Notes under the pieces: generated by a model
The model's input: the letters and a program-made list of their open reading frames with translations, nothing else
What the model was told of the DNA's origin: nothing
The model's database searches: none
Made by a program: the position numbers and the translations under genes
Shown: piece by piece, positions 1 to 64,000 of the stretch
Position numbering within the stretch: position 1 is the first letter of the stretch
Layout of the letters: each line of letters starts with the position of its first letter
Assembly: GCA_031539225.1 (NCBI GenBank)
Contig: JAVKLJ010000001.1
Coordinates: 19,791 to 83,790, forward strand
Length of the DNA: 64,000 nt
DNA from: Patescibacteria group bacterium
Lineage (GTDB): Bacteria > Patescibacteriota > Gracilibacteria > BD1-5 > UBA2023
Direction: 5' to 3'

Positions 1-309
1 TCCGGTCACTCCAACATCACCAGTCTGAATAGTAAGTAAATCTCACTCTCTGAGTATGGATTTCTTATTTTTTAGATGAAATTCACTTGATACAAATTTT
101 ATTCCATAAAAATCAAATCAAGTTTCATTAACATTGTAACCTTGTATATATAGAACTCAGTTCTCTTCAACATAATGATCAGTTGCTTTTCAAACAAATC
201 CATTCGTAATGAGTGTTGTAAGTTTTCTCATTGTTTCAGTCTTCCACTCACCTTGAAATTCCCGAAATCTGAGTTTCGGTATTTTTGATGTAATTTCTTT
301 CTGTGACAT
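1..309 (-). CDS. hsdS: Type I restriction-modification specificity subunit HsdS, 5' part only (gene runs off the left edge)
   Basis: ATG at 307-309, 4 nt after the hsdM stop. With TGA=Gly it reads MSQKEITSKIPKLRFREFQGEWKTETMRKLTTLITNGFVGKATDHYVEENGVLYIQGYNV..LLTIQTGDVGVTG. This is the usual HsdS N-terminus (PKLRF.EF.GEW) and first target-recognition domain. Confidence 0.75.
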
Positions 310-312
310 AGA

Positions 313-1893
313 CTAAAATGGTGATTTTATACCAAGTTCTGCACAATATTTTCTAACTGATTCATCGAGAGTTCTCATATCAGCATATATAGATTGGATT
401 TCAGTTGCTACGGCATCTATATCTATTTCTTCCTCTTCCTCAAATGTATCGACATATCGAGAGATATTGAGATTATAGTCGTTTTGTCGGATTTCCTCAC
501 GAGTAGCAAGATGAGAGTATTTTTCTATCACTTCGCGATTGCGATAAGTGGATATGATTTTCTCAATATGCTCGTCTCGGAGGATATTTTGATTTTTCAC
601 TTTCTCGAATCCTGCACTTGCATCGATAAAGAGGATATCTTCAGGATGTTCACGACACTTCTTGTACACCATGATACACGCAGGGATACTGGTACCATAG
701 AAGAGATTGGCGGGGAGTCAGATAACCGCATCGAGATAGTTGCGATCCTCGATGAGGTATTTGCGGATGCGTTGCTCTGCTCCACCACGAAATAGTGCTC
801 CATGAGGGAGGACGACAGCCATAGTTCCATTGTCATCGAGCTGATAGATCATATGTTGCACGAATGCGAAGTCAGCCTTCGAGCTCGGTGCGAGTTCTCC
901 ATATTGTGAGAATCTATCATCACTCATCTTGAGACTATCTGCTTTCCATTGAGCAGAGAATGGTGGATTTGCGACTATTGCTTCGAATCGCTTTCCGAGG
1001 TGTTGAGGATGTTCGAGAGTATCTTCTTGTTTGATATTGAAGTTTTGATAGGGTACTCCGTGAAGTAGAAGATTCATACGAGCGAGATTGTATGTCGTAT
1101 GATTCATCTCTTGTCCGTAGAAGTCAGTCACATCTCAACTCACTTCACGAGCAACTCGGAGGAGGAGTGAGCCAGAACCACATGTTGGATCGTAGACGGA
1201 TTTGAGGCGAGTTTTGCCAGTTGTGACAATTTTCGCAAGGACTCGAGAGACTTCTTGTGGTGTATAGAATTCTCCCGCCTTTTTCCCTGCCGCACTGGCA
1301 AATTGTCCGATGAGGTATTCGTATGCATCACCGAGGATATCTATCTCAGCATCATGGAGACGGAAATCAATCTGATCAAGTTCGTAGAGGATTTTTGATA
1401 TGAGTTCATTTTTCTGATCTTCTGTTTTTCCGAGCTTCTGAGAACCGAGATCAATATCAGAGAAAAGTCCATCGAAATCATCCTCACTCTCAGAACCCAT
1501 AGTGGAGTTCTGAATATTTACAAGGATTTTTGAGAGGTCGGAGAGGATAAAATTGCTCGATTCACTACTCATCCTAGATGTTCACTTGTTTGCGAGATAT
1601 GAGAAGAGCTCACTCGGTCGAAGAAAATATCAAATATCTGGAATGAGATTTTCTTTGAGATGCGAGAGGATTTCTTTTCCTTCAATCGTAGCTTCATCGA
1701 TTTTTGTGTAATCGGTGATATCTTCATTCTCGAGGAGTTTATTTGCTGCAAGGAGGAGTTTTTCTGAGAGATACTTATAAAATATGAATCCGAGCATATA
1801 GCGTCGGAACTCATCTGCATCCATCTTTCCACGGAGTGCATCTGCTATATTCCAGAGGCGTTGTTGGAGTTGTTTTTTCTGTTCTTCGGACAT
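313..1893 (-). CDS. hsdM: Type I R-M N6-adenine DNA methyltransferase subunit HsdM
   Basis: Four standard-code fragments (313-672, 718-1131, 1135-1572, 1630-1941) share one frame and join through TGA. It has the HsdM N-domain (LWNIADALRGKMDADEFRRYMLGFIFYKYLSEK), the AdoMet motif DPTCGSGSLL and the catalytic NPPF. TAG stop at 313-315. Start taken at MSEEQKK. Confidence 0.9.
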
Positions 1894-1952
1894 ATTTGAT
1901 ATTATTGTTACCAATCCGCCATATTCTACACAAACCTCCATTTTCTCAAAAC

Positions 1953-1981
1953 AAAAAAACCATCACTTTAATGGTTTTTTA
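1953..1981. terminator. Symmetric A-tract/stem/T-tract hairpin downstream of tex
   Basis: aaaaaaaccat-cacttta-atggtttttt: a 10-11 bp stem flanked by an A-run and a T-run, between the tex stop and the hsdM start. Confidence 0.55.
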
Positions 1982-2002
1982 TTTTTTAGGTAAATACTGC
2001 TT

Positions 2003-4084
2003 CTATATCCCACGCATCGAGAGCTGGATTTTCTTGGTTTCTGGATCGATTTTCATGATACGAACTTGGACAGATTGTCCTACTTGGACATAGTCGAGAG
2101 GATTTTTCACGAACTGATCTGCGAGTTCTGAGATATGGACGAGTCCGTCATTTTTGAGTCCGACATCGACAAATGCTCCAAATGCCACCACATTTCGCAC
2201 GATACCCGAGAGAATATCTCATTCATGGAGATTTTCGAAACTGGATTTTTTCTTTGCTTCAGTATGCCCAGAGTGTACTCGTGGATCTCTCCCCATAGAG
2301 GCATATGCATCACGGATAAAGGCGATAGTTTCTCGTGTTACGCTCGGATAGAGACCCATGAGAACATCTTTGTAGTCACCAAAATTTGCTGGTGTGATGT
2401 CTTTCTCAAGAACAAAACGAGCAAGTGGATACTGTTCTGGGTGGATATTGGTATTATCGAGTTGTTCTGGGCTTTCAGGAACTCGCAAAAATCCTATCGC
2501 CTGTTCGTAGGCTTTTTCTGAGAGAACTTTTGTGAGAGCAGCACGAGAGGTGTATGGACGGTGATTGTAGACTTTTTTTGCGGAGCGTTTATCGAGTCCA
2601 GATATATGCTCGAGTACTGAGATAGAGGCGATATTCACATTGACTCAGACTTCGTTGACGACATCTTCGACGGTGTAGCCGAGTTTTTCTTCGAGTTTTT
2701 TCGGAGTGATATCATGTTGATACATACCGACTCCGATGCTTCCGACGGGGATCTTCACGAGTTCAGAGAGTGGATCGATATATCGTCTCGCGATAGAGAT
2801 AGTCCCACGATCTGTCGCATCGAGATCGGGAAACTCTAGTCCTGCAAGATCAGATGCCGAGTAGACAGATGCCCCAGACTCATTGACTATATAGATTTTC
2901 TGACTGAGGGTCGCACTCACGAGCTCGACCGTCTCATCTGATCCTGTACCATTTCCGATGACGATGACTCATGGAGTATAGTTATCATTGAGGTTTTTGA
3001 GGATTTTTTTTGCCTCATCGCTTGAGTCGAGAAATATCTTTGAAAATGCGAGTGGATTGCCGAGTGTATCGAGAATGACAATCTTGCAACCTGTACGATA
3101 TCCTGGATCGATACCAAGGATGATATTTCCATATTCTGGACGGGTCATGAGGAGTGAAGCGAGATTGGTCTGGAAAGTCTCGATCGAAGCATCCTCAGCA
3201 CCTGCTGTAAGATCGGATCGCATCTCATTTTCGAGTGAGTCAAAGAGTGCATCATATCCATCATGGATAGCCGTAGCAAGCTCAGGAATGAGGACTCATC
3301 GAGGAAAAAAACTACGGACCTTTTCTTCTCCGATTTCATCTTTTTCGATTTTTATAGAAAGAATCCCAAGATTTTCACCTCGATTCAGAGCCAGTACCTG
3401 ATAGGGCTTGATGGCACTATATCTGATAGAAAAATCCGCATAAATCTCAAATTTCTTTACTTCTCATCGTGTTTTTTCATTGAGCTTTTCGAGCATTTTC
3501 TCACTCTTTTGTTTTGATCGAATGATACCCGTTGCGTGAAAATGAGAACGAAGCGTATCACGAATAATCGCATCAGAAGATATCTCTGCGGCGATGATAC
3601 AGATAGCTCATTCGAGAATCTCCTCTCGAGGAAAGAGAGCAAGAAGATCAGATGGAAGTTCGAATGGGATATTTTTTTTGATGAGATCGGCAATGGATTG
3701 AAATCCCTTTTCTATAGCGATCATCGCCTTTGTTTTTTTCTTTTGTCTGTAGGGCGCGTAGATATCTTCGACTTCTTTTTGCGTTTTCGCTTTTTCGATA
3801 TTGGCTCTGAGCTCTGGGGTGAGTTTGCCTTGTTCATGGATCCCTGTGAGAGCCGTGATTTTCGTTTTATGGAGATTTTCCTCCGATTTTTGGAGTTCGA
3901 TAATTTCACGAATCTGTTTTTCATCGAGTCATCCAGTTCGCTCCTGACGATATCGAGCGATAAATGGCACAGTCGAACCCTCAGCCGTGAGAGTCAATAC
4001 GGCATCTACCTGAGACGGACGAAATGTGAGAGCTCCTGAAATGAGGGAAATATAGTTGGGTTCTGCAGGAAGGAGGAGTTCCAT
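2003..4084 (-). CDS. tex: Tex-like transcription accessory protein (YqgF/RuvC-like, HhH and C-terminal S1 domains)
   Basis: Fragments 2003-2200, 2219-2638, 2645-2920, 2969-3223 and 3929-4084 are in one frame. I translated 3224-3928 codon by codon and found only TGA interruptions. N-terminus STVPFIARYRQERTG, S1 domain GAFVDVGLKNDGLVHISEL. TAG stop at 2003. Confidence 0.88.
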
Positions 4085-4270
4085 AATTGTACAAAAATAA
4101 ATAAAGAAAAGTACGGGTATAGTATGGATTTTTTTGAAAAACCAAAAAATAAGAAAAGAACTTTTTCCTGCTAGAAAAAGTTTTGATTTTTGAAAATATT
4201 GCGATATACTGCCTTTGTTCACGACAAAAGAGTCTCCCAAAAGTGTTAGTGCTTCCGGACGGCTCTTTTT

Positions 4271-4771
4271 TTATGTTCTATATTGTATGAGTTTTTTCAC
4301 TCTATCTTGTGAGAGATTCATCCCATAGATATCTTTAAATGGTTTATATAGAGACGAATATGACTGATTTGGAAAAAGGATTTTCTTGAGTCGAGATTTT
4401 TCTATGAGATATTTTACTGGCTTTATATAGTCACCATCTCCAGTCACGAGTACTATTTTATGAAAGTCATCTTCTTCGAGGAGTCGGTGCATGATTTCAT
4501 ATACGATATCCACATCAACATTTCACTTTTTCTTTCATTTCATATTCTGATGATGTTCTCGAAATTCGAGGATAAATCCTGATTTCTGTATTTTTCGGTA
4601 CATGACTTGATTGTCTTCATCGAGAAATCAGAGAAATATATACGCTTCTTCTACACAAAATTTATCCCTGAGATAAATACGAAATCTCTCAAAATCCACT
4701 TTCCATCAGGATGATGTTGTACCAAGATGGAGATTTTGACCATCGATGAATGCGATATTTCTTTCTTTCAT
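4271..4771 (-). CDS. NYN-domain (LabA/DUF88-like) putative RNase
   Basis: MKERNIAFIDGQNLHLG...VDVDIVYEIM...KIVLVTGDGDYIKPVKYL. The layout is D..N at the N-terminus, an acidic DVD in the middle and GD(G/S)D, typical of NYN/LabA. Four in-frame TGAs. TAA stop at 4271. Confidence 0.7.
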
Positions 4772-4789
4772 GTATAAAATAAGGATAAT

Positions 4790-5380
4790 CTATCCCCTCC
4801 CCCGAAACGCACTCAAAAGCGTAATCTCGTCAGCATATTCGATAGAACCAGCATGTGGAAGCCCCTTAGAAAGTCGAGAAATTTTTATAGCACGGGGCAT
4901 ATGCTCCATGGCATAGAGTGCTGTTGCCTCTCATTCGATATTTGGATTCATCGCGAGGATGATCTCATCGATCACGGTATTTGTAATAATCCGTTCAAAG
5001 AGAGAATCATAGTGGAGCTTATCCGGAGTGACTCACTGTATCGGAGAGATGACACCACCGAGTACATGATATCGTCCACGATACACTCATGTCCGCTCTA
5101 TAGAAAGCATATCAAGGTAATCCTCTACTACACAGAGAGTATGAGTATCTCGTTTTTCATCATTACAGATACGACATACTGGAGAGTCAGATTCCGTCAT
5201 ACCATGACAGAGAGTACATTCTGATACATTTTCATGGAGGTCTGAAAGCGCCTTTGCAAAATTCCGTACATATGCAGGATTTGCCTTGAGAAGAAAAAAT
5301 GCCAGTTTCGCAGCAGTTTTTTCTCAGATTCACGGAAGATAGTGAATCATATCGATGAGTCGTTTGAGGGATTCTGGCAT
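4790..5380 (-). CDS. recR: Recombination protein RecR
   Basis: MPESLKRLIDMIHYLPGIGEKTAAKLAFFLL (both Gly of PGIG are TGA), a C4 zinc finger CTLCHG..CRIC and a Toprim region. 197 codons with a TAG stop. Confidence 0.9.
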
Positions 5381-5381
5381 A

Positions 5382-5738
5382 TTATTCTTTGAGAGTATTT
5401 TTCATCACGATAAATGTCGGCTTCTGTATCTCTATCATTCGCGATACGGCAGGAGAGCTCACAACCGCATCAATAGACTTCCCTTCTGCTATACGGATAT
5501 CGAGGAGATTTTCCTGAAATGAGAGTTCCCTATATTGCACCTGAAGCGTACGGATATTGTATCCTTTTGTTGCATTTTGATTCAGAATCCAGACATAGTA
5601 GACACCGAGGAGAGCAATCATCACGATAGCGAGAATATATGTCTGAGTAAATGAAAGTCTAAAATGTTCTCGAGCGGCTTTTCGCTCAGAGAAGAATGAG
5701 ATATGTCATTTTTTTGCTACGAGAACATTGGCATTCAT
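5382..5738 (-). CDS. Small single-pass membrane protein, FtsL-like (position after rsmH)
   Basis: One TM helix (YILAIVMIALLGVYYVWIL) followed by a coiled segment. It sits directly downstream of rsmH, as ftsL does in dcw clusters. The function call rests on position and topology only. Confidence 0.45.
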
Positions 5739-5759
5739 AAGACAAAAGTTTTGAGGGAT

Positions 5760-6665
5760 TTATTTCTTTTCTACGATTCTGAGTTTCGCACTTCGACTTC
5801 TGGGATTTTCGGCTATTTCATCTGGAGTTGGCTCGATGGGTTTTTTTGTATATTTTGAGAGGAGTGCTGGGACTTTCGTTTGTCAGGTGATTTCATCTTG
5901 TTCATCTTTGAGATACTGCGCAAATATGTTTTTGACGAGTCTATCTTCGAGAGAGTGAAATGTGATAACAGCGATTTTTCCTCCTGGGGCAAGATGCTGG
6001 ATAGCATATTCGAGAGAGTCTTCGATATGAGCAAATTCATCATTCACAGCAATACGCAATGCCTGGAAACATCGAAGTGGTGATTTTTGGTCGAAACTTG
6101 CCTCTGCGATGATATCACGAAGCTTTGCTGTTGTATCTATACGCATAGTTTTTCGCTTTTCGATAATAGCACGGGCGATATAGCGAGACTTGGGCTCATC
6201 AGCATAGCGGAAAAATACACGAGCAAGCTCTTCTTCAGAAGTGGTATGGATAAAATCTTCAGCCGTACGACCGTGTGTCCGATCAAATCGCATATCCAGT
6301 GGTCCATCCATACGCAGCGAAAATCCACGAGAACCATCATCATAGTGGAGACTACTGACTCAGAGATCATAGAGGATAAAATCTATTTTTTTCTCTTCTT
6401 TGAGTATATCCGCTATTTGAGCAAAACTCTCATTATAAAGAGAGACTTTTGCCTGCGTTTCGATAGATTCGAGTTTTTCTTTTGCGAGGACAAAGTTATC
6501 TCTATCACGATCAAAACCTATAAGCTCATCTCAATTTCCGAGAAAAGAAAGGAGCATACTCGCATGTCCACCGAGACCGAGTGTTGCATCGATCACCGTT
6601 TTTTTCGATGGATGGAGAGAAAAAACAGAACGAATTTCCTCAAAAAGTACTGGAGTATGAGACAA
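5760..6665 (-). CDS. rsmH: 16S rRNA (cytosine1402-N4)-methyltransferase RsmH (MraW)
   Basis: SHTPVLFEEI..IDATLGLGGHA..YDLGVSSLHYDD..RGFS..GPLDMRFD..ITFHSLEDRLVK..NPRSRSAKLRIVEKK. ORF 5883-6311 continues through TGA on both sides. No ATG is available, so the start was placed at TTG 6663-6665. Confidence 0.9.
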
Positions 6666-6831
6666 AAGTACAAGCGATAAATGATAAAAACGAACGCTTC
6701 AAAGATAGTATTTTTTCTGTTCCTGTCAAACCAAAATGGAGTAAAGTTTTTGACAAAAAATACACAAAAATCTCGACAAATAGAGAGATTGTGAAAAAAA
6801 TGGCAAAAAACTCCCCATTTTCTTTTGAAAA

Positions 6832-8475
6832 ATGAGGTATTTTTTCTATAATCAGCCCATGCCACAATTTAAAACAAAAAAACTCAAAACAGTCACTCCA
6901 ACAGATAATGAAGGAATAATCCCAGAAAACACAATCATCAAAAAAAGACTCAGATACATCATCGGAGGATTTCTCGTGGTTTTAACTGGGGTTTTTCTCA
7001 TAAACATGGGAATACAAGCTATGAGTAATATTCGTCTTTGAAGTTCTACTGGAGCTATTTTTAAGCCGATTACATTTCCTATATTTTCGACAAAACCAAC
7101 AGATGAAAGTGTGACGAACATCCTCATTGCTGGAATCTGAGGAAAATGACACGAATGAGGAAATCTCACCGACTCACTCATGCTCGCATCGTTTGATGCA
7201 AAAAATAAACAAGTGACACTTCTCTCTCTTCCGAGAGACCTATTTGTAGCATATCCAAATCATACCTGAGCAGGCCGCATCAATACACTCTATGGAATAG
7301 GGAAGGAAAATGGGGAAGGAATAAATCTCCTCGCAAATAAAGTATCAGAAATCACGGGACAACCAATACAACACTATCTCGTTATCGACTTCGGATGATT
7401 TAAAGATCTCGTCGATGCACTTGGTTGAGTTGAGGTAGATGTCCCTCATGATCTCGTCGACCGCGAATATCCAGATGAAAACTGGGGATATACGACTTTT
7501 GTTGTTCGAGCATGAACACAGACATTTGATGGAAATACCGCCCTCAAGTATGCGAGAAGTCGACATTCGACGAGTGACTTTGATAGATCAGAACGACAGC
7601 AAATACTCATAAAAGCAATCAAGAATAAAGCACTGCAACTCGAAATACTCACGAACCCATCAAAAATAAAATCTCTGTATGATACAATATTATCCCATCT
7701 CGATAGCGATCTCACTCTTGGAAATATAGTAGATTTAGGTATCAAATTCCAAGACATACCATCCGATCATATCCATGTATACAATCTCAATAATGAGTGC
7801 TATTGAAGTATTTGTTCTGCATGAGCCTATCTCTATACCCCATCACGAGAATACTTTGGCGGAGCATCAGCTGTGATTCCGGAAAATGCAACAGCACAAA
7901 AACTCAGTGTCTATGATGATATAAAGAGATTTGTAAGTTTCATCTTTACATTTCCAGATATAAGAAATGATCGATATCCGATAAATATCATCACAACAAA
8001 AACAAATGAGAAGCAAGCAAAGAGACTTCTTCTCGAATTTCAAAAAATGTGACTTCAGATGGAGCCAAATAATGCCATACTCTTTACTGGATGACTCGAT
8101 ACTTCCCATATAAATATATATTGGAATATGGATGCTGACATAGGATTCTCTCCTGAAAATCTGATTGTAAAGGCACTGAAATCTATCGAGGAAACAATAC
8201 CATATATCAGTGTTTCACATAATGAGTTTATCACCGATAAATGACCTCGTATAGAAATAGTTCTCGGAAAAGATGCTTCGTCATATTTTTCTTTTGCAAA
8301 AACACCTTTTTATCTCCCACTCATCGAATCTACAGGAAGTAATAGTACAACAGGAAATACTCTTTCATCTGAAGGAAAAGTAAATAAAATAAATACCTCT
8401 ACAAAAACACAAACAAAAACCATCCCCTCAACTACTCCATACACGGTAGCACCTGGGGAATGGGAAAACTTTTAG
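6832..8475 (+). CDS. LytR-CpsA-Psr (LCP) family cell-envelope polymer transferase with a long C-terminal extension
   Basis: I translated the full length and found only TGA interruptions. It has an N-terminal TM helix, NILIAGIGGKGHEGGNLTDSLMLASFD..LLSLPRDL..INTLYG..IQHYLVIDFGGFKDLVDALGGVEVDV and ALKYARSRHSTSDFDRSERQQ. The start could instead be the ATG at 6859. Confidence 0.85.
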
Positions 8476-8495
8476 TTGTTTTACCAATAATAACT

Positions 8496-11400
8496 ATGAG
8501 ACATCTCTCAAAAAAACTCCATGAGATTATTCGTTCAAAAAGAAAAAGAACCAATTTTTCCATGCATCCTCTGAGGAAAATAATTGGAATATGCGTCATG
8601 ATAGGGAGCCTATTACTTTGATGAACTCTTTTGTATTTTTTTCATGGAATGCCATCTATAGAGTCTATGGCAAATGGGAACTTTTTTCGTGAAAGTAGTG
8701 TTATTTATGATAAAGATGGGAATGAAATTTATAGTATTTTCAAAGATGGAAAACGCACATATATTCCCTATGATACAATATCTCAGTCAATAAAAGATGC
8801 TATCATCAGTGCGGAAGATAGGACATTTTTCGAAAATCCAGGAGTAGACTTTCGTGGTCTCCTCAGAGTGGCTGCAACCTATGTCACAGGAAACTATGGA
8901 CGAGTATGATGAGCATCGACGATTTCTCAGCAACTTATCAAAAATACACTCCTTTCAAACGAACGATCAATAAAACGAAAAATTCAAGAAGGATATCTCT
9001 CCTATAGGCTCAATAATAACTACACAAAAGAGAAGATTCTCGAAATGTACCTTAATGCTATATCATTTGGATATAATGCAAATGGTATTGAACAAGCTTC
9101 TCGCACATTTTTCGGGAAGAGTGCAAAAGATGTCTGACCACTCGGAGCAACGATACTTGCTTCTCTTCCAAATGGACCGACAAAATTTTCACCATACCTC
9201 CATCGCGATGTACTTATGGGAAAACTCGATGTCTATCCAACGGGGAATCCTGAAAATACAAAGACACTTATCACAACCGAAGATAAAAAGAATTATGCAT
9301 CCCTTTATACTGGATTTAAATCATACATAGGTTCGTTGACTTTCAATAGATCCGATAAATGACTCAAGGTATGTAATGTTATAAATGCTAATATAAAATG
9401 ATGAGTATTTGAAGCAGATGATACAGGTTGTATCAGTCTCGCATTTAATGATGTTATCAAATTTTTCTCAAATATTACGATAGAAAAAGAAATATCAACA
9501 GAAAATGGGTTACAAAAATATACGATTGAATATACAATCGGAAGAAAAGACTTTGTCGCCTCTCAAATGCTCGAAGATGCAAAAATAGACGGACCAACAT
9601 TTGGAAAAATACTCTCTGATGGTATTGACTTTGAATTTAAAAAATACTCTGAAAATATCAAGTATCCATATTTTGTGATGTATATAAAAGAATATCTGGA
9701 AAATAAATATGGCAAAGATATCGATATCACAAGTGGTCTAAAAATCTATACAACTATTGATCCAAAACTCCAGGAAAAAGCAGAAGAACTCATAAAAAAA
9801 CAAGTTGCCATAAATAAAGTACAGTACTGAGCATCCAGTGCTGCACTCGTGAGTATGGATAATACCTCTGGAAAACTCCTCGCTATGGTGGGTGGTCCGG
9901 ATTATTTTGATATAGAACATGGAGGTAATAATAATATGGCAACGGCACTGAGACAACCTGGGTCATCCTTTAAGCCATTTATCTATTGACTCGCAATTTC
10001 AAAAAATCCAATAGGTCCAGAAAGTCCTATTGCTGATGCAAAAACAGACTTTGGAGAATGGACACCAGACAACTATGATAGAGAATTTTATGGTGTCATG
10101 ATGGTAAAAAACGCTCTAGCATATTCACGAAACATCCCTGCTATCAAAATGTTTTATCTTGCAGGTGGCGAAGATACGATTATAAAATTTGGGAAGAGTC
10201 TCGGACTTGGTACTCTCAAGGAAAATGCTTGATATGGAGCGCCTCTCGCTATAGGAACTGCGGAAGTGAGACCACTTGATATGATGCAAGCATATAGTGT
10301 CTTTGCAAATCTTGGGATAAAAAGAGATTTTTATGCTATAGAGAAAATAGAAGATAGCGATGGAAATATTATTGAGGAAAAAATAGCTTCCGAAAAAGAT
10401 AATACCATCTTCTCACCAGAAGCAAGCTATATAGTCAATAGTATCCTCTCGGATAATAGTGCTCGACCAGAATCCACATTTTGGAGAAATGCGCTCAGTA
10501 TAGGATGAAAAATAGTTGCAGCAAAAACAGGAACTTCGAATAAGGATCTCAGTAAAAATGGAGAGAAGAAAATTCTCCCACGAGATCTCTGGACTATATG
10601 ATATACTCCGGATATCACGACGGTTGTTTGGGCTGGAAATGTCGATGGAAAAGAAACAAAGTGAAATTGTGACGGGCTCAATTGTGCGGCCCCTATTTGG
10701 CGTGGTTTTATGGATTTTGCTCTCAAGGGTAAGGAAAACACCGGATGGAAAAAACCAAGTGGACTCTATACATATAACATAGTGAAATCGAGTGGGAAAC
10801 TCGCCACCTCAGATACTCCTGCGGATCAAATTGTCAGCACACTTATGGCGGTAAAATTTGATAAATACGATGATGGACTCAAGGAAATAGAAGTTGATTC
10901 ACTCTGTAATGGTCCTGTAGCAGAAAATACGCCACCCGAAGCAATAAAAAAAATATACATTCCTGGCTCAAAACCAATCATCGATGGATATGATCCTGCA
11001 TGGACTTCTGGATTTTTTGATGCTATAAATAGTACAAAATGAATGACTGGAACCCTTTCTCAAGTAACGCAATCAAATACGCCATGTGAAAGACCAGGTG
11101 GACCAGGAAATATATCAATTTCTATACAATCTGTATGAGTGAGTAGCGAGAAAATAGGCGGAAAGAAAACTATGGAAGTGACATGGATTGGAGACAGAAA
11201 GATTGCAACTCTGAGAATCTCTTACCAAGATGAGGTCAAAAGAGAAATACAATACGCAACAGGAGCAAACGATAGATGAACTGAAAGAATTGCTATAGAA
11301 AATATAAAAGAAGGTGCTGTTTTGAAGGTAGAGGCAATTGATACATTTGGCTTTAAGTACACGGAATCAAAAACCATCGTACAAGAAAGTACTGTGTCCT

Positions 11401-11729
11401 GAACAGACTCGTCAACAAATACACCAGTAGATACAACAATCATAAATCCTGAGATTATCCTCTCAAATCCGAAAAATGGAAAAATCAGCATTTATCTCGG
11501 AGACGCATTTAATCTCCGATTTCAAACGAAAGTATGAACTGCAAATCGAGAAGTACAAGTCTCTATCGATGATACCACACTCCAAAATGCAAATGCATGA
11601 GAATTTTTCGTCATACCAATATCCTCAACAAATCTCACAGCAGGAAACCATTCAGGAAAAATCACTCTTATAGATGGAAATTTTAAAACAACAACAAAGA
11701 AATTTACCATAACTGTTATCCCTCGTTAA
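8496..11729 (+). CDS. Class A penicillin-binding protein (glycosyltransferase GT51 + transpeptidase) with a C-terminal extension
   Basis: GT51 motifs [29 protein letters not shown] and RKIQE. Transpeptidase motifs QPGSSFKP and AAKTGTSN. Fragments 8631, 9567, 10266 and 10710 are all in frame with the ATG at 8496. The tail 11040-11729 was translated and is open. Confidence 0.9.
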
Positions 11730-11730
11730 T

Positions 11731-12408
11731 ATGCACTATAAAAATGTCACTCTCTCATATGGTGAAAGAACTATTCTTCGAGATGTTTCTTTTACTATTG
11801 CACCAGGAGAATTTGTATTTCTCATAGGAGCCTCTGGAAGTGGGAAAACAAGTCTTATTCGTTCAATTATATGATATATATGAGTAAAGCATGGTCATAT
11901 ATACGATGATAGAGAACGCGATATATCTCTTTTGTCTCCAAAAGAACTCATAGCATATAGACGCAATATCGGCATTATCTTTCAAGATTTTAAACTTCTC
12001 CCAAAAAAAACTGTACGGGAAAATGTGGCATTTGCACTCGAAGTAAGTGGATATGGAAAAGATATTATTGGAAAAAGAGTTCCTGAGGTACTCTCTCAAG
12101 TATGACTCCTTTCAAAAAAAGATAAATTTATAGAAACTCTCTCTGGTGGAGAAATACAGAGAGTTTGTATTGCTCGAGCACTCATACACTCCCCTGCTAT
12201 CATCATTGGTGATGAACCAACAGGAAACCTCGACCGAAAAAATGCCGATGAAATTATTATGCTTCTCGAAAAACTCAATCAAGAGGGAAAAACTATCATT
12301 ATGTCTACACATGATGAGTATATAGTAAATACGCTCAAAAAAAGAGTCATCGCTTTTCAGGATGGGAAAATTATCTCTGATACGATAGGAGGAACTTATT
12401 GTCTCTAG
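11731..12408 (+). CDS. ftsE: Cell-division ABC transporter ATP-binding protein FtsE
   Basis: Walker [10 protein letters not shown], signature LSGGEIQR, Walker [13 protein letters not shown]. About 225 aa, FtsE-like in length and sequence. Starts 1 nt after the PBP stop. Confidence 0.8.
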
Positions 12409-12435
12409 CCTTTCAAGTATCTCTAACGAAAAAAT

Positions 12436-13929
12436 ATGCTCCACGAAGAAAGTCTCGGAAAAAAATTTGTGAATCGAGGTTTTTGGCTCTATGCCTTTAC
12501 CTTTTTGATATGACCCCTTGGTTATATTACAAAAATGATTATATCACGAGATCTCAGCGTAAGTGAGGTATGAGTTATTTATGGTGTTATCAGTTTTGTA
12601 ACCCTGATATCTACCTATAATGACCTTGGCTGCACAGAAAGTCTCAACTACTTTCTTCCAAAACATATCATCAATAAAACATACGGAAAAGCAAAATACC
12701 TCCTGGGGCTCACCCTCAAAATCCAGACAATTACCAGTATATTCCTCTGTTTGACACTATTTTTTATAGCACCATGGCTTGCTCGAGTATATTTCTGAAA
12801 TACTGAAATAGTAACAATACTGAGAATTTCATGACTCTATTTTATTGGTGTGAATATTTTTCATATTGTTGGAATACTCTTCTCGATTGCACAGGATACG
12901 AAACTCCAGAAGTGAGTGGAACTCGTGCGGATTTTATCTGTTACTATAGCTGTAAGTATACTCTATTTTTCAGAAAGTGGTAACACAGAACGATATATGT
13001 GGGCATGGGTAGCTGGACTTTTTATTGCCATTCTCTTTGCAATTTATTGGGCATATAACAAATATTATAAAACATATTTCTCTGGTATAGAATCTATTTT
13101 AGATACGGAAGAAAGGAAGGCATTTTTTAAGTACTCTTTTGCAACACTTCTAACGAGCAATATCTGAATGGTGCTCTCACAAGTAGATATGCAGATGATT
13201 ATCTACATTCTCTGAGCTGAGGCAACGGGATATTATTCAAATTACCTTTCACTCATGAATATCCCATTCATGTTTATTAGTCCTATTATAGCCTTTCTCT
13301 TCCCCGTGATATCTGAGCTCAATTCGAGAAATGATACTATAAAAATGCGTATGCTTTGTGGAAGATTTACACTCTACTTCAGTATAATTGGAATATGGAT
13401 ATCTGTTTTTATGTTTCAGATGTGAGAAGATCTTGCATCCATATTCTTTTCTGAAAAATTTAGAATGTCAGGAATCATTCTTGCTTACTCATCACTCTTT
13501 CTCTGTTTCAATCTTCTTATACAAGTAAATTTTCAGTTTCTTGCAGGAACATGACAGATACAATCTCGCGCGAGAATACTCATGACGATACTTCCTATAA
13601 ATATCATTCTCAATTATATATTCATCCACCTTTACGGTGTTGCTGGTTCTGCTCTTGCTGTCGGGCTCTCTTGGATACCGCTCTGGTATCTCTCATATAG
13701 AGCAACGCGAGAATATCATGAAGCAATCCCCATTCTTGATATCCTAAAAAATATCATCCTAGCACTCTGTGCGTACGGTATTATTTACTTTTGAAGTTCT
13801 TTTCTTTATATCAGCAATACGATTCTCTTACTTTGCTTTGCAGTTTTGATAAATTTGCTTATATTTCTCCCTGGAAATCTCAAAATAATTCAAGAATTTA
13901 TCTGAATTATCAAAGAAAGTAGAAAATAA
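12436..13929 (+). CDS. MOP-superfamily polysaccharide/lipid-linked oligosaccharide flippase (Wzx/MurJ-like)
   Basis: About 497 aa and multi-TM throughout. Fragments 12916 and 13582 are in frame with the ATG at 12436. The sequence is a typical polysaccharide-biosynthesis protein (..LLTSNIGMVLSQVDMQMI..GYYSNYLSL..). Confidence 0.7.
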
Positions 13930-13947
13930 TTCTTTATCCCCTTTATC

Positions 13948-16900
13948 ATGCTCCAACTCATACTTGCTGGAATAGGCTTTGCCCTATGGGCACTCCATAC
14001 TATACTTACCTATTATTCAACTTCGTATAGCCCTATCAATCATATAGAACAAACGACGGGATATGGGGCATATCTCGTTTCTCTCGTTGTAGTATATCTT
14101 CTCTATAAGGGGCATTCTATTTTTATAGCCAAAAAAAAGGAAGTCGTATTTCATTTTTGGAATATACTCGGATTTATTGTTCTCCAAATTGCCGTACTAT
14201 CAATTGCATTTAGTGCAAACACTCCAACACTGATGGGATGAATCTCTCCATCAAGTATGGTGTTATTTTTTCATATACTCGGATTTTCGATATATCCGCT
14301 CATTCTCCTACTCCTTTGGAGAGTAGTGTGATATACAATACTTCAATGCGCATTCAAGAATTGGTCATCACAGTTTTTGAGACTCCGAGTTCCAGCAGAG
14401 ATAGCAATAGGAATTCTTGTGTTCACGACAGGACTCATTTGACTTTGAGAATTTTGACTCTATACCACGACAGGACTCATTTGACTTCTGATTGTTCTCG
14501 GGACTATAGGATGGAATGGATGGAAAGAAACATATAAAAATATCTTCGAATCGAAGATCATATTTCCAGCACACTCAAAAGAAAGTGGACTCATAGAACT
14601 CATCAATCCAAGACTCTTGTCAGCTGAATTTGCTTTTATGATGCTGAGCTTTCTTGTGTGAGTTTCACTCATTAGTATAATACGACCGATGCCTATAGGA
14701 TGGGATGATCTCTGAGTATATATGAACTTCCCAAAAATGATGGCACTTTCAGGAAATCTTCTTGAATGAGCTGGTATGTATACATGGCAACTCATTACTG
14801 GAACTGGATTTTTATTCTCAAATATATACGGTTCAACAAATCTCGCAACGCAAGCATTTTATGTTAATCAACTCGGATGAATCCTTGCAATAATTTCGAT
14901 TATATGTGGGCTCTCTCTTTTATTTGAATCAAAAGAAAGAAAATATTTACTCGCACTTCCGATTATTTTTGCACTCGTATTTTATGCTATGCCGATGAAT
15001 ATATTTCAGCAAGCAAAAGATATGAAACTTGATCCTGCTCTCCTCTGAGTGAGTATAGCATGACTTTCAATACTGATTTCTGGATGGAAAAAAGAGTACT
15101 CACAAAAGGAATCAATTCCATTTATTCTCATTGCATGAGTCATTATATGACTCGCATTTACTGTGAAATTCACTACTCTCATGCTCATACTTTGAGCATT
15201 ATGACTTATCGCATATAGGAGTCTCTCTTTATGTGGATTTATGTCATTCTTTTTTCTCTTTCTTGGTATATTTACAAAGCTTGGGCTTTGGACACAGCTC
15301 AATGTATGGATGCCTTCTGATCCAGCTCTTCTAGGTACAGTATCATTTTCACTCCTTGCTCTTGGAGGTATATTTTGATGAATTGGTATATGGAAACATG
15401 GTATGAGCAAATGAAAAACATGGATATATACAAGCCTCGTATTCCTCATCGGAGTAGTCATAGGACTCACTCCATGGATCATAAAAAATACAGCTGAGAT
15501 GCAACCATGGAGTGCCTATAAAACCATCGGTATGAAAGCATCGGTGATGAACTCAATACTCAGTGGATCTGGAGGTTCATATATTCCAGACTATACAAAA
15601 ATTTACTCAACAAAGGAATACGAAGATAGACAGAAAAAACTCTCCGATGTATGAATCACTGGAAGTGGACAATCCCAAAACGAAGACATGGGAAGATATT
15701 TTGGATACGATAAATGAATCAATAACTACCTAAAACTTCCCGCAAATCTCACATTCCAGAAAAATCAAGCTGGTGAATTTACGGATATTACTTATATTTT
15801 TCTTGCATTTATCCCAGCAATCTTCCTGTTTGCTCGATGAAGAAAATATATATTTCCAGTTTTTGTAGGTATAATAATGCTATTTCTTTACTTCTACTAT
15901 TTTCATGAAGCAACAAGAATATTCTTTGGAAATATTTTCAATATAGAAAATCTTCTTGTATGATATGCTGTTCTTTGATGTATAAATATTGCTTGGGTGC
16001 TTCTTGTATTTTTCGGACTTTCAGACAAACACGAGGAAAATGAAAAAATCAAAGAAATTTCTATACTCCTAGCAGTCTATGGTTTTCTCTTCCTCATAAG
16101 TGCATTCGGAATTGTATGGTATGGTATAGTCGTATACTATCTTTTCTTTATTCTCATAGGACTTGCTGGAAGTAGTTTTCTGAGCTATACAGATAAAGAA
16201 CATAAAGATGAAAACCACTTCAGCGTACAAGTCACTATTGCTCTCGTATTTGCAATATTTATTCTTGTATATTTTCTCCGTTCAGCATTCCCACATGGTT
16301 GGAATAACCTCAAAGAGTCATCTGGATATGGAGAATTCAAATATGGACTCCTCTCCCAAGAGGAAGCAATATTCGGGTATAGACAAGACTATACAACTTC
16401 GATTGCTTCGATGAATATTAGTCACACTGATAAGCTTATAGAAAAAGCCAAAAATGAAGCAAAAACAGAAAAACTCAAAACACTTTTTGCATCTGAAAAG
16501 CTTCAATGAATATCTATACATGATTTTATATCTCTTCTGTTTTCTCTCGGAACAACAAAAGATATAGCAATAAGAAATGATGCAAAAAATGTTGCAAACT
16601 TTACTTATAAATCTATCCTCTACCCAAAAACATATGCTCCAGAATTGGTAAATACAGGTGGGATTTATCGTATTGGAACATTTATGACATATTTAATCAA
16701 TGAAAATAGAAAACGATATCTTGATGATAGTCTCATATTTTCATTCGATACATTTTTCTACGATACAAATCCAGATGTGACTGTAGAAAGAATGAAAAAA
16801 CTCGGGCTCAAATATCTCCTCGTAGATCTCAATGCAGCAACGATAGATAAAGATCCTCGCCATGTTCTCACAGATAGGTTTGAAAAACTTCTCAAAACTA

Positions 16901-17268
16901 TGCGATCTGAAAAACTCACACTCGTTGATACTGATAGTATCTGTCTCAGACTCGCAATAGATGAATCGAAAAGGTGACTCCTGAAAACAGATGATGAATT
17001 TATAAATCTTGGTGGAACAAACTACGAAAGTTACCGAAACCAGAGTGGTACACTCATGCAAATGGGGCGATGACAAAAACAAGCTTATTGTTTTAATTAT
17101 ATCCTCAAAAAAATTGCTACAGAAAATCCTGATACTCTTTATGAATATCTCATTCCAATTCGTGAGGCTATAAAAAATTCTTGAGCAGATACAGACGAAA
17201 AAAAGCTCCAACAAATATTTAGTCAGTATATCTGACAAAGTTGGTTCACTCTCTTCGAGATACAATAA
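13948..17268 (+). CDS. 1106-aa polytopic membrane protein with a C-terminal soluble domain; possible GT-C-fold glycosyltransferase
   Basis: Fragments 13948, 15997 and 16645 are in one frame. I translated 14239-16000 codon by codon: it has many TGAs and no TAA/TAG. It has over 15 hydrophobic segments. A loop motif RPMPIGWDDLGVYMNFP resembles the acidic first-loop motif of GT-C enzymes. The CDS call is firm; the function call is weak. Confidence 0.8.
14424..14487 (+). repeat. In-frame 22-nt direct repeat (two copies 42 nt apart) inside the membrane protein
   Basis: cacgacaggactcatttgactt occurs at 14424-14445 and again at 14466-14487. Each copy encodes TTGLIGL, with the second Gly as TGA. Confidence 0.9.
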
Positions 17269-17271
17269 ATA

Positions 17272-17300
17272 GAAAAACTCCCATATTATGGGAGTTTTTC
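17272..17300. terminator. Bidirectional hairpin shared by the convergent membrane-protein gene and murD
   Basis: gaaaaactccca-tatta-tgggagtttttc. It starts 4 nt after the TAA at 17266-17268 and overlaps the last murD codons. Confidence 0.6.
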
Positions 17301-18587
17301 TATAGCATCTCGGAACTGATGTGCTCGATCGAGATAATCGCGAAAGAGTCAAAATGATGCACAACCAGGTGAAAGCATGAGAATATCACCAAATTTCTTT
17401 TTCTCATAAAGCCAACCCACTCATTCATCGAGAGAATCAGTCGCAACATAGGGGATGTTTTCTTGTTTTGCAATTTGGATAAATTTTTCCTTTGTAGCAC
17501 CTATACATACCATTGCCTTGACTCGATTATGAAACTTTTTTGCAAGATGAAGAAATGAATCACCCTTATCAGAACCACCAACTATCAATAAGAGATTTTT
17601 CGTATTTCCATATGCTCCGAGAGCCGCTTCTAAACTCTGGCTTGATGTAGATTTTGAATCCTCTACAAAGATGACTCCATTTTTTTCTCAAACCTTTTCG
17701 AGCCTATGAGGAAGTCCATAGATTTCAGCTATATACTTCTTTACTCGTTTTGAGCATATTTTCATTTCATTTGCAATGATACCTACAGAGAGGAGATTCA
17801 TGGCATTATGAAATCCAGAAAAATGGGTTTCAGAAAGTTTATATTTTTTCCTGCCAGAAATCACGATATTTTCGCCATCTGTCTTATCTTTCCCTTCTCA
17901 CTGAAATATACGAATATTCTCTGGAATTTTGATTTTTAGAGAATTTTCACGAGTAAAGTCGAGAATTTGATTATTGAGAACTGCTCTTTTTTTTGTATGC
18001 AATAAGAGATTCATCTTTGCATCAAGATATTCCTGAAGATCTCTATGCCAGTTGAGATGATCAGATTTAAAATTTGTAAATAGCGAAAAATCAGACATAA
18101 ATTCACGAAGCATGTATGACATAAAACTCGAAATTTCTATAACAATATATCATTTTTTCTCTCATTTTTTGAGAATATCGAGAACTGTCGCTGAAAATGG
18201 AATATCAAAATTCCCTGAAAGATAGACTGGGAAATTTTTTCCATTTTTTGTTACGGTTTTGTTACAATTTTCTTTGACAGAATACTCCTTATGTAGTATA
18301 TTATACATCATCCAACTCGTTGTAGATTTACCATCAGTTCCGGTAATGGATATAATTCTAAAAGATTTAGGCAAAAATCTATATGCAAAATCAAGCTCTG
18401 AAAGGATTTTCCCAGTTTGATAAATCGGATGAGTTCCTGGAACTCATGGCGAAGGGATGATGTACTCGTAGACATCGTATGATAGAGGTGCCCTAGTATC
18501 ATCAACCATCTGATATGAAATATTTTGGTATTCACACAGGCTTGCGAGAGCATTACCCACCTTACCACTTCAGTAAATTAAAATCAT
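17286..18587 (-). CDS. murD: UDP-N-acetylmuramoylalanine--D-glutamate ligase MurD
   Basis: ISITGTDGKSTTS, TNFKSDHLNWH, HRLEKV, VEDSKSTS and LSPGCASFGLF..RAHQF. Fragments 17898-18122 and 18162-18374 are in frame with the ATG at 18587. TAA stop at 17286. Confidence 0.88.
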
Positions 18588-18644
18588 ATGTTTAGTATAA
18601 GAAAAAAACATAAAGTACAAATCCTAAATGAGAAAGATGGTTTT

Positions 18645-20369
18645 ATGTCGTGAGTTGCAGAAATACACACCAGTGATATAGACGCTCTGAGAAAAGAAAG
18701 TCATATAACGAGAATGCAATTAAGTATTCCGAAAACTATTGAATCCATAATCAATCTGACACCACAAGAAGAAATAGAAGAACAAATTCGCCTACATTTT
18801 CCTAATCGATGAGCAACAAAAAAACTTCATAGTTTTTTAATGAAGCATCGATATGTATTTACAGACCTCATACGAGTCATGCATAGATACCGAAAGAATG
18901 ACTCGATAAAATGATGGCACATTGATGATAATAATATTCCAAAAATACAACAAATATTCCTTTTTCGTGGACGCGAAGAAGATTTATGAGAAGAAATAGC
19001 ATCTTTTATAGAACTCATAACAACAAACTCGGATTTCATAGAGTTTACATCAAAACAAGATTCGATATTTGATATAGGTTCTTATGACTTTTCTCTATGA
19101 ATGAGAAACCATGATAATCAATTTGATATAAAAAAAGCGAAGAAAAATATCCGAAAGCTCATCATTACAGGAATGATAGGCAATATTCAATGATGCACTG
19201 AAGCAAATCTTGAACATCACTTTTGATTGATGAAAGATAAGATTTTTAAGTATATTAATGAAATTTATTGAGTGTATCTTAGCGATATAGAATGGGTAAC
19301 AACTCTGGAACAACTCACATGCGAACTTGCCAAACTCTTTGAAACAGGAAAAGGAAACAATAGAAAAAGGGCATGGAGAATGGTACAAGCATTTCATTGG
19401 TGAGATATTGTAGATATAGAATATCGTTACAGTAAAACCAAAGAACGCCTTTCTGATGTTGCTGAAAAACTCAATAAAAATGGGATAAACATAAATATGA
19501 ATGAATTATCTCACTCAACAAATGTACAGTGAGTAGAAATATGGTCAGCACCATGGGAATTTAAAGGAAAAATAATAATTGTGTCATGGAGAGCAAAAAC
19601 CCCAAAAAGCATGATAAAAAAACTCAGCTGAACAGAAGAGTATGTACGAACAACTTCTATTCGAGATGAGTTATGAATTTCATTTACTTACGATGATAAT
19701 ACGCCTTCGGAAGATATAGTAGAAATAATGAAATTATGATCAAATATGCTCGCGGATCATGGGTATATACTCAAAAACAAATGAGAAATCAATGATGATA
19801 AAATATTTCAGGAATTAATGGAAAATTCACCGAAAAAACCGCTTTTCTCAAATCAAGAACCATGATGAAATCCAAATATGCAAAATGCAAGTCAAAGTGG
19901 ATTTATGAGTATATGACGAGGGAGAAAAAAAGAAGCAATCGGATGTGAAATACAGTATAGTAAAAAATGATGAATGGATTGGAAAAAGAAAGAAGATATT
20001 ATATATAAACTCAAGGAAGCCATCAAGGCATGAATGAGATGAGCAGAACAAGCATCACCAAAAGAAATATTCGATGAATTTACACGAGAAATTCATAGAA
20101 ATGAACTCATAAATATATGTAATCCTGATACTGGTAAAAGTCTTTGAATATCAAGTTACAATGAGCTCATGAAGTATTTTATAGAAAAAAATTTTATCAT
20201 TCCTCATTTTTGAGTTTATAATGAGAAAACTATACTCCTATTTACAACAGGAACATATATGCTGACTTTTGAGAGAAAATGGAATATGCGACCACTAATA
20301 AAATCTATAAATAAGGAAGAATACGATAAAATGATTGCTGTTATAGATTGATTAACAGAAACTCATTAA
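18645..20369 (+). CDS. Hypothetical 574-aa protein with a central RelA/SpoT-like (alarmone-synthetase-fold) motif set; invisible under the standard code
   Basis: Continuous frame from the ATG at 18645 to the TAA at 20367, with about 24 TGA codons and no other stop. The ORF track shows no plus-strand ORF here. Motifs occur in the order WRAKTPKSMIKKL .. SIRDELGISF .. SQSGFMSIG .. AIGCEIQY, matching the RSH synthetase blocks R.K...S...KL / D..G.R / GY.S.H / E.Q. Confidence 0.7.
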
Positions 20370-21061
20370 TAAAAATCTTTCCTTTTCATCCACTCACCAA
20401 ACTTTCTCGCAGCCTCAACTCCTGGATCAATTAGATCTGGGAGTTTTTTATTTCTTTTAATATAATATTTTTCTATAGAGTTCCGAATAAGTGGATAATG
20501 CGTACACCCGAGAACAAGCGCTTCAATATCAGAAGAAAAATGACTGAGATACACATCAAGTAAGCCATCTATCTGATCTCACTCTACAATCCCCTGCTCA
20601 ATCAAAGGAACGAGTCAAGGGGCAGAGATTTCTTCGACCGAGACAGAATCATCGAGAATATGCACTCGTTCCTTGTACATACGAGTTCTCACAGTTGCCT
20701 CTGTGGCGAGTACACCAATCTTTTTATATCACCCTTCGACGACAGCTTCCGCACCAGGAACTGTCACTCAGAGAATATGTCTTCAGGAATATACTTCTTG
20801 CTGAAGCCACCTGAGTGCATGGACACTTGCAGTATTACAGGCAAGTATGATGACATCTGCTCATCTCTCAAAAAGTCTTTCTACTCAAGCTTTTGTCAGT
20901 CTTCGTATCTCATCTTGTGTCTTATCTCCATATGGTGCATTTTCTCTATCCATTTCGAGGATCATATCTATATTAGGAAAGTATGACTGAAAAACCTCCA
21001 TAACGAGTTTTCATCAAAGTCACGAATCAAAAAATCAGATACACAGATTAGATTTTTGCAT
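20366..21061 (-). CDS. murI: Glutamate racemase MurI
   Basis: IGFFDSGLGG (three of these Gly are TGA), ILACNTAS and VLGCTHYPL. 231 aa. Its stop overlaps the stop of the convergent 18645-20369 gene within TTAA. Confidence 0.92.
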
Positions 21062-21090
21062 AAAAAAAATCGGGGATTATGTCCCCGATT
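21062..21090 (-). terminator. Rho-independent terminator after secD
   Basis: aatcgggga-ttatg-tccccgatt. On the minus strand the stem is followed by a run of 8 U. Confidence 0.6.
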
Positions 21091-21115
21091 GTATGAAACT
21101 TTGATTCTTTTACAA

Positions 21116-22813
21116 TTATTTCTTATATCCGATAAATGCGAAAGTTTTATGATGCATTTTCTTCGCTGTCACCTCGATAAGGACTCGACTCACCCACATA
21201 GCAGTAAAAAGTGAGAGGACGATACCGAGACCGAGCATAAGACCGAATCATTTAATGAGAGATATACCGAATATATAGAGAATAGCAGCCGATGTCAATG
21301 AAGTAATATGAGAATCCCAAATTGCTGTCCATGATTTTTCAAAACCAATATGTGTTGCTTTTTCGAGAGGATGTCCTTCACGGAGTGCTTCACGCATTCT
21401 CTCGAATATGAGGATATTTGCATCGATGGCAAGACCGATCGAGAGGATGATACCAGCGATAGAAGCAAGTGTGAGAACAGGACCAAAAAGTTTTACAAGG
21501 GCAACAAGGATCAGTGTATAAATCACGAGAGCCACTCCAGCGAGAAGTCAACTTATATGATAGAAATAAGTCAGAAACGCTATAATGAGACCGAGACCAA
21601 TGAGACCTGCGAGAAGAATCTCTGAAAGTGCATGAGAACCAATTTTAGCATCAATCGTTCGTTCACTTGTGAGGTATATAGGAGCAGGAACAATACCAGT
21701 ATTGATATCATTTGCGAGTTTTTGTGCTGATTGTACAGTATAGTCACCAGTGATGACAGCTCGACCATCAGGTATAACTGCTTGAACTGTAGGAGCTGTG
21801 AGCATCTGTCCACCGACAAATATAGCAATCTGCTTCCCTATCAGTCTTTTTGTGAGTTCAGCAAATATCTTTTTTCCTTCCTCATTGAATGTGAGTTCTA
21901 CTTGAGGTTGTCCTCATTGAGTAAAGCCAACCCCAGCACTCACGAGGTATTTATCACCGAGAACTTTTCCATCCTTTGTTTTTGCTTGAGTCCATGAACT
22001 TGCTCGTTCATCTATGAATATGTATGAATATGAATAATTTCCTGTTCCTGTTTTTGAATTAATTTCTACAAGAGCATATCCAGTATTACTCTTGATAGTA
22101 GGATTTCCATCCTGATCCATACTGTATTCTATATTTCCTTGAGTGATAAGTATCGGTGAATGGTATGGGAATTTTTCTACTTTTTCAATTCCAGGAAATG
22201 TAGCTTCTGGAGGAAGACTTCCAGTTCATGATGCAAAGACAACATTTTCATATTGATCACGATATTTTTGTCCTATCGTTGCAAATGGTGTTGTACTCAT
22301 CTCATTCCAAGCCTTATTTGCGAGTTCTTTTCTTTCTTCTCTATCAGAGTCAGTAATATTTGTCTTTGCTTCGCGAAACTCGAGTTGTACAACTTTTCCG
22401 ATAGTTGCTTTTGCTTTTTCAGTATCCTCCGCACTTTTCTTTCTCTTTTCGCTTTCAGAAACATTTCCATAGTCACGAGTAGGAATCTGGACAATGATAT
22501 GAGATTCATCACCATATTTTGCTGTCTGAATTGTTGGTTCCGCGAGACCAAGAGAGTTTACGCGTTTATCGATAACTGACTTGATTCCTTCGATGATATT
22601 TTGTTCACTCCAAGTTGCAGTACCAGTCTGTGATTTGAGTGTTTCAAAATCAACCTTATAATCGAGCTCTACACCTCATTGAAGATCAAGTCCGAGAGTA
22701 TACGGCTTAGCAAGAAATGGTATATCGATACCAAATTTTTCCCATGGTGTAATATATGCAAGCGATAAAACTACGAGAAAAATAACAAAGAAAAATCTAT
22801 GTGAAAGTTTCAT
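21116..22813 (-). CDS. secD: Protein translocase subunit SecD (no adjacent SecF)
   Basis: Fragments 21248-21535, 21548-21805 and 21914-22120 are in frame with the ATG at 22813. It has an N-terminal TM helix, a large periplasmic domain (GGQMLTAPTVQAVI..GRAVITG) and a C-terminal 6-TM block (SIGLAIDANILIFERMREAL). ORF 21248 continues through TGA to the TAA at 21116. Confidence 0.85.
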
Positions 22814-23049
22814 AATTCGAATGGAGTGAGAGAAATAAGAAGAGTGAAACGAATTTTTATTTTCGAACGGAATGCAGAATTTCCCAAAGGATAATTCAAA
22901 TGAAATGAGAGAATAAAAAGATTGTTTGGGCAGATTATAGAAAAAGATAACAATTTTGCAAGGAGACTTTTTGCAAAGAAAAGAAAAATATGTTAGACTC
23001 AGTAAGTATTACAAAATTCAGTATTCTCTATTTTTCTAATTTTCATCAT

Positions 23050-23685
23050 ATGTCACTCGTCGAACAAGCAAAAGAATTTGTCTTCCCACTCCTCGAAAAA
23101 TCATGTGGAGACTATCCATATCACAATCCAAACCATACACAACTCGTCTATAATCGAGCGAGCTATCTCGGGCTCGCAGAGAATGTAAATAGTGAAGACC
23201 TCGAAGATCTCCAGATTGCATGTATTTTTCATGATACTGGCTTCACAGAACAATATGAAAAAAATGAATTTATCGGGGCTCGCATCGCGCGCAAATGGCT
23301 TGAAGAAAAAAACCATCCAAAAGAACGAATCGAAAAAATCGAATGAATCATCATGGCGACAGTACTTTTTTCAAAGCCAAAAAATCTCCTCGAAGAAATC
23401 ATCCAAGATGCTGATCTCGATAATATCGGGACAAAGGAAGAATTTTATTACTCGCTCGATTATCTCGATGAAATCCGCAGAATCGGAAAAATAGAAATGC
23501 CAGATTGCTCATATTGGCAATTCGTCTATACGCTCCTCACGAAATACAAGTTTCACACTCCGACAGCCAAAAAAGAACGCCATGCTCAGCAGCTCCTCGA
23601 TGTAGATCATATGGAAAAATTTCTCAATATGATGAACTGTGAAGTCCCATCTCACGAAGTACATCGTATGTCGAGTGTGCAATAA
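23050..23685 (+). CDS. HD-domain metal-dependent phosphohydrolase
   Basis: YHNPNHTQLV...ACIFHDTGF...QDADLDNIG is an H..HD..D pattern. Fragments 22990 and 23353 are in frame and joined by one TGA. Start taken at MSLVEQAKE (an upstream TTG at 22990 is possible). Confidence 0.75.
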
Positions 23686-24008
23686 TTATCGTTATCTTGG
23701 ATACATTCATTGAAGAATTTTCCATACTGATTGAGCTGATTGAAAGCCTAATGTCATACAATCAACACCATATCTGAGGGTACCAGGTTGCCCAATATGT
23801 CATCTTAGATTTGGAGGAATTGGAGAAAATGGCCATGGACGAGACTCAGTTGATGGTGGTTTAGAAGTATCAGGAGACTTATAGAATAAACTGAAACAGT
23901 TAATATCTTTCAGAGTGAACATAAGAAAAATGGATAAAAATAAACTCTGTTATTGTACCATATTTTTTACATTTACAAGAGTTTGTTTTGATTCTGAATA
24001 TATTGATA

Positions 24009-24035
24009 TTAGCACTTATAAAAAATAGGTGCTAA
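24009..24035 (+). promoter_or_regulatory. CIRCE operator (HrcA binding site) upstream of groES
   Basis: TTAGCACTT-ATAAAAAAT-AGGTGCTAA, compared with the consensus TTAGCACTC-N9-GAGTGCTAA. It lies 121 nt upstream of the groES ATG, and an hrcA gene is present at 41787-42485. Confidence 0.8.
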
Positions 24036-24041
24036 ATTTTT

Positions 24042-24069
24042 TTGACTTTTTATTTCAATTTTATAAAAT
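24042..24069 (+). promoter_or_regulatory. Candidate sigma70-type promoter for groES
   Basis: TTGACT (24042-24047), a 16-nt spacer, then TAAAAT (24064-24069). AT-rich context, so only suggestive. Confidence 0.35.
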
Positions 24070-24155
24070 CAGAGGAAGTATAGGATAAAAGAATTTTTAT
24101 TCCGCGGATATATCTCTATACTCTCTATATCTTATTTTTTAACTTTTCTTTTTTT

Positions 24156-24470
24156 ATGAGCATCTCTCATGATATGATCGAAAAGATCACTCCCCTCTCG
24201 GATAGAGTACTTCTGAAACCTGTAGAGGCAGATAAGGTCACAGCATCAGGTATCATCATCCCTGATAGTGCCAACAAAGAACGACCATCCGTCTATGAGG
24301 TCATCGCTATCGGACCTGGAAAGATGGACAAAAATGGACAAGAAATAAAAATCGACCTCAAGAAATGAGATCGAGTTATCAGCGGACAATACTCTGGTGA
24401 TGATGTAAAAGTCGGAGATACTACTTATAAGATAGTAGCGTTTGAGTATATTTTGGCGAAAATCGCATAA
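24156..24470 (+). CDS. groES: Co-chaperonin GroES
   Basis: [37 protein letters not shown]..; 104 aa with one in-frame TGA (KKGDRVI). Confidence 0.92.
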
Positions 24471-24632
24471 TTTTCATAGATGAAAAACAGGTTTTTCGGG
24501 GTTTGGGGAGAGAAACTGTCTGAGTCAGATGAAAAACAGAAAATAGATGAGCAAAGCGAACGAGTTTTTCTCTCCCCAATAGTTTTGGTACTTTTTCTAC
24601 AAAAAGTACATAATACTCCTAAAGAACTCCCT

Positions 24633-24995
24633 ATGGATTTAAAAACTTTTGTAAAAGAATCTCTGATTCAAATCGATGAAGCATTAGCTGAAACATCTGA
24701 AAGATTTACTCAATATAGTTATAAATATTGAAGAAATACTTGAGGAAATCCAACTATTGACTTTGAAGTGCAAGTCTACGCTTCTGAATGAACATGAACA
24801 ACATGATGAGCATGAATAAGCGTTGCTTGATGGAAATTATGAATGAACTGAGAAAGTAAGAACTCAAACTATGAACAAAGCAAAATCAGCTTTAGTGTTG
24901 TAAGAGAAAATACACCTAAACAAGATAAGATCGAAAGAGAAGAAAGGAAAAAACATGCTCCAGTATTAAAAACCTATACCCCATTTAATGCATAA
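24633..24995 (+). CDS. Small trypco2-like (trypsin-co-occurring domain 2-like) protein inserted between groES and groEL
   Basis: MDLKTFVKESLIQIDEALAETSERF..GGNPTIDFEVQVYASEGTGTTGGAGISVAGWKLGMNGESKNSNYEQSKISFSVVRE. The layout is an N-terminal helix, a beta strand, a Gly-rich loop and more beta strands. Ten Gly in the loop are TGA codons. Start chosen at the ATG at 24633; the frame is open from 24480. Confidence 0.6.
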
Positions 24996-25007
24996 CCTTT
25001 AATAACC

Positions 25008-26648
25008 ATGTCAAAACAAATTCACTTCGGAGACGAAGCTCGTCTCAAGATGTTCTCCGGTATGGAGAAAGTCGCAAAAACAGTAACGGCTACTATGGGA
25101 CCAAAAGGTCGCAATGTGATATTCGCTAAATCCTACGGCGCGCCTCAGGTAACCAACGATGGTGTCACTATAGCAAAAGAAATCGAACTCGAAGATAAAA
25201 TCGAGAATATGGGTGCGGAGCTCATAAAAGAAGCTGCGAGCCGTACAAACGATGCTGCCGGTGATGGAACAACTACTGCCACTCTCCTCACCTATGCAAT
25301 GGTGAAAGAATGACTCCGTGAAATCCGCTCTGGAATCAACGCAATAGAGCTCAAAAATGGTATGAAAAAAGCAGGCTCTCTCGTCGTAGATGAACTCGCT
25401 CGTATGAGTCAAACCCTGGGTACTCAGGAAGAAATAGAGCAAGTCGCAACGATATCAGCTCAAGATGCTGAAGTTGGACAGATTATCGCATCTGCCATGG
25501 AGAAGGTCGGAAAAGATGGCGTTATCACTGTCGAAGAAGGTCGTACATTTGGACTCGAAGTCGAAGTCACAGAAGGTATGAAATTCGATAATGGATATAT
25601 CTCTCCGTATATGATCACTGATGGAGAGAAGATGGAATGACGAATCTCCGATGCGCATATCCTCATCACAGACAAAAAAATCTCATCGCTCAAGGATATC
25701 CTCGGCGTCCTCGAATCTCTGGCACAATCAGGAAGAAGAGAACTCGTCATCATCGCAGATGATATCGACGGAGAAGCACTCACAGGTATCATCCTCAACA
25801 AACTCAAATGAGTCCTCACAGTTCTCGGTATCAAAGCTCCAGGATTTGGCGACAAGAAAAAAGAAATGCTCAAGGATCTCGCTATCCTCACAGGTGCAAC
25901 TCTCATCACAGAAGAAACTGGATACAAGCTCGAAAACGCATCTATCGAACATCTCGGTCATGCGAAGGCAGTCGTATCAACAAAAGATAGCACGACCATC
26001 ATCTCTGGTGGTGGAGACAAGCATCTCATCAATACACGAGTAAATGAACTCCGTAATCAAATAGAAGCAACAAAGAGTGACTACGATAAGGAAAAACTCG
26101 CTGAACGCATCGCAAAACTCGCAGGTGGAATCGCAGTTATCAAAGTAGGTGCTGCAAGTGAAGTAGAAATGAAAGAAAAGAAACTCCGCATAGAAGATGC
26201 ACTGAATGCAACCAAGGCTGCAGTCGATGAGGGTATCGTTGCTGGTGGTGGAGTAGCACTCCTCAAGGCTGCAAAAGTACTCGAAAAAGTGAACCTCACA
26301 AAAGAGGAAAAAGTCTGAGCTGATATCGTCGCTCGTGCACTTACCTACCCTGTTCGTCAAATCGCTGACAATGCAGGAAAAGAAGGTGCAGTCGTAGTAA
26401 ATGAAGTTGCTTCAAGCGCTGATGCGAACTACGGATATGATGCTGCTCGAGATGAATATAAAGACCTCGTAAAAGCTGGTATCATCGACCCAACAAAAGT
26501 TGCTCGTTCTGCTCTCCAAAATGCTGTCTCTATCGCTGGAATGTTCCTCACGACAGAGGCTCTCATCGTGGATGCTCCGAAAAAAGAAGAAGCACCTGCA
26601 ATGCCTCCTGGAGGTATGGGTGGTATGGGGTGAATGGGAATGTATTAG
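25008..26648 (+). CDS. groEL: Chaperonin GroEL
   Basis: Full-length GroEL (546 aa): [26 protein letters not shown] and a C-terminal GGMGGMGGMGMY. Five in-frame TGAs, all at Gly positions. TAG stop. Confidence 0.97.
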
Positions 26649-26660
26649 AAGCAAGAAATA

Positions 26661-26689
26661 AAAAAACACCGAATATTCGGTGTTTTTTT
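26661..26689. terminator. Bidirectional terminator between groEL and the convergent cNMP-binding gene
   Basis: aaaaaacaccgaa-tat-ttcggtgtttttt: a 13-bp stem with symmetric A and T tracts. Confidence 0.75.
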
Positions 26690-26697
26690 ATTGTAGT

Positions 26698-27093
26698 TTA
26701 GTGTTTTACATTTTCAGCTATTCTTCTTTTTATTTCTGTTTTCATTTCTTCAGCATGTTTCGATCGTTCGAGGAGGACGAGAAAATCAGCTTTGAGAAAC
26801 ACCTGAAGCTCGACATCATCAATAGCCTCTATAGTTGCATTTCGTGGCTCATCAGTGATAAGAGCAATTTCTCCAAAAAAAGAACCAGGACCGAGAAGTG
26901 CAATCTCGTTTCCTTCTCTGATAACCTTGAGATGTCCACTATTGATATAGTATGCACAACCATTTGATGCATCGTTCATAGCGACAATTATTTCTCATTT
27001 TTTTCGATATTGCGTTTGACTCATGAGGAGAAAATAGGCAATTTCCTCTTTTGAAAATCCATCGAAAATATAGAGGCTTTCAATATTTGACAT
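26698..27093 (-). CDS. Stand-alone cyclic-nucleotide-binding (CAP/Crp effector) domain protein
   Basis: GSFFGEIALITDEPRNATIEA is the cNMP-binding signature (FGE...R.A). 131 aa with no DNA-binding domain. One TGA. Confidence 0.75.
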
Positions 27094-27155
27094 AGCATGA
27101 AAGTAAATGTATGTGACGATTATATATGAATTCTTAATTTTGTGCAACTATTTGC

Positions 27156-27182
27156 AAAAAAATCCCAATAATGGGATTTTTT
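27156..27182. terminator. Symmetric hairpin after the SH3b gene
   Basis: aaaaaaatccca-ataa-tgggatttttt. Confidence 0.6.
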
Positions 27183-27196
27183 AGAAATGGACAATA

Positions 27197-28135
27197 TTAC
27201 TCTTTTCTCTGTTTTTTATCAGTAACGAGATAATCAGAACGAATATATCCATGGATACTGTCATCGTCATTTTTCACCTCAGACCAATTATCCACAGTAG
27301 AGACAATATAGAGAGGAGTCTGATTTCCGAGAACTGCAACGATAGAGGCACCATACCATGGATGAGAGCGAACATTGACGAGATAGGCAACATTTACATG
27401 TGCAACATCACTCCAGTATGCCTGATCAGCCTGACCGAGACGCACGAGATCACTCGCATTTGGATTGCGGAGGTAGCGACTTGCGATATATCCAGAAGCC
27501 TTTCCTGTAGTGTCAGCTTCGATAGTATTTTCTCGAGTATCTGTGACAGATACAGTAGCACCTTGCACTCCTATCCATCCAAGACCTGTACCACTCACAA
27601 CGAGTGGCTCATTATTCATGAGGTATGCAACCGTTTTACTATTTTTACTCTTCATCTGTCTCATGCGAACGCTTCGAATCACCTCAGCATAACGAATCTG
27701 TTTTTCTTTCATAGTTTCGAGACGATAGTTCACGATATCAGTCGAAGCAAGATCAAGAAGTGGACCAGAAACTGTAGCATCATATCGTGGTGTAACCACT
27801 TCTACACCTGTAGAAACAAGTACCTCTGGTGAAGTCACCTGAGTAGTGACTGAACCTGTAGCTTCCACAGCTATCGCTCCTGTTTGGGTAGTAACTGAAT
27901 CTACTGGAGTGACTACAGAAACAACTTCAGTCTCAGGAACTTTTGGACCAAGACACTTTGGATTATTTTTTTCTATATGAGAGACTTCGAGTTTTCCAGC
28001 CTCAGTACGAATCACAACTGTACCATCACAACTCACCCAAACAACGAGTCATTCTTTTTCACTCGCTTGAGATACTGCCCAGACAATCGGAGAAAGTGCT
28101 AAAAGTACGACTACAAAAAGTGAACGAAGACGCAT
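27197..28135 (-). CDS. Secreted protein with tandem bacterial SH3 (SH3b) domains
   Basis: Signal peptide MRLRSLFVVVLLALSPIVWA and a T/V-rich linker. Two SH3b-like blocks follow (..VRMRQMKSKNSKTVAYLMNNEPLVV.. and VNVRSHPWYGASIVAVLGNQTPLYIVSTVDNWSEV..GYIRSDYL). Confidence 0.7.
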
Positions 28136-28213
28136 AAGAGAAAAATTAAATACTAAATTTAATCTCAATATACACTTATTTTTAATTTGTCAAATTTATT
28201 TTATAATATAAAA

Positions 28214-28243
28214 ATAACCCAGAGAAAAAATATCCTGAGTTAT
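28214..28243 (-). terminator. Hairpin downstream of clpC
   Basis: ataacccag-N12-ctgagttat (one G-U pair on the minus-strand RNA), 20 nt after the TAG at 28264. Confidence 0.45.
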
Positions 28244-28263
28244 TGTTATGAAGAGGAAAATTA

Positions 28264-30837
28264 CTATTTCCAAGAAAAAGAAAGTTCTTTTTTTGATGCA
28301 GAAATATGGAGTGTTTTCTCTTTCTTTTTTTCGAGCATATGGTTTGCAATGACATCCTCGATAGAATCTTGGATAAATCGTCTCACTGGTCTTGCACCGT
28401 ATTCTGGATTGTAGGTCTTTTCGAGGATTACACTTGTTGCTTTCGTATCAAAAGTACAAGTAATACTCAAGAGAGCGAGGCGTCTAATGAGATCATTCAT
28501 TTGAAGTCCTATAATATTTTTGAGAATCTTTTTATCAAGAGGATTGAAGACGATAGTTTTATCGATACGATTGAGGAACTCTGGAGAGAAAAATTCTGGA
28601 AGCTGTTTCATGACCTTTTCACGAATAGTATCATAGTCTGCGATGATTTTTGCCTCTTCCTTTTCATTTACGAGAAAACCGATTTTTTCAGCCTGAGAAT
28701 TAAATTCATCAGAACCAATATTGGAAGTCATGATGATGATTGTATTCTTGAAATTTACTGAACGGCCTTTTCCATCAGAAATAGCACCATCCTCGAGAAT
28801 CTGGAGAAGGAGATTATAGACATCAAAATTTCCTTTTTCTATCTCATCAAACAATACAATAGAGTATGGTTTTCTGCGAACTTTTTCTGTGAGCATGCCG
28901 CCCTCATCATATCAAACATATCCTGCTGTAGTACCGATAAGTTTTGAAGCACTTGATTTATCTTGAAACTCACTCATATCAATCTTTATAAGTGCCTTTG
29001 GATCAGAAAAGAATTCTTCTGCAAGAGCCTTTACGAGTTCTGTTTTTCCAACTCCTGTAGGACCAAGAAAAAGAAATGAACCAATTGGACGATTTGGATT
29101 TGAAATTCCTATTCGAGATCGTTTGAGAGAGTTAACTATAGAATCAATAGCATTATCCTGACCGATAATACGAGACTTTAGAGCAGAGTCGAGTCATTTG
29201 AGGCGACTGAGATCTTCTTTTTCGAGATTTTTTAGAGGAATTCCTGTCATACCATGCATGACTTTTTGGACATCAGCACTCGTAATATGGAGCCTGTCTT
29301 TTCGAGGAATAACACGCTTTTTTCGCTTTTCTTCCACTTCTTTGAGGATTTCTTCGAGAATCTTTCTTTTTGCTAAAGCCTTTTGATATTGCTGAGAAAT
29401 GAGGAATTCTTCCATCTGCTTTTGTACTCCTTGCATCTTTTCTTTGAGTTTTGCAATTTCTGGATTATCAAAATTGTAGGTCATACTCTTTGCACTACAT
29501 GCCTCATCAATGAGATCTATTGCTTTATCAGGAAGAAATCTATCAGTGATATATCGAGTAGAGAACTCAACAGCATCAGCAACAGCATCATCATCAATGA
29601 TGAGATTATGAAATTCTTCAAAACTCGGGCGAATACCCGTAATAATCTCAATTGCGGTTTTTTTATCAGGTTCAGCGACATCAATTTTCTGGAATCTGCG
29701 TTCCAGTGCACTATCCTTCTCAATATGTTTTTGGTATTCTGCGAGTGTCGTTGCACCAATGAGGCATATTTTTCCACGGGCCATGGCAGGTTTCAGGATA
29801 TTTGCCGCATCAAGTGATCACTCACCAGAACCAGCACCGATGATAGTATGTATCTCATCGATAAAAAGTATTATTTCATTTTCGAGTTTTGATGCCTCTT
29901 CGATAACGAGTTTGATACGGTGTTCAAATTCACCACGATATTTTGTTCCAGCCACCATAGCCGAGAGATCTAGCGAGATGATTCTTTTATTTTGCATAGC
30001 AAATGGAACCTCTTTTTTCGCAATTCGAAGTGCAAGCCCCTCTATCACGGCAGTTTTCCCGACTCCAGGATCTCCAACGAGACATGGATTATTTTTTGTT
30101 TTTCGATTCAATATGCTGATAAGTCGCTCTATCTCCATATCTCGTCCAATAATTGGGTCGATTTTTCCATTTTTCGCCTCAAGCGTAAGATTGGTTCCAA
30201 AAAAGTCGAGTGCTGGAGTATCAGAATTCTTTTTATCTTGAGGGGGATTTTGTGAAAATGGATTTTTCGGACTCGCTATATTATCAGTTCCAGGAGTTTT
30301 TGTATTTCCAAATGTATCTTCTATCATGTTCATAATTTCCTCTATAGGACCAAAAAGTCCACCATTTGTCGCGGACTCAGTCGCACCAGAAATGAGTGTA
30401 TTGAGTTCAACAAGTTCAGACTCAAAATCTTTTGGTGCAATACCGATAAAATCGAGAAGTTGATAAAACCAATTTTCTGTTTCTGTTCGGAAAATAGCAA
30501 GAAGAAAATCCTCGATTCCAGCCTGAGATTTTTGAAAAGTCGATGCTACTTTCATAGAAGCAACTATAAGCTCCTTGAGACGAGGAGATATACCCGCATA
30601 ATCCCCTGTTCTCTCCGTTCAAACAATAGACTGAAACGGTGGACGAGAAAGAACATCGGTAATAATTGTTTGATTGATACCAAATGTCGTAAAAAGATCA
30701 GCAATGTTTCCAGTAGAGATATTTGCAATCTGAAAAACGATATCTTCAGGAAGGATTTCCTTATAACCAAATTGCTTCACGCGGTTTTCTGCGGCAAGCA
30801 TGATATTTCGGTATTCTTCGGTAAATTGATTGAGCAT
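28264..30837 (-). CDS. clpC: Clp/Hsp100 AAA+ chaperone ATPase, ClpC-like (Clp_N, two NBDs, short UVR-like middle domain)
   Basis: Fragments 28264-28896, 29194-29784, 29818-30555 and 30619-30837 are all in one frame. Walker A GDPGVGKT and GPTGVGKT, plus a short linker [22 protein letters not shown]. 857 aa with a TAG stop. Confidence 0.88.
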
Positions 30838-30979
30838 AGAGTTTGAGAGTAAATTGAATGTGGAGATTATAAGAAAAAACTCCTAAAAGCAACCTTATAT
30901 TGTCATTGTATTCTAGCATGTATGAAGGAAAAAGGGAAACATTTTTCCTTGCGAAAAAGAGGAAATAATGGAATCTATA

Positions 30980-31006
30980 TTGCAATTTCATGGGATTTTG
31001 TAGAAT
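30980..31006 (+). promoter_or_regulatory. Candidate extended -10 promoter for the response regulator
   Basis: TTGCAA (30980-30985), a 15-nt spacer ending in TG, then TAGAAT (31001-31006). Confidence 0.3.
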
Positions 31007-31033
31007 GGGAATATATTTATCATAATTGATCGT

Positions 31034-31717
31034 ATGGCAAAAATCCTTCTCGTCGAAGATGATATCGGCATCAGTACCTCTCTCATGCTCTACATGAAAG
31101 AAAGTGGACATGAGGTAATACTCTGTCAGAATGGAAATGACGCATTTGATGTATTTCAAAAAGAAAAACCACATATCATAATACTCGACATAAATCTCCC
31201 ATGAAAAAATGGAATAGAAATATGCTCTGAAATACGAAAAAATTCATTTATTCCTATTATCGTACTTTCCGCACGAGAAAGTGAGGACGATAAAGTAACC
31301 CTCCTCGAGCTCGGAGCTGATGATTATGTTTCAAAGCCATTCTCTCCAAGAGAACTCATGGCTCGTATATCAGCGGTGATAAAAAGAGTGACTCAAAATC
31401 CGCCGAAAACAAAATCCAGTGGAAAAAATATGGAATTCGGAAAGGTGCAAATTGATGGGAAAAATTTCATTGTGCTTGTAAATAATGAAGATGTGAGACT
31501 CACAAAGACAGAATTTCTCATTCTCGAATACTTCGTCAAAAATGCAAAAAACCTCATAAAACGAGATGCACTTATGAAAGATATCATTGGGTATGAAAAT
31601 TACCTCTATGACAGAACTATAGATACGCATATCAAAAATATCCGAAAAAAGCTCGAGTGAAGCATAGAAATAGAAACAGTACGAGGCATCGGGTATCGCG
31701 TTACACCAATACTATAA
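31034..31717 (+). CDS. OmpR/PhoB-family response regulator (REC + winged-helix), no adjacent histidine kinase
   Basis: KILLVEDD, IILDINLPGKNG, VLSAR, KPFSPREL and LTKTEFLILEYF..VRGIGYR. Two TGAs. Confidence 0.88.
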
Positions 31718-31807
31718 ACATCAAGTGAAGGATTTTATTTGCAACTCGATACTATTTTTATAGAATACCCAAAATTTTTCGACTCACCCACTTATCAAAT
31801 CTTCTTT

Positions 31808-33064
31808 ATGCTCAAGCTTTCTTGACCCCAAGACCTCAACTGAATCGTCGCCATATCTGGTTCAAAAAATGCTGCTCTTCCCCTCATTGCATGTGGGCTC
31901 TTTTTTGAGAAATTTACACTTCATAATGTACCAAGAATCGGTGATGTACTCACCTTTCTTTCCATCATAGAATCTCTTTGAGTAAAAGTAATCTTTGAAA
32001 AAAACACACTCACACTTGAAACGAGCAAAATGAATCTAGAGAGTATAAATATGGAGGCAATCAAGAAAATTCGTGTATGAATTTTTCTTTTTCCAGCCCT
32101 TCTCAAGAGATTTCGAAGTCTCGAAATACCATACCCTGGTGGATGTAATATAGGAAAAAGACCGATAGATGAACATATGCGAGCTTTTGAGGCATTTGGA
32201 TATAAAAATGATTGAGGAGATGATTTGCTCAAATTTTCATGAAACTATACAACAGAAGATGTACGCATTTCTGCTGGATTTGCAGTTACTGCGACAGAGA
32301 ACATACTCATGATAGCAGCATTTCGTACAGGAAAAACAACGATAGAACTCGCAGCTATAGAACCTCATGTTATCTGCCTGATAGATTTTCTCAAATCACT
32401 CTGAATCGAAATCACTCTCTCCCATGACCATACTATAGTCGTCAATGGAATCAAGCATGCTCCAAAAGAAGCAAGTGCAACCGTCATACATGACTATATA
32501 GAAAGTGGGACATTTGTAGTGCTCTGAGCACTGACAGCAAATCCCATGATTGAGATAAAAAATGCCAGAATAGCAGACCTCACTTTTTTCCTCGGGAAAT
32601 GTCGAGAAGCATGAGTCCGCTTTGATCTCGATGAGGGAAATGACACTATAAAAGTGTATAATTCTCGTTCAAATCTGAAAGCCGTAAATTTTCAGACCAA
32701 TATCTATCCTGGATTTCCAACCGATCTTCAGTCCCCTTTTTCACTCCTCCTCACACAAGCAGAGTGAATATCGAGAATTCACGAAGTTCTTTTTGAAGGA
32801 AGACTTAATTGGCTCGTAGAAATAGAAAAAATGAAATGACATATTGCTATCATGAATCCACATGAAGCTATGGTATTTGGAAAAACACACCTCCGAGGTG
32901 CGACAGTATCAAGTTGGGATCTGAGAGCCTGAGTAACGATGATACTCGCTGGGATGATTGCACGATGAGAGACACTCATCACCAATGTCGAATACATCGA
33001 ACGAGGATATGAGGATATCGTAGGGAAAATAGCGAAACTTGGTGGAAAAATCGAAACTATCTAA
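31808..33064 (+). CDS. murA: UDP-N-acetylglucosamine 1-carboxyvinyltransferase MurA
   Basis: [52 protein letters not shown] and [18 protein letters not shown]. 418 codons with about 14 TGAs, none producing a fragment of 60 aa or more in the ORF track. Confidence 0.9.
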
Positions 33065-33068
33065 TACT

Positions 33069-33254
33069 ATGTGATACTGAGACTATACTCCATCATCGCA
33101 CCATCCGAAAAAACCTCTGACGAAAGCAGAAGTGAAAAAAATGCAAGAAGCATATAATCGAGCTGACGAGATAAGTGCGGAAGTGAAAAAACAAGAAGAG
33201 GAAGAACAAAAGAAAACAGAATGAGAAACAGAAGAAATGTTGAAATTTTTATAA
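33069..33254 (+). CDS. Small charged hypothetical protein (61 aa)
   Basis: MGYGDYTPSSHHPKKPLTKAEVKKMQEAYNRADEISAEVKKQEEEEQKKTEGETEEMLKFL. It fills the gap between murA and the SGNH gene in the same orientation. No recognisable family. Confidence 0.35.
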
Positions 33255-33269
33255 TTTAATAAATAAAGT

Positions 33270-33911
33270 ATGCGTTATATATTACTAATAGTAATACTAA
33301 TCTTATTTACAAACACCAATGTTTTTGCTAATTTAGATAATGCAACTCCTTTTGAAAATGCGCGTGCAGAAGTTTATAGTAAAATACCCATCTCAAAAAA
33401 TGAAATAATATTTATTTGAGATAGCATTACCGAATGATTCCCAATAGATAAGTATATAAAAAATAGAAATATATTGGTTATGGGAATATCATGAAATGAA
33501 TCAATTGATATTAAAGAAAGAATACTCAATATAGCCAGTAGGAAACCAAAAAAAATATTTCTTATGATTGGTGCAAATGATTTGCGTTTATGAGCAAGTG
33601 AAGATATTTTATTTGAAAATATGAAAGAAATAGTATCTATTATAAGAAAGAATAGTCGTCAAACAAAAATATATCTAGAATCCATACTTCCAACGGGATG
33701 AATATTCTCAGGAATGATGCCAAGAATTATAAAATATAATAATTTAATGAAAGACTACTCAAGAAAAGAATGACTTGGCTATATAGATATATATCAATAT
33801 CTATATAATGATGGCTTCATAAAAGATTCTTTTAGTTATGATTGATTGCATCTAACATCAAAAGGATATATTGTATGGAAAATAGTAGTTCAAAAATATA
33901 TTCTCAACTAA
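33270..33911 (+). CDS. SGNH/GDSL-family hydrolase with signal peptide
   Basis: Blocks I FIGDSITEGFP, II GISGNES, III GANDL and V DGLHLTSKGY. The catalytic-block Gly residues are TGA codons. Confidence 0.85.
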
Positions 33912-33933
33912 AAATTATAAATATACGCATCAT

Positions 33934-34869
33934 ATGTCCATCCTCATCTCTGGTTCAGTAGCATTCGACACTATCATACATACAGTACAAACTCTCAGAA
34001 AGCATGATCTTGATACTGAAAAAAACCTTCATATTTCCCTATTTGCGCCAGTAGTCCAGCGAGAATACGGTGGAACGGCTGGAAACATAGCATATTCTCT
34101 TGCACTTCTCTGAAAAAAATCTCATATCATCGCATCTGTATGAGCAGATAGTGATGAGTATATTGAGAGACTCAATTCTCTCGGGATACATACAGAACTT
34201 ATCCACAAAGTTCTTTCTGAGCTTTCCCTTCAAGCATATATCGTACATGACGAATCTGATGGGCAAATCAATATTTTCCATCCAGGAGCAATGAATCATT
34301 CTGGAGAAATTAGCCATGGAAATATAGATTTTAAAATTGCGATAGTCGCGCCTGATACACCAAGTGGAATGAAGCGTCGTGTTCGAGAATGTAGTGAAGC
34401 ATGAATATATACGATATTTGACCCAGGACAAGCCATGGGGTGACTCAGGAAAGATGAACTTCTCGAACTCACAGAAAAAGCGAATATCACTATCATGAAT
34501 GAACCTGAAAGAATCCAATTTCGAGAAATAACAGGAATAGATTTTATAGAGAAAAGAACAGGAACATCAAATATAGCTATAGTCACTCTTGGGGAAAATG
34601 GAGCTATGCTCATCACAGATACCTGAGAGAAAATCATCAAATGAGTCAAGGCGGAAAAAATAGTCGATGCAACAGGATGTGGTGATGCATTTCGATCTGG
34701 GCTCCTCTATTGACTCTCGGAGGGATGGGAAATCGAAAAATCAATCCAACTGGCAAATATCATAGGAAGTATCAAGATAGGATTCATCGGATGACAAAAT
34801 CATATTCTCGATAAAGAGAAAATAAATATTCTCTGAAAAAATAATTTTGGTATAAAATTTTTTGAATAA
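33934..34869 (+). CDS. PfkB-family carbohydrate/nucleoside kinase (adenosine-kinase-like)
   Basis: REYGGTAGNIAYSL, TLGENGAML and DATGCGDAFRSGLLYGL (PfkB signature 2). Sits directly upstream of ahcY. Confidence 0.75.
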
Positions 34870-34936
34870 ATAAAGATTATTTCTATACTCTTTCGGTTAC
34901 AAAAACAAATGTATTTTTATTTTTTATATATTTTCT

Positions 34937-36325
<1,389 letters not shown>

Positions 36326-36332
36326 TAGAATA

Positions 36333-36357
36333 GAAATCCCCAAAATTGGGGATTTTT
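36333..36357. terminator. Hairpin after ahcY
   Basis: gaaatcccc-aaaatt-ggggattttt. Confidence 0.6.
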
Positions 36358-36404
36358 CTTTGGCAAATAGACTATATTCGATAGAATCAAGAAAACTCTT
36401 TTCT

Positions 36405-39400
36405 ATGAAAAATCTCTCTGACATCCTCGCAACCCTCAATCCTGAACAACTCGAAGCAGTGGAGACTATCTATGGTCCGGTTCTCGTCATCGCATGACCT
36501 GGAAGCGGAAAAACGCAGCTTCTCGCAGCAAGAATAGCAAATATTCTCACGACAACTGACTATCTCCCTTCAAATATCCTTTGTCTGACTTTTACAGAAA
36601 ATGCCGCCAAGAACATGCGAGAACGACTCTCGACCATGATAGGACAAGATGCCTATAGAGTAGCAATCCACACCTTTCATAGTTTTGGAAATGAAATCAT
36701 CAATCGCTATAGATACCTCTCCAAGGAGTATAATGAAGCAAAACCCGTCGATAGCATCGAATCTTCTAAAATACTCGATACCATCCTCGAATGACTCTCC
36801 TGGGATAATCCATACAAACCAGGATTTCGCTCAAGTGATACTATCCGAGAAGTACTCGGCAATATCTGAAATCTCAAAAAATGAGGCATCACCCCAGAGC
36901 TCTACCGAATCATTCTAGAGCTCAATATACGAAGTATCAAAAAAATAAATCCAATTATAGAAAAATACTGGGGACAAATCGATACACTCGGTCAAAAAAA
37001 GGAAGAAAAAGAAAGAAAAATAATGCTTTTTCGAGAATTTACTGACACGATCAAAACACTCTCTAAAGAAAAACAATATATCTGAAGCTATGAACAATTT
37101 GACACGCTCATACAAAGAAGTCTCGATGAAGCATGGGAACTCTATGAGTGAGATACCAGTACAAAATTCATGAATGCCTGGCGGGATGCTTGGACTGAGA
37201 AAAACTACAAATGAGGTCGTGAACTCAAAGAAACAAACAAACTTGAAAAACAACTTGCTCTCTCTGATGTATTTGAAGGGTATCAAAAAGAACTCAAGGA
37301 ACGATGACTCATCGACTTCTCAGATATGATACTCGAGGCAATCAGTCTCGTAGAAAAAAATGATATCGTGAGGCAAAATCTCGCGGAAACATACCAATGT
37401 ATCATGATCGATGAGTTCCAGGATACCAATGAAGCACAAATGCGACTCATACAGTCTATCCTCTCAGTGAGTACAGAAAGTCCAAACATATTTGCCGTCG
37501 GAGATGATGATCAATCTATCTACAAATTCCAATGAGCCAATACGAAAAATATTCGTGATTTTCACGATGCCTATAGCGATACAAAGCTCATCATTTTAGA
37601 GAAAAACTATCGCTCGAAAGAAGAGATTATCACCACAGGACGAGCAGTTATCAAATCAGAATTGAACAATATTTGAAATATCTTCCCATGAGCGGTGAAA
37701 AAATTTGATGCGATACGAGAAGATGGTGGAGATGTGAAAAAACTCAAATTCAAAAATGAACTCGAGGAGATATCCTGGATCATCGACGATATAGCATCTA
37801 AAATAGAAAATGGAATCCCAGCAAATAGTATAGCAATTATCACAAAAAAAAATAAAACCCTAGAACTCATCGCAAAAGGACTCCTTGAGAAAAATATACC
37901 CGTAAGCCTCTCGAAAGATGAATCGATATTTGATACTGAGTCTATCCAAATCGTCGTCAATATACTCAAAATCATAGACTCACTCAACTGAACCTATAGA
38001 GAAGAAAATGCAGAACTCATCGTATCAGTCATCTCTCATCCATGTTTTGATATCAATAGACTCACTCTCTGGAATATAGCAAAAGAAATATACCATGCAC
38101 GAAAGGAAAATACTCAATCATGGATAGAGGTACTCGCGAGTCAACGAGATCCAAGAATCAAAAATCTCGCAAACTTTTTGAAAGAACTCTCACTCAGATC
38201 GCAAACTGAGCGACTCGAGGATATCATCGACTATATCACTGGGGCAAATATGCTTAGTCTCCCAGATGACTATGATGACGAAGGAAAGACAAATCCACTC
38301 CAGATAGATATGTTTTCTGAAGTAAAAGAACCATACACTTCTCCGCTCTTTTTGTACTTTTTTGGACAATTATGAAACAATAAATGATGAAAAATAGAGT
38401 ATGCACGCCATCTCGCGAATATGCGAGCATTCATAGAAAGCGTACGAAACTATAAAAATGGAAAAGGATATATATCAGTCAGTGATGCTATAGAGCTTCA
38501 GAGTCTCATAGAAAAGTATAATATCGATATAGAAGCATCTCATATCATCGGTGATGAAAAAAATGCTATCAACCTCATCACCGTCTATAAAGCAAAATGA
38601 CTCGAATGGGAGCATATATATACCCCTTGTCTCACTGCATCCGAGTACAAAATGGGGAAAGTCTGAGGATCATCCCTCCCCAAAAATCTCCCTCTCGAAG
38701 CAGAAAAAGATAATGATGAAGACATCGAACGACTCGTCTATACAGCTATCACTCGAGCGAAAGATAGCCTAACTCTGAGTTACTCATCTGAAAGTATCAA
38801 CGAAAAAACACTTGAACCACTTCCGTGTATCGATGCTGGAGATGATGAATGGCAAAAAGTATGCATAGATAATGATGATTTTTATTCTTTCCCGAATGAA
38901 CGAGGACTGTCATGACTTTTAGATTCAGGAAATGCTTTGCATAATGTTGTGCAGGGAATGGAAAAAAGAAAAAAGACACATATAGAAAGTCTGACAAAAA
39001 CACTAGAAGTAGAAAAAAAAGATATCTTTTCCCTTCCATATCTCGGTGAAGAAAATGACTTTTTACGAGATAGAATAGAAAAAATATTTGTCATGAATGC
39101 TACAGCACTCCAAAATTTTCTCAATGTAGCAGATGCCTGACCCGAGAAATTTATATCCAATTCCCTCCTCAGATTCCCTCAAGCAAAAAATATCTCAGCT
39201 TCATACGGATCTGCCATACATAAAGCTCTCGAAGACTTCCTCTCTGATTACACTCAAAAATGAACATTTATGAAATCATTATTGTTCGAATCATTTGAGG
39301 AAACACTCAAAAAAGAAGGATTTGATAAAAAAACTGAAGTAGACTACCTAAATCGAGGACGAGCAAATCTCGAATCTCTCTATACCGAGATTACAAAACA

Positions 39401-39896
39401 AACCTATGGGGAACTTCGCATGGAAGAGGATTTTCGTACAGCATGATGAGGAACATGGCTCGGGGATATACAACTCACTGGAAAAATCGACCGTATAGAA
39501 AAACTACCCGACGATTCACTGATAATCACTGATTACAAGACTGGTCGTGGTTTCGATAGTTTTGATGGTCGATGAGTAGAACATGAGAAAATCAAACAAT
39601 GGAAATACCGACTCCAACTTTGTTTTTATGCGATACTTTTTGAACTCTCTCCCCGATGGAGGATGTTTACGAATAAAAAATACGAACTCTTCTTCGTCGA
39701 GAAAAATAGGGATGAAGAGCGATTTCATAGAGTAGTAGAGTACATACAGGAATGAGAAATAGAGAGAACGAAAAAACTCATCATCGCTGTAATGTGAAAA
39801 ATCCAAACTCTCGATTTCCCTGATATCAGTGCATATCCAAAAACTCTCGAGGGAATACGGATGTTTGAAGAGGATTTACTTAACGGAAATGTTTAA
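36405..39896 (+). CDS. UvrD/PcrA-type SF1 helicase fused to a C-terminal PD-(D/E)XK (AddB/Cas4-like) nuclease domain
   Basis: Helicase motifs AGPGSGKT, MIDEFQDTN, FAVGDDDQSIYKFQGA, NYRS, VYKAKGLEW and YTAITRAKD. The C-terminus has GKIDRIE..LIITDYKTG. Fragments 36282, 37326, 37695, 38178 and 38937 are all in frame. 1163 aa. Confidence 0.85.
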
Positions 39897-39898
39897 CT

Positions 39899-40804
39899 AT
39901 GGTAAGTAATATTTTTATAGATAAGCATATAGCTCTCTGAGCCTTTGATTTTGATGGGAATATCCTTGCTCCCGATACTGTTACCTATGTGATAGATAAG
40001 AAAACAGGTGAGGAAGTAGGTATTGCTGCTCATAAACTCGATCAAAATCCAGAACTCATCCATGGAGAAAATGCTCAATATATGTGGAAAGAGGATATTA
40101 TAGATTCTTTATCGAATTTTCGTGACTTTCACTCGAGTAAGACTCATCTCTGACCCAATCAACTTAAACATGATATCGAAGAGGCACTCGAGAGGAAAGC
40201 TTTTTCACCAAGTCTAGAAAGCCTCAAAACAGTGTTTTTGATACCAGCAAGGTTTTTTGCGATTATTACTTCGCGTTGACATGGACCAGACAATCTCGCC
40301 CGTATCATGTGGATACTGAATGAGTCGCTTTTGACTGATGAGGAAAAAGAAATCCAATACAAAAATATACATGCACTTCATGAATATATTCACCCAAATG
40401 AAAAATTATCAACGCGAATCCAGACGCTGAGGTTTTATTTCGAAGAAATAGTCTCATACTATCCAGTCTCGAATCCTCACATAGCAAAATGTCTCGGTAT
40501 GTCATATGAACAGAGTATGGCAAAAAGAAAGACAATAGCAATGAAACACTACCTGGATGATATGCAAACTCGAATTATAGAAAAGATATGACTCGAAAAT
40601 ACTCCGCTTGCGATAGGATTTTCGGATGACTCTGTCTCAAACATGGAAGCTATGATAGACTTCTTCAAAGAAAAAAGAGTAAATGGCTTGAACGAAGAAA
40701 ACACAGTACATCTCTACTTTACAGGAAAAAAATGAAGTCTCAAAACATGAAACCTCGTAAAAAATAGAACAGAAAAAGAAGATATGACTATTATCGAGCT
40801 CTAA
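39899..40804 (+). CDS. HAD-superfamily-like hydrolase (hypothetical)
   Basis: LGAFDFDGNIL (DxD motif I), ITSRGHG (motif II-like) and GFSDDS (motif IV-like). Starts 2 nt after the helicase stop. The family assignment is tentative. Confidence 0.5.
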
Positions 40805-41359
40805 TTATTTCTTCCAAGTTTTAAACAATTTCCACCAAATAAGCCCAAAGATTGCACCAGAAGCATGCCCCACAAAACTAATATTTCCTGATAATCAGAG
40901 TGCAATATTGATAATAAGCATTATAAGTATCTGATTTGCTAGAGGATGTTTGGTCGTGAATAAATCTATCCATAGATAGGAGAGAAGTGCCATACAAAAT
41001 CCACTCATCCCTATAGTGATAGCACTCGAAAAAAGATGAAGAGAAAGAGCAATGAAAATAGTAGAAAATAAGAAAAAATACCAAAAACGACTTTTGGACA
41101 TACGAGTCTCTACTTCAGGTCATGCCTGATAAAGAAAGAGACTATTCATAAAAAGATGAAAAATATCTCCATGTAAAAACTGGAAAAGGGCGACGGAAGC
41201 GAGAGTATGGGGGATATTGCCATCAATTCATCCAAATCCAAAAATCAAACGAAATTCTGGAATAAAAAAACCAATCAAAGAAACTATAATCATACAAAGA
41301 ATCAGTGTATGAGAAATAGATTTTCACGGATAAAATGGAAATGAGGTATTTCGATACAT
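40805..41359 (-). CDS. Rhomboid-family intramembrane serine protease
   Basis: HGDIFHLFMN, GMSGFCMALL (GxSG) and GHASGAIFGL. About 6 TM segments, 184 aa. Abuts the convergent HAD-like stop (TAATTA). Confidence 0.8.
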
Positions 41360-41417
41360 AAAAAAATCTCTAAAGAATAAACTTTAGAGATTTTATAAAA
41401 ATTTTGTGGAATTACAA

Positions 41418-41681
41418 TTATTTTCGGAGTCCGAGTTTCTCGATGAGAACAGCATAACGAGATTCTTCCTTGCCCTTAAGGTAATCGAGGAGTTTTCGGC
41501 GTTTTGCTACCATCATGACGATACCACGGCGAGAGTGATTGTCTTGTTTGTGTGACTCGAGGTGAGTCTTGAGGTTCTCGATGCGCTCTGTGAGGATTGC
41601 AACCTGAACTTCTGGAGATCCAGTATCACCCTTATGGGTAGCGAATTTCTCCATGATCGCTTTTTTTGCTTTGTGATCCAT
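41418..41681 (-). CDS. rpsO: 30S ribosomal protein S15
   Basis: [49 protein letters not shown]. No TGA codons. Confidence 0.95.
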
Positions 41682-41786
41682 ATTGTAGGAATTACAGTAT
41701 TTTAAAGTAAAATGTGCTAAAACCCGAAAATACACGAGTGAAGCGAGACGGAGTATACGAAAAGAGAAATGAAAAGCAAGGGAAAA

Positions 41787-42485
41787 TTACAACACCTGCC
41801 TGAGTGCCGTGATATTGAAAGCATAATCCATCATCGTCGGGCCGAGGATACCGAGGTATCCTGTATATCCATTTATTTCTATCTTTTTTACGATCATCGT
41901 ACTGGATTCGAGTTCTGGAATGACATTTTCCTCTCCGATAAATACAGATGCCTTTGTACCGATATCGAGTCAATCCAGTACATCAATAAACTGATGTTTA
42001 TTTTCGAGACACTTAATCACCTGAAACATTTCTTCTCCAAGTATTCCATGATGTCGTTCGAGATAGTTCGAAAGCCCAAGATAATACGAACTCCCGAGCG
42101 AAGGAATACAAGCAAATGTGATTTGTCCTGTGATTTTCGTAAGTCTGGAAACAAGTCCATAGAGGACATCGTCGATACGATTTTGCTCTATCTTTTTTTC
42201 ATATTCTTGCTCTGCTTCGATAAAAACCGCTGGCATCGTCTCCATGAGATAGTCGACAAATACACGAAGTCCTCGGGTCGTCGGGAGTCTCCCTGCTGAG
42301 TTGTATGGTTGAAAAATGAGTCACATCTCTTCAAGTGTCCCCATATCATTACGGATTGTAGCACTTGATACTCAGAGATCATATCGCTTTAAAAGATTCT
42401 TTGAACCGAGAACTTCCCCTGTTTTGAGATATTCTTCGACAATATGTTTGAGAACCTGGATTTTTCGTTCTTGGATTTTTGACAT
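41787..42485 (-). CDS. hrcA: Heat-inducible transcription repressor HrcA, unusually short (232 aa)
   Basis: RKIQVLKHIVEEYLKTGEVLGSKNLLKRYDLGVSSATIRNDMGTLEEMGLIFQPYNSAGRLPTTRGLRVFVDYL is the canonical HrcA winged-helix N-terminus. The C-terminal part is much shorter than the usual ~340-aa HrcA. Confidence 0.8.
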
Positions 42486-42488
42486 ACT

Positions 42489-42905
42489 TTATGAAACGAT
42501 TTCACCATGAAATAGAGAACCTTTACGACTTGTGAGCTTGACCGTATCTCCGACTTTTACACCATCGATATCGACGATATAGTTCACACCATCGAGCATC
42601 ACCTTAAAATCTTCTCCTACTTTTTTCACTTTACGAATCTCACCAATATACATATCGAGTCATTGTGCCTTCTCAGTATGTTCAGGAGTGAGCATGCGAG
42701 GAAGGAAGTATGAAACAAGAAATGATGTGAGAGCAAATATGATTCACTGTACAAGTGAGACGGTCGTATCATGAGTAAAAAATACAAAAATACCCACGAG
42801 AAATGATGCTATAGCGAGAGCAAGACCATAAAATGTGGTCGTCAACATCTCAATGATGAGAAAAATAACTCCTGCGGCAATCCAAAATGTGAGAAGTGAG
42901 GTCAT
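42489..42905 (-). CDS. NfeD-like membrane protein (partner of the SPFH protein)
   Basis: Two or three TM helices followed by an OB-like C-terminus (GEIRKVKKVGEDFKVMLDGVNYIVDIDGVKVGDTVKL). Lies immediately downstream of the SPFH gene. Confidence 0.7.
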
Positions 42906-42916
42906 AGGAAAAATAG

Positions 42917-43801
42917 TTATTTAGAAGTACCAAAAATCTTTGAAACACCTGCGAGGATATCGCTATCAAGGATATACTTTGTATTTTGTCCGAGTGCTCA
43001 TTCGATGACTTTGAGTTGTTCCTTTGTGATAGCTGCTCACTTAAAAAACGACTGTGCGGCATTTGATTCGAGTTCGAGTGCCTTGGCAGTAGCTTCAGCA
43101 ATAGCGATTTTTGCGCTTGCTTCACCCTGAGCTCTGAGGAGTTGCGCTTCTTTTTGTCATTCTGCCTGGAGGATTTGAGACTGTTTATCTCCTTCTGACT
43201 TCGTGATGAGAGATTGCTTATAGCCTTCTGCCTCAAGTATTTGTGCGCGTTTTTCTCGTTCTGCCTTCATCTGTTTACTCATAGAGTTCTGGATATCATC
43301 AGGTGGATCAAGCCTCTTGATTTCTACACGAAGTACCTTGATTCCCCACTTCCCTGTTTCACGATCGAGAGACTCGAGGAGCTTTGCGTTGATAGTCTCG
43401 CGATTTGAGAGTGTTTCATCGAGTGACATAGTACCGAGTACACTTCGGAGATTTGTTTGAGCGAGATTCACAACTGCCATAAAGACATTGTTGATGTCAT
43501 AAAGCGCCTGATATGGATCAGTAATTTGAACATATATCACTCCATCTACCGCCATTCCTACATTATCTTTTGTGATGATTTGCTGTTCTGGAACAGTCAC
43601 GACCTGTTCACGGATATCGACTTTTTTTACCGATTGAATACCCGGAATCAAAAAGAAAATACCAGGACCAATAGTATCTGTATAACGCCCGAGAAACTCC
43701 CTGAGTCCGACTTCACCCTGATTTACCTTCCTGACAAAAAGCGGAACGATGACGGCAGCTGCGATGAGAAGATAGACAAGCGTACTGATATCCATATTCA
43801 A
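42917..43801 (-). CDS. SPFH/band-7 (stomatin/prohibitin-like) protein
   Basis: N-terminal TM helix, then REFLGRY..GPGIFFLIPGIQSV..VDIREQV, KDNVGMAVDGVIYVQI and a coiled Ala/Glu-rich tail. ORF 43157-43801 continues through three TGAs to the TAA at 42917. Confidence 0.85.
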
Positions 43802-43802
43802 G

Positions 43803-43829
43803 TTGATAAAAAAATAAAAACACTATAAT
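43803..43829 (+). promoter_or_regulatory. Candidate promoter for yvcK
   Basis: TTGATA, a 15-nt spacer, then TATAAT (perfect -10, short spacer), 38 nt upstream of the ATG. Confidence 0.35.
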
Positions 43830-43866
43830 CCTATGGTTTTCATCCTAAAAATCAAGTATATAAACT

Positions 43867-44856
43867 ATGAAGAAGATTGTTGCCATCGGTGGCGGAGCGT
43901 GAACTTTCAATGTTCTCTATGGTCTCAAAAAAAATACAGAGTTTTCCCTTTCCGCAATTATCTCAGTAGCTGACAACGGAGGGACAACGGGACTCATCAG
44001 AGATAAATATGGAATACTTCCTCCTGGAGATTTTCGTCGTGCCATCGCGGCACTCGCACGAGATACTGGACTCGTGAGAAAGCTTTTTGAATATAGTTTC
44101 GCTGATGAAGAATGAGTCATCTGAAGCAATAAAATAGGAAATATCCTCCTCACAGCACTCGTAGATATCTCTGGTTGAGATTATGAAAAAGCTATAAATA
44201 CGATGTGTGAAATGTTCGATGTACGAGGAAAAGTGATACCTGTGACACTCGAAGATATCCATCTTTGAGTACGGTTTGAGGATGGAACAGAAATAATCGG
44301 AGAAAAGAATATCGATGTTTCTGATAAAAATGTATTTGAACGATCACATGATATCGATCAAAATATCGTCGATGCCTGGCTCGTCGGGAATGATGGAAAC
44401 CTGAACCCAAATGCAAAAAATGCAATAACTGAAGCTGATATTATCATCATCTGACCAGGAGACCTCTATACGAGTATTGTGCCAAATCTTCTGTGTAAAG
44501 GAATGCGAGAGGCGCTCACAGAAAGTAATGCAAAAATCATCTATGTCTGTAATGCTATGACAAAACGGGGAGAAACTACGAATATGGAGGTTATAGATTT
44601 TATCGATACAATAGAGCGATACATAGAACCAGGAAAACTCGACTTTGTCATCGTCAATAATGGACATATTTCTGATGAAGTTGTCATAAAATACAAAACT
44701 GAAGAAAATAAAAAACCTCTCAAAATAAAGAATTATGATTTATTTGAATGAAAGTGCTATACAGTCATCGAACATGATATAGTCAATGATGATGACTATG
44801 TTCGTCATGATCCTATAAAACTCGCGAAAATACTCGAAGAAATCATAGCAAAATAA
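43867..44856 (+). CDS. yvcK: YvcK/CofD-like (UPF0052) gluconeogenesis/cell-shape factor
   Basis: KIVAIGGGAGTFNVL, SVADNGGTTGLIR..GILPPGDFR and IIIGPGDLYTSIVPNLL. Confidence 0.85.
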
Positions 44857-44876
44857 AAGACCCATGTGGGTCTTTT
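44855..44876. terminator. Bidirectional hairpin between yvcK and leuS
   Basis: aaaagaccca-tg-tgggtctttt. It overlaps the yvcK stop codon. Confidence 0.6.
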
Positions 44877-44878
44877 AT

Positions 44879-47590
44879 TTAATCTTTTACCACTATCGAT
44901 AGCATCTTATTTGGGATAAATATCTCTTTCACGAGTGTTTTTCCTTCGAACCACTTTGCTATGTCTGGATTTTCGTGAGCTAGAGCTGAAACCTCTTCCT
45001 GTGCTACTCAGTTAAAACAATTGAGAGTACCACGGAGTTTTCCATTTACCTGGATAGCTATCGTCACCTCGTCATCGACAAGCATAAAATCATCATACTC
45101 TGGCCAAGTTGCTTCATAGATTGATTGACTCTTTCCAAGTGTCTGATAGAGTTCCTCTGCCATATGTGGAGCAAATGGATGAAGCAGTATAGCAAATGCT
45201 TCCTTCCATTCTGAAGCAAACTCACTATCTGCAGGAATTCCTTCATTGAGGAGGATCATGAGTGATGAGATGGCGGTATTGAACTTGTATCCGACGATAT
45301 CTTCTCCTACCTTTTTGATAGTTTTATGGAGGAGTTTCATTGCCTTCATATCATCTTTTGCGATATTTTTTCCATCGATACATGCACTATATGCCTTATC
45401 GAGGAAGCGCCTCACGCCTGTGATAGCCTCAGGATTCCATGGAGCAGTATCCATAAATCCTGCCATATTCATCTCATAGAGCCTCAGTGTATCTGCACCA
45501 TACTCACGAACAATGTCATTTGGATTCACTACATTCTTGAGTGATTTACTCATCTTTGCGACGACTTGCTTCACCTCCTTCCCTGTCTCTTTTTCAAAGA
45601 ATTTTCCATCTCGTTCCTCCACGAGATCAACCGCTACGAGACCGCCATCGGCTCGCTCATACGCATATGCGAGAATCATACCGACATTTGTGAGTTTCTG
45701 AAATGGCTCCTTGGTTGGAACAATTCCTGCATCGTAGAGTACCTTGTGCCAAAATCGTGCATAGAGAAGATGGAGGACAGCATGCTCAGCACCCCCAACA
45801 TATTCATCCACACTTCCCCAATAATCAAGTGCATCTTTCGAGGCAAGTGCATCTGGGTTTTTCGAATCCATGTAGCGGAGGTAATACCAACAACTTCCAC
45901 CCCATTGTGGCATCGTATTTGTTTCTCTTTTTCCACTGAGATTTTCCGCAAGTTTTATATTTACGAATGAGGGTACAGTCGCAAGTGGCGACTGCCCATC
46001 TCCTGCTGGTTCGTAACGCTCTACCTCTGGAAGTGTAAGAGGAAGACGAGAATCTATAATAATCTTTCCATTGATACCATCATACACTTTTGAAAAAGTC
46101 TTTCCTCCGATGATGAGCTTTGTACATCATTCTTCACAGGTACAGTTTTTACACCTTTTATCCGTTCCCTTTTTATCGAGGATATATGCACTATTTACAT
46201 CTGTCGCCTCTGACATATCAGATATACGAGGAAGTGCGAAAAAATCCTCATGGCTGATATGGATGAGTGGAATCGGTTCCCCCCAATATCTCTGACGAGA
46301 AAAGAGCCAATCACGGAGTTTGTATTGAGTAGATTCTTCTGCAAAATTATTAGTTACAAGGTATTGAATGATATCATTATGTGCTTCATGTGGATTTCTT
46401 GATGCAAATTCTTCTGGTAAAGAAAGGATGGCTCAGGAAAAATCATTGTAACAATACTCGAAATTCTCAATTTTTCTTTTTTCTTCTAAGGAAACATCTT
46501 TCGGTAACATAACAACCCTCAAGGGTAAGTTATATTTTTTTGCAAAATTAAAATCTCTCTCATCATGAGCAGAGCATTTTATTATACCAGTTCAATAATC
46601 TGATAAAGCATAACTAGAAATCCAAAGCGGTAATTCAGATTTAGTAATAGGATCTATCAAATAACGACCAGTAAATATTCATTCATGATCAGTAACTTCC
46701 TTATATCATCAACCAACCTTTTGATTATTAATTCTCTGAGCAAAAGATAAAATCTCATCCTTGTTCTCAATTCCATCAACTATTTTTGGCAGTAATCAAT
46801 GATCTGGTGCGATAACCGCAAATGTGTCAGCATAAAAGGCCTCAAAATGAGTAGAATATGTTTGAATTGTAATATCCGTGTCTTTTACATTTAAAGAGTA
46901 TTTCACCCCTTTATTTTTCCCTATCCAGTTTCTCTGCATTTCTTTGATTCCTTCTGGCCAGTCAAGTTCATCCAAGTCAGAGATAAGTCTCTCGGCATAT
47001 TCTGTGATTTTGAGTACCCACTGACGGATAGGACGACGCTCTACACGAGTTCCACATCGATCACAAGTATTATCTGAGAGAACTTCTTCGTTTGCAAGAC
47101 CCGTCTTACATGATGGGCAGTAGTTGATCGGGAGATCCTGTTCGTAGGCGAGTCCTCGCTTGAAAAGCTCGAGAAAAATCCACTGAGTCCACTTATAATA
47201 CTCTGGATCTGTCGTATCTACCATACGATTCCAGTCATAGGAAAAACCAAGATTCTTAAGCTGACTGATAAATGTCTCTATATTTTGCGCAGTTGTGACC
47301 CGCGGATGTGTCCCTGTTTTGATAGCATAGTTCTCGGCTGGAAGACCAAAAGCATCAAATCCCATCGGATGAAGGACATTGTATCCTTTTGCATGATAAA
47401 AACGAGAAACAATATCGGTCGCAGTATACCCCTTTGGATGACCAACATGGAGTCCTGCACCAGATGGATAGGGAAACATGTCGAGAATATATTTCTTTGG
47501 TTTTGTTCCACCATTTTCTGTATGAAAAGTCTGGTTTTCATCCCAAAATTTTTGCCACTTTTGTTCGATAGAAGTATGATTGTACGGCAT
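44879..47590 (-). CDS. leuS: Leucine--tRNA ligase
   Basis: [12 protein letters not shown] (HIGH) and [10 protein letters not shown] (KMSKS). I translated the CP1 editing-domain region 46088-46795 and found it open apart from TGAs (..[19 protein letters not shown]..). ORF 45008 continues through TGA to the TAA at 44879. 903 aa. Confidence 0.95.
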
Positions 47591-47647
47591 GTGAAATGTG
47601 ATTTAAAATAACTGGCAAATCATACCAAAAAGCGAGAAAAAAACAAT

Positions 47648-47675
47648 AAAAAATCTCCCATTTTGGGAGATTTTT
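47648..47675. terminator. Symmetric hairpin between the pilin-like gene and leuS
   Basis: aaaaaatctccca-tt-ttgggagattttt. Confidence 0.55.
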
Positions 47676-47687
47676 AAAAAGTTTTTA

Positions 47688-48047
47688 TTAATTTGTACCA
47701 CTAAAAAGAAATCCGATAACGAGTTTAACAAGAGAATATGCAAGAGCGATAACAAGAAGACCTGTTGCTATTTGCACAAGAATTGTACGACCTTTTTTCA
47801 CCTTCTCTTCATCACCACCTGCCGTAAGGATGAGAAATCATCCATAAAGACCATAACATACGCCAATAATAGCTAAAAATGCCATTGCACTACCTATATA
47901 TCCCATTATAGCCTCATCAAGAGGTTTTTCATTTCCCCTAAGACCAGTAGTAACTCTTGATTCACCAGCGTTAATTGCAGCAAAAGTAGAGGCGGTTGTG
48001 GCAAGAAAACCCACGGCAGTAAAACCAATTTTTTGTATTGTATTCAT
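47688..48047 (-). CDS. Small secreted/membrane protein of the TrbC/VirB2-like (T4SS-pilin-like) type common in CPR genomes
   Basis: Signal-like N-terminus, then two hydrophobic helices flanking LTAGGDEEKVKKGR (..AFLAIIGVCYGLYGGFLILTAGGDEEKVKKGRTILVQIATGLLVIALAYSLV..). 119 aa with one TGA. Confidence 0.55.
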
Positions 48048-48111
48048 ATGAATAAAATTAAGGAATAATGAATGACTTGCCCATCATAGCAGTTGTATCA
48101 GCTTTTGTCAA

Positions 48112-48150
48112 AAAAAAATCTCCACTTTGACCAAAAAGGGAGATTTTTTT
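48112..48150. terminator. Hairpin with a large loop, same stem family as 47648-47675
   Basis: aaaatctcc-N15-ggagatttttt. Confidence 0.35.
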
Positions 48151-48167
48151 ATTTAAAGCTTTGAACC

Positions 48168-48208
48168 AAAAGAGTGGGAGTTAAATGACCTGACCAGGTC
48201 ACTCTTTT
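48168..48208 (-). terminator. Terminator-like structure after rpsR
   Basis: Outer stem aaaagagtg/cactctttt, or an alternative inner stem tgacct-gacc-aggtca. Begins 8 nt below the rpsR stop. Confidence 0.45.
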
Positions 48209-48215
48209 TTAGGAT

Positions 48216-48512
48216 TTATACTGCAACTGCAGATTCATCGAGAATAACTTCAGTCGTAGGAGCACTAGAAGGTGTAGCCTTTGATTGGAATTTTACATCG
48301 AGAACATACGGAAGAAGTGCCATGTAACGAGCGCGTTTTACAGCAACCGCGAGACGCTTCTGATTTCGGAGACTTGTTCCACTGTAGTAGCGAGGAACAA
48401 TCTTGTTAAATTTCGTGAGAAATTTTTTGAGAAAAGCTGTATCCTTGTAATCGATATACTTGATTCCAAGCTCATCGATAGGACATACTTTCTTTTTCTT
48501 TGAGTTTGTCAT
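48216..48512 (-). CDS. rpsR: 30S ribosomal protein S18 with a ~25-aa C-terminal tail
   Basis: IDYKDTAFLKKFLTKFNKIVPRYYSGTSLRNQKRLAVAVKRARYMALLPY. No TGA codons. Confidence 0.93.
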   Translation of the reverse strand: MTNSKKKKVCPIDELGIKYIDYKDTAFLKKFLTKFNKIVPRYYSGTSLRNQKRLAVAVKRARYMALLPYVLDVKFQSKATPSSAPTTEVILDESAVAV

Positions 48513-48541
48513 AGAAAGGAGAAAAGGAAATAAAATGGAAA

Positions 48542-48934
48542 TTAAGCGAGATCCGAAAAGTCATCAAAATCCATAACATCAGATTGAGCTTCAGCAAAGT
48601 CTTCTCTTTTAGAGAGGAATATCAGCTGACCAACTACCACTTCAGTTTTATAGATTTTAGAACCATCTTCTTTGTCGAGGACTCGAGTCTTGAGATGACC
48701 TTCTATATAAACGAGCTTCCCTTTTGTAAGGAATTGTTCAGCTCGTTCTGCAAGAGGACCCCAACAGACACAGTTTGTATACTCAGCTTCAGAAAGTGGT
48801 TCACCATTTGATCCCTTATAGTAACGATTGGTCGCAACAGTAAATGTAGCAACTTTTTTATCACCCGTTGTAGTTTTTACGAATGGGTCTTTTGTAATGT
48901 TTCCTATAAGGATAACTTTATTGATAGTACGCAT
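48542..48934 (-). CDS. ssb: Single-stranded DNA-binding protein
   Basis: NKVILIGNITKDPFVKTTTGDKKVATFTVATN is an OB fold. The tail is acidic (DFDDFSDLA). No TGA codons. Confidence 0.93.
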   Translation of the reverse strand: MRTINKVILIGNITKDPFVKTTTGDKKVATFTVATNRYYKGSNGEPLSEAEYTNCVCWGPLAERAEQFLTKGKLVYIEGHLKTRVLDKEDGSKIYKTEVVVGQLIFLSKREDFAEAQSDVMDFDDFSDLA

Positions 48935-48949
48935 AAGAGAAAGGTAAAA

Positions 48950-49237
48950 TTATTCATCTATTCTAACGAACATATGTCGCCAGATGTTTGTTTTGATGTT
49001 AAAAGCCTTCGTTACAGCAAAGAAATCTGGTTTTTCAGACTCAAGTGTATAAAGAAGGTAAAATCCAGTGGAAGATCCACGAATTTTGTAAGCAAGATCT
49101 CTCTCGCCTGGATGATTCTCTGATGTGATTTTCGCACCAGCATGTTCAATTTCAGTTTTGATAGACGCGATAAGCTCTTTTTGCTCATCTGCCGACAGAA
49201 CTGGATTGATAATCATCATGAGTTCGTATTGTCTCAT
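48950..49237 (-). CDS. rpsF: 30S ribosomal protein S6
   Basis: MRQYELMMIINP..GERDLAYKI..GFYLLY. Canonical rpsF-ssb-rpsR order. No TGA codons. Confidence 0.93.
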   Translation of the reverse strand: MRQYELMMIINPVLSADEQKELIASIKTEIEHAGAKITSENHPGERDLAYKIRGSSTGFYLLYTLESEKPDFFAVTKAFNIKTNIWRHMFVRIDE

Positions 49238-49459
49238 AGTTCCTGTGGGTTAGGTATCTTTTCACGACCAATGAAAAGAAGGAAAATAAAATTGCATAAA
49301 ATGCTCGCGGATTATAGGGAAAGAGGGGAAGAATGCAAGTAAAAAAACAAGAATTTAGTAAAATAATAAAAGTATCCTGGGGAATCCTTTGTCATATAGA
49401 AATTTACGATATTAAAAATATTTTTCATATATTAAATAATATTTGGCAAGTTGAAGAAT

Positions 49460-49488
49460 TTGCCAATAAAAAAAAGAACTGGTACTAT
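49460..49488 (+). promoter_or_regulatory. Candidate promoter for the 49551 ORF
   Basis: TTGCCA, a 17-nt spacer, then TACTAT. Confidence 0.3.
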
Positions 49489-49550
49489 GATTCTAGATTC
49501 AAGAAAGAGAAAAACCTCATTCCACTTTTATATCTTCAAACTGTATACAA

Positions 49551-49820
49551 ATGGCTCGAACAAAAAAATCACAAACACTCGATTCCCTCTTCGGAAGTAC
49601 TAACGATAGAGAAGTGAGTAAAAAACTCATCGGAAAGCTCGTACAATATAATATGCGCTATGAAGAAATCACAAAAGTAATCCTCTCTCACTCTGAGCGA
49701 GCATTTCTCGATGCACGGCTCATTACACTCGAAGAATACTATAGAGATCTCCAAAGTGTGAAAAAAAGCGAAGTCGAAAACTTTCTTTCATCCATTCCTG
49801 AATACGAACTCTCTCGATAA
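49551..49820 (+). CDS. Hypothetical 89-aa protein
   Basis: Intact ATG-to-TAA ORF with no TGA and helical, charged composition. No family recognised. Confidence 0.5.
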   Translation: MARTKKSQTLDSLFGSTNDREVSKKLIGKLVQYNMRYEEITKVILSHSERAFLDARLITLEEYYRDLQSVKKSEVENFLSSIPEYELSR

Positions 49821-49837
49821 GATTTGGAAAAAATACA

Positions 49838-49871
49838 AAAAAGAAGTACCTCAATTAGGGCACTTCTTTTT
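49838..49871. terminator. Hairpin between the 49551 ORF and rpmG
   Basis: aaaagaagtacc-N8-gggcacttctttt (one mismatch), flanked by A and T tracts. Confidence 0.5.
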
Positions 49872-49889
49872 TTATTTGAAGTTTTTTAA

Positions 49890-50063
49890 TTACTTTACAT
49901 CAACGAAAGTATACTCAATATGCTTACGAAGTTGCTTATCGTACTTCTTGAGCTTGAGTTTCTCACCTGCTGGGAGATTTTTTTTGTTTACTGCGTAGAC
50001 ATAGTCTCTGCGTCCACCTTCTGCAGATTTTCCTACTTGATATGTTCTTTTACCTTTTGCCAT
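49890..50063 (-). CDS. rpmG: 50S ribosomal protein L33
   Basis: MAKGKRTYQVGKSAEGGRRDYVYAVNKKNLPAGEKLKLKKYDKQLRKHIEYTFVDVK is 57 aa, below the ORF-track cut-off. It shows the L33 pattern (KN....P.KL.LKKY....RKH). No TGA codons. Confidence 0.8.
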   Translation of the reverse strand: MAKGKRTYQVGKSAEGGRRDYVYAVNKKNLPAGEKLKLKKYDKQLRKHIEYTFVDVK

Positions 50064-50129
50064 AATGGAAATTGTTAATTTTTAGATTTCGAGAATGTTG
50101 GGATTATATAGATATTTTTGAATTATCAA

Positions 50130-50460
50130 GTTTTTTTGTAAAGAAAAAGGTCCCGAAGGACCTTTTTGAATGGATAATCCATGTCATTAAGAGCGAATTC
50201 TTCCAACACTCTGTTTGTCCAAAGCGGTTGGACGCCCATGAAATGTTGGCGTACAAAGATTTGAAGGAAGAGTCTGTCTTTGAATACTTGGTGGTACTCG
50301 CTCCAACCAACCTTTATCATTTTGATTGAGTTGGGTAGAATGAGTGTTAGACCAGGGATTTTGCCCAATTTCCATTTTCGTTTGCCTTCTCTTTTTGAAA
50401 GATATCCACTCTGTATCACCACCATGGCAATCCAGCAAAGGACATCATAGTTAGTGAGGC
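50130..50460 (-). other. Unassigned transcription unit: candidate structured RNA or unrecognised small protein
   Basis: About 330 nt bounded by a possible minus-strand promoter (50466-50493) and a strong hairpin (50144-50167). All three minus frames and one plus frame are open for 200-300 nt, and none matches a known family. The region looks less AT-rich than its flanks. Confidence 0.3.
50144..50167. terminator. Strong symmetric GC-core hairpin
   Basis: aaaaaggtcc-cgaa-ggaccttttt: a 10-bp stem, a GNRA-like CGAA loop, and A/T tracts on both sides. Confidence 0.65.
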
Positions 50461-50465
50461 TGTGG

Positions 50466-50493
50466 ACTGTATCTAATAATATAAAAAAGTCAA
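50466..50493 (-). promoter_or_regulatory. Candidate minus-strand promoter for the unassigned locus
   Basis: On the minus strand: TTGACT (50488-50493), a 16-nt spacer, then TACAGT (50466-50471). Confidence 0.25.
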
Positions 50494-50600
50494 TTTAATT
50501 GTTATATTCATGTAATAATTAACTTTCATTCCGTCTTCTTTTTGCTTTTTTTGCTTTTTTCCCTAAGATTCAGGCATTCAAAATTTAACAAAATAGAATC

Positions 50601-51995
50601 ATGTTTATCGATGAAGTATCACTCACACTCAAAGCTGGAACCGGATGAAATGGTGTTATATCCTGGCGTCGTGAAAAATATATCCCAAAAGGTGGCCCTT
50701 ATGGAGGAGATGGCTGAGATGGTGGGGATATCATACTCAAGGCTACAACACACGAGACAACACTCGTGCATTTTCGTCATAAAAAACTCATAAAGGGTGA
50801 AGATGGCGAGCGAGGTGGGACGGCTCTCATGCATGGAAAAAGTGCATCTGACACTATTCTCGAAGTTCCAGTCGGAACTATCGTCACCGATGCGGAAGAT
50901 GGAACCGTTATTTGTGATCTCTCGACAGCTGGAGAGACATTTATGATCTGTGAATGAGGTCGTGGAGGATTTGGAAATGCACACTTCCCTTCTAGTACTC
51001 GTCAGGCACCAAATTTTGCTGAACTCGGTGATACAGGTGATATAAGAGAGGTAAAGCTCGAACTCAAGCTCGTCGCAGATATCGGACTTGTTGGACTTCC
51101 AAATGCAGGAAAATCCACTCTTATTCAGTCGATTACAAATGTGAAACCAAAGATTGCACCATATCCTTTTACGACAATTATCCCAAATCTTGGAGTTATG
51201 GAATGGAAAGGACGATCTCTCGTAATCGAGGATGTTCCAGGTCTCATCGAATGAGCAAGTGAAGGAAAGGGGCTCGGTTTCCAATTTCTCAAACATATCG
51301 AACGATGTAAAATCATCCTCCATCTTCTCGATGCGAGTCAAGATACAGAGGCAATCATAGAAAACTATAAAACTATCAGAAAAGAACTCGAAGCATGGAG
51401 TGATGATATGAAAGATAAAGAAGAATTTATCATCCTCACAAAAGCAGATATCATCGATCCTGAGCAACTTGAAGAAATGCGAAAAGATTTCGAAAAAGCG
51501 ACAAAAAAGAAAGTGCTTCTCACACTTTCAGCAGGGGCATATATCCGCATAGATGAACTCAAAGATATCCTCATAGATACCATTCCTGAAAATAAACGCG
51601 AAGAAGCACCCCTCGTAGAGGATGCTGATGGAATGCTCCAAGAACAAAAAATTAAAGAAGAAAAGAGTATAGCCTACTATAACCTCAAAACACAAAGAGA
51701 TGGAAAACGCTGTACGATAAAAAGACGGGAGGATGGGGATTTTGAGATTGCTGGTGAACGAATAGAGGAAATCGCACGAATGACAGATACTCGTTATGTG
51801 GATGGAGTAAATCGAGTCTACGATGTGATGGAAAAAATGGGTGTGATGCGAAAACTCAAACTCATGATCCATGATGATATCGCAAATGCTGGAGGTGGAT
51901 TCTTCGAAGGAGAGGATGATTTTACTATTCCTGATGTATGGATTGGTGGAAAGAAATTTTCTCTCGAAGGACTCATATTTATGCGGGAATCCTAG
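50601..51995 (+). CDS. obg: GTPase Obg/CgtA with a C-terminal OCT domain
   Basis: [47 protein letters not shown]1 [10 protein letters not shown]3 DVPGLIEGA, TKAD and an OCT-like tail. Fragments 50766 and 51408 are in frame with the ATG at 50601. Confidence 0.93.
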
Positions 51996-52022
51996 TCAGT
52001 CATACATCATAATTTCTTTTTT

Positions 52023-53399
52023 ATGACTCAATCAATAAATGAAGTTGCTGTACGACCTGGCTTTTGGGAAAGCATACAGAAAAATCCAAAACAGTATGCC
52101 CATATTATCATGGTGGCGACAAAACCTGACATTATCAAACAAGCACCCCTCTATCTCGAACTCGTAAAACGAGGAGAACTCGTGATACTCGCCCATACTG
52201 GTCAGCACTATGATTATAATCTTTCAGCATGAGTTCTTCAGGAATTCGGTATGCAAGTAGATGTGCAGTTAAATATCTCATGAAAGCTTCATGAAAAATT
52301 TTCACAAATTATCGAACGACTCGGGAATTTTCTCCTCGAGCTCTCAGAAAAATATGAAAAAATCCCAGTTCCCTATGTTCATGGAGATACACTCACAGCA
52401 ACCACTGCAGATAAAGCAGCATTTCTTAATAAATTTGCCGTTGTCCATGTAGAAGCAGGAATACGAACATTTACCCCGAATGAGCATTTTTATCACAGGG
52501 TTTTTACAGAATTTGAACATGGGGTATTCGATTGGGAATGGTATTATAAAGCACTCCAAAACCATAATATCTATGAACTCTGAAGTATAGAACCCTATCC
52601 AGAACAATTCGATACTCGTGGAGTGGAACCATCGACAGGATACTTCGCTGTACCACATGAGCTCTATAAAAAAACGCTCATGGATGAGGGATTTTCGAGT
52701 GATAGAATCGAAGTCGTCGGAAATACCGTCGCTGATGCTGTCAGGCTTTCATGTATGAAAATATCAGAGTCAAAAGCGTTTGACCTCTATCCAAATATGC
52801 GAGGAAAAAAACTCATATTTATCACGATTCATCGTCGTGAGAATTGTGAAGTAAAAGAACGATTCATGGCGATATACTATGGAATCAAGAAACTCATAAA
52901 AGAGGGATATCCTGTATGTTTTCTCTGACTCAATGCCTCGGAATCAGCGATAGATAGATATGATCTCCGCAGAGATATAGAAGATTTGAAGTTTGAACAT
53001 CCCGAGAACTTTGCATATGGACCAGCACTTGCTCATCATCACGAGGTCATGGATATGATCACTCATGCGGGATGTGTCATGACAGACTCTGGAAGTATGC
53101 AAGAAGAGGCAAATATCGTCGGTGTTCCGTGTGTCACTGTCAGATTTGGTAGTGACCGAAGTGAAACACTTCTCGCTGGAGCAAATGTCCTCGCCCCTCC
53201 AGTGAATGCTCGTCTCATCGCAGAGATAACCAGGTGAGCATACGATAATATGAATATGCGAAAATGAAATCTCTACGGAGAAAATGTATCCGAAAAAATC
53301 GTCGATGGAGTAAAAAGACTCCTCGAAAAAGAAGGAAAACTCTTCCGACTGGATCATGAGAGACTCGGTGTAGAAAAATATTTTAACTGGGAAATATAA
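52023..53399 (+). CDS. UDP-N-acetylglucosamine 2-epimerase family protein (WecB/MnaA-like, with insertions; 458 aa)
   Basis: AHTGQHYDYNLSG, VHGDTLTATT..VVHVEAGIRTF, VVGNTVADA, ITIHRREN and TDSGSMQEEANIVGVPCVTVRFGSDRSETL. Fragments 52623 and 52986 are in frame. Confidence 0.82.
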
Positions 53400-53433
53400 A
53401 AAACTCCTCCAATAATCCTTGGAGGAGTTTTTT
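53398..53433. terminator. Palindromic terminator, copy 1 of the aaactcctcca...tggaggagttt element
   Basis: aaaactcctcca-ataatcct-tggaggagtttt, between the epimerase stop (53399) and the bPH gene stop (53435). Confidence 0.7.
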
Positions 53434-53434
53434 A

Positions 53435-55930
53435 TTAGTCTTTTTTGAGAAGGTCGTATATCTCAGTGAACTTATCAACATCAGAGAGCACCATATCACG
53501 ACTTGAACTTCAGAGAGTATAGATAGAGAGGACTCCATTTTTAAATATCTTTCCAAAAAATCCTTGGTATTTTTCTATGAAGTTAAACTTCTTGTAAAGT
53601 ATTGTCTGACGAACACGGTAGATGATACCATACTCAGAGATCACACGATCTCGTTCCAATATATATCTCTTGGTCGATACATACCATACGATGAGTCCGA
53701 TAATAATAGCAGCTCAGATAAGGAGAGGTATAGCGAGTGCAGGACCAACAGCCGAGAATCCAAAGAACACTGCAATGACAGTGAGTACCACAGGAATAAT
53801 AATAGAGTTACCGACATCTTGTGTAGATGTTGCAACTTCAGCGGTATCGATTGCGTCTCACTTGAGAACTGAGTCGAGTCTATCGAGAAGCGCAAAAGAA
53901 TCTGCCATATAATCAAATCATATACTGTTCTCAAAATATCCACTTCGAGTAAGGAGGATGCTATTGGCATTCTGTCACTGCATAGCTGGCATAACTTGTC
54001 CTGCCACACTCAGAGAGACATTCCCTACTGAAGTAAGGGGATTCTTAGTTGCACTCAGTCACTTGATATGACGATAGAGTGAGTACTTCTTAGATCGGAA
54101 TATGATACCTGAGATACTCTCTACAAAGTCCTGATAGAGGGATTGTTCGTACCAAGTTGAGCTATAGTAGAGCTTGTTATAGAGGTATTGGATAACTACA
54201 AGTATTACAAGTATCAGTGCAATACTAGTTCCTCCAGCCGTAAGAGAAAATGGAACATCTGACATAGTACCACTTGTATCAACAAGTACAGAGACAACAA
54301 TAATACCTACGATGAATAAGATGAAAAATCATGCACCGAAGATACTATGCTTCATGTACTCAATAAGATTGAATCTTGCTTCTAATATTTTTTTCTCTGA
54401 AGTGTTCTTATAGATACCAATTTTCTCGAGAATGTCTTGTTCGAGGGTTGGAGTATGGCGTATATTGGCAAATGTAATATTGGTTCCTGATCCAATAGAC
54501 CAGAATACAACACTACAACTCCCTATCATACGATCAAGGAGAGACTCACGGATAACTACACCTGAGACCTTATCAACTGTAAAAGAAGAGTGTTTTTTCG
54601 ATAGGAAGTGGAACTTTTTTTCTATTGTGGAAGTATCTATAATATAATCCGTGAAAAAATACTGAATTATAGTACCAATACTTGAGAAAAGAGTAATCGT
54701 TATAAGTATCATTGCAAATTCGCCTCATGCTACTGTGCCGAGAAGAATAGCAATAATGATAAAAATAATGCTTCAGAGGAATACCTTGAGTGGGTACATC
54801 TTATATATTGCTCTAAATTCACTATTGTATTGTGGTGCTGCCTCAACCGTATCAGTATACCCAACGAGGTCTTCTGTTGTTGTGGATACTTCTCCTGCTA
54901 CATCATCTATCATCGGTGTACTACGAGGTTGCATTGTAATCTGACTCTTGAGGTATTTGATATTTTTGATCATTTGCTCTCCTTCTGTCATATTCTTGAA
55001 TACAACCATATTATTGCTTCATTCTGAAGAGACAACAAGATCATGGAGCCCGAGGATACGCGAGAGAAAACTCTGACGATTCTCGATATCTGCAACACGC
55101 TCCATAGGAAGTAAAGAATAATGTCGTGTAAGGAATCACTCCGTATAGTATATGCCATCGGTATATACTTCATACTTGCGTCTACGTAGATCAAGGTATG
55201 CTATGATAACGTATGCAAGAATACCAAGTATAAAAATACCACCAACGATAGAGGTAATAAATCCTAGGTTGATTGCTCATGATATCTCAGAATAGTTCAT
55301 ATCTTCACTGATATCAGAGAACAGGATTGGATAAAACACATAAAGCACTACAAGAACTGTACCAAATGCCCGATTCACGAGCTCTCAGAGAATACCAAGA
55401 ATATGTGGACGTGCTTCTTGCACGAGTGTATCCTTAGCAAGATGATAGCCATTCTGTCGCATGAGTTCTTGGACTCACTCATAGATCTCAAGTGGATTAT
55501 CTACGTATTTGAGATATATCTTCGAGGTACTACTTCCAGCTGTATCTATAGCAACATACCCCGTCTTAAATATGAGATACTGCCAGAATGGAAGAATTAC
55601 TGATACCTCAGTAATCTTATCAATACGAACTTCTGTACTATTGTCAGAGAAGAGTGTACCGGAATTGTAGATGATTTTCGTCGGTTCGAATATGTATTGC
55701 TCCTTACGATAAGAGATATACGTCAACGCGAATATAATCCCAAAGACAACAAACACTATCATAGCAATAACAAAGAGCAATGAGTCTCATCAGACTCATG
55801 ACTCTGATAGAATTGATGAGAGTTGAGATATGCCTGTAAGGATTATGAGAATTGGGAACAAGAGCGTAAGCGTTCCACTCTTCAGGAGGAGGTAACTCCA
55901 TCTATTTGGAGTAATTTTCTGTAATTGCAT
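53435..55930 (-). CDS. 831-aa membrane protein with about five tandem bacterial PH (bPH_2/YdbT-like, DUF304) repeats
   Basis: Fragments 54059-54265, 54329-54712, 54773-55009, 55475-55780 and 55796-55930 share one frame. I translated all the gaps (53435-54058, 55010-55474 and the junctions) and found only TGA. Each repeat is a TM hairpin followed by Y...R.Y.........G......... (for example YVSTKRYILERDRVISEYGIIYRVRQTILYKKFNFIE). Start taken at MQLQK (55930) to avoid overlapping the divergent gene. Confidence 0.8.
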
Positions 55931-56011
55931 AAAGAAAAAGGTATAAAATATTATAAGAGGAATTCTAGGTAAAAACCTTGCTTTTGCAATAGAAAAGATT
56001 AGTCTACATAC

Positions 56012-56791
56012 ATGAAGAAAATACAACTCCCAATAGAATCCTCAGATGAGGACAATATCAATCCATCACGTCCAGATATATGATGGCTTGTAAGAATGTC
56101 CATGATAGTCATCTGAACAGTTATGTTCGCTGTATGAGGAAGCTATATCTTCTCGTATACAGTTCTCGCTCATATTGATCTCGAAACGGAGAAGAGATAC
56201 TTCTGAGGAATGATGATCAAAGAAGATATGGAATCTCTCGATCTCACGACACTCCAGACGCCAAATCTGAATGATACACTCAGTGGATATACTATCTACA
56301 TAGAGGCATCCAATGAAGAAAATGCATTCGCAACACTTGGAGGTAATATCATCATAACATCTGCTCTCCTCGAAAAGATAGAAAATGAAGAAGAGCTCAT
56401 ATTCATCCTCGCACATGAACTCGCACATATCGAACATCGAGATGTGATACGAAGCTTTGCTCAGTCTATGCCCATTATACTCACACTCCAGTCTCTCTGA
56501 ATTGATACGGGAGACTCTATAACAAGAGTAGGTAGCATTATCACAAGCTATAGTTCGCGAGAGAAAGAATCTTCTGCTGATGATGCTGGTATACTATTTC
56601 TCGAGAGCCTTGGATTCAATCCACTCTGTGCAACGGGATTTTTTGAGCGACACAAGAACGGATTCGAGACGTATATCGAAGTACTCTCAGATCATCCAGT
56701 ATCACAAGAGAGGATCGAGAAATTACAAAACTCATGAAGCAACAAAGATAAGGCATGTACACCGATGAAAAAAGTAAACTCCTCCAATTAA
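56012..56791 (+). CDS. M48-family zinc metalloprotease (HtpX/Ste24-like, small)
   Basis: FATLGGNIIITSALL..LIFILAHELAHIEHRD is an HExxH motif. It also has ..SSREKESSADDAG.. and DHPVSQERI. One N-terminal TM helix. The stop lies in the loop of the 56776-56806 palindrome. Confidence 0.8.
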
Positions 56792-56806
56792 TTCTTGGAG
56801 GAGTTT
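56776..56806. terminator. Palindromic terminator, copy 2; both convergent genes end inside it
   Basis: aaactcctccaa-ttaattc-ttggaggagttt. The M48 TAA (56789-56791) and the GT26 TAA (complement of 56788-56790) both sit in the loop. Confidence 0.6.
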
Positions 56807-57609
56807 TTGATAAGCTTCGGGAAGTGATATACTGCATCCCATATGCGTCTCGCGCGGATACGAGGCTGTGTGATGAGGCGATAGAGCCACTCGAGTCCTA
56901 GATTCTGAAAAAGTATTGGTGCGCGCTTCTGGAGTCCGAGGAGGAAGTCTATAGATGCTCCTACTCCGAGTCATACGACTTTTTGTGAGTCAGAAAGATA
57001 GGAAAATACCTCAATGAGTCGTTTTTCCTGATTCTTCATCCCGATGCAAGAAAATACAAAATCAATCCCCTGCTCTCGAATAATCTGTGCAATATCTTCT
57101 GGAGATACCTCGCCATCAAAAACAACAAGAACTGTAATTCCAGGATATTTTTCTTCGAGAATATGTTTGAGATTCTTTTGTACTTCTGCTTTTTTTCGTT
57201 CGAGATCATTTTTTGGAACAGTATTCTTGCGGTCGATGATGAGGACTTTCTTTGGTATAGTTTTTCCTCATTCGAGGATGTCCCGAGTCAAGTCACTCCC
57301 CTTTATGAGCTCGCCATAGGTCTCTCGTATATGTTTTTTACAAAAAAAAGTGCGAAGTGCAGAGGTGAAAAACGACTTTCCTTCTCGCATCATATATCCT
57401 ACATAGAGTCCATTGGCATCTGGAGCATTGTATGTGGCTTGACCCAGAATATCCATAAATTCACTATCACGAGATGCTCGCACAAAAATCTCTGGATTCG
57501 GAGTAAAAACAAGTGTTTTCTTTTCTGGATTCTGGATTTTTGTAAAGAAATCAGAATATGTTCCATTATAGAGAGGAATATTGAAGAGAGTAGTAGATTT
57601 TTTAGACAT
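56788..57609 (-). CDS. WecG/TagA/CpsF-family glycosyltransferase (GT26)
   Basis: FTPNPEI, ATYNAPDANGL and LGVGASIDFLLGLQKRAPILFQNLGLEWLYRLITQPRIRARR. ORF 57268-57609 continues through TGAs. Confidence 0.82.
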
Positions 57610-58750
57610 AGATATGCTTTTTTAGGTTTTCAGTAAAGCTCACGAGAGAAAAATCCCCTGCTCGCTCTCGGCAATCATCTTTCATAGATTCCCATTCTTC
57701 TTCTGAGGTATCCTGAATCACTTGCTTCAAATTCTCAATTCACAATTCATCATTTACAATTTTTATCAGTTTTCCTGTTTTCCCTTCGATAATCGTCTCG
57801 AGAAGTCACCCTTCACGAACTCCGATAACTGGAACAGAGCAGGACATAGACTCAACAGGCGTCATGCCAAAGTCCTCATCCACAGGGATATAGATATTGG
57901 CTATCGCACCTGCAACGAGAGCGATAAATTCATCATCTTTCGGTGCTGGAAGTGGAAATATATTTTTATATCAGTGCGAAAGTGAAAGAATTTTATCTTT
58001 TTCTGGATCATTCGCTCCATAGGTAAAAACGAGATTTTTTTCTGGCATATCCTGAAAAGCTCGCACGACCAGATCCACTCGCTTCGGTGGAGAAAGGCGA
58101 GAACAAGAAAGGTAGTAGGAACTTGGGAGGTTTTTTCACTGAAGAAGAGAAATATCTGTAGGAATAAATCTCTCAGTGTCTGTCGGTGGATAGAGAATCG
58201 TGGATTCCTTTTTACAAAAATGTAGAAGTCTATCGTGGGTATTTTTTGAATTCGTAAAGATACTATCAAATCGGTCAAGTGCTTGGATATATCTGTTGGC
58301 TTGGTAGTCAAAAACTCTATTTATAAAAGGATGGAGAATAGCAGGAAAACGACTCACATAGATTTCTCGAAAATCGAAAAGATATCTCGGTGGTGTATGA
58401 CAATAATAATACACCTTTGCATCTTTTCGAATGTGTTTGAGTGCGTCGAGACAATTTCCTGAAAATATGACTATATCATACTCAGAGAGGATTTTAGCCT
58501 TCCTCTGAAATCTCTCTATCAGCGTCAAGTGTCGTATACCCTTTGCAAATACTGGTTTCCCGAGTGATATCATCTTCCCTGTAAAACCGAGTTCTCGAGG
58601 ATCAAAACTTCACTCTGAAAAAAATCCAGAAATCAAGTCAGCATCGAGTGACTTTGCCATGAGTGTCACGAGTCTCTCCCCTCCTCCACGATAGAGAAAT
58701 GCATCATGGAGAATAGCGATTTTTTGTTTTTTTGTTTCTGGAGTTTGCAT
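57602..58750 (-). CDS. GT4-family (GT-B) glycosyltransferase
   Basis: KIAILHDAFLYRGGGERL, YYLSCSRLSPPKRVD and EDFGMTPVESMSCSVPVIGVREGGLLETI (EX7E). Overlaps the GT26 start by 8 nt. Confidence 0.8.
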
Positions 58751-58868
58751 GCCGAAAGTATAGATGTTTTTTTGTTAGAATCAATGTTTGATGAAAGAAA
58801 AAGAAAACTGGAAAAATAAGGGGAAAAGGATAGAATTTGGGAAGCATTATAATTTAAACTACTAAAAT

Positions 58869-60257
58869 ATGAAAGAACGCATTATAAATGAGAACGATCT
58901 AGAAAACATGCTAAGTAGAAAAGAATGACACTTTTATGATAATAAAGCTATTCAAATTGGTTGAGAGAAAATTCAAAAAATATGTGTTGCATTCGCAAAT
59001 GCAGATGGATGAGAATTTATAGTATGAATTAGAGATGAGAGTGAGCTATGAGAAAGACTCGAAGGGAGCACGGAGATGGAATCGTATAATGAAGTATTAC
59101 AAAATATTCAATCCATAAGCCCCTCAATACCACATGATATAGAATTCCTAAAGTTTGGTTCTAATTATTTATTAAGAGTAACTGTAGAGAAAAGTGATAA
59201 AGTACATAAAACTAGTGCATGAAAAGTCTATGTCAGAAAATGAGCACAATCACTTCCAATAACCGACCCTGAAAAGATATTGGCACTTTCTTATTCAAAA
59301 GGCGAATCTTCATACGAGGATACTATAGTAAAAGATGCAACTGCTGAAGATATCTTTGAATCAAAGGAAATAAGTGTTTTCTTGTCGCACTACTCTCCTC
59401 AAAGTGATAGTATTGATTATACAATTAATCAAAATCTTGTAGATAGGACTACTTATGAGCCAAGAACAGCAGGAATTCTTCTGTTTAACGATAATCCTGT
59501 TCCGTTACTTCCAAAAAGATGTTGAATAAAAATATCAAGATATGATACTTCTGAAGAAATACCTGAAAGAGAGCACTTAAAAGAACAGTTAACAATAGAA
59601 GGTTGTTTAAATGAGCAGATAAATGAATCCTCATCGAATATTCAACGCATAATGGAAAGTGTACAAATAATGTGAATAAAAGGACTAACTCATGCTAATT
59701 ATCCACCAGAAACAATTTGGGAAATACTTGTTAATGCAGTTATACATAGAGACTACTCAATTTCCGATGACATTCATATACTTATTTATAATAATAGAAT
59801 TGAAATAAAAAGTCCTTGACGACTCCCTTGATATGTAACTATTGAAAATATATTAGATGCTCGCTTTTCAAGAAACTCAAAAATAGTAAGAACTTTAAAT
59901 AAGTACCCTAATCCTCCAAATAAAGATATGGGAGAATGATTAAATACTGCCTTTCAGAAGATGGAAGAATTCAGATTAAGTAACCCTGTAATCTCGGAAG
60001 AATGAAATTATGTCAAAGTAACAATTCCCCATACACCTCTAGCATCCCCAGAAGAAAGAGTAATAAGTTACCTAAGAAATAACCCTCAAATTAGAAATAA
60101 GACCGCGCGAGAGCTAACATGAATAAAATCTGAAAATGTTATGAAAGAACATTTCTATACATTGAGAGATAAATGACTCATAATTCCTGTTAGAAGTACT
60201 TCTGTTGCGAAAAAAGTTATTGCATGGAAACTAGCAGAAAGCAATAATGAAGTCTAA
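58869..60257 (+). CDS. AlbA_2 (Schlafen-like) + HATPase_c_4 ATP-binding putative regulator (RecG-like annotation family)
   Basis: N-terminus [29 protein letters not shown] (AlbA_2). Centre [51 protein letters not shown] (HATPase_c_4). The C-terminus is wHTH-like ([20 protein letters not shown]). Fragment 59280 is in frame. Confidence 0.75.
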
Positions 60258-61356
60258 AAAAATCGCAATCATCTGTGACTGGCTCATCGACTTCTGATGA
60301 GCGGAACTCGTCATATCACACCTCCTCGAGATGTATCCTGAGGCGGATATATTTACGAGTGTGTGTTTTATGGAACACCCGATGCTCGAGGGACGAAGAG
60401 TCTATACAAGCTGGATTCAAAAAATCCCACTTTTGAATCGAAAACATAAACTCGCGGGAATACTGCGTCCGTGGGCATTTCGCTCTTTTGACCTCTCGAA
60501 ATATGATATACTCATCTCATCGAGTTCTGCCGAGGCAAAAAATGCTGGATTCTCAAAGAGAAAACCATGAGCAAAGCACTTTTGCTACTGTCATACACCC
60601 ACTCGCTACTATTGGAGCCATGCGAAGGAATATGAGGATATGATGGAATTTGGTTTTTGGAATCCCTTCGTAAAATCTATATTTCGTCTCGTGAAGTGAT
60701 GGATGCAAAAAATAGATTATGAAGCTGCGCAAAAAGTAGACTTTTTTATCGCCAATTCAGAAACGACCGCTGAGAGAATCAAAAAATACTATCATCGAGA
60801 TGCGGAAGTCATCTATCCATGAATCGATGAAACTGCATTTCGTTTATCTGAAATAAAAGGAGACTTTTATCTCGGGGTCTCTCGGTGTATCCCCTACAAG
60901 AAGCTCGACCTCCTCGTCGAAGCATTTAACCAAAATAAGAAAAATCTCATTCTCTGCACGAATACAGATAATCTCCTATATAGAGAACTCGTCGGAAAGT
61001 CATGAGCAAATATTACCTGGATTTTCACACCATCTCTCGAAGAAAAAACAAAACTCTATAGAGAAGCAAAGTCCTTTCTTTTTCCTCCAGAAGAAGACTT
61101 CGGACTCGTACCAGTCGAGGCGATGATGAGTGGAACTCCTGTAATCGCCTATGGAAAATGAGGTGGAACAGAGTCAGTCAGAGAATGAGAAACGGGGATA
61201 TTTTTCACTCCACAAACTCCAGAAGCACTCAATGAGGCAATAGAAAAATTCGAGAAAATGGAATGGAATAGCGAGAAAATACGAACACGAGGGATGGAGT
61301 TTTCGAAGAAAATATTTCAAGAAAAAATACAGTATTTCATACAATCACATGAATAA
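60247..61356 (+). CDS. GT4-family glycosyltransferase
   Basis: [25 protein letters not shown] and [29 protein letters not shown]. Overlaps the preceding gene by 11 nt. Confidence 0.82.
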
Positions 61357-62329
61357 TACAAAAAATATAGCATTCGTATCGCCTATCGGAAACGGTGGTC
61401 CAAGTGAACTCTATAAGACACTTGTGCCGCTCTTAAGTCATGAGCTATGAAAAGATTCTATCAATCTTGTCATGAGTACGAAAGAATGGATCAAACTACA
61501 CTTCTATGGAGGAAAGCATGATACCATCGTGAGTGTTCTTCCTTTTTTATGGAAGCCAAATTGTCAAAATTTTATCCTCAATATTCATGGTGACTATCGC
61601 GAAGATAGAGGATGGAAAAAACCTGGAGCGATACTGGCTTTTCTCTATCCATGGTCAGCGAGATTTGCTGATATGCTCATATTTCCGTCCGAATACCTCA
61701 GAAAAAAACTCAGTCTCCATCATAAAAATGAAAGAATAATCGGCAACATATGTGCCTTCCCGATACGAGGAACTCCAAAAGAAAAAGTATGAAATCCAAT
61801 AAAACTGATATCGACAACCAACTGGAATAATCCACAAAAAGCTGAGGCTATGCTCGCTCTCATAAAAACAATCGTAGAGCAAAAAGAAGTGGAAAATATC
61901 GAATGGACGATCACCGGATGATGAGACCTTTCCTATAAAGAAGAAATCGAATCAATAACAAAGAAAAATATATCCATAAAGATACAAACAGTTGGATTAC
62001 AAGAGAATAAAAAAATACAAGAACTCCTCGAAGAAAGCGACATATTTATCTATGCGACTTATGTGGAAACATTTGGAATTGCGATACTCGAAGCCGCAAG
62101 TCAATGACTCCCGCTCGTCCTTTTATCACATGATGCATTTTCATGACTCTGGAACGATGATGCCATTTTTCATCTCGACGATATGGCAAATGAGATAAAA
62201 AAACTCAAAGAAGATGAACTTTATTATAGAAACCGAAGTGAAGCGAGCCTCACTGATGCAAGAAAATTTAGAAAAGAAGCAATTATAGAGCTTTGGAAGA
62301 ATCTGTTCACAAATGAATCCGAGATATAA
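61349..62329 (+). CDS. GT-B glycosyltransferase (GT4-like)
   Basis: ATYVETFGIAILEAASQGLPLVL (EX7E-like). ATGAATAA overlap with the upstream gene. Fragment 61472 is in frame. Confidence 0.7.
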
Positions 62330-63431
62330 AATCCTCATGGATTTTTTCTAGGGAAAACTCTTTTTCCATTCTTTGTCTCGCCATTTTTCAAAATGATGTA
62401 AGTATGTCCGGATCAAAACACTGTATAAGTGTTTTTTTGATATCTCAGATTTCTAAAGATGGAAATATTAGTCCCGTTTCCCCATCCAAAATATAGTATC
62501 GAGCTCCGACTGTTGGACTCACGACTGCGGGTACTCATGAGGCATTTGCCTCAGGAACAACCATTCATACAGCTTCATTAAAACTTGGTAATACAAGAAG
62601 GTCGTATTTTTTGTAGATTTCGGGCATTTTCTCTGCTGGAACTTTTTCGAGAAATGTAACAAAATCTGCAAGTCACAAAGCCTGGACTTTTTCTCGAAGC
62701 TCATCCATCATATAGCCTCAGTTTCCAAGAAGGGAAAGATGAAAATTATCGTACCCATCATTTTTTAGCTCTGAAAGTGCACGAAAAAGAAGTTCATGAT
62801 TTTTGTATCAGACAAATCGGGCCACCATCAGTATCTCCAAGATACCATTCTGCATGAATATTTTATTCTCAGTTGGAAAATATATTTTTGTATCTATCGG
62901 GATAGGGAGTATCGAGACGAGATGCTTTTGGATTGAGTATGTATGAAAAAAATCTCTACCCATTTCTGAATAGACAAATATTCCAGATAAACGCGCTTGA
63001 AATATATACAATAAGAAAGTAAAAATACACAGTACAATACGAGGGAAAATACCACGAGGCAACATCTTTGTTTCAGAATAGAGAAAAATCTGTGTTTTCT
63101 TCGAAAAGAAAGAATATACAAGAGTCTGCCAAAAGTAGAGATTGTAATAATCCATCACCACAATAATATCAGGCGCAGTGACACGAAGAGATGATACAAG
63201 TCATGAAAAATATTTTGGTGGAGAAAGCTCAAGTCAAAAAATCCGATTCAACATATGAGTAAATCGCACGAAAAGAAAATCAAGAAAAATAATATCTACA
63301 TTTTCAGATATTTTTTCACGAATATCCCAGTCTGGATAGAGGACGACATCAAAATCAGAAAGCAAACTCCGAATAAGAGGAACATGCAAGTGATTTGGTC
63401 CAATACATGCGATTTTCTGTTTATGATTCAT
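62283..63431 (-). CDS. GT4-family glycosyltransferase
   Basis: Fragments 62808-63161 and 63234-63431 are in frame. The C-terminal half was translated through TGAs: LLVLPSFNEAVGMVVPEANASGVPAVVSPTVGARYYILDGETGLIF. The first TAA is at 62283, so it overlaps the convergent gene by 47 nt. Confidence 0.75.
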
Positions 63432-64000
63432 ATGTTTTTATGAGGTTTTTCCATTGCTGGAGGGATTTTTCGAGAGAGAAATATTCTGCGCGTTCTCGCA
63501 AAATAGATGGAAAGAAGCTAGAGGCATGCGTGTCGAAAGATTTTAGTACATCATAGAGTCCTTGTTCTTCGGGATTCATAGGTATATCGAGAGAAAGTTC
63601 TGATCCAGAAGATGGAGAAACTATATATCCATAGGGAGTCGTCATAGGTACAGCACCAGCAAGACTATCATGAATGAATCGAAGTGCTGGGATATCAGAT
63701 GAGATTATCGGAGTACCAAGTGCAAGAGACTCGAGAAATACGAGACCAAAAGATTCAGCAAGACTCGGAAGTACGAACGCAGTTGCACGAGTACAGTATA
63801 CCCATGGATTCGTTTGTACACCAAGAAGTCGGATATTTTTTTGAAGATTATATTTCTGGGTAAATGATTTTATAGTATCATACATATCACCATCCCCGAT
63901 GATAACAAGATATTTTTCTGGATTCTCTCGAACAAGAAAAGCAAAAACACGCAGGAGTCCCACCCATCATTTTTGAGCAGTAAAGCGACCGATAGAGAGA
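63421..64000 (-). CDS. GT4-family glycosyltransferase, 3' part (gene runs off the right edge)
   Basis: IGRFTAQKG.., VLPSLAESFGLVFLESLALGTPIISSDI. TAA stop at 63421. Overlaps the next gene's start by 11 nt. Confidence 0.8.

Follow-up and report, generated by a model that had tools for sequence, protein, structure and literature searches.

The question raised by this locus is which genetic code its genes are written in, and what TGA means in them. The window analysed, the whole stretch of 64,000 nt (positions 1..64000, both strands), has a low GC content (37.6%), and a preliminary description had proposed that it is written in a UGA=glycine code (NCBI translation table 25). The ORF, alignment, HMM and codon-exchange evidence all favoured this proposal, and the window is, judging from its sequence, almost certainly chromosomal DNA of an uncultured member of the Gracilibacteria (BD1-5 / Candidatus Altimarinota; GTDB class JAEDAM01) that uses table 25. 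On the codon and residue patterns presented below, UGA was shown to serve as an ordinary glycine codon, with UGG for tryptophan, CGA and CGG for arginine, and only UAA and UAG for termination.

When TAA, TAG and TGA were all read as stops, two ORFs of at least 300 aa were present in the whole window, the longest being 372 aa. Reading TGA as sense gave 47 such ORFs, the longest being 1205 aa, and this change bears out the same-frame fragmentation described earlier for the standard code. No such gain was obtained in the controls, with three ORFs of this length for TAG as sense and four for TAA. As the reading of TGA as sense also yields long wrong-strand shadow ORFs, a coding-potential model is needed rather than ORF length alone, and the gene model used here was codon-usage-scored. 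Picking genes by the longest ORF resulted in wrong-strand shadow ORFs at 5355-6680, 20660-22768, 50502-52196 and 52269-53357. The 441 aa ORF at 5355..6680 (+) was rejected as an antisense shadow and not a gene; the real genes beneath it are rsmH (5760-6818, -) and an ftsL-like gene (5382-5738, -).

The gene model comprised 54 genes and 20,006 codons on both strands, covering approximately 95% of the window. It contained 348 in-frame TGA codons, spread over 48 of the 54 genes, and no in-frame TAA or TAG. The mean density was 1.74 TGA per 100 codons (0 to 5.8 by gene), and not the several per hundred that had been stated. As claimed, every complete gene terminated with TAA or TAG (45 and 8 of the 53, respectively). 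A variant of table 25 in which UGA is context-dependent, encoding glycine within genes yet terminating some of them, is conceivable for lineage-specific genes without standard-code homologues (for example at 13948-17268, 18588-20369 and 39899-40804). This dual use is nevertheless very unlikely, as the TAA and TAG codons coincide with the C-termini of the homologues (RecR 195/196, MurA 417/418, LeuRS 902/903 and Tex 693/693) and release factor 2 (RF2) is reported to be absent from BD1-5 genomes (PMC6851277).

The motifs on which the glycine reading had been based were recovered in the individual genes. Five in-frame TGA codons were present in groEL (25008..26648, +; codons 102, 211, 268, 437 and 542), of which codon 102 is the TGA at 25311-25313 (+) read as AMVKE-G-LREI; four of the five fall on glycines invariant in four solved GroEL structures and one on Ala/Val. 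The IGFFDSGLGG motif of murI (glutamate racemase; 20366..21061, -; 11 TGA) was obtained with TGA as Gly, as described, but required four TGA codons and not three (codons 9, 14, 16 and 17; 21035-21037, 21020-21022, 21014-21016 and 21011-21013). In recR (4790..5380, -; 5 TGA), LPGIGEK was seen as LPxIxEK, with x being TGA at 5330-5332 and 5324-5326; in an alignment with the solved RecR chain 3vdp, four of the five TGA codons, including those for both Gly of LPGIG, fall on Gly and one on Lys. In obg (50601..51995, +), the claimed motif was likewise present, codons 16 and 39 being TGA, and all four TGA codons of this gene are on Gly of E. coli ObgE. The Walker A motif AGPGSGKT was seen as AxPGSGKT, with TGA at 36495-36497, in a UvrD/PcrA-type helicase with a PD-(D/E)XK nuclease domain (36405..39896, +; 25 TGA), and the two blocks of an SGNH/GDSL hydrolase (33270..33911, +; 7 TGA) were seen as FIxDSITExFP and GISxNES, where each x is TGA.

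The residues facing TGA in standard-code homologues were tabulated, and Gly was found there and Trp nowhere. For six proteins, including those encoded by murA (31808..33064, +; 13 TGA) and leuS (44879..47590, -; 8 TGA and 19 TGG), 44 TGA columns aligned with solved structures were read by hand. Twenty-eight of these were on Gly (GroEL 4/5, MurA 7/12, Obg 4/4, RecR 4/5, MurI 7/11 and LeuRS 2/7), and none of the 44 was on Trp. When the helicase columns were pooled over 25 standard-code homologues, Gly and Trp made up 35% and 0% of residues opposite TGA in the window, 48% and 0% opposite GGN, 1% and 35% opposite TGG, and 2% and 0.5% opposite other codons. In Tex (S1-domain transcription accessory protein; 2003..4084, -; 7 TGA), Gly was the majority residue at three of the seven TGA columns (in 33, 40 and 35 of 40 standard-code bacteria), with no Trp among the 256 residues at TGA columns in these bacteria.

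The earlier statement that TGA falls on invariant glycines did not hold overall, as only approximately 55-60% of alignable TGA positions were on Gly in standard-code homologues, the remainder being at variable positions. Ordinary GGN codons in the same gene showed a similar pattern. In distant homologues, for instance, leuS codon 265 faced Pro, murI codon 149 faced Leu and recR codon 98 faced Lys. For the approximately 40% of TGA positions that are not on Gly, ordinary sequence divergence is the sole explanation given.

A competing sense reading is that of table 4, in which UGA encodes tryptophan, as in the Mycoplasmatales and several insect endosymbionts. It would likewise restore the long ORFs, and at the TGA columns of the helicase, public Gracilibacteria homologues carry 684 W against 699 G; these W residues are due to the database translation of the entries and not to biology. 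The lack of Trp opposite TGA in standard-code homologues makes this reading extremely improbable, as do the profile scores. All 20 amino acids were tried as the TGA reading in HMM tests of the helicase and Tex, and Gly was the best of the 20 for both (999.8 bits, with a runner-up at 981.6 and Trp at 950.4, for the helicase; 669.6, 664.8 and 656.7 bits, respectively, for Tex), while Trp ranked 15th to 17th. Gly also scored higher than Trp in all five Pfam families, by 13-38 bits, including murA (214.6 versus 176.7 bits), Lipase_GDSL_2 for the SGNH hydrolase (81.2 versus 59.9 bits), a PfkB-family kinase (33934..34869, +; 9 TGA; 112.1 versus 89.5 bits) and a LytR_cpsA_psr family protein (6859..8475, +; 13 TGA; 126.6 versus 109.0 bits). 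Moreover, Trp would rise from 0.84% to 2.6% of codons if TGA encoded it; the Gly share is 7.2% if TGA is included and 5.4% if it is not.

Three syntenic relatives, compared codon by codon, provided 224 pairings of window TGA codons, which stood opposite TGA in 76 cases, GGN in 97 and TGG in none, the last count being further evidence against table 4; conversely, TGA of the relatives stood opposite window GGN 80 times. Four of the seven alignable leuS TGA positions were GGA, GGT or TGA in relatives. Window TGG was paired with TGG in 110 of 125 cases, which, together with the helicase columns, agrees with the earlier view that TGG remains Trp and that the code is not table 4. The best protein and locus matches were to Candidatus Gracilibacteria or Altimarinota (50-88% aa identity, with conserved synteny), and standard-code Patescibacteria were found at 33-36% identity only, consistent with the placement of the window in the recoded Gracilibacteria clade. 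The finding of TGA or GGN at matching positions in independent assemblies also argues against a standard code whose in-frame TGAs would stem from selenocysteine, programmed readthrough, pseudogenes or sequencing errors. Nothing speaks for that explanation except the existence of in-frame TGA at all, and with TGA in so many genes, groEL, leuS, murA and obg included, it is vanishingly improbable.

A code of the extended Absconditabacteria type (Shulgina and Eddy 2021), where Trp is additionally encoded by CGA and/or CGG, was considered as well. CGG=Trp has been predicted in the literature for some Gracilibacteria, and CGG is rare in the window (24 codons). However, CGA is common, with 244 codons, and was scored as Arg (+55.8 bits over 36 columns), and all 12 comparable CGG codons stood opposite Arg codons in relatives. 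Only two CGG columns are available in the helicase, so that power is low; opposite them are Lys/Arg or Lys/Glu/Leu/Gln, with no Trp. This extension is highly improbable for the window.

Neither the 64-kb window nor the six loci closest to it contained a tRNA gene. A tRNA(UCA) with Gly identity was present in a related Gracilibacteria MAG (contig L015, 8162-8240) and in 23 metagenome loci, the contigs of which have low GC and ORFs that require TGA as sense. The clade tRNA(UCA) has the two ends GCGGGGG...CCCCGC-U-CCA and the anticodon loop CUUCAAC and, in these relatives, carries the Gly identity set G1:C72, C2:G71, G3:C70 and U73; its eight sequence variants differ in the stems by paired changes. 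It matched the general tRNA model RF00005 over its full length (43.5 bits; 76 nt plus CCA) as a normal cloverleaf. A long variable arm was absent from it, so that it is not of the SelC type. ARAGORN labelled this tRNA 'SeC'. The form and identity elements of this tRNA, with the lack of any Rfam match in the window, count against the standard code, and selenocysteine, which had been dismissed earlier on TGA density, can be dismissed on the measured density, the aligned residue (Gly) and the tRNA type.

In the UGA=glycine reading, UGA would be decoded by this dedicated tRNA-Gly with anticodon UCA, known from relatives, which would keep the GlyRS identity set. Loss of RF2 (prfB) would leave no competitor for UGA, and RF1 (prfA) would terminate at UAA and UAG; these two steps draw on the literature, in which prfB was undetected and prfA present in all BD1-5 genomes examined (PMC6851277). 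UGA=Gly in BD1-5 has proteomics validation (PMC4032931, as summarised in PMC6851277), and table 25 is the code assigned to JAEDAM01.

The use of UGA was uneven. It accounted for 24% of Gly codons in the whole window, and for 9% in chaperone, ribosomal and translation genes versus 29% elsewhere; the share was 0-10% for the genes of ribosomal proteins, SSB and chaperones and reached 77-90% in a few ORFs. No TGA was present among the 15 Gly codons of rpsR, ssb and rpsF (48216..49237, -) or in rpsO (S15; 41418..41681, -), one was present in groES (Cpn10; 24156..24470, +), and a Clp/Hsp100-type AAA+ chaperone (28264..30837, -) had four among 53 Gly codons. The low use in the chaperone, ribosomal and translation genes would fit selection against a less efficient or riskier codon in highly expressed genes.

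At the other extreme, a clade-specific ORF of approximately 110-120 aa lies between groES and groEL (24633..24995, +; a further ATG is located upstream at 24480), and TGA accounts for 10 of the 11 Gly codons it contains. The ORF recurs at the equivalent position in three other Gracilibacteria genomes. In its ten invariant Gly columns, TGA was found at 32 of 40 codons (approximately 80%), and 33 of 50 invariant non-Gly columns showed synonymous differences, i.e. the synonymous sites are not frozen. In the neighbours of the ORF at the three other loci, TGA made up 0%, 5% and 41% of Gly codons, compared with 24% in the rest of the window. Beyond relaxed codon choice, the run of UGA codons within the chaperonin operon might represent a sensor or attenuator that couples groEL translation to the capacity for decoding UGA as Gly, by analogy with leader peptides that sense charged tRNA, although this role is unlikely.

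The UGA=Gly recoding has been known since 2013-2014, is proteomics-validated and is already described by table 25, so that the code itself adds nothing new. The consequences for annotation are practical, and the warning that a standard-code annotation of this contig would be invalid is justified: LeuRS is split into pieces of 398, 282 and 51 aa in public metagenome contigs that are nearly identical to this one. Annotation of the contig with table 11 gives such fragmented genes, while annotation with table 4 places Trp where Gly belongs, as in approximately half of the residues at the helicase TGA columns of public Gracilibacteria homologues. Entries with W for Gly corrupt the profiles built for the clade, as well as structure predictions and motif searches in it.

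Among known systems, selenocysteine recoding shares in-frame UGA and a tRNA with anticodon UCA. It differs in that hundreds of sites, not a few, are involved here, SECIS elements are unneeded, the aligned residue is Gly and not Cys/Sec, and the clade tRNA has a cloverleaf of normal length, with G1-C2-G3 in its acceptor stem, and carries U73. The table 4 code of Mycoplasma/Spiroplasma and several endosymbionts shares the change of UGA from stop to sense, the small AT-rich genome and RF2 loss as the proposed route; however, the amino acid here is Gly and not Trp, and the decoding tRNA of the clade has Gly and not Trp identity elements. The extended code of the Absconditabacteria (SR1; PMC8629427), a sister lineage in the same GTDB class, shares UGA=Gly but also has CGA/CGG=Trp, whereas in the window CGA (122 per 10,000) and CGG (12 per 10,000) act as Arg. 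With NCBI table 25, the Candidate Division SR1 and Gracilibacteria code, the window shares UGA=Gly, UGG=Trp and UAA/UAG as stops, and likewise the low GC, the Gracilibacteria/BD1-5 closest relatives and a tRNA-Gly(UCA) in the clade; the two do not differ in code, and the window contributes detail only.

UGA was decoded as glycine throughout the window, with UAA and UAG as the only terminators. Under the standard code, the 64,000 bases (GC content 37.6%) contained just two open reading frames (ORFs) of at least 300 amino acids, the longest having 372, compared with 47 such ORFs, the longest having 1205 amino acids, when TGA was read as a sense codon. As a control, TAG or TAA was read as sense instead, which gave three and four such ORFs, respectively; the gain was therefore specific to TGA. 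The final gene model, for which codon usage was scored and genes were extended to the first ATG, comprised 54 genes and 20,006 codons and covered approximately 95% of the window. All 53 complete genes ended in TAA (45 genes) or TAG (8 genes), as expected from the preliminary description, in which genes were cut by in-frame TGA and ended in TAA or TAG. Every motif quoted in that description was present at its position, although the murI motif IGFFDSGLGG contains four TGA codons and not three, and the mean TGA density (348 in-frame codons, or 1.74 per 100) was lower than the "several per hundred" proposed.

A greedy longest-ORF model (52 genes, 94% of the window) was rejected, as it included Cys- and Phe-rich nonsense sequences that were antisense shadow ORFs. 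These lay over real genes at 5355-6680 and 20660-22768 on the forward strand, and at 50502-52196, 52269-53357 and 55763-56437 on the reverse strand, and reached up to 700 amino acids. The genes beneath them were rsmH, murI, secD/F, obg and a wecB-like epimerase gene. Because TGA does not act as a stop and there are few TTA (97) and CTA (81) codons, the antisense frame is nearly stop-free, and ORF length on its own selects the wrong strand in this window. The leucine codon bias was unusual for 37.6% GC, with CTC accounting for 1029 of about 2060 leucine codons, and TTA and TTG together for 172.

The amino acid encoded by TGA is glycine, not tryptophan, and six independent lines of evidence concur on this. 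The protein sequences for comparison were generated by a script that rendered TGA as X, G or W. When six window proteins were aligned with solved structures from standard-code organisms, glycine was found at 28 of the 44 aligned TGA positions and tryptophan at none of the 44. The glycine matches were 4/4 in Obg, 4/5 in GroEL (remainder Ala/Val), 4/5 in RecR (remainder Lys), 7/12 in MurA (remainder Ser, Ala, Val/Met and Val/Thr), 7/11 in MurI and 2/7 in LeuRS, the remainder in the last two being mixed non-glycine residues, for example Leu at codon 149 of MurI and Pro at codon 265 of LeuRS. The UvrD/PcrA-type helicase (36405-39896, forward strand) was compared with 25 standard-code Patescibacteria homologues of 33-36% identity. 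Pooled glycine and tryptophan frequencies were 35% and 0% in TGA columns, 48% and 0% in GGN columns, 1% and 35% in TGG columns, and 2% and 0.5% in the columns of other codons. Five of the six TGA columns with at least 80% conservation were glycine. For the transcription accessory protein Tex (2003-4084, reverse strand), genome contigs of 40 standard-code bacteria (Halanaerobium, Ilyobacter, Anaerolineales and others) provided the comparison. Glycine occupied three of seven TGA columns (in 33/40, 40/40 and 35/40 sequences), the other columns were variable polar positions, and no tryptophan occurred among the 256 residues at TGA columns.

Profile scores gave the same result. With HMMs built only from standard-code homologues, glycine was the best of all 20 possible readings of TGA for both the helicase (999.8 bits; runner-up 981.6, tryptophan 950.4) and Tex (669.6 bits; runner-up 664.8, tryptophan 656.7). 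With curated Pfam models, glycine outscored tryptophan in five of five proteins, by 38, 13, 23, 18 and 21 bits. The profile comparison and the tabulation of residues at TGA, both suggested in the preliminary description, were thus in agreement with its reading. In three syntenic relatives, the 224 counterparts of window TGA codons included TGA (76) and GGN (97), and TGG never. The window TGG codons were paired with TGG in 110 of 125 cases and with TGA once, in keeping with the earlier claim that TGG still encodes tryptophan. Counting TGA raised the glycine share of codons from 5.4% to 7.2%; tryptophan made up 0.84%, a share that would rise to 2.6% if TGA were read as tryptophan.

The earlier placement of the contig was supported by the best protein hits, which were annotated as Candidatus Gracilibacteria or Candidatus Altimarinota; the phylum with NCBI taxid 363464 previously bore the name Gracilibacteria. 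The window and the three relatives, namely a JGI metagenome contig, GCA_042852035.1 and GCA_013268835.1, had a common gene order across some 20 kb. Short metagenome contigs (6-8 kb) matched the window at 92-97% nucleotide identity, and their gene calls were fragmented because table 11 had been used; LeuRS, for instance, was cut into pieces of 398, 282 and 51 amino acids on near-identical sequence. Among the public helicase homologues (P0001-P0095), most Gracilibacteria entries had tryptophan at TGA columns, where it accounted for roughly one residue in two (684 W versus 699 G); these W entries had therefore been translated with table 4 and not table 25.

Some further observations were made on the relatives. 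The JGI 3300079086 contig showed a mosaic similarity to window positions 25617-46084, with 95-97% nucleotide identity in the helicase region and only 77-84% in the flanking groEL and murA, which suggests recombination among related strains. An SGNH/GDSL hydrolase gene (33270-33911, forward strand), located between murA and a pfkB-family gene, was missing from that position in two related loci (L005 and L006), where an acyltransferase gene or merely a small ORF was present. Gracilibacteria-type tex genes, with 49-66% identity to that of the window, were found on contigs deposited as Bdellovibrio sp., Bdellovibrionales, 'archaeon UBA583' and Candidatus Peribacteria, among other names (L028, L029, L038, L040, L041 and others), which suggests that these contigs were mislabelled or are binning contaminants.

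No tRNA or other Rfam match was found within the 64-kb window at gathering thresholds, and ARAGORN detected no tRNA in the three syntenic relatives and three short contigs. A tRNA predicted to decode UGA as glycine was found in relatives only. It was located at 8162-8240 of a Gracilibacteria MAG contig (L015, CAKZJF010000061.1), 1.8 kb upstream of tex. Its anticodon, UCA, lies in the loop CUUCAAC, the acceptor stem is GCGGGGG/CCCCCGC, the discriminator is U73 and the CCA is encoded. Shulgina and Eddy (PMC8629427) called tRNA-Gly(UCA) by precisely this set of glycine identity elements. Synteny around tex was not conserved between this MAG and the window, so the position of the tRNA is uninformative for the genome of the window. 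A pattern scan of metagenome contigs recovered the same tRNA at 23 loci (within L089-L166) as eight sequence variants differing through paired stem changes. All 23 loci were of low GC content (36-43%), and in all of them ORFs were two- to eight-fold longer, or more, with TGA as sense. ARAGORN labelled the tRNA of this clade, in L015 and at the 23 loci, as 'tRNA-SeC', and automatic annotation would therefore list a selenocysteine tRNA in these genomes. In the literature, prfB was absent and prfA present in all BD1-5 genomes examined (PMC6851277), table 25 has been assigned to the GTDB class JAEDAM01, and a statement in PMC6851277 attributes proteomic validation of UGA as glycine to PMC4032931. 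No wording on tRNA or release factors was found in Hanke et al. 2014.

The TGA share of glycine codons varied strongly from gene to gene in the window (chi-square P = 4e-14). In a housekeeping set (chaperone, ribosomal-protein, SSB, Obg, SecDF, LeuRS and AhcY genes), 9% of glycine codons were TGA, against 29% in all other genes (Fisher P = 2e-15). The share was zero in five small genes, rpsO, rpsR, rpsF, rpmG and ssb (41418-41681, 48216-49237 and 49890-50063), 8-10% in groEL, clp, obg and secDF, and 55-62% in murI, an unannotated ORF of 593 amino acids (18588-20369) and a Schlafen/AlbA_2 gene (58869-60257). This would be compatible with counter-selection of UGA in strongly expressed genes. The shares on the forward and reverse strands, 28.5% and 18.6%, are confounded with gene content.

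A conserved ORF (24480-24995, core 24633-24995, forward strand), probably starting at 24633, was present between groES (24156-24470) and groEL (25008-26648). The ORF was also located at 1834-2166, 3001-3357 and 3001-3492 of the loci L182, L183 and L184, respectively. The nine homologues found were all from Gracilibacteria-type sequences and had no Pfam family, and the order groES-ORF-groEL was kept in a Logan assembly as well as in GCA_001871945.1 and GCA_964523635.1. In four genomes, TGA was used at 32 of the 40 codons (about 80%) of ten invariant glycine columns, compared with 24% of glycine codons in the rest of the window. Synonymous differences occurred at 33 of 50 invariant non-glycine columns, so the synonymous sites of this ORF are not frozen. 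Neighbouring genes in three other loci used TGA at 0/105, 32/79 and 7/138 glycine codons (0%, 41% and 5%; Fisher P = 3e-9, 0.03 and 2e-10 against the ORF). The predicted structure of the family was of low confidence (mean pLDDT 60.7, pTM 0.47), and a regulatory role for this TGA-rich ORF is an improbable speculation. A CIRCE-like inverted repeat, TTAGCACTT-N9-AGGTGCTAA, was noted about 120 bp upstream of groES (24009-24035, forward strand). It differs from the consensus at 3 positions, and 100 shuffles yielded no match; the window also contains hrcA (41787-42485).

Pfam families were likewise absent for the lineage-specific ORFs at 13948-17268, 18588-20369 and 39899-40804, as for 24480-24995, with TGA as either X or G. 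Accessory genes included a predicted methylase subunit of a type I restriction-modification system next to a partial gene (1-1941, reverse strand; from sequence reading), a weak type IV secretion pilin match (47688-48047, reverse strand; 22.9 bits, below the Pfam cut-off), the Schlafen gene, on the forward strand, with AlbA_2 and HATPase_c_4 domains, and a putative run of cell-envelope glycosyltransferase-like genes at the right end (56788-63999).

The finding of the preliminary description is real and its interpretation is right; UGA as glycine is already known, being a textbook feature of the clade. The value is practical: such sequences should be annotated with table 25, not 11 or 4, with a guard against shadow ORFs. 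In a small Codetta-like tally, which covered 1,856 codons of the helicase and Tex, 58 of 62 codons matched the standard code and TGA was assigned to glycine; the three remaining mismatches concerned infrequent codons whose columns were few or carried little information. CGA and CGG were also tested, because Shulgina and Eddy (PMC8629427) reported their reassignment to tryptophan in Absconditabacteria and predicted CGG as tryptophan for some Gracilibacteria. CGA was common in the window (244 codons) and CGG was rare (24 codons). Together with the codon tally, their behaviour indicates that strict table 25 is used in the window. In contrast to the Absconditabacteria, where both codons are reported to encode tryptophan, CGA here behaved as arginine, and all 12 comparable CGG codons were paired with arginine codons in the relatives.

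Follow-up and report, generated by a model that had tools for sequence, protein, structure and literature searches.

Background

Bacterial stress signalling centres on RSH enzymes, which the standard, HMM-based census sorts into 54 subfamilies: 30 SAS, 11 SAH and 13 long RSH (PMC7229694). RelP and RelQ (SAS1/SAS2; PDB 6ewz, 6ex0, 6fgx, 5ded, 5dec) have a single-domain SAS architecture with crystal-structure chains of about 180-200 residues, and a passage in PMC6793942 credits the two enzymes of S. aureus with mediating cell-envelope stress tolerance (Geiger et al. 2014, PMC3911181). The long RSHs (Rel, RelA, SpoT) are multi-domain proteins in which an all-helical N-terminal region precedes the synthetase domain; E. 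coli RelA has 744 aa. [quoted passage not shown]

Here we describe a 593-aa protein with a putative RSH-like central domain, encoded in a 64,000-nucleotide stretch of DNA from a Patescibacteria group bacterium (the whole stretch is called the window below). Structurally, the predicted model of this central domain comes closest to RelP and RelQ: the order of the secondary-structure elements and of the five synthetase motifs is the same, and the protein keeps the R/K/S/K residues that bind ATP, the two catalytic carboxylates and the Gly-aromatic pair that stacks on the acceptor. The protein differs from RelP and RelQ in having large unrelated N- and C-terminal domains instead of a single-domain architecture, about 40 extra aa that separate motif 2 from motif 3, and neither the R of DxxGxR, nor the S and H of GYxSxH, nor the RT of ExQxRT; moreover, its family stays below the gathering threshold of PF04607 and is found only in TGA-recoded lineages of the Gracilibacteria type, with the gene between murD and murI. 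With the long RSHs it shares the multi-domain build and the position of the synthetase domain behind an all-helical region, and its synthetase motifs are collinear with those of E. coli RelA; however, it is about 150 residues shorter than RelA, its N-terminal region is unlike the HD/pseudo-HD domain and its C-terminal region unlike TGS, and Foldseek searches with two models of the protein returned no long RSH. From toxSAS and Tas1 it is set apart by the absence of a toxin-antitoxin or secretion-effector context and by a very different size and architecture.

A conserved gene in genetic code 25

The initial annotation had proposed a hidden 574-aa gene in the region 18645-20369, with only three antisense ORFs visible in the standard reading. 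The table-11 listing agrees with this: no plus-strand ORF of at least 60 aa is listed in this region, and the minus strand has exactly three ORFs (18827-19039, 19095-19397 and 19848-20051). With TGA read as Gly, the plus-strand frame is indeed uninterrupted (24 TGA, 0 TAG and one terminal TAA), and inside the gene TAA and TAG together occur once in its own frame versus 37 and 27 times in the other two frames. The 24 TGA codons make up 62% of the Gly codons of the gene. In eight orthologues, 27.6% of the residues opposite TGA are Gly, compared with a background of 3%, and Trp is never found there; this demonstrates TGA = Gly (code 25, Candidatus Gracilibacteria).

The length of the gene had to be corrected. 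Translation probably starts at ATG 18588 rather than at 18645, giving 593 aa, because many homologues share the additional N-terminal sequence MFSIRKKHKVQ. We rejected the length of the open frame alone as proof of a gene, as long spurious antisense ORFs arise under a code with two stops: the window has such ORFs of 702 and 556 aa, and the chance of one open frame like that of the target is, in a crude estimate for a two-stop code, about 0.05 in the window. The gene's reality rests instead on its homologues and on purifying selection: dN/dS is 0.11-0.31 and not near 1, the value at which the initial annotation would have been abandoned. By these comparisons the target is a real, conserved gene. 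It is hidden only when read with table 11, and public databases already hold its product as a hypothetical protein.

The coding sequence and its parts are as follows:

18588..20369, plus strand: target coding sequence, 593 aa and a TAA stop under code 25
18588..19490, plus strand: N-terminal all-helical region, aa 1-301 (secondary structure from AF2), without recognisable family
19491..20048, plus strand: RSH synthetase-like alpha/beta domain, aa 302-487 (hhalign with shuffle control, Foldseek, sub-threshold PF04607)
19563-20009, plus strand: RSH-like core with profile-profile support (hhalign), aa 326-474
19587..19625, plus strand: motif 1, WRAKTPKSMIKKL, corresponding to RxKxxxSxxxK and aligned to GRPKHIYSIWRKM of RelA
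19656..19685, plus strand: motif 2, SIRDELGISF, corresponding to DxxGxR (family conservation)
19761..19877, plus strand: insertion specific to the family, about 40 aa long and separating motif 2 from motif 3 (GYILKNKGE ... KKPLF), a gap in the hhalign alignment with RSH
19884..19916, plus strand: motif 3, NASQSGFMSIG, corresponding to GYxSxH (alignment, conservation)
19935..19967, plus strand: motif 4, AIGCEIQYSKK, corresponding to ExQxRT (alignment, conservation)
19980..20015, plus strand: motif 5, WKKKEDIIYKLK, corresponding to HxxYK (alignment, conservation)
20049..20366, plus strand: C-terminal alpha/beta region, aa 488-593, without recognisable family

Conserved motifs and flanking domains

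The residues that are invariant in the family are the catalytic ones of RSH enzymes (RxKxxxSxxxK, RDxxG, SG[FY], GxExQ, [DH]xxYK), and the four peptide blocks quoted in the initial annotation are all present and fall exactly on these positions. In motif 1, which corresponds to the ATP-phosphate-binding helix of RSH enzymes, R335, K337, S341 and K345 are invariant in all 40 family members. Motif 2 has the catalytic part of the canonical DxxGxR and the full motif only partly: D360 is present in 40/40 sequences and R359 and G363 in 38/40 each, while the closing R is absent from the window protein and is S or A in most members; locus L014 has DLLGIRM. In motif 3, G438 is found in 40/40 and an aromatic residue (F/Y) at position 439 in 39/40, whereas conservation does not extend to the canonical S and H. 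Motif 4 has G452 and E454 in 40/40 and Q456 in 39/40, whereas RT is not conserved. In motif 5, residue 470 is D in 23/40 sequences, including the window, and H in 17/40; Y473 is found in 29/40 and K474 in 23/40. The insertion between motifs 2 and 3 has near-invariant residues of its own (K396, K398, G399 and P418), and strands and a helix are added there in the model. Among the glycines of the target that are encoded by TGA are G363 of the DxxG motif, G399 and G485.

Both the N-terminal (about 300 aa) and the C-terminal domain (about 105 aa) are confident and conserved family-wide, and searches agree with the initial annotation that neither has a nameable family. Conserved blocks of the N-terminal region include HxxVFxDLIRVxH, IQQIFLFR and RKRAWxxxQAFHW; the region has no match in Pfam, NCBIfam or PDB. 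We considered a degenerate HD domain here and rejected it: hhalign of aa 1-300 with an RSH HD alignment scores 15.5, which is noise level, none of the His or Asp residues of the N-terminal domain is invariant in the family, and no family member matches PF13328 or PF01966. The conserved blocks of the C-terminal region include ASPKEIFDxxTRE and LLFTT; it has no match in Pfam, and Foldseek finds only weak PadR-like matches (probability up to 0.41). A TGS domain was likewise rejected, as hhalign of aa 485-593 with TGS scores 11.8, again at noise level.

Relationship to RSH synthetases

Single-sequence searches were of little help. The window protein has no match in Pfam (E up to 1), NCBIfam or PADLOC and lies below every curated threshold; its sole match among PDB sequences is at chance level (E = 1.8), and family profile HMMs built from 8 and 39 sequences find among PDB sequences only a Sin3 PAH domain, also at chance level. 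At E up to 0.1, PF04607 picks up 14 of 39 family members, with 3.7e-5 as the best E-value, and every match falls at profile positions 1-55; the scores seen are 13.6-22.5 bits and all are sub-threshold, the gathering threshold of 27 bits being reached by no family member.

Profile-profile comparison was more informative. When the core of the 40-sequence family alignment was aligned by hhalign with a diverse RSH profile (7 SAS, 3 long Rel and RelA-type sequences, with the SAS and long-Rel domains taken from host-contaminated 'phage' records), the match extended over 109 columns with a probability of 77%, E = 2.1e-5 and a score of 39.8, and all five synthetase motifs were collinear. Sixty column-shuffled controls had a mean score of 12.6 (sd 1.9, max 17.9) and the reversed control scored 13.5, which places the family core at z of about 14 relative to the shuffles. 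An HMM of the same diverse RSH set, run over all code-25 ORFs in 242 kb of Gracilibacteria DNA, had the family at ranks 1-8, with E = 4.3e-6 for L013 and 2.3e-4 for L014, the latter with RVKSIESIL...DLLGIRMY. A profile of RelA only was too narrow: hhalign E-values were 0.04-0.11 and hmmsearch found nothing.

Predicted structures point to the same superfamily. The AF2 model from an alignment of 39 sequences has a pLDDT of 89.8 and a pTM of 0.87; this model and an earlier one from 8 sequences were both made from database translations with Trp at the TGA/Gly positions, so that local geometry may be distorted. In a Foldseek search of PDB with the 39-sequence model, ranks 1-21 are all SAS of the RelP/RelQ type, with probabilities up to 0.99 and TMt of 0.38-0.49; nearly all top matches of the 8-sequence model are again SAS (RelP/RelQ). 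A search of BFVD has a phage RelA/SpoT protein in third place. The similarity to the PDB structures is moderate, with E-values of 0.01-1, none below 1e-3, and TM-scores of about 0.5 or lower. From the profile comparisons and the models, it is highly probable that the central domain is truly, though very distantly, homologous to the RSH synthetase domain, and on this point the RelA/SpoT-like synthetase reading of the initial annotation has held up well.

Family size and genomic neighbourhood

A word-indexed search identified seven full-length homologues and one partial one, with 41-48% identity over the full length. Among 1.84 billion representatives there were 94 matches, nearly all of about 530-620 aa or fragments. 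The divergent full-length homologues number about 40 and all seem to come from TGA-recoded lineages; identities within these approximately 40 family sequences go down to 14-25%. A related-locus search with the 8-sequence alignment identified two genome loci. Wherever a source names the organism of a family member, it is Candidatus Gracilibacteria, and judged from sequence the family has so far been found only in TGA=Gly (code 25) lineages. Our search of the literature for ppGpp, the stringent response or toxSAS in Gracilibacteria or CPR returned nothing relevant.

The genes and elements next to the target are:

17286..18587, minus strand: murD (TIGR01087, 272 bits versus a cut-off of 212)
20366..21061, minus strand: murI, glutamate racemase (TIGR00067, 153 bits versus a cut-off of 147)
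20417..20445, plus strand: terminator-like hairpin and T-run, 48 nt past the target stop and within the 3' end of murI (weak evidence)
22990-23685: HD ORF (PF01966, 27.6 bits)

The position between murD and murI, as initially annotated, is thus confirmed by equivalog cut-offs for both neighbours. The ATG of murD (complement of 18585-18587) abuts the ATG of the target at 18588, CAT being directly followed by ATG, and this is likewise the case in L003 and L009. murI is convergent with the target and the two stop codons overlap (TTAA); the same 4-nt overlap is present in L001 and L003. The scan for promoters and terminators was at chance level, with one terminator-like site versus 0.9 expected.

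This context recurs across the family. The order murD(-)/target(+)/murI(-) is found in the window and in L001, L003, L006, L007, L008, L009, L011 and L016. In L004/L005/L012 and in L017, murI is replaced by murL and a murD-like ligase and the target still adjoins; in L013 and L014 the order is rearranged with the target still adjacent to a Mur ligase. The linkage to Mur ligases thus comes in three different local arrangements and is kept down to about 17% identity, and, with few exceptions among the loci examined, murD together with murI or murL flanks the target on the opposite strand. No mur genes lie near the most marginal relative (P0092, L015). The cluster in the window consists of LCP, PBP1, ABC, flippase, membrane protein and MurD, and much of the synteny is one conserved block from PBP1 to GroEL. 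Because this whole block is conserved, the adjacency to murD and murI may reflect lineage-wide conservation of gene order instead of functional coupling.

An HD phosphohydrolase near the target had been mentioned in the initial annotation as a speculative partner. The ORF exists, but it resembles HD proteins of the Lin1889 type (3b57). We rejected it as a small alarmone hydrolase partner: it matches only the generic PF01966 and 3b57 and not HD_4, and HDxxED is absent by eye. Nothing links the target to this gene.

Proposed function and alternatives

Judged from its conserved residues, the target is most likely an active Mg2+/ATP-dependent pyrophosphokinase, to which we assign a probability of roughly 0.6. 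We infer here that the protein is catalytically active, what type of acceptor it uses and that it is linked to the cell wall; for the pyrophosphokinase role we rely on the retention of every residue class that characterised RSH enzymes use for catalysis. The target would be a cytoplasmic three-domain protein in which the basic/Ser helix R335-x-K337-x3-S341-x3-K345 would hold the ATP phosphates, D360 (RDxxG) and E454 (GxExQ) would be the Mg2+/catalytic carboxylates and the Gly-aromatic pair G438-F439 would stack on the base of the acceptor. The beta,gamma-pyrophosphate of ATP would be transferred to the 3'-OH of a nucleotide-type acceptor, with a (p)ppGpp- or (pp)pApp-like product; that the product is specifically (p)ppGpp is possible but doubtful. 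Substrate or chemistry could differ from those of known RSHs, because canonical positions are lost and the insertion of about 40 aa splits the domain. The N-terminal helical and the C-terminal alpha/beta domain would serve as regulatory or targeting modules. The position between murD and murI (or murL and a murD-like ligase) in a cell-envelope block suggests that the output of the target would be tied to the synthesis of peptidoglycan precursors.

The tie to the cell wall could also be more direct: RSH chemistry may act on a peptidoglycan-precursor acceptor and not on a free purine nucleotide, for example by pyrophosphorylating UDP-MurNAc-L-Ala or UDP-MurNAc-dipeptide at the ribose 3'-OH of the uridine, or the protein may directly gate the D-Glu step (MurD/MurI or MurL/MurD2). 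The persistence of the Mur-ligase linkage through all three arrangements and at low identity, including the loci where murL and a murD-like ligase replace murI, would fit such an acceptor, and it is the motifs on the base/acceptor side that have diverged (GYxSxH to SG[FY], RT lost), with the near-invariant lysines of the family insertion beside the active site. RSH enzymes are known to take non-guanine substrates: Tas1 and FaRel use ATP/ADP, and FaRel2 and CapRel the CCA end of tRNA (PMC7229694; bioRxiv 10.1101/2021.04.30.441581). However, the target is not co-transcribed with murD and murI because it is on the opposite strand, synteny of the whole block could account for the adjacency, and the most marginal relative does without mur neighbours; we regard an acceptor of this kind as unlikely. 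RelA retains its hydrolase domain in an inactive form, and the RSH-like domain of the target could similarly have been kept as a nucleotide-binding sensor or scaffold without transferase activity. Several canonical motif positions are lost, the insertion is large and the protein is a large multi-domain one with partner domains of no known family, all of which would suit a pseudo-enzyme. Pseudo-enzymes typically lose catalytic and ATP-binding residues, though, and in the target family it is these residues (both carboxylates as well as R, K, S and K) that are invariant over about 40 sequences, so that loss of activity is quite unlikely.

A toxSAS-like enzyme had been offered as an alternative in the initial annotation, and the RSH fold, together with the preference of Foldseek for SAS-type enzymes over long RSHs, would allow for a toxin or defence effector that, for instance, pyrophosphorylates tRNA CCA ends. 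At the loci examined, however, there is no antitoxin-like partner, that is, no small overlapping gene in a bicistronic arrangement; both neighbours, murD and murI, are housekeeping genes in a core syntenic block conserved across the lineage, PADLOC has no match and purifying selection on the target is steady. toxSAS proteins typically have about 200-400 aa. They are also single-domain small alarmone synthetases (PMC7229694), in contrast to the three domains and 593 aa of the target, and a toxSAS-type role is extremely unlikely. Finally, the resemblance to RSH might be coincidental or reflect a generic nucleotidyltransferase-like alpha/beta fold of an unrelated family, in keeping with the failure to reach any curated threshold, the modest Foldseek E-values and TM-scores, the lack of matches of the profile HMMs among PDB sequences and the weakness of the RelA-only profile. 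Against this, four independent lines (PF04607, our own RSH HMM, hhalign and Foldseek with two models) agree in the same register, and the RSH-specific order RxKxxxSxxxK ... D ... G-aromatic ... ExQ ... YK coincides with the invariant columns of the family. Coincidence is largely refuted by hhalign, its shuffled controls and the ranking by the RSH HMM, and is very unlikely.

Implications

The HMM-based census of RSH proteins is blind to this clade, because its members score below threshold and are mistranslated without code 25. Its architecture would be new, as the RSH core is interrupted by a large insertion and flanked by novel helical and alpha/beta domains, and the family would give RSH-like proteins a new phylogenetic home in CPR bacteria of the Gracilibacteria type, whose physiology is almost unknown. 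It also brings a new conserved genomic association, in which an RSH-like gene lies beside those for the D-glutamate step in making peptidoglycan precursors, and a clean case of functionally critical glycines written as TGA (the Gly of DxxG, G399 and G485). If the target is active as a pyrophosphokinase, it would show alarmone-type signalling in reduced, probably episymbiotic bacteria and could reveal a new acceptor for RSH chemistry; and should that acceptor be a peptidoglycan precursor, or should the protein directly gate the D-Glu step, the family would represent an 'alarmone-type' modification of a new class, through which ultra-small recoded CPR bacteria control the flux of cell-wall precursors.

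A recoded gene within a cell-envelope gene block

The gene under study lies between murD and murI, within a cell-envelope gene block of the window:

Target gene and surrounding genes in the window (coordinates, strand where assigned, feature)
6832-8475, LCP (LytR-CpsA-Psr) protein, first of the envelope block
8460-11729, class-A PBP
11731-12408, FtsE-like ABC ATPase
12436-13929, Wzx-like flippase
13948-17268 (+), polytopic membrane protein of 1106 amino acids with no Pfam match
17286-18587 (-), murD, upstream neighbour of the target
18588-20369 (+), target
next to the target (-), murI
21116-22813 (-), secD
22990-23685 (+), HD protein (PF01966, 27.6 bits)
25008-26648, GroEL

Under table 11 the plus strand is empty at 18645-20369, with no ORF of at least 60 amino acids, and the minus strand has exactly three ORFs. 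If TGA is read through, the frame from 18645 is uninterrupted up to its only TAA, at the end; it has 24 TGA codons and lacks TAG, and TAA/TAG codons number 37 and 27 in the two remaining plus-strand frames. The initial annotation had proposed a hidden gene of 574 amino acids starting at 18645: the gene stands, its start most likely does not. The frame is open upstream to an ATG at 18588 and the 19 additional N-terminal residues (MFSIRKKHKVQ...) are kept at the N-termini of many homologues, and the target is therefore assigned to 18588-20369 (593 amino acids).

The length of an ORF is by itself no proof of a gene: by a crude estimate, such an open frame has a chance of about 0.05 per window under a two-stop code, and there are spurious antisense ORFs of 702 amino acids opposite SecD (20660-22768, +) and of 556 amino acids opposite GroEL (24999-26669, -), both rich in Cys, Ser and Phe and without a family. 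In this genome the length of an ORF is thus a poor guide to whether it is a gene. A word-indexed search identified seven full-length homologues of the target (41-48% identity) and one more that spans 69% of the query. When 1.84 billion cluster representatives were searched exhaustively with an HMMER profile, 94 relatives emerged, almost all of them about 530-620 amino acids long or fragments of proteins of that size; their sole name in any source is 'hypothetical protein'. A lack of purifying selection had been proposed as one observation that would speak against the initial reading, and is not seen: dN/dS (Nei-Gojobori, TGA as Gly) is 0.11-0.31 for every orthologue pair with computable dS, four pairs being too saturated, and 0.20-0.22 in the two least saturated pairs. 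Judged by its conservation, the target is a real gene.

TGA encodes glycine

Across the whole window, recognisable genes emerge only when TGA is read through, and TGA is the sole interruption of long frames. ORF calls with table 11 are broken up throughout, for example in GroEL, SecD and MurD. When the DNA of seven orthologues was recovered and aligned, Gly was found opposite TGA in 27.6% of cases (3% background) and Trp never; the window thus uses code 25 (TGA = Gly) and code 4 (TGA = Trp) is excluded. TGA provides 24 of the 39 Gly codons of the target.

The public protein database rendered genes of this family with TGA as Trp, which inflates Trp to 3-6%, and for this reason P0001, the window's own entry, is only '96% identical' to the Gly translation. 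As this 'Trp' content is a signature of TGA recoding and is present in all family members except two, the family appears restricted to code-25 lineages; the organism names given by the sources are Candidatus Gracilibacteria in every case. P0025, a family member at 1089-2747 of locus L013, has no in-frame TGA and its table-11 translation is identical; its neighbours on the same contig, a Mur ligase and Cpn10, are called in fragments, as though interrupted by TGA.

The central domain is related to RelA/SpoT synthetases

The protein has no match in Pfam (E up to 1), NCBIfam, PADLOC or PDB sequences, and profile HMMs of the family found nothing among PDB sequences. The RSH-like reading of the central part, made in the initial annotation from motif blocks, becomes visible with more sensitive methods only, and these agree. 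When 39 full-length members were scanned singly against Pfam, 14 matched PF04607 (RelA_SpoT; best E = 3.7e-5), always over profile positions 1-55 and below threshold (13.6-22.5 bits among the scores seen, cut-off 27); two correctly translated members gave E = 1.5e-4 and 9e-4, and no other Pfam family recurs in more than two of the 39. A diverse RSH synthetase alignment was built from RelQ-like, RelP-like and long-Rel domains of host-contaminated 'phage' records together with RelA-type sequences. In hhalign, the family core aligned to it over 109 columns (Prob 77%, E = 2.1e-5, score 39.8); 60 column-shuffled controls scored 12.6 +/- 1.9 (maximum 17.9) and the reversed alignment 13.5. An HMM of the same alignment placed the target family at ranks 1-8 (best 4.3e-6) among all code-25 ORFs of 242 kb of Gracilibacteria DNA, in which no canonical RSH gene was found; the member at locus L014 reads RVKSIESIL...DLLGIRMY.

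The model that AlphaFold2 built on 39 aligned sequences (pLDDT 89.8, pTM 0.87) retrieved small alarmone synthetases (RelP, RelQ, 2be3, 3l9d) at all of Foldseek PDB ranks 1-21, with probabilities up to 0.99, TM-scores of 0.38-0.49 normalised to the target and no E-value below 1e-3. A less confident 8-sequence model gave an almost identical list, and in the viral library a phage RelA/SpoT protein ranked third. Both models rest on sequences mistranslated with Trp for Gly, and the structural support is consistent, yet moderate. Taken together, we put the probability that the central domain is a homologue of the RSH fold at about 0.9.

In the model, the N-terminal ~300 amino acids are all-helical and the C-terminal ~105 are alpha/beta. 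As initially described, neither region has a nameable family: there is no Pfam, NCBIfam or PDB sequence match, and profile-profile comparisons of the N-terminal region with the RSH HD domain (score 15.5) and of the C-terminal region with the TGS domain (11.8) are at noise level. The target is therefore neither a long RSH, which has HD and TGS domains, nor a single-domain SAS.

Active site and likely activity

RSH motifs in Rel, RelP and RelQ structures serve ATP-phosphate binding, Mg2+ coordination, stacking on the acceptor base and transfer catalysis. In an alignment of 40 family sequences (~14-50% identity; residues numbered on the 593-residue protein), R335, K337, S341, K345, Y352, D360, G438, G452 and E454 are invariant; R359 (38/40), G363 (38/40) and Q456 (39/40) are nearly so, position 439 is aromatic in 39, and position 470 is D in 23 and H in 17 members, followed by Y473 (29/40) and K474 (23/40). 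In the hhalign register these positions, with which the initially named motif blocks coincide, fall on the five RSH synthetase motifs (RxKxxxSxxxK, DxxG, G-[YF], ExQ and HxxYK). In the window, TGA encodes G363 as well as G485 (37/40) and G399 (34/40).

The strict retention of these motif residues argues for an active enzyme, and the target is probably a highly divergent pyrophosphokinase of the RSH type. Its acceptor may be other than GDP or GTP, since both the canonical positions missing in the family (R of DxxGxR, S and H of GYxSxH, RT of ExQxRT) and a family-specific stretch of ~40 residues inserted after motif 2 and before motif 3, in which K396, K398, G399 and P418 are near-invariant, sit on the acceptor side. 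That the product is specifically (p)ppGpp is doubtful, and an acceptor or a regulatory role linked to peptidoglycan precursors is less likely still.

A toxSAS-like enzyme, the alternative originally offered, is disfavoured by the housekeeping context, the lack of an antitoxin-like partner and the lack of a PADLOC match. The HD protein 2.7 kb downstream had been mentioned as a speculative functional partner. It is kept after secD in all long loci; it has no match to HD_4, the alarmone hydrolase family, and matches only the generic PF01966 and, as nearest solved relative, the uncharacterised Lin1889 (3b57, E = 4e-6). Nothing marks it as an alarmone hydrolase, and there is no sign of a synthetase-hydrolase pair.

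Genomic association with murD and murI

The start codons of murD and the target abut without spacer (CAT|ATG, 18585-18590), and the convergent stop codons of target and murI overlap (TTAA, 20366-20369); relatives are packed in the same way (L003 6665/6666, L009 1322/1323, L001 9734-9737). Each promoter of the murD/target pair must therefore lie inside the coding sequence of the other gene, which implies that their 5' ends necessarily overlap in antisense, and co-transcription of the target with murD or murI is excluded by their opposite strands. A 12-bp hairpin with a T-run at 20417-20445 (+), 48 nucleotides past the target stop and within the 3' end of the minus-strand murI, could be the target terminator, with site counts at chance level.

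The murD(-)/target(+)/murI(-) triad recurs at seven loci (L001, L003, L006, L007, L009, L011, L016), and also at L008 with different outer flanks. In L004/L005/L012 and in L017, murL and a murD-like ligase replace murI and the target still adjoins; L013 and L014 have a rearranged order, in which a Mur ligase still adjoins the target. Among the loci examined, the sole family member located elsewhere is the most marginal relative, P0092 (L015). As much of this is synteny of the whole block, functional coupling of the target to the D-Glu step is only suggested. A precedent comes from S. aureus, where the SAS RelP and RelQ mediate cell-envelope stress tolerance (Geiger et al. 2014, as cited in PMC6793942).

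Several further observations concern these loci. The 1106-amino acid membrane protein is kept in synteny (47-49% identity in L011, L014 and L017) and is an uncharacterised component of the envelope cluster; GroES is immediately upstream of GroEL in related loci, and a MurA-type enolpyruvyl transferase is found ~11 kb downstream of the target (31739-33064). At L014, where the order is membrane protein, P0065 (1505-3229) and convergent murD, identity to the window counterpart is 71% for MurD and 48% for the membrane protein, but only ~17% for P0065, as if this member had evolved very rapidly or a paralogue had taken its place. P0065 also looks more canonically RSH-like (DLLGIRM). MurL (PF26299/PF26298) and the MurD-like ligase (L004 9866-12529, L005 9727-12390, L017 7730-10346) constitute an alternative route of L-Glu ligation and epimerisation. 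PMC8788868 describes this route as confined to Xanthomonas, Xylella and Stenotrophomonas-like genera, and its presence in CPR bacteria would broaden that distribution.

A divergent clade of the RSH superfamily

A census of RSH proteins by HMM classification distinguishes 30 SAS, 11 SAH and 13 long-RSH subfamilies; CPR lineages go unmentioned in its main text (PMC7229694), and we found no paper tying Gracilibacteria to ppGpp or RSH enzymes. The target clade would escape such a census, as its matches are sub-threshold and each gene has 15-24 'stops' under the standard code. Its superfamily is a known one, as is the likely chemistry; what it adds is its architecture, the periphery of the active site, its lineage and its genomic association, all of them new.

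Follow-up and report, generated by a model that had tools for sequence, protein, structure and literature searches.

What fills the gap between groES and groEL in a member of the Gracilibacteria, and why should it be kept there? The intergenic gap between these two genes is typically short. In the window, the stretch of 64,000 nucleotides that we analyzed, the spacer runs from 24471 to 25007 and measures exactly 537 nt, since the groES stop codon (24468 to 24470, read in genetic code 25) ends at 24470 and the groEL ATG begins at 25008. These coordinates, together with Pfam matches of the flanking genes to Cpn10 and Cpn60, bear out the distance given in the original prediction, which had also held that an extra gene of about 120 codons lies in the spacer and that no such arrangement was known. 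Full-text searches of a literature collection returned no report of Gracilibacteria in which groES and groEL are parted by another gene. The three genes of the locus, with the spacer gene called X, are as follows.

24156 to 24470, plus strand: groES, 104 aa; Pfam Cpn10, 95.2 bits; TGA is 1 of 8 glycine codons.
24633 to 24995, plus strand: gene X, 120 aa plus a TAA stop at 24993 to 24995, read in code 25; Trypco2/Pepco-like small protein.
25008 to 26648, plus strand: groEL, 546 aa; Pfam Cpn60_TCP1, 240.9 bits; TGA is 5 of 57 glycine codons.

With TGA read as glycine, the open frame in the spacer extends from 24480 to 24995. A 171-aa ORF starting at 24480 was considered and dropped. We placed the start of X at the ATG at 24633 because its relatives all begin MDLK.F and because, over the 153 nt that precede it, the frame shifts from one relative to another, namely between the window and two other Gracilibacteria loci (L007 and L009). 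The resulting protein has the predicted length, contains the originally quoted peptide (TIDFEVQVYASEGTGTTGGAGISVAGWKLGMNGES...QSKISFSVV) verbatim, and is readable only in code 25, with ten TGA codons in frame. Its stop codon lies 12 nt from groEL in the window and 12 to 84 nt from it across loci.

The placement of X between Cpn10 and Cpn60 recurs in at least 12 distinct Gracilibacteria loci. The full order Cpn10, X, Cpn60 was found in L001/2, L003/4, L007, L009, L017, L019, and L060; X lies immediately 5' of Cpn60 in L005/6, L010, L016, and L024/25, and is placed after Cpn10 in L008. The orthologues at this position in other Gracilibacteria are 47 to 81% identical to X, and groEL identity among the X-carrying lineages falls to 64%. 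No paralogue of X was detected when the family HMM was run against the ORFs of the window. The reading frame is kept in the groESL spacers of relatives: the codon alignment of the X core has zero indels, and TGA and GGN codons exchange for one another at conserved glycine columns. Over the whole gene, dN/dS was 0.11 to 0.43 in most pairs and 0.91 for the near-identical pair L003/L019. In the core it was 0.09 to 0.31 for pairs with measurable divergence, compared to 0.06 to 0.09 for groEL, so that the proposed check for purifying selection came out in favor of a coding function. X is thus a genuine gene for a protein, and within one clade of Gracilibacteria its place in the groES-groEL spacer is fixed.

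Part of the spacer is nevertheless conserved without being coding.

24496 to 24612, plus strand: conserved non-coding element of 117 nt with two hairpins, upstream of X.

The first hairpin is long (GGGGAGAGAAAC...GUUUUUCUCUCCCC) and has an internal loop, about 47 nt in length, that is conserved; the second (GUACUUUUU-N4-AAAAAGUAC) follows it. The element is about 90% identical in seven loci whose X genes range down to 56% amino-acid identity, and the reading frame is broken across it between relatives. G-U changes and one compensatory pair favor an RNA of the plus strand, a covariation signal that is sparse, with too few such pairs to prove the structure. A covariance model found one copy per locus and no further copies in the window. 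Rfam searches of the element and the window gave no match at the gathering threshold, and loosening the cut-off to E ≤ 10 added nothing beyond hairpin resemblances to miRNA models at the level of chance. Viral contigs, scanned for the element by pattern, gave 0 matches. Hammerhead-like and attC-like readings of the element, made by eye, were not supported. The element, lying between groES and X, could modify expression or supply a promoter.

This element is also an argument for reading the entire spacer as a conserved RNA or DNA regulatory region in which the code-25 ORF is fortuitous, since the 5' third of the spacer truly is conserved and non-coding; synonymous divergence of X is, moreover, below that of groEL in some pairs. 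However, third-position changes accumulate in X with the amino acids kept, TGA interchanges with GGN, and the core is free of frameshifts at the low dN/dS given above. Standard-code homologues align to X residue by residue, with glycine at the TGA positions. On these sequence comparisons the non-coding reading is effectively refuted, and we regard it as barely conceivable.

The glycine codons of X are unusual in their own right. TGA accounts for 10 of its 11 glycine codons, compared to 26.5% of glycine codons in the window and 9 to 12% in groES and groEL (P = 1.4e-5), a striking contrast in codon usage inside one operon. The same skew was observed in X at 10 other loci, nine of them distinct (L005 and L006 share the same X). 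The original prediction placed all ten TGA codons in a loop; the number holds, but only eight fall in the glycine-rich stretch (residues 53 to 73), with the other two outside it at residues 33 and 37. Because the TGA-coded glycines of the glycine-rich stretch align to an EGTGTKGGIG motif that is nearly invariant in standard-code relatives, X offers a clean internal proof that TGA is decoded as glycine. The near-exclusive use of TGA for glycine in X, beside chaperonin genes that avoid it, suggests that X is translated far less than its neighbors.

To which family X belongs is less direct. The original prediction assigned it to the Trypco2 type (PF19631), also called Pepco and exemplified by SsPepco (WP_069919158.1) of Streptomyces subrutilus (Kaur et al. 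2020, PMC7159879; Evans et al. 2025, bioRxiv 10.1101/2025.11.14.688446). Scanned as a single sequence, X returned nothing relevant from Pfam, NCBIfam, PADLOC, or PHROGs. The proposed HMMER comparison was negative: neither the table-25 translation of X nor its orthologue P0006 matched PF19631 even at E ≤ 10, and X thus lies outside the family at its gathering cut-off of 24.2 bits; the NCBIfam trypco2 model likewise gave no match. A profile of eight X orthologues, run against 5.8 billion sequences, recovered the standard-code proteins P0022 to P0025 at E values of 4e-11 to 9e-8, and an extended profile gathered 1,725 proteins and, when clusters at 50% identity were searched through their representatives, 4,739 of these. 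By hhalign, the X profile aligned with a large, unnamed family whose members stand alone and are about 115 aa long (99.4% probability, E = 2e-21), and an HMM of that family matched X among the window ORFs at E = 8e-22. Examples include P0049 (Ephemeroptericola cinctiostellae), P0080 (Cellvibrio mixtus), and genes of Riemerella, Bacteroides, and Porphyromonas phages; the family consensus is MDLKxFVxETLxQIxxGVxxAQ...VxFDVAVTxxEGTGTKGGIGV...SRVKFSVPLxLP. Residues 1 to 90 of X are clearly homologous to it at about 35% identity and share its defining features: the start motif, the EGTGTxGG hairpin, and the final SxIxFSV strand. In contrast to X, whose linker is shorter, the family has about 20 extra residues after the helix. 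It also ends a few residues past the last strand (VPLxLP), whereas X adds a charged tail of about 30 residues from a RENTPxQ motif onward. These comparisons indicate that X is a divergent member of this very large family.

The link to Trypco2 runs through the same family. PF19631 is its sole recurrent Pfam match, found in 39 of 120 members in one set and 92 of 148 in another; these matches are sub-threshold, and a single member passes the cut-off. That member, P0237, scores 25.9 against the required 24.2 bits and is matched by the X profile at E = 9e-9, which makes the transitive link significant; SsPepco itself scores 65.6 bits. Direct hhalign and hmmsearch comparisons of the X and family profiles with SsPepco and three further Streptomyces trypco2 proteins, which came from plasmids, were not significant (E = 0.04 to 0.4, with SsPepco alone or a 4-sequence Streptomyces alignment as template), the templates being shallow and drawn from a single genus. 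PADLOC also fails on the unnamed family and on SsPepco. Since X lacks a Pfam match while its wider family recurrently matches Trypco2, the term "Trypco2-like" is supported, at the level of sequence profiles, as remote and transitive homology; the membership part of the original assignment falls. With this understanding, X is very probably a real conserved gene of a Trypco2-like superfamily, embedded in groESL.

We used AlphaFold2 (AF2) models of two monomers, the NCBI orthologue P0006 and the relative P0049, as stand-ins for X. Three regions of the protein can be delimited.

24633 to 24710, plus strand: X residues 1 to 26, N-terminal helix (MDLKTFVKESLIQIDEALAETSERFT), moderately amphipathic; modeled by AF2 in P0006 and P0049.
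24789 to 24851, plus strand: X residues 53 to 73, Gly-rich hairpin tip (GTGTTGGAGISVAGWKLGMNG) with eight TGA-coded glycines.
24903 to 24992, plus strand: X residues 91 to 120, charged C-terminal tail, hypervariable past the conserved RENTPxQ motif.

The models predict a long N-terminal helix and a long beta-hairpin with a disordered or low-confidence Gly-rich tip; overall pLDDT was poor for P0006 (56) and higher for P0049 (74). The helix spans residues 3 to 28 in P0006 and 3 to 25 in P0049, with pLDDT above 80 there. An N-terminal amphipathic helix had been predicted from the outset: the helix is recovered, but its hydrophobic moment (0.33) is not exceptional relative to shuffled sequences (p = 0.10). 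The strand at residues 41 to 51, by comparison, is strongly amphipathic (p = 0.002). Foldseek searches of PDB and BFVD with the AF2 models gave no match at E < 0.1 and no globular analogue, and a sequence search of PDB with the family profile gave no match.

In outline, X has the architecture of Trypco2 proteins: about 115 to 120 aa, an N-terminal helix, strands with a Gly-rich hairpin, and a charged or Pro-rich tail. SsPepco has 117 aa to the 120 of X, and in both the helix is followed by amphipathic beta-strands around a Gly-rich hairpin. In both, too, a charged, Pro-containing tail starts at a hydrophobic-Arg junction, I97|R98 in SsPepco and V90-R91 in X, a correspondence that is one of resemblance only. 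The tail of X is 43% charged with 10% Pro, and that of SsPepco 35% and 20%. In Pepco, 9- to 10-mers form an SDS-resistant barrel, tail removal at I97|R98 activates the protein, and the amphipathic helix is required (bioRxiv 10.1101/2025.11.14.688446).

The tail evolves differently from the rest of X. Pairwise pN was 0.2 to 0.58 in the tail compared to 0.01 to 0.24 in the core, and between the window and L007 the values were 0.53 and 0.013. The C-terminal tail is thus swapped between lineages. Also in the comparison with L007, the X core and upstream element are 95 to 97% identical within flanks that are about 80% identical, which suggests recombinational exchange. For L006 and L009, X core identity (0.60) is incongruent with that of groEL (0.90). 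The spacer holds other cargo in some lineages: a 101-aa ORF, "Y," lies between X and groEL in L060 and L061, with no detectable relation to X and no Pfam match; an additional 97-aa membrane-like ORF occurs in the spacer of L017; and that of L008 contains about 1 kb of extra sequence. X lies 0.8 to 1 kb from groES in L008 and L017.

How X might be expressed depends on the signals around the operon.

24009 to 24035, plus strand: CIRCE-like operator, an inverted repeat (TTAGCACTT-N9-AGGTGCTAA) upstream of groES.
24042 to 24069, plus strand: best sigma-70-like promoter match, TTGACT-16-TAAAAT (10/12), adjoining CIRCE; a consensus match only.
24585 to 24614, plus strand: weak promoter-like site, TTGGTA-18-CATAAT, overlapping the 117-nt element.
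26657 to 26692, strand not assigned: palindromic hairpin with a 16-bp stem, 9 nt past the groEL stop; terminator-like call on the minus strand.
41787 to 42485, minus strand: hrcA, encoding the CIRCE-binding repressor, 15 kb downstream; Pfam HrcA C-terminal domain, 58.2 bits, plus HTH.

The CIRCE consensus is TTAGCACTC-N9-GAGTGCTAA, and a scan of 11 loci recovered such an operator ahead of groES in 10; the remaining one, L016, is a contig that starts within groES. No CIRCE lies directly upstream of X in these loci. Having both a CIRCE repeat near its promoter and an hrcA gene in the same genome, the operon bears the marks of the HrcA/CIRCE regulon; the original prediction had taken it to be CIRCE-controlled. 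The number of sigma-70-like sites equals the shuffle expectation. No terminator-like site was found on the plus strand between groES and groEL, and groES-X-groEL with its immediate 3' flank has no strong terminator-like hairpin other than the one beyond groEL, which has A/T runs on both flanks; we infer from the palindrome that it may act bidirectionally. The locus thus resembles a canonical HrcA/CIRCE groES-groEL operon in its operator, its repressor gene, and its terminator, but differs in that 537 nt with a conserved RNA-like element and an extra gene replace the short gap. Heat or stress induction of X is plausible. However, transcription of X from the CIRCE promoter is uncertain, given the distance of X from groES in L008 and L017 and the promoter-like site that overlaps the element.

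Trypco2 genes ordinarily adjoin a trypsin-like or caspase-like peptidase, usually in an NTPase/sensor conflict system, and here X departs from them. No peptidase gene adjoins X in any Gracilibacteria locus; its neighbors across loci are Cpn10, Cpn60, HD, SecD, cNMP-binding, and SH3 proteins. Neither a GDSGG-type trypsin motif nor a TNxHV motif occurs in any frame of the 64-kb window. With no adjacent peptidase and no trypsin motif in the window, no agent was found for an activation step of X. In other bacteria the unnamed family behaves as a mobile accessory gene, with distant relatives of X encoded in the lysogeny modules of prophages, in an integron-like cassette array, and in a defense island with Abi_C and an integrase, whereas X is fixed in groESL. 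In sum, X is like Pepco/Trypco2 in the sub-threshold to threshold PF19631 matches of its wider family. It is unlike them in that it has no PF19631 match of its own or significant Streptomyces Pepco profile comparison, lacks a trypsin/caspase peptidase, STAND, or vWA-MoxR partner, and resides in a housekeeping chaperonin operon of a code-25 host, with TGA glycines, and not in a defense island.

As X is a distant relative of the Trypco2/Pepco anti-phage pore proteins, a defense-type gene appears to be wired into a heat-shock chaperonin operon. The likeliest account, which we infer, is that X is a latent effector acting on the membrane, domesticated and co-expressed under stress. It would be co-transcribed with the chaperonin genes from the HrcA/CIRCE-controlled promoter, and its level would therefore rise when HrcA is inactivated by heat, proteotoxic stress, or any load that occupies GroEL, which could include phage morphogenesis. 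The 117-nt element may further uncouple its expression from that of groES. By analogy with SsPepco, X may oligomerize into a beta-barrel borne by amphipathic helices, harmless until the charged C-terminal tail is removed or displaced; once activated, it would permeabilize the membrane as an abortive-infection or stress-suicide device. We give this explanation as a whole, gene, family, and pore mechanism together, slightly less than an even chance. The latent-pore, stress-triggered function, which is drawn by analogy, is tentative and on balance doubtful. X fails against PF19631, NCBIfam, PADLOC, and PHROGs, its comparisons with SsPepco are not significant, it has no protease partner, its helix is no more amphipathic than shuffles, and the P0006 model is of poor quality; the long persistence of a toxin in an operon that is both essential and highly expressed might just as well point to a benign role connected with the chaperonin. 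A bolder version sees groES-X-groEL as a chaperone-titration circuit for immunity or suicide. HrcA depends on free GroEL for its activity. If a phage or another proteotoxic insult tied GroEL up, the operon would therefore be de-repressed and more of a latent Pepco-like pore would be made; the pore would kill or arrest the cell once the hypervariable tail is removed or displaced. Infection would then be sensed by a housekeeping chaperonin feedback loop, with no dedicated sensor protein, and the TGA-glycine run and upstream RNA element would serve as extra safety catches on translation. This version we consider improbable.

The benign role just mentioned can be stated more fully: X would be a domesticated chaperonin accessory, a small oligomeric protein working with or handled by GroEL/GroES and no longer toxic, for example a co-factor, a membrane tether, or a regulator of the HrcA-GroEL feedback. 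Its position is strictly kept just upstream of groEL although groEL itself is only 64 to 77% identical, its core is under purifying selection with no protease partner in sight, and a long stay in an essential operon is easier to square with a benign function. Yet elsewhere the family is stand-alone and mobile, with no chaperonin link; core and groEL identities are incongruent in L006 and L009; a hypervariable, swapped tail is seen more typically in conflict genes than in housekeeping partners; and TGA-rich codons argue against stoichiometric expression with GroEL. We judge this role unlikely, as we do the idea that X is a hitch-hiking, moron-like gene that borrows a strong chaperonin promoter for a function unrelated to stress or GroEL, such as membrane superinfection exclusion, with the groES-groEL spacer a permissive insertion hot spot. 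The other cargo of the spacer and the block shared with L007 fit such a gene, and phage relatives sit in lysogeny modules, the typical place of exclusion genes. However, of everything found in the spacer only X is present in every locus recovered, and it appears to stem from a single ancient insertion retained under selection. A hitch-hiker would also be compatible with a stress link, because its expression would still follow CIRCE/HrcA.

Returning to the latent-effector reading, a close precedent is that of EACC1-protease modules fused to DnaK-like chaperones, in which the authors see a convergence of defense and stress responses (Evans et al. 2025, bioRxiv 10.1101/2025.11.14.688446). There, as would be the case for X, one of the core heat-shock chaperone systems is tied physically to a small defense effector that forms pores. 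The effector is EACC1, however, and not Trypco2; the chaperone is Hsp70 and not Hsp60/10; and EACC1 is coupled by fusion to a protease-sensor protein, with a protease, whereas X is an operon insertion.

Pepco/Trypco2 proteins were only recently shown to be protease-licensed, pore-forming effectors and have so far been described beside their proteases and sensors. The family to which X belongs, with about 4,700 clusters at 50% identity, is very large, unnamed, and overlooked by current Pfam, NCBIfam, PADLOC, and PHROGs models. In this lineage of the Candidate Phyla Radiation (CPR), what appears to be a divergent Pepco relative is fixed, without a protease, in the most conserved of the heat-shock operons. 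This would mean either that a defense effector has come under the control of the general stress response, paralleling the EACC1-DnaK fusions, or that domestication has given a pore-former a role linked to the chaperonin.

Read in genetic code 25, with TGA as glycine, the window yielded intact Cpn10 and Cpn60 proteins from groES and groEL; in the standard code, groES was interrupted by a TGA inside the conserved KKGDRV motif. With groES ending at 24470 and groEL starting at 25008, the originally predicted 537-nt spacer was confirmed exactly. Under code 25 it contains an open frame from 24480 to a TAA at 24993-24995, in which the peptide first quoted for it was found verbatim. The 153 nt at 24480-24632 are in frame with the downstream gene (here X) in the window and shifted out of frame in two related loci, L007 and L009, so the true start of X is the ATG at 24633. 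The long frame from 24480 was ruled out as its start on the same grounds. The product, predicted at roughly 120 aa, is 120 aa long, and its start, MDLK.F, was common to all relatives found. These numbered 11 in a search of 5.8 billion proteins and 21 after a profile search (47-81% identity); nearly all were metagenomic and translated with table 4, giving W in place of this organism's G.

Comparison of groESL spacers in related Gracilibacteria, a check proposed with the original prediction, showed that X adjoins chaperonin genes in every contig of the group that could be read.

Position of X in related Gracilibacteria loci (L-numbers)
Cpn10, X, Cpn60 in order: L001/2, L003/4, L007, L009, L017, L019, L060
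X immediately before Cpn60: L005/6, L010, L016, L024/25
X after Cpn10: L008

Purifying selection was assessed by our own Nei-Gojobori calculation, with TGA counted as a glycine codon. Most pairs gave X a whole-gene dN/dS of 0.11 to 0.43 and groEL one of 0.06 to 0.09; for L003/L019, a near-identical pair, the X value was 0.91. When X was split at residue 97, the core gave 0.09 to 0.31 in pairs with measurable divergence, and the reading frame was kept in relatives. The first 97 codons aligned without indels, third positions changed freely, and TGA and GGN swapped repeatedly at conserved glycine columns. Both the codon pattern and the core dN/dS count against a purely non-coding spacer, which we reject.

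Glycine was encoded by TGA at 10 of 11 positions in X, compared with 1 of 8 in groES, 5 of 57 in groEL (a 9-12% share in these two genes) and 26.5% in the window (P = 1.4e-5). The claim that ten loop glycines are TGA codons was essentially right in number, but only eight lie in the glycine-rich stretch. By hhalign, the TGA glycines of X align with an EGTGTKGGIG motif that is nearly invariant across the wider family, which independently proves the glycine reading here. The same skew (70-100%) was seen for X in 10 other loci (9 distinct, since L005/L006 carry the same X), with 0-22% TGA in their groES and groEL genes except for L017 groEL (28 of 57). Such TGA-rich usage argues that X is probably translated far below the level of its operon neighbors. 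This genome has many spurious ORFs now that TGA does not terminate translation, and its ORF lists call for care. Very long stop-free frames run antisense to groEL (24999-26687, - strand, 562 codons) and to secDF, assigned by synteny with related loci (20660-22768, + strand). In the 64-kb window, ARAGORN detected no tRNA genes, and no Rfam family reached its gathering threshold.

X alone gave no relevant match in Pfam, NCBIfam, PADLOC, or PHROGs. However, once eight orthologues had been translated correctly, their profile (A2) hit the standard-code proteins P0022-25 (E values of 4e-11 to 9e-8), a bridging profile recovered 1,725 proteins, and an exhaustive HMMER search gave 4,739 hits, each representing a cluster at 50% identity, with 2,326 of them at E ≤ 1e-10. 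This wider family is unnamed: its members are stand-alone proteins of ∼115 aa in Proteobacteria, Bacteroidota, and phages, always annotated as hypothetical. The X profile matched 148 diverse family representatives over X residues 1-90 (hhalign, 99.4% probability, E = 2e-21). Trypco2 (PF19631) was the only Pfam family to recur across the wider family, matching 39 of 120 and 92 of 148 members, mostly below threshold. One member, P0237, scored above the curated cutoff (25.9 versus 24.2 bits, E = 1.2e-5), and the X profile matched it at 95.7% probability (E = 9e-9). In direct comparisons, no significant match was obtained to SsPepco, a Streptomyces subrutilus protein and bona fide PF19631 member (65.6 bits) whose sequence was taken from supplementary material (Evans et al., bioRxiv 10.1101/2025.11.14.688446), or to a small Streptomyces trypco2 alignment comprising four proteins. 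The "Trypco2 type" assignment thus holds as remote homology through the wider family and P0237, which we consider probable from these profile matches, but not as formal PF19631 membership of X. In our reading, Trypco2 has a large sister family, and X falls within it. Overall, the data show X to be a conserved gene under selection, from a Trypco2-related family, fixed between groES and groEL.

AF2 monomers comprised a long N-terminal helix and a long beta-hairpin whose glycine-rich tip was disordered or of low confidence (pLDDT of 56 for the Gracilibacteria orthologue P0006 and 74 for P0049, a standard-code relative from Ephemeroptericola cinctiostellae); P0006 had an additional C-terminal helix within its charged tail. 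Foldseek found no analogue in PDB or BFVD, the P0006 model being too poor for its negative to carry weight; this outcome would fit a fold acquired only on oligomerization. The N-terminal helix had been called amphipathic: the helix was modeled and is moderately amphipathic, with a hydrophobic moment of 0.33 (0.26 in the SsPepco helix), but its amphipathicity was not significant against shuffles. Strand 41-51 (TIDFEVQVYAS) was strongly amphipathic (p = 0.002). Pepco, the name given by Evans et al. to Trypco1 and Trypco2, is a 117-aa protein that constitutively forms SDS-resistant 9- to 10-mer beta-barrels, requires an amphipathic N-terminal helix, and becomes a lethal pore once a partner protease removes its charged, proline-rich tail at I97|R98 (bioRxiv 10.1101/2025.11.14.688446). 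The X tail is 43% charged and 10% proline (SsPepco, 35% and 20%), and the equivalent site of X carries a conserved junction between a hydrophobic residue and Arg ([VILF]-R91), after which comes RENTPxQ, a resemblance only.

The CIRCE-like repeat, hrcA, and the genes beside hrcA lie as follows:
24009-24035, CIRCE-like repeat upstream of groES
41787-42485, - strand, hrcA
42489-42905, - strand, putative NfeD-like membrane protein adjoining hrcA, without a Pfam match
42917-43795, - strand, SPFH/Band_7 gene in the hrcA neighborhood

An equivalent repeat preceded groES in 10 of 11 loci scanned, the exception being L016, whose contig begins within groES; no such repeat preceded X. The only strong terminator-like hairpin was a palindrome at 26657-26692, 9 nt past the groEL stop, with no such site before groEL, and the X-groEL gap is 12 nt in the window and 12 to 84 nt elsewhere. 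From this layout, X is very likely cotranscribed with groEL and likely, but not certainly, with groES. The proposed CIRCE-controlled operon stands as to repeat and repressor gene, with cotranscription from groES less sure. An 857-aa ORF at 28264-30837 (- strand) appears ClpB/ClpC-like, judged by sequence.

A non-coding element of 117 nt, single copy per locus, separates groES from X:
window 24496-24612, + strand
L007 2994-3109
L008 2919-3034
L009 1032-1149
L010 2865-2981
L060 1406-1522
L061 158-275

Across these seven loci it retained ∼90% identity, more than the adjacent coding sequence, with X proteins diverged to 56%. No further copies were found in the window, and it had no Rfam match. Its predicted fold is a long hairpin with a ∼47-nt conserved internal loop plus a second, AU-rich hairpin, overlapped by a weak promoter-like TTGGTA-18-CATAAT; G-U changes and one compensatory pair favor a + strand RNA, with covariation too sparse for proof. 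It could be a processing site, attenuator, or internal promoter. Because X-bearing L001, L003, L005, and L016 lack it, the element is a later addition.

Further variable features were located as follows:
window 24903-24992, variable X tail
L007 3400-3492, variable X tail
L060 1937-2242 and L061 692-997, + strand, ORF Y (101 aa) between X and groEL
L017 2635-2928, + strand, membrane-like hydrophobic 97-aa ORF in the groES-X interval
L008 2090-3057, groES-X interval of unassigned sequence, with a 101-aa ORF in reverse orientation

The X tail evolves much faster than the core (tail pN, 0.2 to 0.58). Window and L007 sequences share 95-97% identity over the X core and the element ahead of it (97% for the core) and ∼80% over the flanking groES and groEL, whereas the tail is wholly replaced by an unrelated one (pN of 0.013 in the core versus 0.53 in the tail). 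The window tail matches that of L016, although the L016 core is only 76% identical, and L060 and L061 share a third type; the tail seems to be swapped between lineages as a unit. In L006/L009 relative to the window, groEL is ∼90% identical but the X core only ∼60%. Y (MNYKIFIDK...TLDYTGNGTGKEIKVGTDGS...) had no Pfam match or detectable similarity to X, and the groES-X interval is stretched to ∼0.8 to 1 kb in L008 and L017. Given these insertions and tail swaps, the spacer acts as a small, variable islet in which X alone is always present.

Distant relatives occupy mobile or conflict-type contexts. The Cellvibrio mixtus relative (L013) lies within a run of at least 11 small same-strand ORFs (5528-12348) that begins right after a divergent tyrosine recombinase gene of the Phage_integrase family; this integron-like run of small cassettes resembles a cassette array of a chromosomal integron. 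A Steroidobacteraceae MAG relative (L014/15) adjoins an Abi_C gene and an integrase, and others lie on IMG/VR viral contigs and in gut prophage regions. On contigs resembling gut prophages, the X-family gene is faced by another small ORF in convergent orientation (L036 3302-3565, - strand; equivalents in L037, L039, L041, L043, and L053-55), which has a Trypco2-like pattern of its own (MEENMAIELNDFVEKVLRDL...VEFEV...LIFSVP). In cultured temperate phages, the X-family gene sits in the lysogeny module: directly 3' of an HTH regulator and adjoining HicAB in Bacteroides phage BS-TP2, and, in Riemerella phage PJA1, first in the cluster on the integrase side. This module is where genes that prophages express for exclusion or abortive infection are classically found. 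X could itself be a hitch-hiking exclusion gene, which we consider unlikely, as we do, to the same degree, the reading of X as a benign chaperonin accessory. No peptidase gene adjoined X in any locus examined, and no trypsin-type motif occurred in the 64-kb window.

For the linkage of a small pore-former to a heat-shock chaperone, the nearest precedent is the EACC1-DnaK fusion described in bioRxiv 10.1101/2025.11.14.688446 (Evans et al.). The original prediction knew of no such arrangement, and the literature we searched held no description of a Gracilibacteria gene lying between groES and groEL. We classify X as a putative divergent Trypco2/Pepco-like effector in an unprecedented context, a protease-less, housekeeping operon. 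X would be coexpressed with the chaperonin under HrcA control, held to low translation by TGA-rich codon usage, and assembled into a Pepco-like barrel kept inactive by its variable tail; some protease, or stress, may then activate it to permeabilize the membrane.
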